Positions 1-64,000 of a stretch of 64,000 nucleotides of DNA are shown piece by piece. This stretch comes from Vermamoeba vermiformis (taxonomy: Eukaryota), in contig JBEWZL010000179.1 of the NCBI GenBank assembly GCA_045837725.1, positions 248,001 through 312,000 of the forward strand, given 5' to 3'. How positions within the stretch are numbered: the first letter of the stretch is position 1; each line of letters begins with the position of its first letter. Below the pieces are notes generated by a model. That model had not been told where the DNA came from, did no database searches, and saw only the letters and a program-made list of their open reading frames with translations. Position numbers and translations under genes: made by a program.

Positions 1-3000
1 CGTGCACGGAGAGATCTTAGAGCTCAAGAACACCATCAACACGATGGTCGACCAGTTGAGTACCTTCGCCCGAGAAGTCACTCGTGTCGCCTTGGAAGTA
101 GGAACAGAAGGCAAGCTCGGTGGTCAAGCCATTGTGAAAGGTGTTGGTGGAACCTGGAAGGATCTTACTGACAACGTCAACATTATGGCTGCCAACTTGA
201 CTTCTCAGGTCAGAGCTATTGCTGAAGTAGCCACTGCTGTCGCCAACGGAGACTTGTCCAAGAAGATTACTATTAATGTCCATGGCGAGATTTTAGAGCT
301 CAAGAACACCATCAACACGATGGTCGACCAGCTGAGTACCTTCGCCCGAGAAGTCACTCGTGTCGCTCTTGAAGTCGGAACAGAAGGCAAACTCGGCGGT
401 CAAGCCATTGTGAAAGGCGTCGGTGGAACCTGGAAAGATCTCACAGACAACGTAAATACGATGGCTGCCAACTTGACCTCTCAGGTCAGAGCTATTGCTG
501 AGGTAGCCACTGCTGTCGCCAATGGAGACTTGTCCAAGAAGATCACTATCGACGTACTCGGTGAGATTCTAGAACTTAAGAATACCATCAACACGATGGT
601 CGACCAACTGAGTACCTTCGCCCGAGAAGTCACTCGTGTCGCCTTGGAAGTCGGAACAGAAGGCAAGCTCGGCGGTCAAGCCATTGTGAAAGGAGTTGGT
701 GGAACCTGGAAAGATCTCACTGACAATGTGAATACGATGGCTGCCAACTTGACGGGACAGGTGCGTGCCATTGCCGAAGTGACAACCGCAGTAGCCAACG
801 GAGACTTGTCCAAGAAGATTACGGCTGATGTCCAAGGAGAGATCTTGGAGTTGAAGAACACAATCAACACCATGGTCGACCAACTTAACACCTTCGCCCG
901 AGAAGTCACTCGTGTCGCCTTGGAAGTCGGAACAGAAGGCAAACTCGGCGGTCAAGCCAACGTCAAGGGCGTCGGTGGAGTCTGGAAGGATCTCACTGAC
1001 AACGTCAACATTATGGCTGCCAACTTGACTTCTCAAGTACGTGCTATTGCTGAAGTCGCCACTGCAGTAGCCAACGGCGATCTTTCAAAGAAGATTACTA
1101 TCGACGTACTTGGTGAAATCTTGGAGTTGAAGAACACAATCAACACGATGGTCGACCAACTTAACACCTTTGCTCGAGAAGTCACTCGTGTCGCTTTAGA
1201 AGTCGGAACAGAAGGCAAACTTGGTGGCCAAGCCAACGTGAAAGGTGTTGGCGGAGTCTGGAAAGATCTAACCGACAATGTAAATATTATGGCTGCCAAC
1301 TTGACCTCTCAAGTCAGAACCATTGCCGAAGTGACAACCGCTGTTGCGAGGGGAGACTTGTCCAAGAAGATTACAGCTGACGTACGCGGTGAAATCTTGG
1401 AGTTGAAGAACACCATCAACACGATGGTCGATCAACTGAGTACCTTCGCCCGAGAAGTCACTCGTGTAGCCCGCGAAGTCGGCACAGAAGGCAAACTTGG
1501 TGGTCAAGCCAACGTCAAGGACGTGGCAGGCATTTGGAAGGGTCTTACCGACAATGTCAACACGATGGCTGCCAATCTAACGAACCAAGTACGTGCTATT
1601 GCTGAAGTAGCCACTGCTGTCGCCAACGGAGACTTGTCCAAGAAGATCACTATCGACGTACATGGAGAGATTCTAGAACTTAAGAACACCATCAACACCA
1701 TGGTCGATCAACTGAGTACCTTCGCTCGAGAAGTCACTCGTGTCGCTCTTGAAGTCGGAACAGAAGGCAAGCTCGGTGGCCAAGCCATTGTGAAAGGAGT
1801 TGGTGGAACCTGGAAAGATCTCACTGACAACGTCAACACGATGGCTGCAAACTTGACTTCTCAAGTACGCGCTATCGCTGAAGTCACCACTGCAGTAGCC
1901 AACGGCGATCTTTCAAAGAAGATTGCAGCTGATGTCCAAGGAGAGATCTTAGAGCTCAAGAACACCATCAACACGATGGTCGACCAGTTGAACTCTTTTG
2001 CTTCTGAAGTCACTCGTGTCGCTCTTGAAGTCGGAACAGAAGGCAAGCTTGGTGGCCAAGCCAACGTGAAAGGTGTCGGTGGTATTTGGAAAGATCTTAC
2101 TGACAACGTCAACATTATGGCTGCCAACTTGACCTCTCAAGTCAGAACCATTGCCGAAGTGACAACCGCTGTTGCGAGGGGAGACTTGTCCAAGAAGATT
2201 ACAGCCGACGTACGCGGTGAAATCTTGGAGTTGAAGAATACCATCAACATTATGGTTGATCAACTTAATACTTTCGCCCGAGAAGTCACTCGTGTCGCTC
2301 TTGAAGTCGGAACAGAAGGCAAACTTGGTGGTCAAGCCAACGTCAAAGGCGTCGGTGGCATTTGGAAGGATCTCACAGACAACGTAAATACGATGGCTGC
2401 AAACTTGACTTCTCAAGTCAGAACCATTGCTGAGGTGACCACTGCCGTCGCCAGGGGAGACTTGTCCAAGAAGATTACAGCTGACGTACGCGGTGAAATC
2501 TTGGAGTTGAAGAATACAATCAACACGATGGTCGACCAGTTGAACTCTTTTGCTGCCGAAGTCACTCGTGTGGCCCGCGAAGTCGGAACAGAAGGCAAGC
2601 TCGGCGGTCAAGCCAACGTCAAAGGTGTTGGTGGCATTTGGAAGGATCTCACTGACAATGTCAACACGATGGCTGCCAACTTGACCTCTCAAGTACGTGC
2701 CATTGCCGAGGTGACAACTGCAGTAGCCAATGGAGACTTGTCCAAGAAGATTACGGCTGATGTCCAAGGAGAGATCTTGGAGTTGAAGAACACAATCAAC
2801 ACCATGGTCGATCAGTTGAACTCTTTTGCTTCTGAAGTCACTCGTGTCGCTTTAGAAGTAGGAACAGAAGGCAAACTCGGCGGTCAAGCCAACGTCAAGG
2901 GCGTCGGTGGTATTTGGAAGGATCTTACTGACAACGTCAACATTATGGCTGCCAACTTGACCTCTCAAGTCAGAACCATTGCCGAGGTGACCACTGCCGT

Positions 3001-3600
3001 CGCACGAGGAGATCTTTCAAAGAAGATTACAGCTGACGTGCGCGGTGAAATCTTGGAGTTGAAGAACACCATCAACATTATGGTTGATCAACTTAACACC
3101 TTCGCCCGAGAAGTCACTCGTGTCGCTTTAGAAGTCGGAACAGAAGGCAAGCTCGGCGGTCAAGCCAACGTCAAGGGCGTCGGTGGCATTTGGGAAGATC
3201 TCACTGACAACGTAAATACGATGGCTGCCAACTTGACGAAACAAGTCAGAGCTATCGCTGAAGTCGCCACCGCCGTCGCGCTTGGTGACCTTTCAAAGAA
3301 AATTACTATCGACGTGCGCGGTGAAATCTTGGAGCTCAAGAACACCATCAACACGATGGTCGACCAGTTGAACTCTTTTGCTTCTGAAGTCACTCGTGTG
3401 GCCCGCGAAGTCGGAACAGACGGAAAACTCGGCGGTCAAGCCAACGTCAAAGGTGTCGGTGGCATTTGGAAAGATCTCACTGACAATGTGAATACAATGG
3501 CTGCTAACTTGACTACACAAGTGCGTGCCATTGCCGAAGTTGCTACCGCTGTAACAAAAGGAGACTTCACGCGAACGATTACAGTCCAAGCCTCAGGAGA
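1..3600 (+). repeat. Coding tandem repeat with a 276-bp unit (92-aa HAMP module), about 13 copies in the window
   Basis: [17 protein letters not shown] recurs every 276 nt (approx. 8, 284, 560 ... 3320); differences between units are mostly synonymous. Confidence 0.95.
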
Positions 3601-5374
3601 AGTCGACACCTTGAAGAGCATCATAAACGAGATGATTGCTAACTTGAAGGACACTACGCTGAAGAACAAGCTCGCCAAGGAAGCAGCCGAAGCAGCCAAC
3701 AGAGCCAAGACTGAGTTCATGGCAAACATGTCCCACGAGATTCGAACGCCGATGAATGGTATCATTGGCATGACAGAGCTTACTCTCGACACTCACTTGA
3801 CCACTGCTCAACGTGAATACTTGAACATGGTCCGCTCGTCTGCTAACAGCCTTCTCACTATCATCAATGACATTCTGGACTTCTCTAAGATCGAAGCAGG
3901 CAAACTAGACCTCGAAGCCATCGATTTCTCTCTCAGATCCACCCTCGGTGACACCGTTAAAGCCTTGGCTCTGCGCGCGCATCAGAAGGGCTTGGAATTA
4001 ATTTGCGACATTCACCCCGATTTGCCCGACAGACTTATTGGTGACCCGGGTCGTCTTCGTCAAGTAATCACCAACCTCATTGGTAATGCCATCAAGTTCA
4101 CTGAGCAAGGTCAAGTGGTACTGCTCGTTGAAGTATCAGAGGTGCCGCAACAAGACAAAGTAGTTCTTCACTTTGCCGTTAGCGACACTGGCATTGGCAT
4201 TCCTGAAGACAAACTCAAGGTCATCTTTGAAGCCTTTGCTCAAGCTGATGGCAGTATCACGCGCAAGTACGGTGGTACTGGTCTAGGTCTCGCCATCTCC
4301 ACTCGCTTGGTCGAGCTGATGAAGGGCAAGCTCTCTGCTGAAAGTGTCCCTGGTGAAGGCAGTACCTTCCACTTCACTGCGCGCTTTGGTCTCGGACGAC
4401 TGATGCCCTCAGTCTACCAGCCGCATCACGCTGTGCAGGGTGAGATTCTTATCGTCGATGACAATCCCGTCAGCCGTCGAGTGCTCGAACAGATGATGAA
4501 GAGCTTTGGCATCAAGTCTACCAGCTGCGACAACGGCAAGACTGCCTTGGAATTGATGCACAAAGCCATTGCCAGCAACAAGAGCTACGAGTTGGTGATT
4601 GTCGACGATCAGATGCCCATGTTGAGCGGTTGGGGCCTCGCTGCGACCATGAAGAATGACCCGCTGTTGAGCAGCACGAAGATCATCATGATGCTCACCG
4701 ATCCTACCAAGAGACCCGATTCGCTGCAGACGTCGCAATACAATATTGTTGCTTATCTGACCAAGCCCATCATCCAGTCTGAGTTGTTGAGTGCCATGTC
4801 CAATCGACACAGCAACGAACCCAACTCCACCTTGCCTGAGCCCACTCCCGCACCCAAAGAAGAGCCACCCACACCTCAAGCCCCTGCCCAGATCTTGTTG
4901 GCTGAAGATCACGTCGTCAATCAGAAACTGGCCCTCAAGCTGCTCGAGAAGATGGGCCACATCGTGACGCTGGTCGAGAACGGAGTGCAAGCCGTAGCAG
5001 CAGTGCAAAAGAAGAACTTTGATCTCATTCTCATGGATGTGCAAATGCCTGAAATGGGTGGATTTGAAGCCACCACCAAGATTCGAGAATTTGAACGCGA
5101 ACTTGGCCGTCACACTCCCATCATTGCGATGACAGCGCACGCCCTGCGAGGAGATCGCGAGAAGTGCATTGAAGCAGGCATGGACGACTACATCTCCAAG
5201 CCTATTCACGCCAACAGCTTCAAGTCTGTCATCGAGAAGTTCATCACACGCCGCGGACTGATCAGCGCGACACAGCCCAATCTGCCCACGCCTTCGCAGA
5301 TGGGTGTTGTGCTCAGCAATAACAACAACTACAATTATAATAATTATGGATTCAATTACGAGCATAATTATTAA
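2..5374 (+). CDS. Poly-HAMP hybrid histidine kinase (group III, Nik1/Os-1-like): HAMP array, HisKA, HATPase, two receiver domains; 5' end lies outside the window
   Basis: Single intronless ORF. 92-aa HAMP repeats; H-box [16 protein letters not shown]-box [11 protein letters not shown]1 DTGIGI; G2 GGTGLGL; receivers IVDDN..IVDDQMP and LAEDH..LMDVQMP..YISKP. Confidence 0.95.
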
Positions 5375-5528
5375 TACTGTACGTATGACTGTTGCGATAA
5401 TTTTTGTACAATAAAATGCCTTTTTTGTCATTTACAACGCGTGCTCTTCGTCTGTACAATCTGCCTCGAAGACCACGGCTTGGCTGGTGGCAGTAGTGGC
5501 TGGAATACTCGGGGGTATGCTGACAACA

Positions 5529-6461
5529 CTACGATTGCAGTTCTAAGCGCTTCTTCTCCTCCAACAGCTGCGTCACTCGTCGTGCATTAGCATTCTTGCG
5601 CTCTTGCAGCACCATCAACAGCGGTGAACAGCTGTACTCCAACAAGCGACACAGTGCGCGTTGATACACCGCGCTGCTGTGCACGATCACGAGGGGATGC
5701 AGACCCGTGCTGCTCGTCTCGCTCGGTGTCACGGATTGCAAGTAGCTGTCGCGCTCTTCTTGCCACAAGATCTTCTGCAGCTCCGTCATCATCTCCACGC
5801 CATTCATTGAGCTGCTGTAACGCGAGGCACGCATGCTCGGATCTACCTCAGCGAGCTCGTCGAGTCGAATGCGAATATTGGCCTCTGTGAACTCGTGCCC
5901 TGCATTCTTGTCGTCAGCTGCTTTGCTGTCGATTTTCATTGTTTGAAAGGCTAGCAATTCAATGCGACCTCGCTGTCAAACTTGATTAGCCACCGAATGT
6001 CGGGGGAAGAGAAACATCAAATCTACCTTAATATTATCAATGTTGAATGTAGACAATATGATGCCAAAGAAGTTCTTGTCCAAGTACTGCTGATATTGAT
6101 ACTGCGTGCGCAAATCAATGTGACTAGCGTGTGTGGTGATGTGCGGGTGGCTGTGGTACCAACCAATCACGCGTAGTTGCGCATTGATGTACCCTGCGTC
6201 TTGTTGCCATTTTTCCAAGTATTTAGTCGCACCTGCCACTTGTTCTGAATTTACTTCCACTCGATCTGGTCTTCTGTCTGCACGACGCAACACGTACAAT
6301 CCTGAGACTAGAGCACGAGTAATAGATGTACCTGTAGCGGATAGTGCGGGCACTATGCAGCCAAATAACAAGCCCACGCACTCTTCGCGTTCGGATGTGA
6401 ATGCGTGGGAGATAAGCGCCTCTACTACGTCAGGGGCAATTACAATCTCGTCTAATGACAT
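5529..6461 (-). CDS. BRCC3: BRCC36-like JAMM/MPN+ K63 deubiquitinase, 2 exons (intron 5973-6026)
   Basis: HAFTSEREECVGLL, RRPDRVEV, JAMM motif GWYHSHPHITTHASHID; the GT-AG intron joins NIK to RGRIELLAFQ; coiled-coil C-terminus. Confidence 0.85.
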
Positions 6462-6558
6462 CTGCACATATATCAATAATCTTATGCAACTATGTGCGCT
6501 GAGCTGGGCAGCTGTTGTGTTTGTGTTGTGAAAAATGTATTTAATTCTGATTGCCCAG

Positions 6559-7325
6559 CATGAGTGACACAGACCTCACCGCTGATGCCATGCAAATGGA
6601 GAATACGGACCAGAATGATAGCGTCCATATCAATGCACACACTGTCTCAGCATACAAACCACCAGTGCTCATTCCTATTCAGATTGACATCTCCTACAAC
6701 CACTTGCGCTTAAAAGATTCGTTCTTGTGGCACAAAGACGACACCAGTGTGACTATTGAAGAGTTCGCGCGTCGGTTGTGCGAGGACTTGGACTTTCCAC
6801 CGCACATATTCGTTGGTCCAGTGGTCAGATCAATGCGCGCTCAGATTGAATTTTATTCGTCTGCACCATCGAGCAAAAAAGAAAATAAGGATGAAGAGGA
6901 AAGCAATAACACCAATAAAGAAGAGCATATGGACAATGGTGAAAAGAGATATCTTCTCAAGGTAATTCAATTTATTTTAATTTTTTCATATTTGTTAATA
7001 TTGAAATGGCAAGGTGGATTTGATCGCAAATGGAACGCGATTGCAAGAAGTTATTGAATGGGATGTTAATCGTGAGGTCAATACGTCAGATCCAGAGTTG
7101 GTGGCTAGATCGGTAGTGGCAGATCTAGGTGCCTCGCGCGAAGTCGAAGTGACCCTCGCCCATCATTTGCGCGCTCAAAGCCTTCGCATTCAACGAGCTA
7201 CGCATGACTCGCACACTGAACCTTTACCTGCGGTGACGAGCGCAATTAGACAGAAACCAACGCAAGAGTCGCATCTAGATCACTTAGTGTGGCCTATGTG
7301 GAGCTGGCCTAAGAAGACCGTGTAG
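6559..7325 (+). CDS. SNF5/INI1/Sfh1-family chromatin remodelling subunit, 2 exons (intron 6962-7013); C-terminus atypical or truncated
   Basis: Repeat 1 LIPIQIDI..LKDSFLW..EEFARRLCEDL; repeat 2 LKVDL..LQEVIEWDV..PELVARSVVADLG. Confidence 0.8.
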
Positions 7326-7412
7326 CTGGCCGAGGAGTTGTAGGTGGAAACACAAACTTTTTATGGCTGCAGCGAATGGCATCCAGATAGTCTTACCGGC
7401 AAAAATCAATAA

Positions 7413-7485
7413 GCGCTCGTGGCTCAAGTGGTAGAGTGTCTGGCTACGAACCAGGAGGCTGCGGGTTCAAGTCCCGTCGGGCGCA
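7413..7485 (+). tRNA. tRNA-Arg(ACG)
   Basis: Full cloverleaf: acceptor GCGCTCG/CGGGCGC, D arm GCTC/GAGT, anticodon arm TCTGG-CTACGAA-CCAGG, T arm GCGGG-TTCAAGT-CCCGT, discriminator A; no encoded CCA. Confidence 0.85.
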
Positions 7486-7490
7486 ATTTC

Positions 7491-7497
7491 TTTTTTT
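7491..7497 (+). terminator. Pol III oligo-T terminator of the tRNA
   Basis: T7 run a few nt after the tRNA 3' end. Confidence 0.6.
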
Positions 7498-8123
7498 GTT
7501 GGCACCGAAATAATAAAATCGTGTCGGCTTTTATTTTAGTCAATGTGCCGCGCAAACGGTTTTGAGTGTTTCTTTGCGGTGTTGTCAGGACAAGCTGTCC
7601 TTGTCCTATCTTACATCACTGACTTTCAAGTGGAAAGGAAGTCCAAGGTTTGCTTGTTGACCTCATTCCATCTCATGCAAGTTCAACCATCCTGTCCGTC
7701 ATTTATGCTCATGTTGTCACAATTCTGTTAGGAAACAAGCATTGCAGTGTGTTAGAATGATTAATTTGCACAGATTTTTTGAGCAGTGTCAAGCATTTTG
7801 CAGACATTCCATGGCAGTACATCAGACCATAGGAATGCATTTTATGGGTCAGCTCATGTGGAAGTGATATCAGTGCTTCACTTGAGAATTAGAGTGGGAT
7901 CTCCTGTCTGACTAGTGATGGGGAAAACTGTGCACCCACTGACCATTGGAGGATGGCCAACCAAGGAGACATAGCCAGAGGGGAGATGCCAGCCCGGAGT
8001 TATCCAGCCCGGAAGTGCATGTCCCGGACAAGTAAAACTCGGATAATATATGGAGTAGTTTGTTGATCCTGTCACAAGTTTTTCCGACCAAGGAAAAAGA
8101 AAGATTCAATATGTGGAATTTAA

Positions 8124-8193
8124 CGCTACCCACGGGATTTGAACCCATGACCTCAGTGCAGTTGACAGTTTCAGTCCACCTTGAGCAGGTACC
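8124..8193 (-). pseudogene. Degenerate tRNA-like element (pseudo-tRNA or SINE head)
   Basis: Minus strand GGTACCTGCTCAAGGTGG...GAGGTCATGGGTTCAAATCCCGTGGGTAGCG: intact T arm/B-box, partial acceptor stem, broken D and anticodon arms. Confidence 0.55.
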
Positions 8194-8222
8194 AAGCCAT
8201 ACAAATAAATAAAAATCAGGTA

Positions 8223-8296
8223 TGCCGCTGGGATTTGAACCTGGGACATCTGCGTGGTTGCCAACCCAAGTTTCCACCACCTGCCTCCGGATAGCC
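8223..8296 (-). pseudogene. Second degenerate tRNA-like element
   Basis: Minus strand ...AGATGTCCCAGGTTCAAATCCCAGCGGCA with B-box GGTTCAAATCC, followed by a T run; stems are decayed. Confidence 0.45.
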
Positions 8297-9541
8297 AGAA
8301 CGTTCCGGATAGCCGAGCCGAGCCGGACTGGCCATCTTCCATTACTGTGCAGTGATCATGGTAGCATGGATGACATAGCCAGCCAGGGTGAGATGTCTGG
8401 CCCGGCTAAGTTATCCAGCCTGGACAAGTCTCATGTCCTGGACAAGTAAAAACTCTTCCAGATAAGTATATGGAGGGTGTGCAAAGAACTTCTTTTTGTG
8501 TTGGGTAACCATAATGCACTAAGTAACCATTGTTCCTTCAATTATGAACCTACTAGCTGAAAAAGCAACAAAGATAGTGTGGGAGTTGTCCTAGCAGGGC
8601 TTCCAATTTGGACAGGTGTCCACTGTCACGGTTCCATGGAATAAAAAGCTTTTGCACATTGGATGTCCAGTCTGGCAAAAATCAGCCATGGACTGCAGAA
8701 TTGTAATCACAACTGGAAGGTTGGATATTTTGGCTAATGGATGTAATTTCGCGTCTTTATCAAGAAAATAACGTATTTTTGCAACCAGGACATGTTTGGG
8801 GCACAAAGAACAGTTTAACATCCTAGGAGCCAAAAATTGTGTGCTATTTGAGCTATCATCCTTTCGATATGTGGTTCTGCATAGAACTGTGCCAGAAATG
8901 GATTGTTGTGAATGAGAAGTTTCTCATAACAAAGTGCAAATGTTGATTCTTTCTATTGAACTCTGACATGTCCACAATGTGCAAACGATTCCGTTCTATC
9001 TCCAGTGGCTGGAAGCCGATGTGGATGGAAAGTCCATACCTAGTAGTATCCTATATATGCTCTACCTACTGCAGCAAACAGAATTGAATTTCGTTGATTA
9101 CTAACTTCAGCAGACGCCCCATCCAGATCCGGACGCCATGTCCCTGGACGGACGTTCTGTCTAATTTGGGCAGGACGACCTCCCCAAGAGAATGCAAAAC
9201 TTGCACATTAGTTCTGCAAGAACCCAGTTTCCTTTAATAACAGATCATTCAGAGAGGCGCTCCATGCTGTTTCTCAAGCTAACAAGGCTATAACGGATGC
9301 AGACAAGCGGTTCACAATGTTTTCTGTCCTGACACCTGCAGGACATTTCTCAAAAATTATTGGGGCTTTAGTTTTTCAATGAGGAACAGTTTAAGCTCGT
9401 AGTCGCAAATTTTGATTTGATCAACCTTCAATTGCATTGCTAGAGTCACCAACCATAGAGGCTCAAAAACAATCGACCTTACTGCTTCAGGAATCGAGCC
9501 AAACGATATTTTTTATATCCCAAGGTTCACACAATACAACT

Positions 9542-11324
9542 TTACTGCTTCAAGGCGACGTACATGAGCGAGCCAACCAAGGTGAGAATCATCTTGTTCT
9601 TGACCTCGACGATGTCCTCAGGCAACAAGAAGATGGTTGCGCCGAGTTTTCTAGCAATGCTAATGGCGTACTTGGCGTTCTGCGTGCACTCCTGATCGGT
9701 GGTGCCAGGTGTCACAATGTTCCAGTCCACGCACTTGCGAATCGAGTCGAGCAGTTCCAAGAAGAAGACACTCGTCTTGAGACTCGGGTCCTTGAAGTTG
9801 TTCATGCGCGAGCTCTTGCCAGTCTTGGCGACCTCGCCATTGGCCCACTTGATCATGTCGTCTTCAGTCACTGCCTTGCCTCCGACCTGCAAGCTCTTCA
9901 AGATGGAGAGCACGTGATGGCGCATCATCTGCCACACTGCACTGCGAATGAGTATCGGCACACACACACACGACGCAGCAGCACGTACCTAGCGCGAGGG
10001 TGAGGGTCTGATTGCCGTCCACAATGTCCACGCCACCAATGCCCACCAGCGAGAACTTCAACTTCTTGCCCAGCTCCACCGCGTAGTTGCAGTTCTCCAC
10101 CATCTTGAAGCGGTTCAGCGGCAGGTTCTGATTCACTTTGTTCCACTCCACAATGCCGGGCTCAATCTTGTCCATCACGCGCAGCAGCACCAAGCCGTCG
10201 CGCAGATCTTGGAACAAGTTGTTCACGAAGGGATCGACACCGAGCGAGTTCATCCACAGCGCAAAGGCACGGGCCTCGCGTGTGCCCTCGCTGGCAAAGA
10301 GCCACTCTTCGAGCTGCGCCTTCTCTTCTTCGGTGAGGGGCTCGAGTCCGGGGTAGGTGTTGAACAGATTCGCAACAAATGCTGCTTGGTGTTAGTCCAG
10401 GGACACTAGCAGTGTATTCAATACGCACCGAGATTGAGCTTAGGATTGCCATTGACAATGTCGCGCGGCTTCAAGAACTTCTTGCAGTCGATCTTCTGGG
10501 CGTTGTTCAAGACGAGTTCAGCGCGCTTGTTGAGATCTGAGACATTCAAGGCCTCAGTGTCGCACTTGTCGGGCACCAGTCTGTTCATCACAATGGTGTA
10601 CACTACCGAGTCCTTAATGTCGCCTGAGAAGTTGTTCACGCGACGATCAGAGCCAGCGTTCTTCAAGTGGTAGTTGAGCCAGCGCAATAAGATCTGCTCG
10701 GGCGGCAATTTGAGCAAGTCGTTGATGTCCTCGCCTGGCTCGAGCAAGCGGAACAATTCGGGGTGATTGTTCAGCGTAATCTTGGACATGAGACCAATGC
10801 GCACTATTTGCCAGATGAGACCGAGGATCAAGTGCTCGCGTGCCTCCATAATGTCGCCAGAGCCGATATTGACGACAGAGCAGCCAATCGCCTTGGCTGA
10901 ATTGACGGCCAAGTTGTTGTTCTCTGTCATCTGAAATGCGTTCAATTTCGCTCCCCAGTTCACGACGCGCTCATCGATAGTGTCAGGCACGGCGTCGTTA
11001 ATAAGCTTGCTGTATATATACAGTTGTTAGCACTAGATACGCGAGTGATTCGGTCCTTAAAATATCTTTTTAAAATTCAAAAAAGAAAAATTAAAATATA
11101 TGACTTTTGAATAAACAGCGCACTGACCAAAGAATCTTGCCGTCCTTGCACTTCTCGAACAGAGAGTTGTCCTCAGAGTTGACGGGCAACAGAGCCGATA
11201 GCTCAGACTCTTTGCCCAAACTGTCGTTGATGTGGTCGCAAAACGCCTCTTTCTCTTCTTGCGAGAACGAGTGCACGCTAGCGCCACCAGTGGAGACTTG
11301 TTGCACCGAAGCTGTCTTCTTCAT
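9542..11324 (-). CDS. Fimbrin/plastin (four CH domains), 4 exons, no EF-hand headpiece
   Basis: [69 protein letters not shown]. Confidence 0.93.
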
Positions 11325-11489
11325 CTTCGTGGTTGAGTTTGAAAAGAGATTTGCCTTGGCTGAGAGACAGATTTTTTGTTTTGCTTTCTGTCAACACACA
11401 AATGTTTGCGCGTGACTGGTGTGCCGTGGATGAATAAAAAGGGCCATAATAGGGTTGTACAAATATGATTTATTTCGAATTGGTACATT

Positions 11490-12115
11490 TTACTGCTTGG
11501 CCGGTTGACGTTGTTGGTAAATGTTGGATCTTCCTCGACCTAAACAGTGTGGATTAGCTCTTTATTCTTCGAGGATATTCATTTAAATTAACCACTAATT
11601 AATTTGTACTGACAATAATGTATGCGACTATTCGAAACAAAATCGAAAGTAGCCGTAGTGGTACGAGACAGATAATTATTATAAAAAAATGTAATTTGAA
11701 AATAGAAAAATGCAGAGCTGCGCAGAAGATTTGCATATGCATTTAAATAGATAATAAATATAAATATATATTTGTATTTACCTCCTCGTCCTCCTCCTTT
11801 GGCATTGGATTTGGCTACTGCAGTAGCAAGGCCTTTAGCTTTGAGTGCCTTGGTCAGGTCCTTGCGGAACATAGGTGCATTCTTCAATATATCAGGCAAT
11901 ATTAAGAATCGAATGTGACTGCCGCGAATGAATGCGTGCTCGAGTGGATGCTTGCTGCCATCTCGTGCAGTGAGAGTAATTTCATTCATTTTGCAGTTCA
12001 TATTATCTTCTGCCTCTAGTAATCTGCCGCGATAAATTTCGCCGGTTTTTAATTCAATAGTCACGACGTGACCTTCTGCTTCGTGTAACAGCTTGATGGG
12101 GATGCCGATGGACAT
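11490..12115 (-). CDS. SNRPD3: Small nuclear ribonucleoprotein Sm D3, 2 exons (intron ~11541-11780)
   Basis: [45 protein letters not shown]; short RG tail in exon 2 ending QPAKQ*. Confidence 0.95.
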
Positions 12116-12332
12116 GATTAAGTGTAGGACAATAATAAAACCAAAAACTTGGTGAGAAATTAATTGATACTCTTAATCAACAGCGGTATTACAGACAGCT
12201 GTTGTGCGTATCAGAAAGAGAATAAAATAATGCGCTGGTCGTGTGGCTCTATTTTTATTGCAAACTTTTTCTAAGACGAAGTCAAACATCAGGACTAGCA
12301 CAAGCACAATTCATAGACATTAAGGATGCAAT

Positions 12333-13425
12333 ATGTTTCGACGAGGACTCGTGTTTCAAGCTGAATGCCCTGATCCTCGCTGCAGTCGCGTCAATTGCCA
12401 CTTTCAGCATCCACAACCCTCGAAGGATACCACAGGTAATTACCATTGAGTGTTATTTGGTGATTAAATGGCAATGCAGACCATTCACCGGTGCAGGAAT
12501 CGAGTTGGAAGCTGTTGCAAGATCTCAAACAGCTGCCCTCAACTCAGCACCAGAGCTACATCCCTGCAGTGCTACACGACGCTGTTGACGCACCTCTAGC
12601 ACACGATGATGCACCTCTAGCACACGACGATGCGCATGACGAGGCATTGCCAGTACACGAGGCAGAGAGCGAGGACACAGCGCAGTCAGTGCAGGAGCGC
12701 ACCGGTGCGAAGGTAATACTCACCACCTGTCTATACTCCTCAGCGCTGATAGTGTATTGATTGATGTCGCAGCGCAAGTGGAGTCCAGACAGTGCGCACG
12801 ATGAGCCCAACAAGCGCGTCAAACACTCCGCAGCCACACAGCCCACACAGCCCACACAGCCCACACAGCCCACACAGCCCACACAGCCCCCCAAGCGCAA
12901 GATCGATGTGCTGGGTCCGCTCATACCGAGCAAGAAGTTCACCGTAGACAACTTCCTCGGCGCCACTGATCCTGCACCCCTCACTGCACAGCCACCCAAC
13001 ACTCAGAACAAGTCTGCGCGACAGGTAGTGACTGTGATCACGTGATCATGCACTGAATTGACCAATCACGTGACAGCGCATCAATCCCTCCTCGCAGGCC
13101 CTCAGCAGTGCCACGTGTCCAATCGTGCCCTACACGCCCAACAGTCACATTGACCGCGCGGTCAGACAAGTACGTGCCACCGTGCCAGCATGCAAATGAC
13201 ACCTGTCACTGCTGATGACATCTGTCACTTGCTCTGATATCGTTATTGACACCTATTTCACAGAAAGTGGTCGATCGGCTGTACGCGCACTTGACGCGTG
13301 TCAATCCGAGTGACGCAGTGCAGCAAGCACTAGATCTCGAGCTCGAGATTTACCGCAGCTGTCAGGGTCGCACGTCGTACACGCACCAAGCACGTGTCTT
13401 GTTCAGTGAACTCGAGCGCAAATAG
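12333..13425 (+). CDS. REXO1/Rex3 N-terminal-like protein (CCCH zinc finger plus helical domain) with no exonuclease domain, ~5 exons
   Basis: Hand-spliced: MFRRGLVFQAECPDPRCSRVNCHFQH ... PYTPNSHIDRAVRQ|KVVDRLY..AVQQALDLELEIYRSCQGRTSY..ELERK*. Not recovered as one ORF in the ORF track. Confidence 0.65.
12836..12889 (+). repeat. 9-bp coding tandem repeat (ACACAGCCC) x6, encoding (TQP)n
   Basis: Directly visible in the sequence. Confidence 0.9.
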
Positions 13426-13667
13426 ACTTGTACATATTTGGGCATTACTCGTTGCAGAGTGACTTGTTTTAGCACTGTTCAATGAAAGTGAGATCAGCTG
13501 TTCTCTGCACCCCTTCCATTTATGGTAATGTCCCGCACCGAAATGTAATGCTTCGCTGTAAATAAAATTTCGGCAGTGGTGCAGCACTAGCCGCAGTTGT
13601 ACATATACATGAGCACACCTCGCTAGTGCGGACACGAATTTCCTATTGTCAGTCAATACAGTGCAGC

Positions 13668-16600
13668 ATGTGGGTGTTGCCCAAGCAAGAAGGGGCGCTG
13701 ACTTGGCCGTTATGGAAGATCCACAAGCAAAACGACTATTTTACAATCGTGAAGAGTCAAGCGACATTTTTAGCGGTGTTTCCATATCGACTGCTATTAA
13801 ATGGGTGTGTAGTGGTGGACCGGTGTAAAATTCAATTTAAATTTAATTTCAGATATTTTAATCGCAGTCACACCGTTATCCGTATTACTTGCGCGCTAAT
13901 TGTTGATATGTAGAAACCCACAGATATTGATTGCTGTTGGCAAGGATTCCAAGGAGATCGCTGCGCACTGGGAGGTAGATCCAATTCCACCATTAACCGC
14001 AGTCACTGACGTTTCTTATGCAGTTTGTAGAAAATAATTTTATGCCGAGCATAGCGCAGCAAGATGACCGCGTTGAGTGGATTGTAGCGCAGGTCAAATC
14101 CCAGATCTCAAAACAAGAGTGCGCGCGACGAGAACGACTGTCGCAAATAGAACACGACCTCGCACCCGTGGATATAGACAGCAAATACAAGACTATGGCC
14201 GTGAACAAGTGCGATGATGCCGACAACGAAGAGTTCAACAAAGCATTCGGCATGGCGAGCAATGAACGGCTGATTGGAGGTGAGTGACACGTGTCAAATG
14301 CTCGCTCGCACTGAACTGATCACGTGTTCGTGTCACACAGCGTACATGAGCACGCTCATGTGGAAGTTACCGCGCACTGGCACGCTGTACATCAGCATTC
14401 ACTATGTAAGTGCACTCATTGCCTAATATGGTAAGTCCTCGCCCAGACTGACCAATCGCGTGCCAGACATGCTTCACCTCGCCTGTGATGAGCGACAATC
14501 TGATCGTGCACTTCTGCAATGTACACGAGCTGAGCAAGGTCAACTACGGCTACGGACTGCCCTCCTCGATCAAACTCGTCACCAAGACCAGCAATGCGGT
14601 GCGTAGTCTCTCTCTATATATCTCTCTATATCTCTATATCTCTCTAATCTCTATATATCTCTCTACATCTCTCTATATCTCTATTATTATTGTACCTGCA
14701 CGCCACTCACCTTGCGCGCAGTACGAGTTTGCAGTGCCGTTCAAGCGCGACGAAGTGTACGAGGTGATGGAGCAGCTGTGGCGTCACGCGATGAAGACCG
14801 TGCAGCAGAGTGTGACACTCACCAAGCTCGAGCGCGAGTTGAATGACACGCACACTGCACTGCTCAACACGGACGAGCAGGAGATTCAGAAGAAGATTGA
14901 GCGCTATCGTCAGGAACAAGCGGAACATCGGCGCAAGGAGTCGCAAGTGCGCGCATTCCTGGAATTGTTCCACTATCCGAGCGACGAGACACTGCTGCAG
15001 CACTGGACTGGCGTGGAACTCATCTCCCAGGGCTCTGAAGCGCACCTCGCCAGAGATCTGCGCGGAGATTTGTATCTCTCGCAGCACTTTTTAAGCTTTG
15101 CAACACTGCGCCATCACGTGACTGGTGACGAATCACGTCTCAAGAACGAAGAATTTGCGCGCGTGAGTGTGCCACTGTGTGACGTGTACAAAGTGCGTCG
15201 TGCACACGATGAGGACGAGGCCGAGTACGCAGATCTCGGACATTTTGACGTCATTCCCGAGAAGATCAACGTGTACTTGCACGTGCCATCTCCGCACTCG
15301 CGCCGCGCACATCACAAATTCACCTTCACCGTGCCTGAGCGCGACAAGGTCTTGGAAGCTATTCGCGCACAATTGCAGATATATGTAGCGACACTGCTGC
15401 CTAATAAGGAAAGTGGCAAAGAGAAGCAGAATGGATCACGTGACAGTCGGAATCACAGCGCTGACAAGTCCAAGTCACGTGACAAGCGCAAGTCACGTGA
15501 TCAGTCGAGCGAGTCCGCCGAGTCCGCGGTGCAGTTGCCCTGGTTGGAGTACACCGAGCACGTGACGCGCAGTCATCGCGTGAGCAGCGAGATGTTGCGC
15601 GAGATCAAGTACTTCAGTGCCGAGTACTGCGCCAAAGAGGAGCAGCAGTTGATGCACTGGCACCACTGGCTGCGCACTGCGGGCAAAGCACTCGCGCACG
15701 CGGAGGACAGTGCCGAGAAGGGATTCCGACGCCGTTCAGTGAATCACAGCAGTCACGTGCTCAGTTACACGCTGATCATCACCGATCAGTTGCGGCAGTT
15801 AGTGCGTCAGGGCGTGCCCAATGAACTGCGCGGCTATATTTGGCTCAAGACTTCAGGCGCGCAGTGGTCCATGCTGTCACGTGGTGCGGGATATTACCGT
15901 GCCCTGCTCGAGACACACCGCGCAGACAACTCGCAGGCCCTGGAAGAGATCGACAAGGATGTGCACCGCTCCTTCCCCGAGCACGAGTACTTTCAGCGCG
16001 AAGAGGGACAAGTGGCACTGCGCCACGTGCTGGCAGCGTACTCGTGGCACAACCCTGCCGTGGGCTACTGTCAATCGATGAACATCATTGCCGCGCTGCT
16101 GCTGCTGTTCGTGAGTGAAGAAGAGGCCTTCCACATGCTGATTGCCCTGGTGGAGCGCGTGCCCGACTACTACGTGAAAGAGATGATTGGCTCGGTGGTG
16201 GATCTGCACGTGTTCGATCAGCTCGTGCACCAACACTTGCCTAAAATAGCCGCACACTTGCAGCGCTTTGGTCTCGATGTGCAGCTGATCGCGCTGCCCT
16301 GGTTCTTGTGTCTGTTCATCGGCTACGTGCCGCTCGAAGTGGTGCTGCGCATACTGGACGTGTTCTTCTTGGAGGGCGCGAGTGTCTTGTTTCAGCTCGG
16401 CCTCGCACTGCTCAAGGTGAAGGAGCGCGAGATCTTGACCAAGCGCGACAGCATTGAGATGATTGAGCTGTTCAAGAGCTCTGCCATCGATGCCAATCAC
16501 GTGCTGCAGCTGGCGTTCAGTGAAGAGCTGACGCTGGACAGCGACAAGATCGCGGAGCTCAAGAACTACCACAAGTTCCGTGCCCTGCACGAGCTGGAGA

Positions 16601-17358
16601 AGCAGACCAAGCACAGCGATCTGCGGCACTTGTCGCAGGACAGCAAGATCAAGTTTGAGCGCGCACTGCTCGAGCAGTACTGGGAGGAGTTCCGCGAAGA
16701 GGCCTATTTGGAGGCTGCTGACTTCCGCATCCGACTCGAACAGTTCGCACGTCTGCTGTCACGCCACGTGCCCTGGTGGAGACACAGCGAGCACGTGCCA
16801 GCCCTGTTCAGCATGTTCGACAAGAGCAAGAGCGGTGCCCTCACCTTCACGGACTACATTCGCGGCATCAACAGCGTGGTGCACGGTGAACTCGAGCTCA
16901 AGTGTGCGGGTAAGTCCTCTGCATGCACCGTGCCTGTAGTGCCGCACTGACCCTTGCACCTAGTGGCCTTTCAGCTGGTCGACAAAGAGCACACCGACAA
17001 GATCACGCTGCCACAGTGCGCGCAGGGCTGTGAGCTCGCCTATCGCATGTGTCAGCACGAACTCGTGGCCAAGCGCGAACTGTCCCCGCGTCCTGAGCGC
17101 AAAGAGAACAAGTGGATCCTGCTCGATTTGGGCAAGAACAAGAGCGAGGAGCCCTTCAAACTGCCGTTCACTGAACAGCACGTGACAGCAGCGTTCCATC
17201 AAGCGAGTGGCGGACAGAGCACCATCGACTTGGCGCAGTTCGTGAAGCTGTTTGTGCCGCTGAACAGTGTGCTGCCCTTGCCTGCCCCTGGTGCTGCTGC
17301 GAGTACGAACAGCACTGCGAATAAGAAGACTTTTATGACGTTAATTAAGTTTAGTTGA
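13668..17358 (+). CDS. TBC1D8/TBC1D9-like Rab-GAP (GRAM, GRAM, TBC, EF-hand), multi-exon
   Basis: N-terminus MWVLP..LW..NDYF; EIAAHWE; TBC catalytic motifs IDKDVHRS and YCQSMN; EF-like FDKSKSGALTFTDY. Confidence 0.9.
14607..14680. repeat. (CT)n/(AT)n compound microsatellite inside a TBC-gene intron (14599-14721)
   Basis: TCTCTCTCTATATATCTCTCTATA... run between a GTGCGT donor and a GCAG acceptor. Confidence 0.85.
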
Positions 17359-17436
17359 GCATAAATACTGCACCCCCCCTTGTATTATTTACCCCCATTA
17401 CGCGGTGTTTAATTACATACACGTCTCTATTGTACA

Positions 17437-20400
17437 CTACTTGATGGTCAGTTTGAAGGCCACACGACCCAAGTACGTCGCCAGCTTGCCCTGCACTTCA
17501 CTCAGCTGTGCCGTGCTCATCGACTGCAGCGCACTCTCATCGCTGAACAGTGCGTCGAGTGCGTGCATCCACTGCTGATAGCTCGAGCTGTGACTCGTCT
17601 TCTGCTTCTTCTTCATGGGCTCTTCGTTCTCGTCCATGTGCACATCGTCAGCACTCTGCGAGGCATCGACCGCGGTGTACGTCACGGGCACATAGGAATT
17701 GCGCTCCAGCATGGCCTCGCGCTGTCGCTCAGTCAGCAGTGGTCTCTTGCGCTTGTTGCTAGTGGTCCAAGCATGATCATTGGTCTCACGGTTGAGCGCG
17801 TCACTCTCTTGCAGCACTCGACTCTCGGGACGTTTGAATGGTGCAACACTCGGCTTGACTGCTGGACCGTTGCTGGCGTCACTCTTTTTCAATCTTTGCA
17901 CGCCTCCTTTGATGCTCTGCAAATCATTGAAGTCTAATGGCAACGTGTCAGTCGATGCAACTGTCACATGTCACATGTCAACGTACCCACAAAGCCCAGA
18001 GATGCCTCGGGCAGCAGTTCATCGTCCACGCGCTCTTCTGTTCTTGCCGACGTGTCATCTCGCCACCCTGGCAACTTGATCTTACTCTGCGAATGACATG
18101 CATTAGCAATTCGTTCGCTGAACGGGAAATGTCAGTGGTCTCAATGTCTTACCACGTGCTTGAGCTGTGCGAGTACACTGTGCAGCACTTGCGGGTACTC
18201 GAGTGCACGTGTCTGCGCGCCAAATGTCTCGCACCAGAAGGTGACAGTCTTGTTCTTGACACTCTTTTTGCCGTGCATCAGCGTCACTGCCAGCACACCA
18301 CTCAGTGTGGACAGCAAGTGACTGTCGTACATGCCACGGTGCGTGCGCTTAGCAGCCTCGAGGAAGTGCGTCAACCACTCATCGCCAGCACTGAACAGCG
18401 GTGCCTTGCTGCTCGACTGCTCTGAATAGGCGCGCATGACTATTGCCAGGGCAGGTGCGAGTGCTGTGGCGAGCAGGTGATAGTCGACGGCACTGGACAC
18501 GTGTTCGAACAGCGCTGCAATGGCCTGCACGAGTAGAACCACGTGCTTGGTGTCCGAGACCTGCACTGCTGCAAAGAGATCAAACACCTCGCGCAGCGTC
18601 ACAGTGCTGCCGTCAGTGTCGGTGAACAGATCTGCGTGCTGTAGACCCACTGCCAGCACACACGCAACAACATCGAGCAGCAAAATGACCCTGTCGGTAA
18701 ATGCATTAGTTCGTGTGTCCTATTCTCGCGCTCACCAGTGCATACTGTGACTCTTGAGTGGGATCGTTGCGCCAGAACTTGCCCATCTGTGGCTGCGTGT
18801 GCAGTGGCATGGTGACACTCTGCACGACAGCAGTGATGCAGCGCGTCAACACGACACAACCGCGCGGTGAAGCAGTGATGCGCGAGTGAAACAGCGTGGT
18901 GAGGGTGTTGGCGAGGGTGTAAATCGCGTTGTTGGCGTGCTGCGACTTGACTGCTGCAATGCGCACGTAGCTGGCACAGAGCTTGGACCAGAGTGCCACC
19001 AGCGCCTTGTCCTCGTGTGCCACCGTGCTCTGTGAGGACAGCGATGCGTCGTGCGATTCGGCAAATATGAGCAGCAGCGGCACGAGCAGAATGTGATTCA
19101 TGGCCTCGAACTCTTCGGGCGCCGTGGTGACGCAGTGCGTGGCCTCAACGAACTTGTGCAGCTCTTGACCAATCAGCTGCCACGCACTCAACAAGGTTGC
19201 GTCGCTGTCACTCGTCCACTGCTTCATCAATGCGTGCACGTGGCGCAGCTGTCAACTCCTGGTGAGTGAATCGTGCCCAATGCGATAAATAGCTGCTACG
19301 TACCGCGTCAGCTGGCGAGGGAGCTGCAAATAAGAGTGCCACTGCTTCACTGAACAGCGCCTTGTGTTCAGAGTCACGTGCCAGGGAGAGACATAGAGTG
19401 AGCAGTGCGGTGATGGGCGTGCCAGGACCGTGCCAGGTGACACTGCTGATGTGCAGCAATGCTTGTACAGCGCCGTGCAGCACAGTGCTGTCAATCTGAT
19501 CGTGCAGCTCGCTGACGAGATCGATCAGCTGCACCAGTCCTGACTCTGGCTCTGCGTGACTGGTCAAGTAGCTGAAGCACGTGATGACTTGCTGCAAATG
19601 ACAGCTCTGTTAGGCCACTAGGGCTATAAATAACTTCGTAGTGCATACCTGCAAATACTGCGCTTTGTGCTGGTAGAGCGCGTCATCGAGTGCAAAGTGT
19701 CGGAACATTTGCAGCCAATCGCGCCACAGTGGTTCAATGCACTCGCGTGACCACGTGATCACTGTCGTGTTGCCCTGAATGGGAATGGGCGTCACAGTGG
19801 GCTGTTCTCTTGCAGGACGCAACAGATTGGCTAGTCACGTGACTGTCAGTGCTGCTCGTATCATTTGCAGATCACTTACCAAATATAGCAAATGCCTCCC
19901 AGCGCATGCTAACGTCATCATCTTTGCAGATAACATCCAAGCAGGGTTGAATCACGTGTTCGTAGTTTTGAGTCACGTGATCCCCCAATTTGTTGAGCAG
20001 ATAGGTCCATGTCTTGACCGCTTCTTGTTTGACCGTGAGCTCCTTGTCCGTGCTGAGACAGTTGACGATGGGTGCTATTAATAGCTTCAATCGCTTCACC
20101 ACGAGCAGCGAATTGGGCTGCAAAGCAAAGTTGTCGATCAAATAGCGCCAGCTCTGACACGACTGCACACGCACTGCTGCATCGCTCGAGGTGAAAGTGC
20201 GCTATGCGAGTGATATATAATTAGCTTGTCATAATAGGAACATTGTTTATAACTTACTGAAGGAATTTTGAGCAAAGTGTTGATCAGATCTGATTTCAAG
20301 ATAAATCGACCCAATAGACCGACTATCTGGCCCCAAGTACGCACCACAACCAAATCTTCATTCGCCTCCATCTTGTCGTTAATAGCGCGCAGCAGTTTGT

Positions 20401-21222
20401 CAGCCAAAGCATCGAACACGCACTGCGAGATGTGTTCTGGCACTGTCTTGCTCACCTTTGAGAGCTGCACCATGCACATCGCTACACTCGACGTTGCTTT
20501 TTCGCGCACTTTGACTACAGGATCGAGCATATGCAACAACAATAGGGGCAGCCACAGCGACACGATCTGCTCGTTGAAAATAGCTTGCGGACACTGCAAG
20601 ATGAGCCGTGCCACCGCTGATATGCCCTCGTGTCGCACACTGCTCGAATCAGTTGCGCCCAGTCCTTCAATTGCATGTCGCAGTGCACTCAACAAGGCGT
20701 GCAGTATCTCTTCTGCGCTCAACACACTCGCGGACAAGTTCTGCACGCTAATGCACCACACTGCCAGATTGCAAGTGGACTTGTTCTTGGTGGTCGTTAT
20801 AATACCGCATATCAATTCGATGATCTCAGTGCTTTGTTCCTCTATAACCAGCGTTACTAATATGCGACGCGAAAAAAATTTGCGGCAGATCTACCTGTAA
20901 TGCGCGCAGATAACATGCGATTGTGTAAAGCATAGCCGAGTGCTTTTAATGCAGCTTGGCTCCTAAATTCAGAGTATTGGGTCAGTGAGCTAATTAAAAA
21001 TATGACCGTTACATCTACTCACCACTTTTCTTTCTCTTTACTAGAGCGTGTATTAACATCGCGCTGAATAATTCGCAGTAATTGTTCAAATGTCTCGCCA
21101 GCGGAGTGCAATTCGGTGGATATAAATGAATTCTCGTCCTTTAAGAACCGGTTTAGTTGTTCGTAGTCGCTTAGATTCGGATCATTTTCGAGTTTGGTTA
21201 AAATATTGCTGTAGGACGTCAT
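17437..21222 (-). CDS. RIF1: Replication timing/telomere factor RIF1 (HEAT N-terminal domain), multi-exon
   Basis: WGQIVGLLG..LINTLLKI, WRYLIDNFALQP..KRLKLLIAPI, KIKLPGW, LTERQREAM..VPVTYTAVDASQ correspond to conserved RIF1 blocks. Confidence 0.85.
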
Positions 21223-21282
21223 TGGTACATGCGCGGTGCTTAAAGTCCAATCGATAATTTAAAAAGTGGCTGTCCAAAAAAA

Positions 21283-21308
21283 GCGCGAACTCCTGGTGGT
21301 GCGGGAAA
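21283..21308. promoter_or_regulatory. Candidate E2F-type sites in the RIF1/NDUFB9 divergent promoter
   Basis: GCGGGAAA (21301-21308, reverse complement of TTTCCCGC) and GCGCGAA (21283-21289). Confidence 0.35.
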
Positions 21309-21380
21309 TTTCTCAGGCCTGTGAAAAAATCAACGCGCAAGTTCATTTTATGTTCTAAACTGCAGCACAAGCACAGAAGC

Positions 21381-21942
21381 ATGAGCACCTTCAAGCTACT
21401 CAAGAACATTGGTGTGGTGACTAAGCAAGTCGAGCAATTGACGCACAAGCAGCGCGTTGTTCGTGTCTATCGCGCACTGTTGAAGAACTCGCTCGCCTGG
21501 ACGATCACCCGTGACGCGTGGTACCCCGTGGCGAGTGAGATCAAGGGCGAATTCAAGCGAAATATGTACGAAACCAACCCTGCCACTATTGATGCTCTCT
21601 TAGCCAAGGCTGAAAACAAATTGCAGGAAACTCAACATCCCGATCCTTATATCAGTATGTAGCTATTTCACATGCCTCAATATATTTATAATAATTAATA
21701 TTGCAGTCCCTTATGCACCCGGAGGTTCTAAATGGCAACGCAACACACCTGTGCCTTACGAGGTATGCATGATAATAATTATTATTTATTTTTATAATTC
21801 GCCCCAAAGAGTCAATTAGATAAGTGGATATTATATATTTTACTGATTTATTTTATAGTTAACATCAGACGACAAAATGATAAATTACAGCCAAGAGATG
21901 CATCTGGAGTACGAGACTGATTACACTCTTCAACGAAGCTAA
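21381..21942 (+). CDS. NDUFB9: Complex I subunit B22 (LYR family), 3 exons
   Basis: LTHKQRVVRVYRALLK..QHPDPYI|VPYAPGGSKWQRN. Confidence 0.9.
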
Positions 21943-22131
21943 ACACAATCAAAATGTATAGAGCGCTATTCAATATATATTGTATCTTATCAATAAATGG
22001 ACAAGCCAATCCACCCGACACCATCTGCACGTCACCCACTAGTCGACTCACAACACGCGTTTATTTCGTTCAATATTCAGTGAACGCTGTACATGGCTGA
22101 TTGAGCGTGCAAGTGTCGCAGATCTAGCACA

Positions 22132-23393
22132 CTACTTCTTGGCCTGTGCGCGCTGTTGCTGCTTGAGCTTGGCGTGTTCAATCAGGGGCTGCAGCTGTTG
22201 CTTCTCCGCGAGCACTTTGAGGAAGTTGAACAGGAACGGCACAAAGTTGTGACGACGACGCGCATTCTCGAGCTGTGCTAGGGGTGAGTGCGGGGGCTCA
22301 GGACTAGGAGGGACGTACCTTGTATCGCTTGACCTTGGCCTCTTCATTCGCAATCACCTCTTGCAGCTTGTTCAGCTCTGCATCCAACAGCGCCACTCGC
22401 TCGCCCACTGCACTGCCCTCCACGTGCATCACATCGCCGCTCTGCACACTGGCGCGCTCACTCTCCAGCGCACTCAACTGCGCACGTGCTGCTTGCAATC
22501 GATTGGCAACGAGGGCCAGCAGAGTGAATCGAATCTCCTTGTCCGAGTACTGTTCGATGCGCTGCTGAATGATGGGCCGCACTTGATCCAGCCAGTTCTC
22601 ATTCGTGCAGGCTCCGAGGTTGATGGGCCCTTTCTTCAGTCCATCGAGCTCGTAGAGCACTCCATTCACCGGTACATAGCTAATGAAGTGGAATGCATCT
22701 TCAGCCTCGCTATTGTCTTGTTCGATGACGAATGGTTCTTGTCTGCGTAACAGAGTCAGATGTGTTTGCGTGTTGTGACGCTGCCTTACCTCGCAAAGCT
22801 ATTGTGTACTTTTTTAATCAATTCGCTGTTACCAATAGCGAGACCTTTCATCTAGAACGAGGTTAAGGTACGTTAAGAAACAGATCCGGTACACGACTAA
22901 CCTCGCTCGGCAAGTCCTTAGTAAATGCCTTAAAATCATTCAATTCTGGTCCAAGCTCAATGTCCGACAAGTTCATTAATATTGACAGGATTGCTTGTGT
23001 GGCACACGCATTATTAATCACCTAGCCAAATGGTGGTCAGAAAAGCTTTCCTATTCTCATAAACGACAAATAACGTACTTGTTTAGCGAAGAATATATTA
23101 TGCTCGTAGTCTTCGAGAGTTGGGCGCGGATCTTTTTCGCCGGTCCATTTAAACAGGAAAATAAGGCCGTAGATGGGTCTTGAAAAACAAATATTATGAG
23201 AATTCCGAAAAAAATCAAATTAATATAGTTCAGTTGTAAATATTAATGCAGCTTGCTTGTAGTCTTACTTGTGTTCATTTAACAATTCGGGATCCAGACT
23301 CCAAAGCTCTTCCACTTGAATGCCTTTGACACCAATCTGCTCAATCAGCTCAGTAAATACACCAGGGTCAGATTCAATCGTGCACCAGTCCAT
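22132..23393 (-). CDS. UCHL5: Ubiquitin C-terminal hydrolase UCH37, multi-exon
   Basis: [58 protein letters not shown]. Confidence 0.95.
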
Positions 23394-23902
23394 TGTTGCT
23401 ATGAGCGTTCAGTTGTGTTCGCTTCAAACTCGAATTGTCTTGAAAAATAAAAGGCCGTTTTCATTCTCGATTAAATTTTAAAATGGACTACTACACTACC
23501 AAGTTCGTTCATTTCAATCTTTAATTCGAATGAATAAAACGATCAAGACTAACCAGCCAAGATATCCAGAGGGATTCACACAATAAAACAACCAAGTAAC
23601 CAATCAGCGATTAGCTATCACTGTTCTTATATAATTCTGACCTGTAGTGGAACACACAGTGTCCCAACCTCGGTATTAAATGTAAAATAGGGATTTTGTT
23701 ACTTCGTTGCACGTTCAGCTCAGAACAAATCTATGAACATGTTGTGACTGATTTTTAAACTTGATCTCGTTTAACCGGTTTAAAAAGCAATTGACGAACA
23801 AACAATTAACGATATTTTAAGCACCACACGAAACAATGGTAAATATTTATATTTATTATTTTACTCCGAATAACTTGATAATTTATACAGACTGATACTG
23901 AT

Positions 23903-24530
23903 ATGACTTCAGTAATTCTAGAATTATCAAATGATATTTGGGGAGTTATTCTCGATCATTATTTTACTAGCCACACTGAACAAATGTTTGGTTTCTATCA
24001 AAGAGACCTTCAATTCATAACACTAGCATTCATTTCATCAGTTTCAAAACAAATCAATGAGGTTTGTAACAAACTCAAACAAAAAACTGGAATATCATCT
24101 ATCAAAAATGCATCCAGGTTTTCAAAAATATTTTGCATCCAAGGGATATCTTACTTGTATGATTTATGCTCACGAGAATGGATTTGAATGGAACTCAAAT
24201 ATTTGTTCACTTGCAGCAACCGGCGGGCATTTAGAATGTCTTAAATATGCTCTCGAGAATGGATGCGAACGGAATTCATATATTTGTTCATATGCAGCAG
24301 CGAATGGTCATTTGGAGTGTCTAAAATATGCTCACGAGAACGGATGTGAATGGAACTCAAATATTTGTTCATATGCAGCAGCGAATGGTCATTTAGAATG
24401 TCTTAAATATGCTCACGAGAATGGCTGCCAATGGGACGCTAATACTTGTAAAAGTGCAACAAAGCATGGTCGTTTGGATTGTCTTGAATATGCTCACGAG
24501 AATGGATGTTACTGCAAGCACAACGCGTAG
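23903..24530 (+). pseudogene. F-box-like plus ankyrin repeat gene of giant-virus style, split by an apparent +1 frameshift near 24124-24128
   Basis: ILELSNDIWGVILDHY N-terminus; 25-aa repeats CSYAAANGHLECLKYAHENGCEWN; two overlapping frames are joined by removing one A from an A5 run; AT-rich, no intron seen. Confidence 0.7.
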
Positions 24531-24664
24531 TAATTAACATTCGACTAGCTGTCAATTTGCCCTTTTAGAAAGAAATAAACATAATTTGAGCTTTAATTCT
24601 GCACTAAGTGTGTTAACTATTCGAAGCGAAAAAAGGAGTCAATATTCACACGACTAGAACAGCG

Positions 24665-25381
24665 ATGAAAGCAGATGCGATCAAGAGGTACCTCTGCTTC
24701 GGAGGGCTCATCGCCATTGCTATTCTCAGCTTTGTAGCGATGTTGATTATTGTGTTCGTAGAACCTTTTCAAAGCAATTTGCGATCTGAAGAAACAAGCT
24801 GTTTAATATTAAATAAGACTATAGAATACCAAAGTGATAATAATTCGCGGCTATTATTTTGGGTAAGATTGCATTATTTAATTAAGAATAGATGTGATTT
24901 CGTATTTTCCAAATATTATTCTTTCAAAAATATTAAGCAACAATCCCCTGACTTAATTTTTATTATTAATAATAATACCTAGGTATTATATTCTGTTCCT
25001 CCAGATCAGAATGAAACCTCGATCGCGTACTGGCCCAGCGACGGCACTTACGATCACGACAACAAAACAGCCTTTTACGAATCATACCAGGTACGATCAT
25101 ATTCATTTGCTTCGCTTCAATAACAACGAGTGCAGTGCAACAACAGTTACGTGTGCTACTTCGATCCAAGCCATCTGAACAGCGTTACACTCTCACTGCC
25201 GCATCGAACACTAGTGATAGTGGTACTAATCATTGCATCGGCGTGCATGGTGCTGATACCGATCACGATATGCATCTCTGCTTGCATACTCCGCGGTCGC
25301 AGTGGTGGTGTGACACTCGCGCGTGTGTCCGAAGAAGAGCGGCGCCGTGAACGCGTGCCCATTCTGAACGACCGAGACTAG
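24665..25381 (+). CDS. Small two-TM membrane protein with a Cys-containing, N-glycosylated loop, 3 exons
   Basis: TM1 GLIAIAILSFVAMLIIVFV; loop TSCLILNK...YVCYFDPSHLNSVTL; TM2 LVIVVLIIASACMVLIPITICI; introns 24863-24981 and ~25091-25135. Confidence 0.7.
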
Positions 25382-25434
25382 GCGCGGACGATGTAGTTAA
25401 TTGTATATAGACGTCAATAAGACAGCTTTGTTTA

Positions 25435-26273
25435 TTACGACAAGAAGGGCACTTCTTCGTTGAGGATGGTATGTGCGCGACCAGCAGTGACTTGCAGATA
25501 TTTGCACTGCACGATGAACTCCGCGACGAGTGCGGTGCTGAACGGCGCGAGATAGAACACGTGCACTTGATAGTCTTCAGCCCACTGCAACAGCTGCGGA
25601 GTGGTCAGTGACATTACCACACCGAGGGTCAGTCCTTACCACGGGCACCAAGTACAACAGCATGTAGAGTATGATCGTGAGGGGCAGTGTGATCAGCAGC
25701 GCGTAGTTGCGTATCATCCACACGCGATGTCCTGCTGCGTGTCAGTGAATTATAGTGCATAGGAGAGGCTGTGTAACGCACGCAGATATTGCCGCTGACG
25801 AATGCGAATGAAACCCATGAGACCTGCAAGGAGAGTGGCGAACAGTGTGAGTCCTACTGGCACCACCACTTGCGCATTGCCAAAGTGTTCTGGATGTGCC
25901 TGTTCGTATGGCAACAGAGCTGCGGCAGTGCTCAGTGAGAGCAGTTGTCCAATCAAATATGCTCGTCCTAGCCATCGGTGCAGCGAGGGCCACCTGTTTG
26001 AAAGTAAGTTGTTTCATAATTATTGGATTTCTTTTTGTTGTACCTTAACCGAAATCGATCTGAAAATTGTAGTGGACCAAATAGAGCACAATAACCTCCT
26101 AATAAGAGATGTACGTGTACAAGAATTTTTTGAGTTATATACGGAGCAGGATAGTTGGTCGCTGATCCATAGTAAAAGAACTCTGCGAGCGGAATGGCAG
26201 TCAACAACACTGCAACTAATACTGTGGCCGTGATTGCCGTTACGCGCAAGCACTCTCTACCGCGACATCGCAT
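25435..26273 (-). CDS. DUF2306-like multi-pass membrane protein, 3 exons
   Basis: HVHLLLG..GPLQFS..R|WPSLHRWLGRAY and HRAWMIRNY motifs. Confidence 0.7.
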
Positions 26274-26852
26274 TGCGAGTAATAGAGTTGTTCAATTCAA
26301 GTGCGTTAGCTAAAATGTTAAAATTTGAGCGCCAAGTGCTCAAATAACAGGATTATTCATCTCAGTTGCATAGATTAGTTTATACTGAAGAAATGAAGGA
26401 TAAATAATGAGCGGATAATTACGAATAAATTAATCTAGCTTAATTATGTAATTGACACGATTACTTAAAGCAACATCGTCACTCGGAATAACTTAGTGCT
26501 TTTGAGGCATCACATTCGCGTTATAGCTCTTTCAAGAAGTAATTAAATTGTATATTGTTGTTCGGAATTGGATTCGCAGCCGTTAAAGTTGGGTGTCTTG
26601 AAAGTGCTCGCCCGCACGTATTTTGAGACAATGAAGTTGATCATCTATTTCTATATGTCTCTTTGTTTAATTGTGCAACTCAAAATTGGGTGATACACAA
26701 ATTGTGAACGGGAGATTACAGCCGAGATAGAAAAAAAATTTATGCGACGAGACGGAAATTTATTTTTGTATTTCATTCTTGCTTGATTTACTGTTACTTC
26801 AATTCAACCCTTCACCCAGTCATTCTTGCTCAATTAGTTTTGGTATGCAATA

Positions 26853-29377
26853 ATGGCTACCGGTCTAGAGCAATGGAAACAAAAGGTAGACAATTTTGGT
26901 TCAGATTCAATAGAAAATTGAATTTTAATTCTTTATATTTACTCACGCTGTAAATTTTACAACTATATACTAACAGCATAATTTTGTGCAGGTCCGCGAG
27001 AAGTCCGCTAGCATTTTAAAAAATGTTCAGAAGATTTTGGGTTTTGTCAAAGATGGCACTTTTGATAAACTGAGCGAAGTTAGTGGCAGTACAGCCAAAT
27101 ATGCGAGTTCATTGATAGAATTAGTAACGGACGAGGTGTCCGAGTCAGATCCACAAGGCAAGAGCTTGATGGATGCAGTGAAAGATGCCAAAACAAGTCT
27201 GCTGGAAGTTATTCGCACAATTTCAGCGGTGACTGCGAGTCCCAGTGATGAGACGCAGAAAGAGAAGTTGAAGAGCGGTTGCAAACTCGTAGCTGAGCGC
27301 ATCAAGAAGCTCAACGATCTTATCAACGCTTTTCAGGGCGAAGAGAGAAAACCAGCAGTGGTGGCCAACACACCTGCCTCAACGACTGAGACCAAGCCCG
27401 TCAATGAGGCCTTGTTGAAGAAAGTTGAAGAACTCAAATCTGAAGGCAAAAAGGCCGTTGAAGCCTTGCGGGACGTCGAACAAGCGGTGCAAACACAAGA
27501 TCAATCGCGCCTAGTGTCAGCAGCACGTGTTCTCTCGGGCATGTCGCAGCTGCTCATCACTGTAGCGCGTGATAACAATTTGGCTACACTGGTAAATTTC
27601 CTTTCTTATTAACCTTTGCACCCACGAGACTAGGCACTAAATGATTATGGCAGGGCGACTCCTTCAAAGACAAAGTGCTGCAAGTGATCAACAAGGCCAA
27701 GGACGCCTTCAAGACCAAGACCGCTGAAATGCAAGCACAGCTGACCGAGGCCACGAAGAGCACTGAAGAGGTACTCAACTCCGTGATCACTGGACTCGAG
27801 AATGCTGCGCGCGGCACGACACCGAGCAGTCCTGCGAGCAGTTCACCTGCTGCCAGTCCCGTGCCTGCCCCGAAGAGCACCGTGATCAGCTCGAGCAACA
27901 ACACGAACACTGCACCCAAGCCCGACTCACCTGCCCCAGTCAAAAAAGAGGGCACCCCTAAATCTAAACGACCTCCTACTGGCGAGCCCTTGTCATCACG
28001 TGACTCGATCAAAATGTTGCAACAAGAGTTCTCGTCGCGTGATCCAGAAGAGGTGTTTGAAGTGATGGAAAAGCTCGGTGAGGGTGCTAGTGGTGCTGTA
28101 TATAAGGCCACGCACAAGGAGACTAAGCGTCTACTCGCTATCAAGAAGTACGTTGAAGCAAGCTAATTAGCATTCTAACCAAGATCTAATTTTTCGGCTT
28201 GTAGGATGAAAGTAGGTCTAAATAACGTCTCAGCAACAGTGAAAGAAATCAAAATTATGAAAGATTTGAACTGTCCTTGGGCTCTCAAATACTACGGCTG
28301 TTACAGAAAGGACGAGTTCATTTGGGTAAGTTACTCGTCTATTTTCATTTTGGTGCTTGAACTGAGCCTGATTGGCCGCAGATTATTATGGAGTACGCAG
28401 ATGCAGGCTCAGTACAAGATATCCTGGACGAGCGTGAAGATCAAGAGAAGGTGTTGAATGAAGAACAGATCGCATCCATTGCGCAACAGGTCCTCAAAGC
28501 CCTGCAGTACTTGCACTCGATGAAGAAGATTCACCGCGACATCAAAGCAGGCAACATTCTGCTCAACTCCAAGGGCATGGCCAAGCTCGCTGACTTTGGT
28601 ATCAGTGCGCAGATGGTGGGCGATGAGAAGCGTACCACGACTATTGGCTCGTCCTATTGGATGGCCCCTGAGACACTGATGGGCGGTGGCTACGACTCGC
28701 GCGCTGACATCTGGTCCCTCGGCATCACACTGCTCGAAATGGCTGAAGGTATTCCCCCTCTGATTGAAGAACAGCCGCACAAAGCAGTGTTCCGCATTGT
28801 AAATGACCCACCACCACGTCTGTCCAATCCCAAGGCGTGGAGTCCTGAATTCAACGACTTTATTGCCAACTGTCTCGTGAAGAACCCCGAGAAACGTCCT
28901 ACCAGCGACATTTTGTTGAAGGTGAGTAGCAGTGTGCTGGCGAGGGTGATTGCACGGTACTAACAGCGCTGTTCACAGCACCCCTTCTTGGAGAAAGCTA
29001 AAGTAGAGGCAGTGATGGAGCTGTTGAAGAACAAAATCAAAGAGAAGAAGAAGAAGAAGGAGAAGAAGTTGGACATTGAAGAGGGATTCTGCGTGCGCGT
29101 CACATTCGAACAAGAGAACAAGAATGTCGTGGTGCCGAGTCACGCCACTGCCGAGGACATTGTGAAGCGTTGTCAAGAGATGTTCAACTACACCAAAGCA
29201 GCCACGGAGTACAATCTCTACTTGCTGCCCGATGACACTGCCAAGAGCAAAGAAGTGCGCAAATTAGACCGCTACGACATTGCCTTCAAGCTAGTGGACA
29301 GCAAGAAGAAGAAGAAAGAGGACAAGAAGAAGAAGCCGGATGAGATGATGCCGCTCTTGCAACTGCAGATCAAGTAA
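26853..29377 (+). CDS. STE20/MST-family Ser/Thr kinase with N-terminal helical bundles and a C-terminal RA/ubiquitin-like domain, ~6 exons
   Basis: LGEGASGAVYKA, LAIKK, HRDIKAGNILL, DFG, YWMAPE; first exon MATGLEQWKQK. Confidence 0.9.
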
Positions 29378-29707
29378 TCTTTTCAATTGCAAAATAACTC
29401 CACCCCGCTCGTCTTTCTCCACCTTTGCTGCAATAACTTGTATATACGATAAGTCTCAAATAACGAGGCGCCATTATTGACAGCGAAGTGGATCTGGGAT
29501 CGATTGGGATTTCGTTTTTGTACTTCTACCATCATAAAACCTCGGATAACTTAAGCAATTGTGTTATAGTCTTTTGTGTCCTATGAATAGCGTATATTCG
29601 TGTCTTCTTGCGTCCTTTGGAACTGGCCGAAGAAAATTCAAAAAGTCAAAAACTATTAATATCAATCAGCCCCACACGATTGATACAGCACAACTAGGCC
29701 CATCACC

Positions 29708-32700
29708 ATGGCATACAATTCAATGGCCGAGGATCGCTTTGATGCTGACGACAAATGGGACCTAGACCCATTCGAAGACGATTCTTCTCGTAAGTCTCAA
29801 CACGCATTTATACTAATTAAATATAAAATAATTGTCATTAAGCTTATTGATTGCAGAATTTGAATTGCACGAGGAATAATATTATTTGTTGATAATTAAC
29901 ATTTTATTGGGTAGGTATTGCAGGAGATCAGAAGGTGATAGAAATGAAGGAATTTGTAGAAAAACACGCAGAAAAATTATATGATATCGAACAAACATTA
30001 GACGAGACATTAGGTGCGGAATGGGATGCAGATTCAGATCAGATCGGTTTGTTTATGCAACCGTACGAACAAGTATCGATGTTAGAATTGATTTCAACAC
30101 GAAATACGCTATTCAACAAAGTGATGGTCGTATTTGCATCACTATGCGAGGAGATTAACGTGCTCAAAGAACAAGTAAGCAGATCTGTCGTTGTAACGCG
30201 CGATATTAACGCAGGACATGACACTAGGCCAGTGCTAAATTCTATCCTGGTCTCACACTGTTCGGACAAGAGACGGCAGCACAAGATGCATCTGCTGGCG
30301 CAGAGAATGCAGAGGCCGTGCAGCTGTACAACAACGGTGTGAGCGAGGGTGACATCCAGATCCAGCTCGGCAAAATGTTGCCGTTCTTGCAAGAGCTCTA
30401 TCAATTCGTACAACGGTGCTACGACCTGTTGAAGAACACGATCAGACAGCTCGGAGCACTCTACGCCAAGGATCAGAAGTTGTATCAAACGAGCTTCAAA
30501 AATGTGCATCTGCGCACAGTGTTCGACCACGTGGGCGAGCTGTTGGTGATACTGATCACACTCGACGAGATCTTGACGCAGAACAGCGCACTGCCGATTG
30601 GCTGGGGCAGTTACAAGCGGTGAGTGCGGTACTGCTCGTTGTTGGCGAGCACTGATTGACACGTGTCATTTGCAGCATGATCAAGACGATCAAAAAAGAA
30701 CCTGCCAAATATGGCATGGACGAGCAGCAGTTGTATCAGTTCGAGAAGCTCATGTTTCAAATCAAGGGTCTGTTGCTCGAGGGCCTCATCTTTCAGAACG
30801 CGATTGAACAGGAGTTCGATGACGCGGGTGTCAGTGAAGTGCGCAGCAATGCCGTGTTCAAGCGCGAATTTCAGCTCAATCTCGAGGGCATCGTCGAGCT
30901 GGTGGCAGAGAAAGAGATCAGTCTCGACGACAATCTGCGCAAGAAGTACATTGCGGCGTGTGGACTGTTCGCGCTGTTCTACACACTGTTCGCGAGTGAG
31001 AAGAACAACGCCAAGCTCGCCAAGACACTGTGGGAGCTGCAAAAAGAATTCCCCATCGTGCACTTGTTGGGCCCTGTCACGTGGAGTCCCGCCAACTTCC
31101 TCACCAAGTGTGTGCCGCAGCTGCTGAAACAGATCAAAGCGCAGCGACTCGATGCACAGCGCCTGCAGTACTTGGCGGCACTCGACAAGGAGTTTGCAGC
31201 ACGCGTGCGCATGTTTTATTTGCGCATCAACAAGTGGCTGGTGCAAATGAACTCTGATTGCAATCCACAGACTCGCCTGGCCCTGCTCTTGAAGGTACGT
31301 GTGTGTAGCAGCACACCACTGTATTGACGCGCGTTGTATAGGGCCTCACACTCGCACAACGCATCTCCACGCTGTTCAAGACAGTGCTCTACTTGCACAC
31401 CGAGACTGCACAGGCCATCAAAGCCACCATGATTCTGCCGCTCTTCCAGTGCGTGGAGCTGCTCAAAGCGATCCATGCTTGCGTGCACAGTCGCGCCACA
31501 CTCATCTCCGCAGCAGTGCCCAAATTGATCCGTGCCCTGGCGCACACAGCGGGCACGAAGCTCGCACGTGCCAAGCAACAGCGCGAGAGTTCAGGTCAGA
31601 AATTGACACCTGCCCTGCTCGATCAGATTGCTGCCCTGCACGCTGCCCTGCAAGCACTCAATGGCCCCGGCAGTTCCGGACGCTTGCTCGTAGCGCGCTT
31701 GAGTGCAGCCCTGTTGCCGCAAGAAGAAGTGGCGTGGCTGTGGCCGGCACTGTTGCGCATTGAGACCCTGGCCAAGTTCGGCCCCTCACTGCTCGCAGCC
31801 ACGGACTGCTCGTTCTTGTTCTACTCCAAAGACCTCATTGGGGCCTATCTGCGCGTCATCTATCAACAGCCGCAGCTCGTGGACAAATTGCCGGTAAGTG
31901 ACGCCGAGTACTCGCGTGAATGTGCACGCACTCGCTGCAGTACCAATTATATGTAGCACTACTGACCTAGTATGCAGTACCTCATGGCAGCACTGCGCGA
32001 CATTGTGCCCGTGTTCTACCGCTCAGTGCACGTGCCACCCAAAGTGTTCTTGGACAGCTTCAAGAAAGAGGTTGAAACGCTGCTGCACGAAGAGCTGGTG
32101 GAGAAGTTGTGTCGCGAGATTGAAACAGATCTGCGTCTGCACGTGCACAACAAGACCGCGGAGGTGAATCACTTCAATCCCTTCAAGAACGGCATCAGAG
32201 ATCTCTCGCGCTTCTTGAATCTCAAGCCCTTGCGCTTCTACGACATGAATCTGAACATCAAAGCACGTGTCAGCCACTACCTCGACACGACCTTCTACGA
32301 TGTGAATGCAGTGGCGCTGTTTGACTGGCAGAAGTACGGTGAAATGCGCAATCTGGCGCGCGAGAAGTACGCGCTCAATCTGGCCGAGGTGCACTTGCCT
32401 GGCCAGACACTGGAACAGGGCCTCGATGTGCTGGTGATCATGCGCAACATTCACACCTTTGTCACGCGCTACAACTACAATATGAACAATCAGATCTTCA
32501 TCGAACAGCAGTCCGCGGACAACAAGACGCTGAACACGATCAACATTCAGCACATTGCCAACAGCATTCGCACGCACGGCATTGGCATGATGAACACCAC
32601 CGTCAACTTCACCTTCCAGTTCTTGAAGCAGAAGTTCAAGACCTTCTCGCAGTTCTTGTTCGACGACATTATCAAGTCGCGGCTGTTCAAAGACGTGCGC

Positions 32701-33535
32701 TATTTCACCGAACAGAAAGAAGCGCTCGACAGTCGCTATCCAGTGGATCGCGCGGAGAAGTTCATTCGTGATCTGCGCAAGCTGGGCCTCACCGAGGACA
32801 AGATGACCTTTTTGGACAAGTTCCGCACCCTCATCACCGAGATTGGCAATGCGATGGGATTTGTGCGCATGATCCGCAGTGGAGGACTGTTGTACACGAG
32901 CAACACGGTCAAGTTCGTGCCAGATCTGCAGAACATTGAGAAGTTCGAAGAGTTGTGCAAGAAGGACCAGCTCAGCGCTGAGACTGCCGAGTCCGCGAAG
33001 AACTTGGATCTGGTCATTGAAACACTGACGCGCAACTTCGCGGAGGGCACGGAGTACTTCAAGATGTTGGTCTCCGTGTTTCAGAGTGGATTCCGCAGTC
33101 CAGCCAACATGCACTTGAAGAACTTCTATGCCATTGTACCACCCCTGACGCTGAACTACGTGGATCACATGTTGGTGAGCAAAGAGAAGTTCAGCAAGAA
33201 AGGCAAGGGTGAGGGTGTGTTCACGGACGATGGATTCGCCATGGGTAAGTAGCGTCAATGCGTAGTCGTAGCAAGCACCACTGATCTGTGTGGCAGGTGT
33301 GGCGTACATCCTCAAGCTGCTGGATCAGACCAAAGACTTTGCCGCGCTGCACTGGTTTGACTCGGTGATGAACAAGTACCGTCTGCAAGAGAAAGAGGTG
33401 CAAGAGAAGAAAGACAATCAGGACATTAAGACCTTGCAGCTCACTGTAAAGAAGTTAAAGGGCTTCAGAGAGGAGTTTGAACTGTTGCACTATTCGATGA
33501 CCAGTGCGCAGATCTTCTTCCAGTACGAAGACTAA
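29708..33535 (+). CDS. WASHC4: WASH complex subunit 4 (SWIP/WASH-7), multi-exon
   Basis: HLPGQTLEQGLDVLVIMRNIH, HIANSIRTHGIG, IGNAMGFVRMIRSGG, FTDDGFAMG|VAYILKLL. Confidence 0.95.
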
Positions 33536-33730
33536 GTGTATTTTGTGCATAATAATAGATTGAATATTTCCCATCATCTGTCATAATTTGATCGTAGTTA
33601 TGATCCTCCGCCCGTACGTTTGACTGAAATTTCACTAACAAAAAATTGGCCAAACGGACAAATCACCTGTGAGTTTAGCAAATCTGCACATTATTATAAT
33701 CCTTAGTATTAGTAGCACCACACAACAACC

Positions 33731-35051
33731 ATGGTACGTCAAGAAATACCAGTATCGGACAACTCTCCGAAGCTACAATCAAACCGAATTATATAAAAGG
33801 AATTCGTCATAATTTCTTTTACAATATCGCCAATTGAATATCGCAAAATACCGAAAAATTACTAATTTTTTGTTTAGAGCAACGAACGAAAACCTGGATT
33901 CCTCCGAAGTCTTACTGAAAAGCTTGTCGCTGGCGCTATTGCTGGCATTACAGGCACTTGTGTTATGTTTCCACTTGACTTAGTGAAAACGAGACTCCAA
34001 TCACAGAAACCGCTAGCAAACGGTAATTAAATTTCAGATTTCGGAACGGCAAAGGAGTTTAAAAAAAAAATACAAATAATTAATGATAAGAAAACTTGCA
34101 CTTGCGAGTAATGGCGATGCATTTCTAGTGAAATACAACGGGAATACTAATTATCCCAATTTTTCAGGCGAGTTGCCGTACAAGGGCATGGTGGACTGTT
34201 TCCGCAAGACATACGCTGAGGGTGGTGTGAAGGGCATGTACCGCGGTCTGGGTCCTAATTTGATCGGCATCACTCCGGAGAAGGCTATCAAGCTCGGAGG
34301 TAAGTGATACGCAGCATCGAGAGCTGTGCGCTGACAGTTGTGTTTCAGTGAACGACTTTGTGTTGGAGCGATTCCGTCGCAAGACAGGCAAGGGCACGAA
34401 CACTCCCTTCGAACTGGCCACTGCTGGTGCGACAGCGGGTCTGTGTCAGGTACGTGCTTAATTCGTGCGGCACTCATCACTCACTCTTGCGCAGTTCGTG
34501 GCGACCAATCCGATGGAAATTGTCAAAATTCGCATGCAAATGCAAAGCAAGACTGACGGCGTCAAGCTGTCAGGTGGTCAAATCGTGCGTGAATTGGGTC
34601 TGCGCGGTCTGTACACTGGTGGCAAGGCTACACTGATGCGCGACATTCCGTTCTCGATTCTGTACTTTGGTCTGTACGGCTACATCAAGCAGAAGATGAC
34701 CGACGAGAATGGTTTCATCCCCACGTGGAAGGTGTTCGTCGCGTCATGCACTGCGGGCACGATTGCTTCGTCCAGTGTCACTCCTGCTGACGTCATCAAA
34801 ACGCGTCTGCAAGTTAAAGTCCCTGAGGGTCAATTGCCCTACAAGGGTGTCGTTGACTGCTTCTCGCGCACGGTGAAGAATGAAGGCTATGCTGCCTTGT
34901 TCAAGGGAGTTGTACCTCGTGTCATGGTTATTTCTCCGCTCTTCGGTAAGTATTAACCTCAGTTTTCAATTGCTGGATCTAACAACGCTTAGGTATTGCT
35001 TTGGCTGTATTTGAGGTCCAAAAGAAGATTCTTGCCAAGCTGGATATTTAA
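33731..35051 (+). CDS. Mitochondrial carrier, glutamate-carrier-like (SLC25A22/18 or AGC type), ~6 exons
   Basis: Three signature motifs [38 protein letters not shown] and RDIPFS contact points; first coding exon is the ATG alone. Confidence 0.9.
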
Positions 35052-35204
35052 TTTGTACTGCCTTAATGCATTTCATAAATTATTTATTACTAGCACGTGA
35101 TATTTCCTTTTAAGGCAATAACGCGTACTGGAGTTGAATGTCGAAGAAGTTTCATTCAATTTCATCAGTTTACGCTCCACAACAGCACAACAACAGTTGC
35201 AGCA

Positions 35205-37388
35205 ATGGTACGAAAGAATATTGACGCCACTACTAACGTCAAAACAGGATCCGTTGACAGATCTCGTTCGACTTGTAATAGCCTCAAACAAAGAGCATAT
35301 AACAGAAATTGAATCGTTTCGCTCAAAAGAGGTTGATCAGGTTCGAATACTAATCAACTTAGATGTTATGAACCTTGTAGACACACATTGTAAGCCAGTA
35401 CAATTTAACCAATTTAATGTTAATCGCAGCTCAGATAGCCTGGCTCATTGGTTGCTGACGGAGCCCTCTCGTCTGTTGTCTTTGGAACAGGCTGTCAGAA
35501 GGATAGTCCTTCAGCAGTATATTGCCAAGTCCTTGCCATTCAACATTATGCTGCGCTGCTCTCATGTGCTGCCGAGTGCTGCACTGCTCACTGGTCGCGT
35601 ACTGGCGGTGTACAGCGAGTCGAATGAGAGGTACGAGATGTACTATGTGCCTCATCTATTAAACAGTGCTAGTCTGGTGAATTACACTCGCTGCAAGCGA
35701 ATCACGTGTCAACAACTACACGTGCTGCGCGACTACTGCAGCTGTTGCGGACACGAGTGCGCTGCTGACGACAGTACACGTGCATTGGTGCGCACTCGCG
35801 AGGTGTTGGTGGTACCTGACGGAGCACAGTTCCGACAAGTGTTTGTGCGACTACAAGGTGAGTCCTCGAGCACTAGTACACTAATGGCGGACTCATCATG
35901 CGTGCAGAGGAGCTGATTGATCACGTGACACTCGGAGATCACGTGCGCTTGTACGGCTATCAGTGCGCTGATCGCAGGTACGTGGCCTGCTATGCTCGAG
36001 CAATAGGCGCACCCTCGCAGGCCCCGTTGAGTAGTACGCGACCGAGTGCAGCGAGTGAAGAAGAGCACTTGCAACAGCTGATTGCCGTGCAGCATTTGTG
36101 CGCGCGGGTACACAGTCCATTCAGCTCGCAGGACACGCGACTGCACAAATTGAAGCTGTCACTCATGCTGCAGTGAGTACACCCATAGTTATATATGGGA
36201 TTGGTGCTGACAGTCACAGGGCACTGAGCATCCACAGCGCACAACCACTGCACATTGCCGTGCTGACCAATGACACGCAACTCGTGCAGCGCGTCATTCA
36301 ACACCTCTGCGCGCACCTCAATGTCTTTCACAACAGTCAGCGAGAGAGACTGTTGCCCGCATTCAAGCTCATCAGTGCTGAGGCGAAGAGTTGGTGCTTG
36401 GAAGGTACTGCACTAGCTCAGTCGCGCTCTTATTAACTCCGGCATCCACAGCTGGCCTCGTCAATTTGTCGCGCGACAGTGTGCTGCTGATTCACTCCGC
36501 GGAAGAGTTGAGCAAGAAAGAACTGTTCGGCCTCAAGCAAGTGGTGAGCAGAGGTGTCATGTGTAAGTATCCTAATTAGGCAATGTCCGTGTCTAAACAC
36601 AGCAGCACTCGGCAAAGATGACGTGCAGTTGACGGTGCCGTGTCCTGTCTCATTGCTGGCCCTGTTCGAAGAGTACTGCAACAAGACTGAGGTGCGTGCC
36701 TCGAGATATGTGTGCTCCTATTCTAACACTAATCCTATTCTAACACTAATCCTATTCTAACACGAAAACAGCGCTTCAAAGAGGCCGTGGACCCGTTTGA
36801 CCTCGTGTTTGACTTGCGCGACTTGTCGGTGTCAGTGCAGTACTTGTTGGACTGCACGCACGAGCGGAGCACTGACACGACGTGCAGTCAAGCAGTGTGC
36901 AATGCTGAGGCACAGCTGCTGCTCAAATCCTACTACCTCACCAATCGTCGAGTGCGTGGTGCCAGCATGTAAGTGACACGTGTCACACATTGGTTGCTGA
37001 TGGTTGTTCAGTGAACGACTTGACTTCCCGTTGCACGTTATGGAGACCCTGCAGAAGCTCACGCTGCTGAGTGCGGTAAGCAGACCAGTGCCGTGCAGTG
37101 CAGTGCTGACGACGAACAGCGGTTACGAGGCAGTGCAGAGGGCACAGTGAGCGATGCACTGTTGGCGATTGAACTCGTGGAGGAGACACTCGTCGTCAAG
37201 TACGGCACGAGTCTGCTGGGCTTCAAGCACAACCGCCGCAACATCCTGTCGTACCACCATCACGTAAGTCACGCGCAGTGTCAGCCTTGTACTCACGACC
37301 ACAGCTGAGCACGGCGTACAAAGAGTTCAGTCGACATCTGCAAGTGTTCTGCGAGGCACATTTAGGGCTAGTTAACTTTGAGGAGTGA
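35205..37388 (+). CDS. MCMDC2: MCM domain-containing protein 2 (catalytically degenerate, meiotic MCM-like), multi-exon
   Basis: Hand-spliced M|DPLTDLVR..RILINL; PLHIAVL; EAQLLLKSYYLTNRRVR; DALLAIELVEETLVVKYG; no intact Walker A/B seen. Confidence 0.7.
36717..36763 (+). repeat. 17-bp tandem repeat (CCTATTCTAACACTAAT) x~2.7 in an intron, duplicating the branch-point motif
   Basis: Directly visible in the sequence. Confidence 0.85.
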
Positions 37389-37471
37389 AGGGGCATTGGT
37401 TGTAACGATTATCAGCCTAGAGTTAGTGACGCGTGTGCGTATTAACAAAGTGTTTACTTGACGAGTGCAGT

Positions 37472-39281
37472 TCACTCCTTCTTCTCAGACTCCGTAGCAG
37501 TGCTGTTCGTATTCACCGCGGAGTCCACCACAGGCTCGTCTTTGCGATCACTCTTGGGCGAAGTGACAATCACCGAGTAGGTCAGCTGCTTCTTTCTGAA
37601 GCGCGAGAATGTGTTGTCCCAGTGCAGAATGTAGTGTCCTGGTGCTACGGGCAATGAACTCTGCAGCCATGCGTGAGCGGTGATTGATGTGCACATGAAC
37701 TGTCGCTACGTACCTCAATCACATCTTCGTGTGCGTCGTACTTCTGGTGCTCGAGAATAGCTTCGCGCTGCAGAGAGGTCAGTGTCATTAACGTGCGTGC
37801 AGTCACATCGGCTGCTACTCACTGAATTGTCGTCGAGTTTGCGGAAGACAGCGAATCCAATGTTGTGGTTCTCGGTCTTGAACTGCCAGGCCAGCACCGA
37901 CTCTTCATCGACAATCTTCACCTCGTGCTCGTGCTTGTCTGTGCAGTCGTGTGAGTTGCAGTCGTAATGCTGAGTGTAATGCACATACCTTGACTGGCGA
38001 TAGTCACTTCAAATGTCTCTGAGTCCCTGTCGAAGAAGTGTCAGTTTGACACGTGTCAATCAGTGCACTACGTACTCGTCATCGCCCACAGCGCCAACGC
38101 CGCGCTTGACATCGGGGAACTTGCCACCTTTGGGCATGCAATCGCCCTCGTGCAGCTTGCAGGTGCCGCCGAGTGCTTTGGGGATCTGATCCTCGTCCAT
38201 CACTTTGAGCAGCTCGTCTTTGTAACTCGAGCCCAACACCACCACTTTCTGCAGCGTGCGCGGGTCTACGAGTGGTTTGATCATGGCGTACACGACTGTG
38301 AACAGCTTGGGTGCATTGACCACGTACATCTTGCGCAGTGACTCGGGGTAGTTGTCCTGATCGACTTTGAACAGCTTCTGCAGCACACCAATCGCAGGGC
38401 GGTACAGATGTTTCCAGCCCAGACCTTGACAGTCCTGCACGATCACTGTGCCGGGATACACTCCGCGCTCTGCAAACAACTGTGCGCGTCTGTGGTGCAC
38501 TCGTTAATACACGTGAGATATGCTGCTATTAATATGGTCGTACTTCTTTTCATCGCGCTCCACTGTGTACACGTGATAGTGCAGCAGATCTTTGTCGGGG
38601 ACAGCTTTCAACAGACCCCGCGCATCGACTTGTCCAATGCGCTCAAAATAGACTGGCCAGCCGTCCTTGGTCTGGCCGTGTGTGGCACTGGGCCAGTACT
38701 CGTTCAACACGTCGTAGAATGGATTCGTTTTGAATGTCTCCAAAATATTGTCTGCGCCGAACTCTTGTCGCCATTTCTAATATCGCGTGTTATTAACTTG
38801 ACTGACAGCGCAGTGCGGCCACAACTTACCATGGAATTAATAAACATTTCAGCTGATTTCTCGAGATCGAAGTTTCTTGCGCGCAAAAATCGAATAAATG
38901 TGTCATCGGTATGGTGCGGTTTGATATAATCTTTAACTCTCTCTTTGAATACACCAATGGCCTATGTAAATTCATTAGCCGAAGTAGGTGCACTAATTTT
39001 CCGTTAGATCCGAATGGCAATTTGACCACAAAAAGAGAAAAATATTGCCATTAATTGCTTACAGTACGCTGTGCCTCGGATATAGGCACGACATCAGGCA
39101 GTGGCTTGTCGTCTTTTTTGCTCTTTTTGTCCTTCTTTTCCTTCTTGTCCTTCTTCTCTTTGTGCTTCTTGTCCTTGTCGTGCTGCTGCTTGTCTTTTTT
39201 GCCCTTGTCTTTCTCGCCTTGACTCGACATCGAGCGCGGTGTTGTTAATTCTCCGGTCTCGCTACTTGATTTTTCCTCCAT
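37472..39281 (-). CDS. SEC14-like CRAL-TRIO plus GOLD domain lipid-binding protein, multi-exon
   Basis: RFLRARNFDLEKS, DQDNYPESL..VVNAP, GOLD blocks WQFKTENHNIGF and LHWDNTFS. Confidence 0.9.
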
Positions 39282-39663
39282 CTGATATCATTTTGCATTA
39301 TTATCACGAGCATAATTACCGCACTATATATGATTAAATTATTGCAGCAAATTTGTTACAGATGCAGCGGTTAATGAAAACACAATGTAAGTAAATTGGA
39401 AAATAGTGGCCTACCTTCTATCACTATGATACAACAAGCTATTTATATTACAATAAGATATATATTATACTGAGTGATAGATATGTGGTGTGCACGGCGT
39501 TGTTGGTTAGAAAATTGTCGGTGAAATTTGCCCTCAATTTTTATCAACTTTCTTCTAGAAGCGAACACGGAGAGCTCACCGCTCCTGTGCGCACAGTACA
39601 CCATTTGTATATATATATTTATTGCTAGTATCTGTATTATAGTATTTGGGACTGCAGACTTAA

Positions 39664-43153
<3,490 letters not shown>

Positions 43154-43252
43154 TTGTACCATAGTAGTAAATAGACTCTCTTTCCTAATTTGGTAAATCA
43201 CTATTTCCTATTTACAACGCTGCAAGTATAGTACAAGAATGAGTGGCACGTG

Positions 43253-44961
43253 TCAGTAAGTGACATCTGTGACAGCTTTGACGTGTCGCTTTGGTTTGTT
43301 TGCTTGAGGGGGCGGTGGTGGTGCCTGAGCTGACTGCTGTCGTGGTGACGCGCCGTTCACTGAATTCGGTGATGATCGCGGAGAGACATCTTGATCGGGT
43401 TGAGGTCGCGGTGACAGTTTTGGACTCACTTTGCCACCAACAGGCAATGGAGGCATAGACTGCGAGGGCGGAATTAATGGCGGAATAACCATGTCACTGA
43501 GTGGCCGCTTGACACGACCCGGTGACGCGAGACCAGTGCTCGCAGTGTCAGTGCGCGGTGAGTGACTGAGCTGAGGACTCGTGCTCGGTGTTTTGATGAG
43601 TGGCACAGAGGCACTGGTCGGGGGCAGGGTGGGCAGTGGTTTCTTTTTGGGCTGTGGACTCAACGGGGCCATGGGCTCGTTGTGAAAGATGTGCAAGTAG
43701 CCGTCAATCAGATCTGCAACAATCTCCGTGCCCGCTGCTCCTCCACCGAACAGCGTTGGTGCCCAACAAATACCCATCTATAAATCACAGGTGTGAGGTC
43801 AGTGCAGCTATTGTGAGTAGCACTTACATTGCGCGGTGTCATGCAGTTCGTGGCACTGAATTTAGACACTTCACGCAGCAACATGATAAGATTAGCGAGA
43901 ATAGTGTGATTGTCTGCACTCAGTTTGGACACTGTTGTTTTGAGGGCTTCGTAGCGGAGTTCTGGAGCTAACAATGACACGTGTCAGATACCATCAGCAG
44001 CAAATATCTCTGTTACGTACTTCCAACTTCGGCTGTTTTGTAGAGCTCAGCGCTGATTGGTCCAAAAAAAGGTTTGGTTAACTCTCGAAAATAGACTTTC
44101 AACAGTCCGGCAATGGTGTGCGGATCTGCTGTCGGCTCCAAGGTGACAGGACGTTGCGCGTCAAACTGTGTCTTGAGTGCCTTCATGTCCGTGCTGTTCG
44201 CGGAGATGCGGAACAATCCTTCTTCTTTGAGGCCATGGCGCAGCAGCCACACAATGCACTGATAAATCAGCGGCGGCAGTGTCGGATCTGGCTGCGGTGC
44301 TTGCTCTGCTTTGAGACTAGGCAGACTCGCTACTGTATTCGCGCGGGTCATTTCAGGCGCCGAACGGTTGTTGCCGGCGGCTTGATGTTTGGCGCGCAGA
44401 TCTGAGCAGAGGTCAGGTGCTATTTTTAGGTCTTAGAACTCTGTCACTTACTAACAACACTTGTTTTGGGCACTGGAGGCAATGGCTTCTGCAAAACAAA
44501 TAAGATTAATATTAAGTTAGTGGCACCTTCGAATTTATATTCGTATTCCACAAGAATTTTGTTAGAAAATTGATTCTGTCGTTGGATCCCGATAATCGTG
44601 CGACTAACCTTGGTGCTATTCCTCCTATAAAAGTCGTATGAGCATCGGTTATAGAGATCAATAAATTTGATGTGACCCAACTAGAGTCCCTTTTTTTTAA
44701 AAGTTTAAACTTACAGTGGTGCCTCCGAATTCCCTGAGTAAGCCTCGCCATTTGCTGTGTCGTATTGAGTACTATGTTAAATACTATTAGTATTAATTTG
44801 AATGACTTAGGGTTCGGCTTTGCAAAGATTTTGGCGATCAGATCGGAAAATAAATCGTATGCGTATCGATTCAATTTCGTTTATAACAATTATAATGTAA
44901 TATATGGTTGGATGTTTCATAGCAAATATTCGTGCGTGTCATCAAAGGCGCCTTACCTCAT
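43253..44961 (-). CDS. RhoGAP-domain protein with a proline-rich tail, multi-exon with micro-exons
   Basis: EEGLFRIS arginine finger, HTIAGLLKVYFREL, NCMTPRN|MGICWAPTL; start inferred from a 5-nt exon (ATGAG) and a 16-nt exon. Confidence 0.85.
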
Positions 44962-45188
44962 TCGGCTAGATGTCCGTTAAATTACAAAGGGGTATTATGG
45001 AACTAGCAATTAAATATGGCTCAGCTTAAGCACTAATATATGAGTCTTATCTTATTGCCGTTCAAGTTGCAACAGTAAACAAAGACAGTTTTCTTTTGTC
45101 TTTTATTTCTGCCCAGCGGCGCGAACGACTTCAGCTGAACTCTTGTGATAGTACTGCGTGTAGCATTAGCAACAGCGTCGATGGTACT

Positions 45189-47698
45189 ATGATTGACTAC
45201 ACCTCGTCGCAGTTGCTGTGGCCGATCGTGACCTCGATCAGCTCCGTAGCGCACCTTAATGGCCGCAACGATATTCTAGTGCCTATAATTAGTTGTTCAC
45301 TCCTATTGTTGGATCTCTTAAGGGGCTATCGAGTCATTATTAATGTAAGGAATAATTCTGTATTATTTAATGAAATTTTCAGACTGTATTGACACGCTTA
45401 AGCAGCCTATTACTGCGATTAATACATAATTATTGGCAATTAATTAATCAATTTCGATTAGAGCGGATTAATTATCACCGTGCTCATAGCGACGCTGATC
45501 GATTACAAGTACGCGCGACGTAATGTGATTCTGTTTGCGATTGCAGCACTCATATGCACCGTATTGCTATTGGACATCAATATGACCCTCAACCTGCACT
45601 TAGCCACCGAGCCAGATCCACAGCTCGCGTTGATCGTTGACGTCCTCAAGTTCTTTGTGTTCGTCATTCACTTCTTCAAGTCTGGACGCGTCTATACACT
45701 ATTCATGTGGCTGTCTACCATCCCGACGAGTACCGCACTTATCAGCTTCTTTCTGCAGCGACTGTTGGACGCATCTGAATCTGAAGTGCGCACCTTAGTG
45801 GCAGACTACTCGTTGATGACAATCAGTTACTTCTTGTTGCTCAGCGGCGTGTTGATTGACTTGGGACTCATCAACAAGTCACGCACTGACGCTGAGGGCC
45901 AATCACCCGTCAAAGAGGTCAGTTTGACACGTCAGTACGATCGATTCATATTAACGGCTATAAATAGATCACACCCTCCTCGTCCCTGCAAGTCACGCAA
46001 GAGATGTCGTCGAGTGAGGACGAGGCGTCAGACAGTGAACTCGAGACTCAGGTCACACCCACTAATGTCACGCATGCAGTGCGCGCCAAAGAAGAAGCAT
46101 TGCACGTAAGAGTGGCACATGTACTTCTGCGTCCTTATTAATGTCATATAGATTATTGTGGCCAGCTCAGACAAGGAACACAATGAACGGCTGAGCGAAA
46201 TGATTAAAACACTGGGACACTTCTCGCTCGTAGTCGAGTCTGGCGAACATTTGTTTGACATACTGCAAGGACAAACATTTGCAGCGCTGTTCGTCGACCT
46301 CAGTCTCGAGGGGGCACTGCAGCACATTGATCGCATTCGACGCAAAGAGAAGTTGCGGCTGCCACTGCGCAATTCAAAGCCTGGTGACCGCCGTCCCATG
46401 CCCATCATCGCAATGAGCAATCAACTCAGCACGCAAGAGAAAGAGGAGTGCATGCAGATGGGGCTGTAAGTCAAGTGCACTGATAAGTGTCAGGCCAAAC
46501 ACGGTGACTAACAGCGATGCAGCACGGACTACATCAGCAAGCCCGTCAAAGAATTGACACTCGACAAGATTCTGCGCGAACAAATGAGTCGCACTGAGAC
46601 ACACGAACCAGTGTCCATGGTCACTCGCTTTAAATTAGCACAAGCAACACGCGACCCTTCATCTGGCCGCAAAACAGCTCGTCAAGGCCAGCACAGTCCG
46701 AGTGTCGATTCGAATTCCGAGGCACTGCGCAAAGTGACGCAAGAGCTTGAACAGTTGCAAAAGACATTCAACTTCTTTGTGCCGCCAGAATATCAAGAGC
46801 TCATTTCACTTCACGATGGCGTGTCAAAGCTACAACTCGGTGACACGATCTGCAAGTCAATTACAGTGCTGTTCTCAGACATTCGTGACTTCACGACCAT
46901 GTCCGAGTCCATGTTCATCAACGATCTGATGGAGTTCCTCAACACTTATCTCGCTTTTGCATTGCCTCCAGTGTCCGAGCACGGTGGATTCATTGACAAG
47001 TTCATCGGCGACAGCATCATGTGTATATTTGCCAAGCCCGATCCTGCCGAACAAACACTCGGCGCTGTCAACTGTGCGGTGCGAATGATGCGCAATTTGG
47101 ACTTTATGGCTGAATCGGGCTTCAATCCCACCGAGACAGGCATTGGCATCAACACAGGCCGCACTATTGTAGGCATTCTCGGCACTGAGACGCGCATGGC
47201 CCCCACCGCTCTCGGTGACACTGTCAATCTCGCTTCTCGCACCGAGTCACTGTGCAAGCGATACGGCGCACGTATATTGATCACAGAATACACAAAAGAG
47301 AAGATGGGACCCCAGGGCGATGAGCTGTTCACCATCAGACAAGTCGATCACGTGACTGTGAAGGGCAAGAGCTCCGCGTGTCGCATGTACGAGGTGATTG
47401 ACGGCGACAGTGAAGCAATACAGGCCTTGAAGAAATCAATTCTGTCCGAATACAACAAGGGACTCGAAGCCTTTGCGCAAAAACACTTTGAACTCGCCCT
47501 AGCCTCATTCAATGTGAGTACCTTCATTAATTATGAACATTTGTAACGTGACTGACATCCTAGCAGAACTGCATCGCTATTTATCCGCAAGACAAGCCTT
47601 CGTTGCTCTACGTAGAGCGGTGTAAAGAACTTTTGGCAAAGATAGACGAGCTCGATCTTAGTCAATGGGAACCTGTATATAAACTCTCCGAAAAATAA
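45189..47698 (+). CDS. Membrane-anchored class III adenylate cyclase with a receiver domain (start codon uncertain)
   Basis: About 5-6 hydrophobic helices; receiver FVDLSL..IIAMS..DYISKP; cyclase FSDIRDFT, DKFIGDSIM, GIGINTG, TALGDTVNLASRTES. Confidence 0.88.
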
Positions 47699-47961
47699 AC
47701 CTGTACAAAGCAAATTTCCGTTTAAAACACGTGGCTTGTTTTGAAATGGCTTTGTGTCTTCTAACGGCATTGTTTATTAATTTTTTAATATAACACTTCA
47801 TGACGCATAACTCACAAGACATTTGCAAGCCCAAACTTGGTAAATAAGCGCGATCTAAATACTGCATGAATTATTACAGTCCTGTAGTTTATAATGCGAG
47901 CACCCAGTTGATTTAATTAATATGATAATTGTAGACAAATCCTCCGCACTCTCTTGAAAAG

Positions 47962-49493
47962 ATGAACAAAGAAGCAAGCGCACAAGCTCAGATGGAATTT
48001 AACCTTTCCGTCTTGCAGCGAATGGACAAAAATATTATCAGCGTATTATTTACATCAAAGCACGTGACATTATATATTTTGGACGAAGAAACTCAGGCCT
48101 GGGTAATTTTATAAATTTATTTCGTGTGAAATTTTTGTTGATCGGCCAAATTGCAGAAACGAAGAGAAGTCAAGGGTCCTCTGTTTGTAGTTGATAGAAA
48201 AACTGCACCTCTTTATCAAATCGTAGTGTTGAACCGCCTAAGCACTGAACCAAGCATTGATGACATTGTAATTAACACACAAACTGAAGATGCCGACGAG
48301 TCCTACGCCATTTATCAGAACGGCAAAGGCGAAGTTATCGGTGCATGGTTTTATGACCCCGCGGACAAGAAGCCTTTCTTAGAACTCATTTCTCGGTAAA
48401 TAATACGGAGATCAGATCTATGTCACTTTGTACTAAAAGCACTTGCAGATTGGTGAAAGAATTGACCGCAAAGCAACAACCCCAAGGCAATGTACCACAC
48501 GAGGACTTGCATCAAAAGATCACCGACAACATTATGAAGGATTTGTTTGGTCGCAAGGAGGAAGTGATGGCTCGACCTGAAGTGCCCCCACAACTACCAC
48601 AACCACAGCCACTCAATATGAATCCTCCAATGAGTTCTGTGAACGATGATTTGCGCATGTTGTTCTCGTTGCCTGGCGTGATGAATGGCCCCGCACCACC
48701 TCCCGGCCTCTCTGGACCAATGGGCATGAACATCCCTGGCATGCCAATGCCTGGACCAATGTTGCCACCTCCTCACATGCCCTTCCACTTGCCAATGAAC
48801 CCGCCCATGCCTCAACCTGGCCCTGGTCAACGTGCACAAATGACCAGCTCTTCTGGCTCCACAATGATTTCACCGCTCTTGCCTTCAGGACCAACCAATC
48901 CTCCTGGTCCTCCACTGTCTCAACAAGGTCCTCAACGACAACAACTTGTCAGCTCGGGGTCGGTGATGCCACCCATGTCTGGCTCACAGCCCCCAATGAA
49001 CGCACCCACAGCCGCAGTGTCCTCAACACAACCCTCCTTCCAACCACCGCCTGGCCTTGACATGAAAGCTCTGCCTGCGCCATCACAGTCCACGCAACAA
49101 TCCACCGCGCAAAAGAACCCTGCCAGTGAGTCCTCGACTGTCACCACTCAACCAAGCAAGAAACCCGAGCGACCACAACCAGTGCTGCCCGTGGAGACTG
49201 GCGCAACTGTACAAGACGGTCAAGCCAAACAACCCACCACACCAATCGTAAACCAGAAGACCAAGCCACTCACCCAACCACTCTTCTTCTCGCCACAAAA
49301 TGCCGCCAAGACCCTCGGCACCGCTGTTTCAGCAGTCTCCGCAGTCCCTGCAACAAATACCAATTCTTCCGCCCCCAAAGCCGCTAGTCTCACGAAGCTC
49401 CAATTGCAGCAAATGTTGACAAAACTTGTTCAAGACCCCAAGTTTATTGATTTAGTGTATACAGAGTACTTGGCGACACTTCCTCCCAAATAA
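47962..49493 (+). CDS. DCP1: mRNA decapping activator Dcp1, 3 exons
   Basis: EVH1 domain NLSVLQRMD..HVTLY..W..GPLFV..VLNRLS..GAWFY; Pro-rich linker; C-terminal trimerisation-like LTKLQLQQML..DPKFIDLVYTEY. Confidence 0.9.
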
Positions 49494-49650
49494 AATTCTT
49501 GTACATACGCACAATCAAGTGTTGTTGAAAAAATGAAACGCGTGGCAGCAAATTGAATGCTACGTCACTGCCAAATTTACTTGAAAGATTGACAACTCTG
49601 ATCATTAATAATAACAACACCACAATATTATTGTTGTTAGAACACTAAAT

Positions 49651-50479
49651 ATGAGTGTGCAAGGAAAAACGAAGGAAGAAATATTGCGGGAAAGGCGAAA
49701 ACAAAAAATTCTTGGTGGTGCGAGCGATCGATTGAACATTATAACAGGAACTCAACCAAAAATAGGTAAATAATACTTGCATTATTTTTGAAGCATTCGT
49801 TTCTTGTTAGTCGCTTGAAAGAAAATTTTAAATATTATTTACAAAAAAAGACAAAGCTGGATCTTCCGAACTACGCCTTACTCGAATATGTAATTAATCT
49901 AATAATAATCTGACGTTAGAAAAACATTCGACGGCGAATGAAGACCACACTAGTGCCGCAGAACACGTTCACACAGACCAGACACCACAAGCGCTTCAAA
50001 CAACAAACGAGGCCGCCCCTGTACCCGAGCCTACGAAGGCGCCCGTACAATCTAATGCTACAGAGTCTAGCCCCATTGAGAGGATACTTGGATCAGATCA
50101 AGGACCAGTGACAGCTGAGCAAGTCGAGAAGGCGCTCCAAACGATCGATGCAGTTACAGACTTACTCTCGCAAGGTCCTACTAAACTACAGCGCCATATA
50201 GTGACCTTCATGCTCATGCTGGTCGCGTCTTTTGCCGGAGTGTCCGAGTCGTTGCGATTGGATTACCTTGCCTTAGACAAGATGCCCTTGATGCTCATAT
50301 TCTTAACTGTTGAGCTCGGCCTCTGTTCGGTACTATTCATATTGCGAACGACAACAAGCAAGAGCAGCTTATCGGTCCTAGGCTGGATCTTCAAGTTCGC
50401 GACGCGGATTCCATACGACGCAGCAGTATTCGTTTTCTTTTTCATCCTATCGATGTCCTTGTCCCAAGTCTATGTGTAA
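49651..50479 (+). CDS. Get2/CAML-like ER tail-anchor insertase subunit, 2 exons
   Basis: N-terminal RERRKQKIL..DRLNIITG motif and three C-terminal TM segments. Confidence 0.7.
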
Positions 50480-50715
50480 ATAAACCATGTACAGCCCAAA
50501 GACGCACCGATTGCGTTTGCCCGTACCGAAAAAAATTTGACGGTCAAATTTTGAAGGTTCGATCAAAACCGCCCTGCTCTTTTATCCCTTTCCTGCCAAA
50601 TCGTCTCTTTTTTTTGTATCCTCTGCACCCAAGTAACTAATTGGACCTCAATTGCTTGCTTTGTAAATAAGATATTTATTTCGAAGCGTGCATTTATATA
50701 TAAATAAACACAGCA

Positions 50716-52131
50716 ATGGATCCCACATCAAATCCTTTTGAATTGTTGTCTGACGAGGGTCAAAAGAAACTCGTTAAGACCCAACAACCTGCCGCTGCCA
50801 AGACAGCCGACAAGAAGGCTGCTCCCGCTGGCAAGGCTACCACTGCTTCATCAGGTTTGGCTCCTAAGCCTAAGGGCACACCCGAAGCACCTGTCAAGCA
50901 AGGTAAACTCATTTTTCACTTACATATATCAATAATATAATAATAATCGATTTTTAATTGTTGTTTAACGCTTAATCGCTTCGTTGCACGTGTATCCGTG
51001 ATCGTGATATTTTTTTAAAAATCGACAATTTGTGGGGGAATATTATTTAAAAGAATGATCATATAATAATGTTGCGATCGCTTGACTACAATAACAAATT
51101 TTTCTCATTAATCGGCGATAAAAAATATCATCTCCCATCCAAATCAGATTCATAATTAATTTTTTTTCGATAAATAAAGATAAGATCACCTGCACAATAT
51201 TATTATTTACAAAATATAATATTTGATTACTGTCGACGATATATTAATATCTTTCTGTTGAATCAGGTCCCAAGAACCCCATTGCTAACCCCACTTTTGA
51301 TGACTCTGCTCCCCGCACTCAACGCGGTGGCCGTGGTGGTCGTGGCGGTCGTGGTGGCCGTGGAGGTCGTGGTTCTTCTCGCGCCGTTCAAAGTAAGTCT
51401 ATTTAGACCAAGGTCTTTGTTTGTTGGGCTCGATTGATTAACGATCGAATGTAACAGCTGGTCGCAAGAGAGAGTTCGATCACCATGTTTCTGGCACTGG
51501 TCGTCCCATCGGCGAAGAAAAGAAGGCCGGTCGCGGCAGGGGCAACTGGGGTGGCAAGACCGAAGAAGGTGTTGACGTCCAAGTTGTTGCTGACGAAGTC
51601 ACTCACAACACTGAACACAAGGAAGGCGAGACTGTCGAAGAGAACGTCGAGCAAGCCGCTGAACCCGTTGTGGAAGAGGAGCCTGACAACTCCGTGAGCT
51701 ACGCTCAATTCGAGCAACAACAACAAGAGAAGGCTGAGGCCCTCAAGAAACTCCTCGGTGGCAACCGCGAAGTTCGCAAGCCTGAGGCCTCCATCCCCAA
51801 GCAATTCACTAAGATTGAAGCTGAAGAGGATGAGGAATCTGATGACGAGTCTGGCAAGAAGTCAAAGAAGGCTGCTCAAAAGAAGGCCCCCAAGGAGGTC
51901 AGCGCTGAGCAATTGGGCTTCACTAGCCCTCCTATCGACCGTGATCGTCGTGGTGGTCGCGGTGGCCGTGGCGGTCGTGGTGGCCGTGGTGGTCGTGGCG
52001 GTGCTCGTGGTGGCAACAATAAGGGTGATGCCCCCGCTCGTGGTGGCCGTGGTGCTCGCGGTGGAAACTTCGACGCTTCTGGCAACTCCCAGAAGTACAA
52101 CGACCTCTTCCCCTCGTTGTCCGGCAAATAA
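50716..52131 (+). CDS. SERBP1/Stm1/HABP4-like RGG RNA-binding protein, 3 exons
   Basis: NPFELL start, KREFDHHVSGTGR..KKAGRGRGNWG, RGG boxes, terminal FPSL. Confidence 0.85.
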
Positions 52132-52442
52132 GAGAATCATTTCGTGGCTTGAAAGTGACCTAATCAGTAACAATTTTGCGCGGTTTATTGGTTAGGAATC
52201 ACTTTCACACGTAATGTTCTCAATTCGAGACAAAGCCGAAAGAAACAAACAACCCTTTTGCTCGCTTGTAAAGAACAAAACTAAAAAAAACTTCAAATTA
52301 CACCTTTGCCGTTTGCTTTTGAAATGACGTTTTATAAATATTTGTTACAGGTCCTTATTGGCTAGACGTTCTAATTTTACATAAATCACAACGTCACTGA
52401 CAACGGGATCATAATACATGTTACATCGGTGCGGAGGGTGGT

Positions 52443-53398
52443 TTACTTCGGGGCCTTCATTTGCTTAATCAGATCGGCGAGAGGAGCCATTTCTTTTTCC
52501 GGTACAAGGTCGTGCTCTTCAATGAAGAATAAAAAGTGCTTGAAGCTCGTGTTTAAGTGTGCTTCAGCTTGCAACTGAGCAATGTGCGTGAAGTGTTCGC
52601 AGTAAATGTGAGCATAGACTCTGAATAAACGTTTCATAATGTTTTTAACGATAGCACTGAAGTTCTTCGGGAATGCAACACCTATACGTGCCGTTGTTAA
52701 TATGTACTCGATAATAATATTACTGCGTGACTCACCAACTTGTGAAGGGAAGATCTTCTCGTCATCCAATTGCTTTTGGATCCAGGTCATCAAAAAGTCG
52801 ACGTATTCAGGGGCAGAAACTTTCATTGCTTTCTTTACTTCAACGCCATCTGCCCAGTGGTACTCGTATCTGTTGTTATTAGCATTAGTGGTGAAATAAA
52901 ATCAAGATTTCGAAACTAAGATTTTCAATTACAAAATCGGTCAATTCCCGAGAGAAGATTATTAATTCTGTTTTGAATCATACTTAGGACCCGCAGACAT
53001 TACGGGGCAAGAGGTGCTTGTGCAAAATTCGCTGATGGAGCCGTAGAGCATGTTGACTTGGTTGAAGAAATCGATTACTGTCATTTTGAAATTATTGGTC
53101 AGAAAATATTATTTAAAATATATCAAAATAAAAATAAAATAGATCATACCATTATAAGCCAACCACTCATTGATATCTTCGCCTTCAGGGCATTTAACCG
53201 CTTTTTTCAAATCTCCTGAACCCAAAGAGGCATCAGCATATTGTCCAAGCTGGTAGAACTTGTCTCCTTCTTTAATGTGCTTTTTTTTGACTGTGCCGCT
53301 CTTATTTTTGCCGACGCTGCAAATAGCCAGGTCAATGCCAGATTAAATTTTAAATAATTCAGATTTGAATACCTCAGTTGTTCTAAAAGCTTGCTCAT
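52443..53398 (-). CDS. MOB1: MOB kinase activator, multi-exon
   Basis: [64 protein letters not shown]. Confidence 0.93.
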
Positions 53399-53942
53399 GT
53401 CGTTTGCTTGTAGTTACTATTAGGGACTACTTATTAGTGTTGTAACTCGGAGGGAAATCTTGTGTAAAATGGCAATTCAAATTTTGTTACTCGTCCACCA
53501 AATCAATCAGGGCACTATTGATTGCAATTCTCATTCCGCCTCCGTCCGCATATAGTATACAGTTGGGTAATCGTATAGCTTCGGGAAGACTTTCTGTTTG
53601 ACCGAGCACACGCCAGATTTGCTCCTTCAGCAACTCAACGTAACGAGAAAAAAGAAGCAATGTACTAGTATGATCTTAACGAGTGGAGTCTATTAGTAAC
53701 TCTTGAGTATCGGTCAAACTCAACGCCGTGGACGGCAAGGTCAAAAAACCGAGAATCTTTTTCTTTCATTTTGTTTTTGACCACTCCAAAGAACAACACG
53801 AGAAGAAGTTGATAGGACTTTTTGTTTATTTATTTATTGCTTTTAATAATTATATGTCGCCGATTCCGCTGCAATAAATAGCGATTTATAGTGCATCAGA
53901 TCAAATTTTTTCAGATTAACATAAATTTTAGAAATTCAAATA

Positions 53943-56900
53943 ATGTCAATTCATTACAAATTTCGCAGTGCGAGAGAATATGACACAATAACAGTAGACG
54001 GTGGCTTCATCTCTTTGTTTGATTTAAAAAAAGCAATTATCGAAGCGAAAAAGCTTGGAAAAAGCATGGACCTCGATCTTGAGGTTGTTAATGCACAGAC
54101 CAATGAAGGTAAATATTATTATAATTATTCATTCATTTCTGCAATCATTTTTTGCTAACACGCCATCGACAGCTTACACTGACGAATCGACCCTGATTCC
54201 AAAGAACACATCAGTAATTGTTAGACGTGTGCCAACAACTAAAATGGCCTCTTTAGTTCAACCAGCATCGGCTCCGTAAGTAGACAGCAAGATCTGAATT
54301 CCTTTGGCGCCAAAAACTAACTGTTCTTTGAAGGACGCACGTAGCTGTAATGCAAGAGAAGCCCGCAGAAGCACCCCACCACAACAACAGTATCAGCAGT
54401 ATCAACCACCGCAGCAACAATATCAACCACCTCCACAACAAGCACCAGTGCAGCCGCAAGTTGCACCGCTTGTTGTTCCCACCGAATCCGGGACACCGAC
54501 CGTGGGTGGCGAAGAAGACCGCATTATGGCACTCATCAATCAAGCAGACGACTGGCAGTAAGTAGCAATAGGCTATTGATCTTTATTCGCAAATACTAAC
54601 GTGGTTACAGTGCCACTGGTACGACCAAAGACACAGGCATGACACCTGGTGGTCACAGAGGTCCCGGCAAGTTCACGCGTCAGTACGAACAGAAAGTACC
54701 GCCGCCCAACTACATTTGTCACCGCTGCAATCAGCCTGGTCACTTCATCAATCAGTGCCCGACTAATGGTGACCCGTCGTTTGACATTCCCAAAGTCAAG
54801 AAGCCGACTGGCATTCCGCGCATGTACCTGAAGCCAGTGGCTGGTGGTGACAGTCGTCCTTCGCTGATATTGCCTGGCGGTCAGTTTGCTGTGATGGCTG
54901 CTAATGAAGAGGTGCTTCAACGAGAAGTTGCGAAGACAAAGCAAGTTGACACGTCAATCCCCGACAGTTTGCGTTGCCCGCTCTGTGGCGGTCTGCTTAA
55001 CGATGCCGTGCTCATTCCGTGTTGTGGCTACAGTTTTTGTGAAGAGTGTATGTTATCTTTCTTTACGGTATTTTTATATTCTATTTACGTTTTTTCTATA
55101 CATAATTTCCTTTTTTATTTCAATTTCATTATTTTTAATAAATGTCCCTTATTCGATTCTACTGGCGCTCTGCTAAGGGTTGATCAACAAACCCCCCTCT
55201 TTGAGAGGGTGAAGCCGGACGAACGAAAAATTAAGCAAGTGAACATATTTGTAATTGAGTCCTCAACAGGTATTCGCCCGCAATATCCGAATGATGTGAT
55301 CAACTGTCCCATGTGTCACAAGACCAGTTCAGCATCGAGATTGGTCCCCAACTTAACGCTGAGAACAGCAGTGGAGCAGTTCAAGAAGAACCGCGAGGAA
55401 ATGAAAGTCAACCGTGTCATTCCTCAGCGACCGCCTGAAGTTCCGCGCACCATGCCTACTGGTCCCGCAATGCCTCTTCGCAGCATTCCAACTGTCGTGT
55501 CTGACACACCAACGACTGTTGTGCCTGCCTATCCTGCTGTGACATTGCCCGTGAAGACAGAAATGGTGCAGCCCTTGCCTTCAGCTGTCACCGAGCCAAC
55601 AACTGTCACACCCGCCACTAGTGAACCTCCTGTTGAAGAAGTTCAACTCGAAGGAAATGACTCGCCGCCATATTCGCCAAGCAAAGGTTTGGGAGATGAT
55701 GCGTCAGACGATAAAAGGTAAGTGTTCAATTCGACATTCGAGGACCGCGAATAGTGTTACTGACTGTAGTTATCAGCACTCGTGCCAAGTCTCCTGGCAG
55801 CACAAAAGATGAGAAAGAAGACAATAAAGAGAACAAGGACAAAGACGGCAAGGACAACAAAGACGACAAGGACAAAGGAGCTGATGATAAGCAGTACTAC
55901 CAGAACCAGGGCCAGTATGGCTATTACGGTGGGCAATATCCAAAAGGAACTCGCTACTGCTTTGTATGCGGCAGTCCTGGTCATCAAGCACGCGAATGTC
56001 CCAATCGACAAGCTATTGAGGCTGCTTACAGTGCCTATGGCTACCCACCTTATTACATGGATCCTGCAGCGGCCGCATACTATGGCGGTGCTTATCCTGG
56101 TTATGGCTATGACCCACGCATGCAAGGTTATCAAGACGATTGGCGTCGACGTAGACGTTCACGCAGTCGAGGTCGCAGTCGCAGTCCCAGAGGTCGTTCT
56201 CGCAGTCCACGTGGCCGCAGTCCTAGAAGAAGCCCTCGTCGTTCCAGAAGCAGAGGACGTAGCGGTGACAGACGTCGTAGAAGTCCTTCCCGTGATCGAG
56301 GTTCAAAGCGAAAGCGAAGCACTTCCCGAGAGGACAAGCGCGACGATAAATCCAAGCGAGCGCGCACCGACGACAAAGACCGCAAAGATGATAAGAGCCC
56401 AAGGGATGACAAGGTCAAGAAAGATGACCGCAAAGACGATAAAGCTAAAGACGACAAAGAGCGTGCAAGCAGCAGAGACAAAGATAAGACTGAAGCCAAG
56501 CAAAGTGCAACCGAAGAGGTAACCAAGATGGACGTCGATGAGCCCAAAGAACAAGAGAAGGAGGCCACTTCTTCTGCAAAGAGCAAACCGAAAGAGGACG
56601 ATCGAAGAAGTCGTGACGACAAGGATCGTAAAGACAGCAAGCGTGATGAGAGTCGCAAGGAAGACAAGAAAGACGATCGACGAGATCGCGATGATAAAGA
56701 TAAAGATCGACGTGCCAGTGATAAGCGCGATGACAAAGACAGAAAAGATGACAAAGATCGTCGTGACACGAAAAAAGACGAAAAGAAAGAGGAGAAGAAG
56801 GACGACAAACGCTCTGAACGAAAGGATGAGAAGCCAAAGGGCGACAAGCAGGATGACAAGAAAGACTCCAAGAGTGATCGCCGCGACGAACGCAAAGATG

Positions 56901-57676
56901 ACAAACCTCGTGCTGAGAAGAAAGAAGACAAGCGCGATGATAGGAAAGAAGAAAGCCGCAAAGAGGAGAAAGACAAACGTGAGGACAAGAAAGACGATCG
57001 TCGAAGTAGCGACAAGCGTGATGACAAGCGTGATCAAAAGAAGGACGACAAACGCGACGACAAGAAGGATGACCGCCACAAGCGCGATGAACGAAAAGAA
57101 GACAAGAAAGATGAACGTCGTGATGACAAACGTGAGTCCAAGAAAGATGAGAAAAAAGACGACAGGAAAGAAGAGTCTCGCCGAGACGACAAGCGCACGG
57201 ATGCGAAGAAAGACGAGCGCAGGGACGAAAGAAGACCTGGCGAGAAGAAAGAAGAGAAGGCAGCTGATCCTAAGAAAGACGAAAAGAAAGACGAGCCTTC
57301 GCGCAAGAGGAAGTTAGACGAGTCAAGTGGCTCGACTGGCAGTGTGGCGAAGAAACCACGTCTTGAGAGTGCTGTGCGCGTAGTACAGCTGTCAAGTGAT
57401 CGCGAAGAAGAGCCGCGTGTGAAAATCATCCCGCCCGACCATACGCTGAAAGAGCGCGAGAACAAAGAGAAGCGCAAGTCAATCATTCACGAGATATTGA
57501 CTGGCCGACGCGACAAAGAGGACAAGGAAAAGCTGCGCAAGTCAGGCGAGAAGAAAGACGACAAGAAAGAGCGCGAAGTGTTCATTGAGGGCAAGAAGAT
57601 GGCCGTCACTATCAGTCCGAAGAGTGAGCGCAAGGATGCCAAGCGAAGTGAAGAACGTCGAGATCGAAGACGATAG
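53943..57676 (+). CDS. RBBP6: RBBP6/Mpe1-like protein: DWNN, zinc knuckle, RING, second knuckle, RS and K/D/R/E-rich tail
   Basis: MSIHYKFRS..LIPKNTSVIVRRVP; PPPNYICHRC..GHFINQCPT; CPLC..CCGYSFCEEC|I..CPMC; CFVCGSPGHQAREC. Confidence 0.9.
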
Positions 57677-57798
57677 ATGTACAATCAAATAACATTGTCA
57701 ATTTTGTACTTGCATGTAAATAAAGTTGGAATTTAACCTCCAATGAATGTAGTTTCGAGCTATTTATAAACGAGGGGAGTATTTACAAGTGGGCGTGC

Positions 57799-58722
57799 CT
57801 AGTCCTTGATAGGCGTGGGCTCAGTAGCCACGCTCGCGTTGTTCTTCAAGAATGCAGGCAGTTTGAGTCGCAAGCCCAGCACGGTGAAGCCAACACCGAG
57901 GAGCAGCACCGCGACGGTGTTGACAGATCTGACGAGCGCTGGGAAACTTCGAATAGCGTAGTTTGAGTAGAGGCCCATAGCAATGGTGACTATGGCCATA
58001 GCATAGCTGAGCAAGCCGAGCCAGCGGTGATATTTGCGCCATTGCACTTCAGTAATGCTGGCGGGAAATGTCGCGCTGCTTGGTGGCTTGCTGGGCGTAC
58101 GAAGGTAGATGTAGAGCCCAAGCAGCAATTGAACCGCTGAAAGTATCACAGTGATCAACCCAAAAATACTATAATCATTGTTAGTCGCAGTATACTACGG
58201 TGAAGAAACTTCATGAATACATTTCAGATCTTACGTCAGATCTGGACTTACCTGTGATATGTTGCAAAATGGCGCTTATCCAGGGCAATTTTATGATATA
58301 AAATCGCTGTATATAATTGAAATTAGAGCAGTCACAAAATAAAAAATCAAAATACCGAAATTCAATTCGTTTCAAAAATTAAACGCGTAACAAGTCAAAA
58401 TATTTTGGGAATATAGAGCTAAAAATATTAAATAATTACCAATAAAGCCCAGGGCAATCATAAGGCTCGAGGTTAAGTTGATCCAAGTATGAACTCGTAC
58501 TTTCGACTTTCTATCAGTCTCATCAGTCGTATACTTAACGACATTATCTGTGTTGAAATATAAAAATAGCATAGCTTGCGTGGCTAAGAATAAATAGCCA
58601 ATTGACATGTACACTGGATGAAAGTTGAAAGTCGCCAGCACACGCTCAGCAGATCTGAATACGTGAACAGTAGTGACCATCGGAATGGTCATACTGAGGA
58701 GATTTACTATCAGACCTAACAT
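57799..58722 (-). CDS. Cytochrome b561-domain membrane protein, 3 exons
   Basis: FNFHPVYMSIG, RVHTWI, HFATYHS, KYHRWLG heme-ligand histidine pattern. Confidence 0.8.
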
Positions 58723-58881
58723 GGCTGTCTTGTTACTGAGATCTGACAAATGATGAAATAGCACGCACAGAAAGATTCCAAAAATGTCAACAAACCGAAA
58801 CCGGCTACTACAAGACTGTGACGATCATTTAACCTGAAGGGTTAATATGGAATGTTATTTTCTATTAACAGTGCTCGTGAA

Positions 58882-60313
58882 TTAAGCTATGATACAACGT
58901 TTCTCTTGTTTTACTTCGGCGCTTTCAGAGTCCTGGTCGCGATCCAGTAACTTGTCCAATAACTTCTCGTAATAAGGGACCTGTGGGGATTTAGTACGAT
59001 ATAGAGCTGCATAACAAATACGATAAATCGTACCATGTAGTGTTCTTTGGCCGTAGGATCTGGTTGTTCAAGCACGCGCATCTCAAAAGGTCCGTGCACG
59101 ATAGTTTTGCGCTCAGCCGAGCCAGTGGTCCAGCGGAACAATGCTGCTCCTGTGCTGAAGTGCTGCGCAGACCTGTGAGTACCATACAACAGCCACATGA
59201 TGAGCTCGATTACGTACGAATGGATTGATCTCAATGACGTAGATTTTGTCCTTGAGCACGGCAAAATCAATGGTGTAACTCGTGTGTTTGACGCGCTGTT
59301 TGACACGTGTCTCCCAAAACTCGATGACACGTCGTGCAATCTCGTCTTTCTGCTGCACGAGCTCTGGCCAGTAACAGAAGTGAAAGTACTGTGACAGCGC
59401 GTTGAACTTTTGTTTGCAGACGAATCCTCTGAACTCTGCACTCATGTCATTAGCGGTGATCACAGCGAGGTCAGTATCGCGTACCAGCACTGAGTGGGAA
59501 GTCAATCCACTTGCGAATGACGACGTACATGGGCGTGTCAATGCTCTTCGCTCTGTCCTGCGCGCTCTTCAGATCTTGATACACGCGCGAACTGTCTGTC
59601 ATCATCTGTGACACGTGTCATGCGATCCGTCCTCGTGGCAATACAGTCATTGTACACCTTACCTTAATGACCTCGCGACCACTCGTGTACTTCATGGCGT
59701 GCGTGCCAGCATTGATGAATGCAATCACTTCGTCATTGGCTGTGATGTGTTTGTTCGCGGCCTGCAGCTTGTTGATCTCTGACTTCAACAGTGCTTCGAC
59801 CTTGTCATTCTTGCTTTCAAATACAACGTCTTTGGGACTGTCACGTGATATTAGTGCTATTTTTAGCTGTTAGTCTTCGCAGCTAATGCTCACCTGCGCG
59901 TGTTCAATTTGACAAATGCGGCACCCCCAAACTCTTTCAGCTGTTTGTCGATCTCAGCTTCCAACTGATGCTAATGAGTATATATGCACCGAATATTAGC
60001 GACTTACTGATTCCAAGACGCTACTGGTGGATGTGGAGTCTGGTTTGTGACGACTGCCGTAAGAACTCGCGTTGATTAAGGCGTCAATTATTTCTGGTGT
60101 TAATTGTATAAATTTTGTCTCGAATGTAAGGTCTTCAATATCATAGTACCACGTGTTCATTTCATATTCTTGAGCTAATAAAAGAAAACTGTAAATCCGC
60201 TCTCCCGACAATTTTAAAATTGATCACGGCGAGTTAATCTGAATCATACCTACTTGGGGACCTTCTTTGTCGTATCCAATTAATTCTTTCTCTTCTTCAG
60301 GCGAGATTTCCAT
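58882..60313 (-). CDS. CDC123/D123-like (R2K clade) ATP-grasp protein, multi-exon, ending in CIIA
   Basis: WY..TFETKFI, AFVKLNTR|SPKD, EFRGFV..ALSQY, YTIDF, VIEINP; the last exon in phase 0 reads VPYYEKLL..EKRCIIA*. Confidence 0.8.
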
Positions 60314-60658
60314 GTCAGTTAAACTTGGATCTGGTTTTATTCTTGTCCAATAGTGGGATTTATTTAGTAAATCCTCTTGATTATTTTTTTTCAATTAAAT
60401 GGCTAGTCTTGTGCACGTGTGCCTGGGTGGTTGTCTTTGATTAACGATAAATTTTTAGAAATTTACTTTTGCCGGTCATTTCAGCTAACACAACAGTGCG
60501 ATTTCCGAGCCGCTGTAATATTGCTAATAGTTCAACAATAAGCCACCTTTAATTGAGTTCTCTGCTTAGATCTTACATGTAAGTCGTTAAAATTCGGTTA
60601 GCAAAAATAGACATTTAAATTCATTGAATATATTGGCATATATTAATTGTTCGTAAGA

Positions 60659-61719
60659 ATGGGGAATCAAGCATCAGTGGAAGACATGCAAAAAATAATA
60701 AAAGAAGCCAAAGAGACGAAGACATTAAATTTACAAAATAAGAATTTGACCAAACTGCCCTCAGTTAAACTCGATTATGAAGCCATCACTGGTCTGGACC
60801 TGTCCTACAATCAATTTGACGACATTCCCGACGCAGTCAGCAAGTTCCCCAATCTCACATTTTTATCACTGGCCAATAACAAGATTGCTCGCTTTACAAT
60901 CCCTCCAATGCGCAAACTCGAGAAAATAGATCTGGCTTTCAATCCACTCGTTGAATTGCCGTCAGATCTGCACGAGAAAACACCGAACCTATTAGCCTTA
61001 ACCATATATGACTGCGCAGTGACTAGTCTGCCCATCCAGACATTTACAACACTGAAGCACTTGACTGCAATAGTCAATGGCAATCACTTGCACATTGGGC
61101 CCGATCACATTCCATACGAAATCACTGCACGACTTCCAGGCACGTGATTCGCTTTTTTCCAAATTAGGAAAATGTCAGTCTAACCAAAACACAGGCATCA
61201 ATGACCAGCACGTGGCTTCAGAGATTATCGACAATTTTCTATATTTGGGCTCCGTCCGAGCAGCGCAGAACTGGAGTGAATTCGAACGACTGAACATCAC
61301 GCACGTGGTGTGTATGACGAGCATGCATCAACTGCCATTCGAGGGCAAAGTGAATTACAAGCGCGTGAAAATTGAAGACTACGAGACTGAGAACATTGCA
61401 CAGCACTTTGAAGAGGTGAATGTGTTCATTGACGAGTGCAAACAGAAGAATGGTGCCGTGTTGGTGCACTGTGCGGCGGGTGTGTCGCGGAGGTAAGTCA
61501 CAAATCATAGATATCTCACGACAGCTCATCGACACGTGTCAAAACAGTGCCTCAGCAGTACTCGCCTACGTCATGTCTCGGCACAACAAATCGCTCAAAG
61601 AGGCGACTGAGTTGGTGTCCAAGCGCCGTCCGTGCATTTGTCCGAACAATGGCTTTCAAAAACAGTTAGAAATCTACGAACAAGAGCTGAAACAAGGCAA
61701 AGCTAGTGACGCGTTGTAG
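60659..61719 (+). CDS. LRR plus dual-specificity phosphatase (Dictyostelium Mpl-like), 3 exons
   Basis: MGNQAS myristoylation-type start; LRRs LDLSYNQF, LSLANNKI; DSP blocks LYLGS, VHCAAGVSR|SA, PNNGFQKQL. Confidence 0.9.
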
Positions 61720-61778
61720 TTGTAAATAAAGAGTAAATAAATACATGCCGCTTTAATGTTAACTATACAAGTGTTGGT

Positions 61779-64000
61779 TTAGTTCTCTTCTTCTTCACCT
61801 TCTTCCTCTTCGTATTGTTCATCGAGTGTGCGCTGCACTTGTTTCTTGTTCACTGAAACAATTTCATCGCCCACTTTCATATCGTAGAATTGACCGCCTA
61901 AACTGATACCGCACTCTTGACCGAATTTGACTGATTTGACATTTTCTTTGAAGTGCTTCAAGTTGTGAATGTCAGCTTCGTGAATCATTTTGCCATCACG
62001 CCAGATCTGCACTTCATCACCACGACGAAGAGTGCCGAGAATAACTGAACAGCCTGCAATGTATGTGATCTGAGTCTTCTTGGAGCCCTTGAACTCGAAT
62101 ACTTGCAAAATCTAATGCAGTTAAATTAGCAACAACGATACATTGACAAGTGACGGGTGACGCGTACCTTTGCACGGCCATTGACAGTGACTTCTTCGCG
62201 CGGCTTCAATTGTTTCTCCAATGCGCCCTTGAGCCAGTCGACAAGACCGAAGATGACTCGGAACGATTGCACTTCCACGCCTGCTTTGGCAGCAAGATCG
62301 CGCACTTTCTGTGGCAGTGACACGTTGAAGCCTAGAATGATGCAGCGAGGCTCAGCGAGTGTGGCGTCATCGACATCTCGCTCGGTGATTGCACCGACAC
62401 CAGCATTCACAATGCGAATTCTAAACTCGGTCTGTGGGATTTGATTGATGGCGTCACGAATGGCTTCAAGTGATCCACCGACATCGCCCTTGACCATGAC
62501 AGGAATGTCGCGAATGCTCTTCTCATCGCGGATGCGTTGTTGTTTGCGCAAAAATGCCTCTTCGTCTTCACCGAGTTCAATAGCTCGTTTTCTGTCTTCT
62601 TCTTCACGCAGTAATTCAGCGTGACGACGTTTCTGTTGCTGTAAATAGGCTTGTTGATTGATCTTGTCTGCTCGTTCTGCCTTTCTAAATTCAGCGATAG
62701 ATTGAGCGGTGGACTCGTCTTCAACCACAATCAACGTGTCACCGGGCTCTGGAACAGCGTCAAAGCCGTGAATGTCGTACGGGAAGCCAGGCACAGCTTC
62801 TTCAACGCGCTTGCCTTCAGCATCAAACATCCACCGTACTTTGCCCCACGTCTCACCGCACACAAACACGTCGTTGCGCTTGAGTGTGCCGATCTGCACG
62901 AGGGTCTTCACGATCACACCGAGCTTGTTGTCTTTGCGACTCTCAATCACTGCGGCCTCAGCTGGTCCCTTGCGATCAGCGCGCAAGTCCATCAGACCTG
63001 CTTGCGTGGCAATCAACTCTTGCAGCTTGTCCACACCTTTGCCGGTCAAGCCACTGATCGCAATGGTTGGAATATCACCGCCAAAGTCCTCTAGCTGAAT
63101 GCCTGCTTTGTTCAACTGAATTTTCACTTTCTCTGGATCTGCATCGCGCTTGTCAATCTTGTTCAGCGCTACAATCATCGGCAGTTTGGCCTCTTGAATG
63201 TGTTTGATGGCCTCGTAGGTCTGTTCTTGCACGCCGTCATCAGCTGCCACCACGAGCACGGCAATGTCTGTCAATTGTGCGCCTCTTTTGCGCATTTTGA
63301 TAAAAGCCTCGTGACCGGGCGTGTCCAACACTGTGATCTGTTCTCCGGTCTTCAGTTTCGCTGTCATTGTAGTGTTAATGTCACATGCATTCATATATCG
63401 CGATAGTACTACATACTGATAAATGCGCCCAAGTGCTGTGTGATGCCACCAAATTCATTGTCGGCGACATTTGACTTCTTCAATCGATCTATATGGCGTT
63501 ATTAATAACGCCTTCTTAATGAAGTGTTGTTGTTTTTTACATACCCAACAGCGTGGTCTTGCCGTGGTCAATGTGACCCATAATTGTGACGACAGGAGGT
63601 CGTGTCGGGAACGATGGATCTGACACGCGTCGTCGTGGCATTCGATCTTTGAAACTTTGTGTTTTTCTGACTGGTATACGATCATATTCAGCCTGTAATA
63701 TTCGGGTCATATTATAGCGTGATCACATTATGTAGTTTTAGTTGGATCCGCAGACTTACCACCACTAGATCGACGAGATCTTTGTTCAACAAATCTTCAG
63801 AGGTCTCGGGACACTCGTTCATCTTAATAAGCACTTTCAATATGTCCACTGTACGCACTCCCAGGGCACTAGACAGGCCCTTAGCACTAATGTATTCAGG
63901 CAGCTCTATTTCAGTGTCTCGTCTGTGCTCGACGCGCTGTTGTCGCTTTTCAAATTGAATTTTCAAGCGCAGCGCATTGGCTTTCTTTTTAGGAGCCTCT
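61779..64000 (-). CDS. MTIF2: Mitochondrial (bacterial-type) translation initiation factor IF-2; 5' end lies outside the window
   Basis: [58 protein letters not shown]. Confidence 0.95.

What the first reader, a model, noticed from the sequence alone, without database searches (positions are those of the whole stretch)
14285..61541. 12-bp palindrome TGACACGTGTCA repeatedly embedded in short internal introns of unrelated genes
Seen: exact copies at 14285, 30657, 36974, 38047, 40871, 41239, 43975 and 59609. All 8 lie inside ~45-60 nt introns of 7 different genes on both strands (TBC, WASHC4, MCMDC2, SEC14, VPS34 twice, RhoGAP, CDC123-like). One-mismatch copies sit in further introns (13197, 13216, 40075, 40236, 61530), as do the related palindromes TGATCACGTGATCA (13035) and GTCACGTGAC (19834). 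A given 12-mer is expected about 0.004 times in 64 kb at uniform base composition. Position in the intron varies: fused to the donor, mid-intron, or next to the acceptor. Established: the CACGTG core is an E-box/G-box bound by bHLH/bZIP dimers, and introner elements create families of similar introns. Inference: a genome-wide intron-resident signal, such as a protein-binding or nucleosome-linker/methylation mark, a splicing element, or the footprint of an intron-generating element. The copies were counted by eye, so the tally may be incomplete.
Basis: partly seen in the sequence, partly recalled or inferred. Interest (0 to 1): 0.85.

Follow-up and report, generated by a model that had tools for sequence, protein, structure and literature searches.

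The report
Palindromic DNA word confined to introns
A perfect 12-letter palindrome, TGACACGTGTCA, recurs in the tiny introns of many unrelated genes of an amoeba-like microbe and its uncultured relatives, far more often than chance allows and almost nowhere else, which points to an undescribed signal inside genes whose function is still open.

Summary
TGACACGTGTCA occurs 8 times in 64 kb, against 0.02 expected from dinucleotide shuffles and 0.01-0.65 from Markov models of order 1-6. All 8 copies, and all 11 matches to TGACANNTGTCA, lie in short GT..AG introns, which make up 10% of the window. Five of the eight host introns have support beyond my gene model: spliced RNA, collinearity with relatives' proteins, or Pfam profile continuity. 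A metagenome scan found contigs with the same gene architecture. They carry 19 further copies in 95 kb, again mostly in intron-like spans. A VPS34 tree places the organism in Amoebozoa, next to Arcella.

It is not an introner family. Motif introns share only 13-15 letters (20 in one pair), show no flanking repeats and are no longer than other introns. It is not an RNA hairpin.

The CACGTG core, as TCACGTGA, is also in excess in exons beyond codon usage.

My best reading, at about 0.4, is a site for a dimeric G-box/E-box-type DNA-binding protein kept inside gene bodies, with the full site possible only in introns. An RNA-level intron tag is the main rival. I found no paper describing it. A second dyad motif, the CArG-like CC(A/T)6GG, shares these introns.

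The parts
14285..14296 (.). Exact TGACACGTGTCA, fused to the donor (GTGAG|TGACAC...) of intron 14280-14340 (+, 61 nt) of the TBC/RabGAP gene
   Evidence: the intron is skipped by a relative's protein, P0002
30657..30668 (.). Exact copy, 7 nt before the acceptor of intron 30620-30675 (+, 56 nt) of the WASHC4 gene. Its TTGAC can serve as the branch point
   Evidence: the Pfam WASH-4_N profile is continuous (193|194) across the intron
36974..36985 (.). Exact copy, fused to the donor (GTAAG|TGACAC...) of intron 36969-37011 (+, 43 nt).
   Evidence: gene model only
38047..38058 (.). Exact copy in mid-intron 38027-38075 (-, 49 nt) of the CRAL-TRIO/SEC14-like gene
   Evidence: the spliced joint 38025>38075 is seen in RNA runs X5, X21 and X23
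40871..40882 (.). Exact copy in mid-intron 40851-40897 (+, 47 nt) of VPS34
   Evidence: the spliced protein is collinear with P0133 and P0140
41239..41250 (.). Exact copy in mid-intron 41219-41275 (+, 57 nt) of VPS34
43975..43986 (.). Exact copy, 7 nt before the acceptor of intron 43968-44020 (-, 53 nt) of the RhoGAP gene. CTGAC within it fits the branch-point consensus
   Evidence: RhoGAP Pfam hit in the adjoining exon
59609..59620 (.). Exact copy, 3 nt before the acceptor (TGTCA|CAG) of intron 59606-59662 (-, 57 nt) of the D123/CDC123-like gene
   Evidence: D123 Pfam hit in a downstream exon of the same gene model, 59113-59568
13197..13227 (.). Two centre-variant copies, TGACACCTGTCA (13197) and TGACATCTGTCA (13216), in one 94-nt intron, 13170-13263 (+)
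40075..40086 (.). One-mismatch copy, TGACACGTGACA, overlapping the acceptor of VPS34 intron 40012-40087 (+, 76 nt)
40236..40247 (.). Centre-variant TGACACCTGTCA, 3 nt before the acceptor of VPS34 intron 40196-40250 (+)
61530..61541 (.). One-mismatch copy, CGACACGTGTCA, in intron 61493-61547 (+) of an LRR/dual-specificity-phosphatase gene
13035..13048 (.). Related 14-nt palindrome, TGATCACGTGATCA, in intron 13028-13076 (+). The same intron has a second TCACGTGA at 13066
19834..19843 (.). Related palindrome, (A)GTCACGTGAC(T), in intron 19831-19879 (-) of a Rif1_N-domain gene
13292..13303 (.). One-mismatch copy, TGACGCGTGTCA, outside predicted introns (exon by my model)
59301..59312 (.). One-mismatch copy, TGACACGTGTCT, in a predicted exon of the D123-like gene
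43244..43255 (.). One-mismatch copy, TGGCACGTGTCA, in unassigned sequence between the VPS34 stop and the RhoGAP gene end

Best explanation
The 12-mer is the full-strength form of a CACGTG-centred, dyad-symmetric DNA site for a dimeric sequence-specific DNA-binding protein of the G-box/E-box type (bZIP or bHLH). This amoebozoan lineage keeps such sites at high density inside transcribed gene bodies.

Within a gene, the roughly 50-nt introns are the only stretches free of coding constraint. One reading frame of the word starts with a TGA stop, and the other two force the peptides T-R-V or D-T-C. Perfect copies therefore accumulate in introns. There they often share letters with the donor (GTRAG|T) or double as the yTGAC branch point. 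Exons carry the codon-compatible shorter form, (R)TCACGTGA(Y).

Shown: the excess, the intron confinement, the perfect symmetry, the exon excess of the core, and the recurrence in related contigs.

Inferred: that a protein dimer reads the site on DNA, and that it acts on transcription or chromatin within the gene. Possible roles include an intragenic enhancer of the intron-mediated-enhancement kind, or a barrier against cryptic or antisense initiation.
For: (1) Perfect 12-bp dyad symmetry, and 8 copies against 0.02 expected.

(2) The variants keep both arms and change only the central pair. All 11 TGACANNTGTCA matches in the window are intronic. CC/GG centres are the most frequent variants in the related contigs listed (counted by eye; that list includes duplicate loci). 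They occur in both orientations relative to the gene (seen by eye).

(3) Position within the intron varies. The offset from the donor ranges from 5 to 42 nt and the tail to the acceptor from 3 to 44 nt. The site overlaps the donor +6 position or the branch point in 5 of 8 copies. That arrangement is harmless for a DNA site but awkward for an RNA-binding protein.

(4) The core is also selected in coding sequence. Under synonymous-codon shuffles, exon CACGTG is 51 against 25.9 +/- 3.4 and TCACGTGA is 9 against 1.5 +/- 1.2. Of the 17 other palindromic hexamers tested, z runs from -1.9 to 4.6. One-mismatch copies of the 12-mer in exons number 2 against 0.14 expected.

(5) TCACGTGA counts are 0 observed in unassigned/intergenic sequence (about 0.2-0.3 expected), 9 in exons and 4 in introns.

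(6) A second dyad motif with a classic transcription-factor look, CC(A/T)6GG, shares the same introns: 14 against 1.9 expected, 7 of 14 in introns. The first 8 of 14 VPS34 introns each carry one motif or the other, and the last 6 carry neither.

(7) A near-identical palindrome is a bZIP-assigned promoter motif in peach (PMC8133646, passages).

(8) The RNA hairpin is weak, at -2.1 kcal/mol.
Against: - There are no exact copies and no ACACGTGT in 19.3 kb of unassigned/intergenic sequence, which should include the promoters. An ordinary transcription-factor site would be expected there too.
- Exact copies also seem absent from UTRs. UTRs are not annotated, so this is only an estimate.
- The intron form has A before CACGTG and the exon form has T. 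These may be two different signals.
- CACGTG sites show no spacing periodicity.
- The 5' bias of motif introns is not significant across genes (p = 0.13). The first two TBC introns lack any motif.
- No binding protein is known, and binding cannot be tested here.
- No orthologous diverged introns could be obtained, so conservation of individual sites is untested.
Confidence: 0.4

Rival explanations
1. RNA-level intron element. The word is read in the pre-mRNA, the lariat or unspliced transcripts. It could act as a splicing aid built round the yUGAC branch point, or as a tag that marks RNAs still carrying an intron for retention or decay. Because the word is palindromic, antisense transcripts would carry the same tag.
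For: - The word is confined to introns: 8 of 8 and 11 of 11. None lie in unassigned sequence.
- Outside full copies, the half-site TGACAC is commoner in the sense strand than GTGTCA (10 against 4). It sits at branch-point distance, a median of 12.5 nt from the 3' end.
- 6 of 13 window copies and variants end within 7 nt of the acceptor, where TGAC can be the branch point, against about 20% expected under even placement.
- Two copies can form a 12-bp duplex of -19.3 kcal/mol.
Against: - A 12-nt single-stranded RNA site has no reason to be a perfect palindrome.
- The position ranges from donor-fused to acceptor-fused, so there is no fixed register to any splice signal.
- Overlap with the donor or the branch point would compete with U1, U6 or U2.
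- Near-copies and the TCACGTGA form are in excess in exons, which stay in the mRNA.
- The motif's TGA is in frame in only 5 of 10 copies, so it is not a stop-on-retention device.
- Donors of motif introns are ordinary.
Confidence: 0.25
2. Relic of an intron-creating or intron-invading mobile element. On this view the palindrome is what remains of terminal inverted repeats joined head to head, in old and decayed copies.
For: - High copy number, restriction to one lineage and confinement to introns.
- Two introns share a 20-nt identity, GCACTGAT plus the motif.
- The variable central dinucleotide could be a junction between two repeat ends.
- Contigs of the DNA run break off exactly at motif sites, consistent with many dispersed copies.
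Against: - The introner criterion of PMC9860276 requires similarity reaching both splice boundaries. It is not met: only 1 intron pair among 93 introns reaches E <= 1e-5, and that match is interior. The rest share 13-15 nt.
- No direct repeats flank the 12-mer (flanks).
- Motif introns are no longer than others: median 55.5 against 53.5 nt, p = 0.78.
- The position inside the intron varies.
- The exon excess of the core points to selection, not insertion.
- No copy of the donor-fused 17-mer was found in 2.9 million viral contigs.
Confidence: 0.1
3. By-product with no function of its own. A local mutation or repair bias, or chance fusion of donor-like (GTRAGTGAC) and branch-point-like (yTGACAC) words, would generate the palindrome.
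For: - TGAC and TGACA are generally enriched in introns as branch-point words: TGACA|TGTCA at 9.7 per kb in introns against 3.8 in exons and 2.2 in unassigned sequence.
- CAC, GTG, ACG and CGT are favoured codons, which raises CACGTG in exons.
Against: - Intron-trained Markov models up to order 5 give at most 1.08 expected, and 0.04 with the copies masked, against 8 observed.
- Apart from this family, introns have no more palindromes than unassigned sequence.
- Other ACGT- or CpG-centred palindromes are not enriched in exons.
Confidence: 0.05

Closest known systems
G-box / E-box palindromes bound by bZIP or bHLH dimers, such as the peach promoter motif GACACGTGTC / tGaCACGTGtc assigned to bZIP factors (PMC8133646, passages read)
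   Same: Nearly the same sequence. It has a CACGTG core with symmetric flanks, and the dyad symmetry fits a homodimer on double-stranded DNA.
   Different: Those sites lie in promoters and regulate particular gene sets. Here the perfect copies lie only in short internal introns of unrelated genes and none lie in intergenic DNA. No binding protein is known in this organism.
Introner elements (Gozashti et al. 2022, PMC9860276, passages read) and the inverted-repeat introners of Amoebophrya (PMC7789003, passages read)
   Same: Many introns of unrelated genes share sequence. The lineage is aquatic. Inverted-repeat character is present.
   Different: Introners are similar from end to end. Their inverted repeats sit at the two intron ends, often with target-site duplications. 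Here only 12-15 contiguous letters are shared, at a variable position, without flanking repeats or extra length.
Intron-resident DNA signals that act on transcription: intron-mediated enhancement (PMC11850230, abstract in a search listing only) and the periodic A/T clusters in C. elegans germline introns (recalled, not read)
   Same: These are DNA-level signals that sit in introns rather than promoters and affect expression of the host gene.
   Different: Those signals are degenerate and compositional, not a perfect 12-bp palindrome. No expression effect has been shown here.
Surveillance motifs in RNA: Mmi1 DSR hexamers in decay-promoting introns of fission yeast, and Nrd1/Nab3 sites enriched antisense to yeast genes (both recalled, not read)
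   Same: These are short words whose placement relative to splicing and strand decides which transcripts survive.
   Different: Those words are asymmetric single-stranded RNA motifs. No decay effect has been tested here.
TALE-homeodomain dimer site TGACAGCTGTCA (MEIS/TGIF class; recalled from SELEX work, not read)
   Same: The same TGACA..TGTCA arms around a 2-bp centre. The variants here change only that centre.
   Different: The favoured centre here is CG, then CC/GG. There is no evidence on which protein class is involved.

Membership tests
Introner elements | Groups of introns whose sequence similarity extends to near both splice boundaries (PMC9860276) | tested here: not met
   All-against-all blastn of 93 window introns with 10-nt flanks. 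One pair reaches E <= 1e-5, a 20-nt interior match. All other matches are 13-15 nt around the palindrome.
Introner elements | Terminal inverted repeats at the intron ends and/or target-site duplications (found in some families) | tested here: not met
   The palindrome is contiguous and internal. The 4-nt flanks of the 8 copies show no direct repeats. Exon flanks show none by eye.
Secondary insertion of a micro-element into existing introns | Host introns are longer by the length of the insert | tested here: not met
   Motif introns have a median of 55.5 nt (n = 10) against 53.5 nt (n = 74), Mann-Whitney p = 0.78.
E-box / G-box transcription-factor site | CACGTG core with dyad-symmetric flanks | tested here: met
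E-box / G-box transcription-factor site | Bound by a bHLH or bZIP dimer | not testable with these tools
   No genome is held for the organism, and no binding data exist.
E-box / G-box transcription-factor site | Located in promoters or upstream regions of regulated genes | tested here: not met
   0 of 8 exact copies in 19.3 kb of unassigned/intergenic sequence. ACACGTGT is 0 there against 9 in introns.
Core splicing signal (branch point or extended donor) | Fixed register to the 3' or 5' splice site, and presence in most introns | tested here: not met
   The offset from the donor is 5-42 nt and the tail to the acceptor is 3-44 nt. Only about 10-15% of short introns carry the motif. TGAC does fit the yTRAy branch consensus.
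Structured RNA element (hairpin) | Stable intramolecular fold | tested here: not met
   The 12-mer alone folds at -2.1 kcal/mol. Motif introns have a mean z of -0.63 against 0.11 for others, which is weak. No Rfam family other than one tRNA is found in the window.
Nucleosome-linker mark | Periodic spacing of sites at the nucleosome repeat length | tested here: not met
   The pair-distance histogram of 76 CACGTG sites shows no periodicity. The sample is small.

The most novel reading that the evidence does not exclude
The palindrome is a strand-blind intron tag. It is a word kept only where splicing removes it. Any RNA that still carries it would then be recognised and retained or destroyed. 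That covers sense pre-mRNA with a retained intron and, because the word reads the same on both strands, any antisense transcript through the gene. This would be a new kind of transcriptome-surveillance code written into introns. The CArG-like boxes could be a second word of the same code.
Probability: 0.12. Interest if true: 0.9.

Novelty: new variant of a known kind. Interest (0 to 1): 0.72.

Why it matters
Very short introns are usually thought to hold nothing beyond their splice signals. Here about one short intron in ten carries a perfect 12-bp palindrome that is almost absent from the rest of the sequence, and relatives in environmental data show the same pattern.

If a protein reads the site on DNA, a poorly studied amoebozoan lineage has placed a dense layer of gene-body regulation in its introns. 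If it is read on RNA, it would be a new intron-recognition or quality-control code.

Both readings are directly testable, because the word is exact, abundant and easy to mutate or use as bait. On the practical side, the motif and the roughly 50-nt intron class could improve gene models for these amoebae.

Tried and rejected
1. Whole genome: none is held. All genome-wide statements are extrapolations from 64 kb plus metagenome contigs.

2. Orthologous loci: the metagenome scan with a TBC protein alignment matched 593 stretches and none was confirmed. None of the 109 loci from the DNA-pattern scan overlaps the window. No pair of related contigs is diverged enough to test conservation of sites; they are either 97-100% identical or unrelated.

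3. RNA runs: the look-up of sequencing runs listed no RNA holder. The raw RNA runs X21 and X23 are 95-99% alike to the window and thin over the motif genes. Only 15 of 48 joints were displayed, so splicing of the other laid motif introns could not be read.

4. My first retraining of the gene finder ran away to 434 introns and was discarded. The conservative model was used instead. It merges some neighbouring genes and mis-started VPS34.

5. Nucleosome-scale periodicity of CACGTG: none.

6. Stop-on-retention idea: the motif's TGA is in frame in only 5 of 10 copies.

7. General palindrome excess in introns: none apart from this family.

8. 5' bias of motif introns across genes: p = 0.13. It is striking only in VPS34.

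9. Pairing of ACGUG with U2 snRNA next to the branch site (an idea from my memory of human U2): not testable, because no snRNA gene lies in the window or in 20 related loci.

10. Protein Atlas for taxonomy: uninformative.

11. Earlier findings of this scan: nothing on this genome or motif.

12. Literature: the exact 12-mer appears only in two Ebola papers, which I did not open (presumably primers). Its 8-10-mer substrings gave 877 papers, and none of the 40 listed concerns introns. Word searches on palindromic motifs in short introns and on Amoebozoa introns gave nothing matching. A tubulinid genome paper read in passages has no occurrence of 'motif' (PMC10980511).

Full report
**Observation.** Dinucleotide-preserving shuffles expect 0.02, and 0 of 100 shuffles reach 8. 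Allowing one mismatch gives 15 matches against 0.24 expected. The looser pattern TGACANNTGTCA gives 11 matches against 0.18. Markov models of order 1-6 trained on the window, motif copies included, expect 0.01-0.65 copies. Models trained on the introns themselves expect 0.001-1.08, or at most 0.05 with the copies masked.

13216 has two mismatches, not one. Three further one-mismatch copies exist, at 13292, 43244 and 59301, and these lie outside predicted introns.

**Are the hosts really introns?** No annotation or whole genome was available, so I wrote a small dynamic-programming gene finder. It uses codon usage from long ORFs, donor and acceptor matrices, a yTRAy branch-point bonus and intron lengths from 38 nt. 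The conservative version predicts 23 genes and 89 introns. It recovers 10 of the 13 GT..AG joints that the RNA lay displayed, and I added the 3 it missed.

Introns then cover 6,585 nt (10.3%), exons 38,091 nt and unassigned sequence 19,324 nt. All 8 exact copies and all 11 TGACANNTGTCA matches fall in introns. The chance of 8 of 8 is 1.3e-8. Against unassigned sequence alone it is 1.7e-5.

Five host introns have support that does not depend on my model:
- RNA contigs and reads splice out 38026-38074.
- A relative's TBC protein (P0002) skips 14280-14340 and the neighbouring 14406-14466.
- The spliced VPS34 model aligns end to end with a 94%-identical metagenome protein (P0133) and with Dictyostelium VPS34 (P0140). 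This covers 40851-40897 and 41219-41275.
- The Pfam WASH-4_N profile runs 78-193 in the exon before 30620-30675 and 194-387 in the exon after it.

The near-copy at 40075, which my model had placed in an exon, lies in a 76-nt intron (40012-40087) that the model missed. P0133 reads ...KDNV|RDIF... across it. The introns at 36969, 43968 and 59606 rest on the gene model alone.

Pfam confirms the gene names TBC, WASH-4/7, CRAL-TRIO, PI3K, RhoGAP and D123. MCMDC2 could not be confirmed.

**Organism.** The closest relatives of the encoded proteins are unnamed metagenome and Logan proteins at 84-99% identity. In a VPS34 tree (28 rows, LG+C20), the window groups with two metagenome proteins. Together they are sister to Arcella with support 98/95, inside a 99/99 clade that also holds Dictyostelia and Pelomyxa. 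The organism is thus an amoebozoan, probably a tubulinid. This rests on one gene. For two other genes the best named hits were fungi at about 40% identity.

**Does it extend beyond this window?** A protein-based metagenome scan found nothing. An exact scan with the donor-fused form, GTRAGTGACACGTGTCA, returned 109 loci. Many are single chance hits in bacterial-looking contigs. About 20 loci have the same look as the window, mostly from two metagenomes that hold near-identical contigs. They show several copies, many CACGTG, CArG-like boxes, and long spliced ORFs with roughly 50-nt introns when scored with the window's codon model.

After removing duplicates, 19 contigs (95 kb) carry 18 seed copies and 19 further exact copies, or 0.2 per kb against 0.125 per kb in the window. 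Of those 19 copies, 14 lie in a GT..AG span of 38-80 nt, against 28.6% of random positions (p = 6e-5). With my gene model on 23 such loci (not yet deduplicated), the non-seed TGACANNTGTCA copies split 19 intron, 16 unassigned and 6 exon, over 10.2, 42.9 and 53.4 kb. Several of the 'exon' and 'unassigned' cases look like missed introns by eye.

In the DNA run of the same organism, contigs break off exactly at five motif edges. I read this as other motif-bearing loci sharing a few flanking letters, but this is an inference.

No copy of the 17-mer exists in 2.9 million viral contigs.

**Anatomy.** The introns have donors GTRAGT or GTACGT and a branch consensus yTRAy (ACTGAC, ACTAAC, TTAAC) 8-25 nt before YAG. 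The palindrome shares letters with these signals:
- In 2 of 8 copies its first T is donor position +6.
- In 3 of 8, plus three variants, it ends 1-7 nt before the acceptor, so that its TGAC can be the branch point.
- In 3 of 8 it is mid-intron.

Outside full copies, TGACAC is commoner than GTGTCA in the sense strand (10 against 4). It sits at branch-point distance.

Motif introns are no longer than others: median 55.5 against 53.5 nt, p = 0.78. Apart from one 20-nt identity, GCACTGAT plus the motif in introns 30620 and 38027, the introns share only 13-15 letters. Flanks show no direct repeats. Introns have no general excess of palindromes once this family is set aside.

As RNA, the word folds weakly on its own (-2.1 kcal/mol), but two copies can pair at -19.3 kcal/mol.

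**The core is not only intronic.** CACGTG occurs 76 times against 22.6 expected. By class, the counts are 51 in exons (17-28 expected from class-specific Markov models), 17 in introns (2-7 expected) and 8 in unassigned sequence (about 4 expected).

Shuffling synonymous codons within each gene keeps protein sequence and codon usage. Under that null, exons still hold 51 against 25.9 +/- 3.4 CACGTG and 9 against 1.5 +/- 1.2 TCACGTGA. Of the 17 other palindromic hexamers tested, z runs from -1.9 to 4.6, and ACACGTGT is not enriched in exons at 2 against 1.4.

The pattern is therefore two-fold. TCACGTGA is enriched in exons and introns. The longer TGACACGTGTCA, with A next to the core, is found in introns only. 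One reading frame of the 12-mer begins with TGA on either strand, and the other two force T-R-V or D-T-C. Coding sequence can rarely hold it.

**A second motif.** CC(A/T)6GG occurs 14 times against 1.9 expected, and 7 of these lie in introns. Typical forms are TTCCTAATTTGG and CCTTATTTGG, and these also abound in the related contigs. In VPS34 the first 8 of 14 introns each carry an E-box palindrome or a CArG-like box, and the last 6 carry neither. That split has a probability of 1/3003 if positions were random, although the test is post hoc. Across all genes the 5' bias is not significant (p = 0.13), and the first two TBC introns have no motif. CTAAAAATAG-like words also recur.

**Explanation.** Four features fit best with a site read on double-stranded DNA by a protein dimer and kept inside gene bodies:
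- perfect 12-bp symmetry;
- variants that change only the central pair;
- no fixed register to the splice sites;
- an excess of the core in coding sequence.

On this view, introns are the only unconstrained room for the full site. A nearly identical palindrome is a bZIP-assigned promoter motif in peach (PMC8133646).

The main difficulty is the absence of copies from unassigned/intergenic sequence, where ordinary factor sites would be expected. That absence keeps an RNA-level reading alive, as a branch-point-linked element or a tag removed by splicing. An intron-making mobile element fails the defining test for introners (PMC9860276) and the length test. A purely compositional origin fails the Markov tests. 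I put these four readings at 0.40, 0.25, 0.10 and 0.05. The remainder is for something not yet considered.

**Novelty.** I found no paper that describes this word, or any perfect palindrome, as a feature of short introns:
- The exact word appears only in two Ebola papers, which I did not open (presumably primers).
- Its substrings returned nothing on introns among the 40 of 877 papers listed.
- Word searches returned nothing matching.
- Amoebophrya introners have inverted repeats at the intron ends, which is a different architecture (PMC7789003).
- Earlier notes of this scan hold nothing on it.

**Limits.** The evidence is one 64-kb window plus ascertained metagenome contigs. The gene model is home-made: it merges some genes, mis-started one, and does not annotate UTRs. 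RNA support was displayed for only one of the eight host introns. No orthologous comparison, binding data or methylation data could be obtained.

Noticed in passing
window 14422, 36571, 40367, 40620, 41092, 41485, 61159 (introns); also 11444, 13516, 15400, 30705, 35106, 41144, 43184: CArG-like boxes, CC(A/T)6GG, often as TTCCTAATTTGG or CCTTATTTGG. There are 14 in the window against 1.9 expected, half of them in short introns. They alternate with the E-box palindrome in the first 8 VPS34 introns and are abundant in the related metagenome contigs (59 in 97 kb).
   Followed up: partly
window introns 59838-59893 (-) and 44402-44455 (-); loci L014, L027, L069: A third dyad-like word, (G)CTAAAAATAG(C), which resembles a MEF2/Rlm1-type MADS site (label recalled). 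It recurs in short introns, sometimes in the same intron as the palindrome.
   Followed up: no
window exons, densest at 14.4-20.5 kb: CACGTG, and especially TCACGTGA, are in excess in coding sequence beyond amino-acid sequence and codon usage (51 against 25.9, and 9 against 1.5). The density differs greatly between genes: 14 in the TBC gene and 0 in the 5.4-kb histidine-kinase ORF.
   Followed up: partly
window 2-5374 (+): An intronless 1,790-aa ORF open at its 5' end. It encodes a hybrid histidine kinase with 13 HAMP repeats, HisKA, HATPase_c and two receiver matches. It contains no CACGTG at all and has a strong AT skew, unlike its neighbours.
   Followed up: no
window 14599-14721 and 36692-36771: Two introns are filled with short tandem repeats: TCTCTATATA-like units in one, and three copies of CCTATTCTAACACTAAT, each containing a branch-point-like CTAAC, in the other.
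   Followed up: no
window 30650-30655, 36989, 38062, 41237, 41251: Contigs of the DNA run of the same organism (X1) align up to the edge of the palindrome and then continue as unrelated sequence. This is probably because other motif-bearing loci share a few flanking letters. An assembly or library artefact at palindromes is not excluded.
   Followed up: no
locus L076 (1,564 nt); loci L020, L066, L053, L054, L068: One metagenome contig holds 14 copies of the 17-mer in a tandem array with spacings of about 27-81 nt. A group of GC-rich (65-67%) contigs holds 2-8 copies each. Both look unrelated to the amoebozoan-like contigs and may be bacterial repeats.
   Followed up: no
window 25001-45000 (lay of RNA runs): The raw RNA runs labelled with the same species name differ from the window at many third-codon positions (95-99% alike), so they come from another strain or a close species. 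The DNA run shows small indels inside motif-bearing introns (38032, 38035, 43988) that leave the palindrome intact.
   Followed up: no
window 7413-7485 (+): One tRNA gene. It is the only Rfam match in the window.
   Followed up: no
window 43778-43827 (-): An intron with a different near-palindrome built on the same plan, TCACACCTGTGA, next to a GCACTGACC branch site.
   Followed up: no
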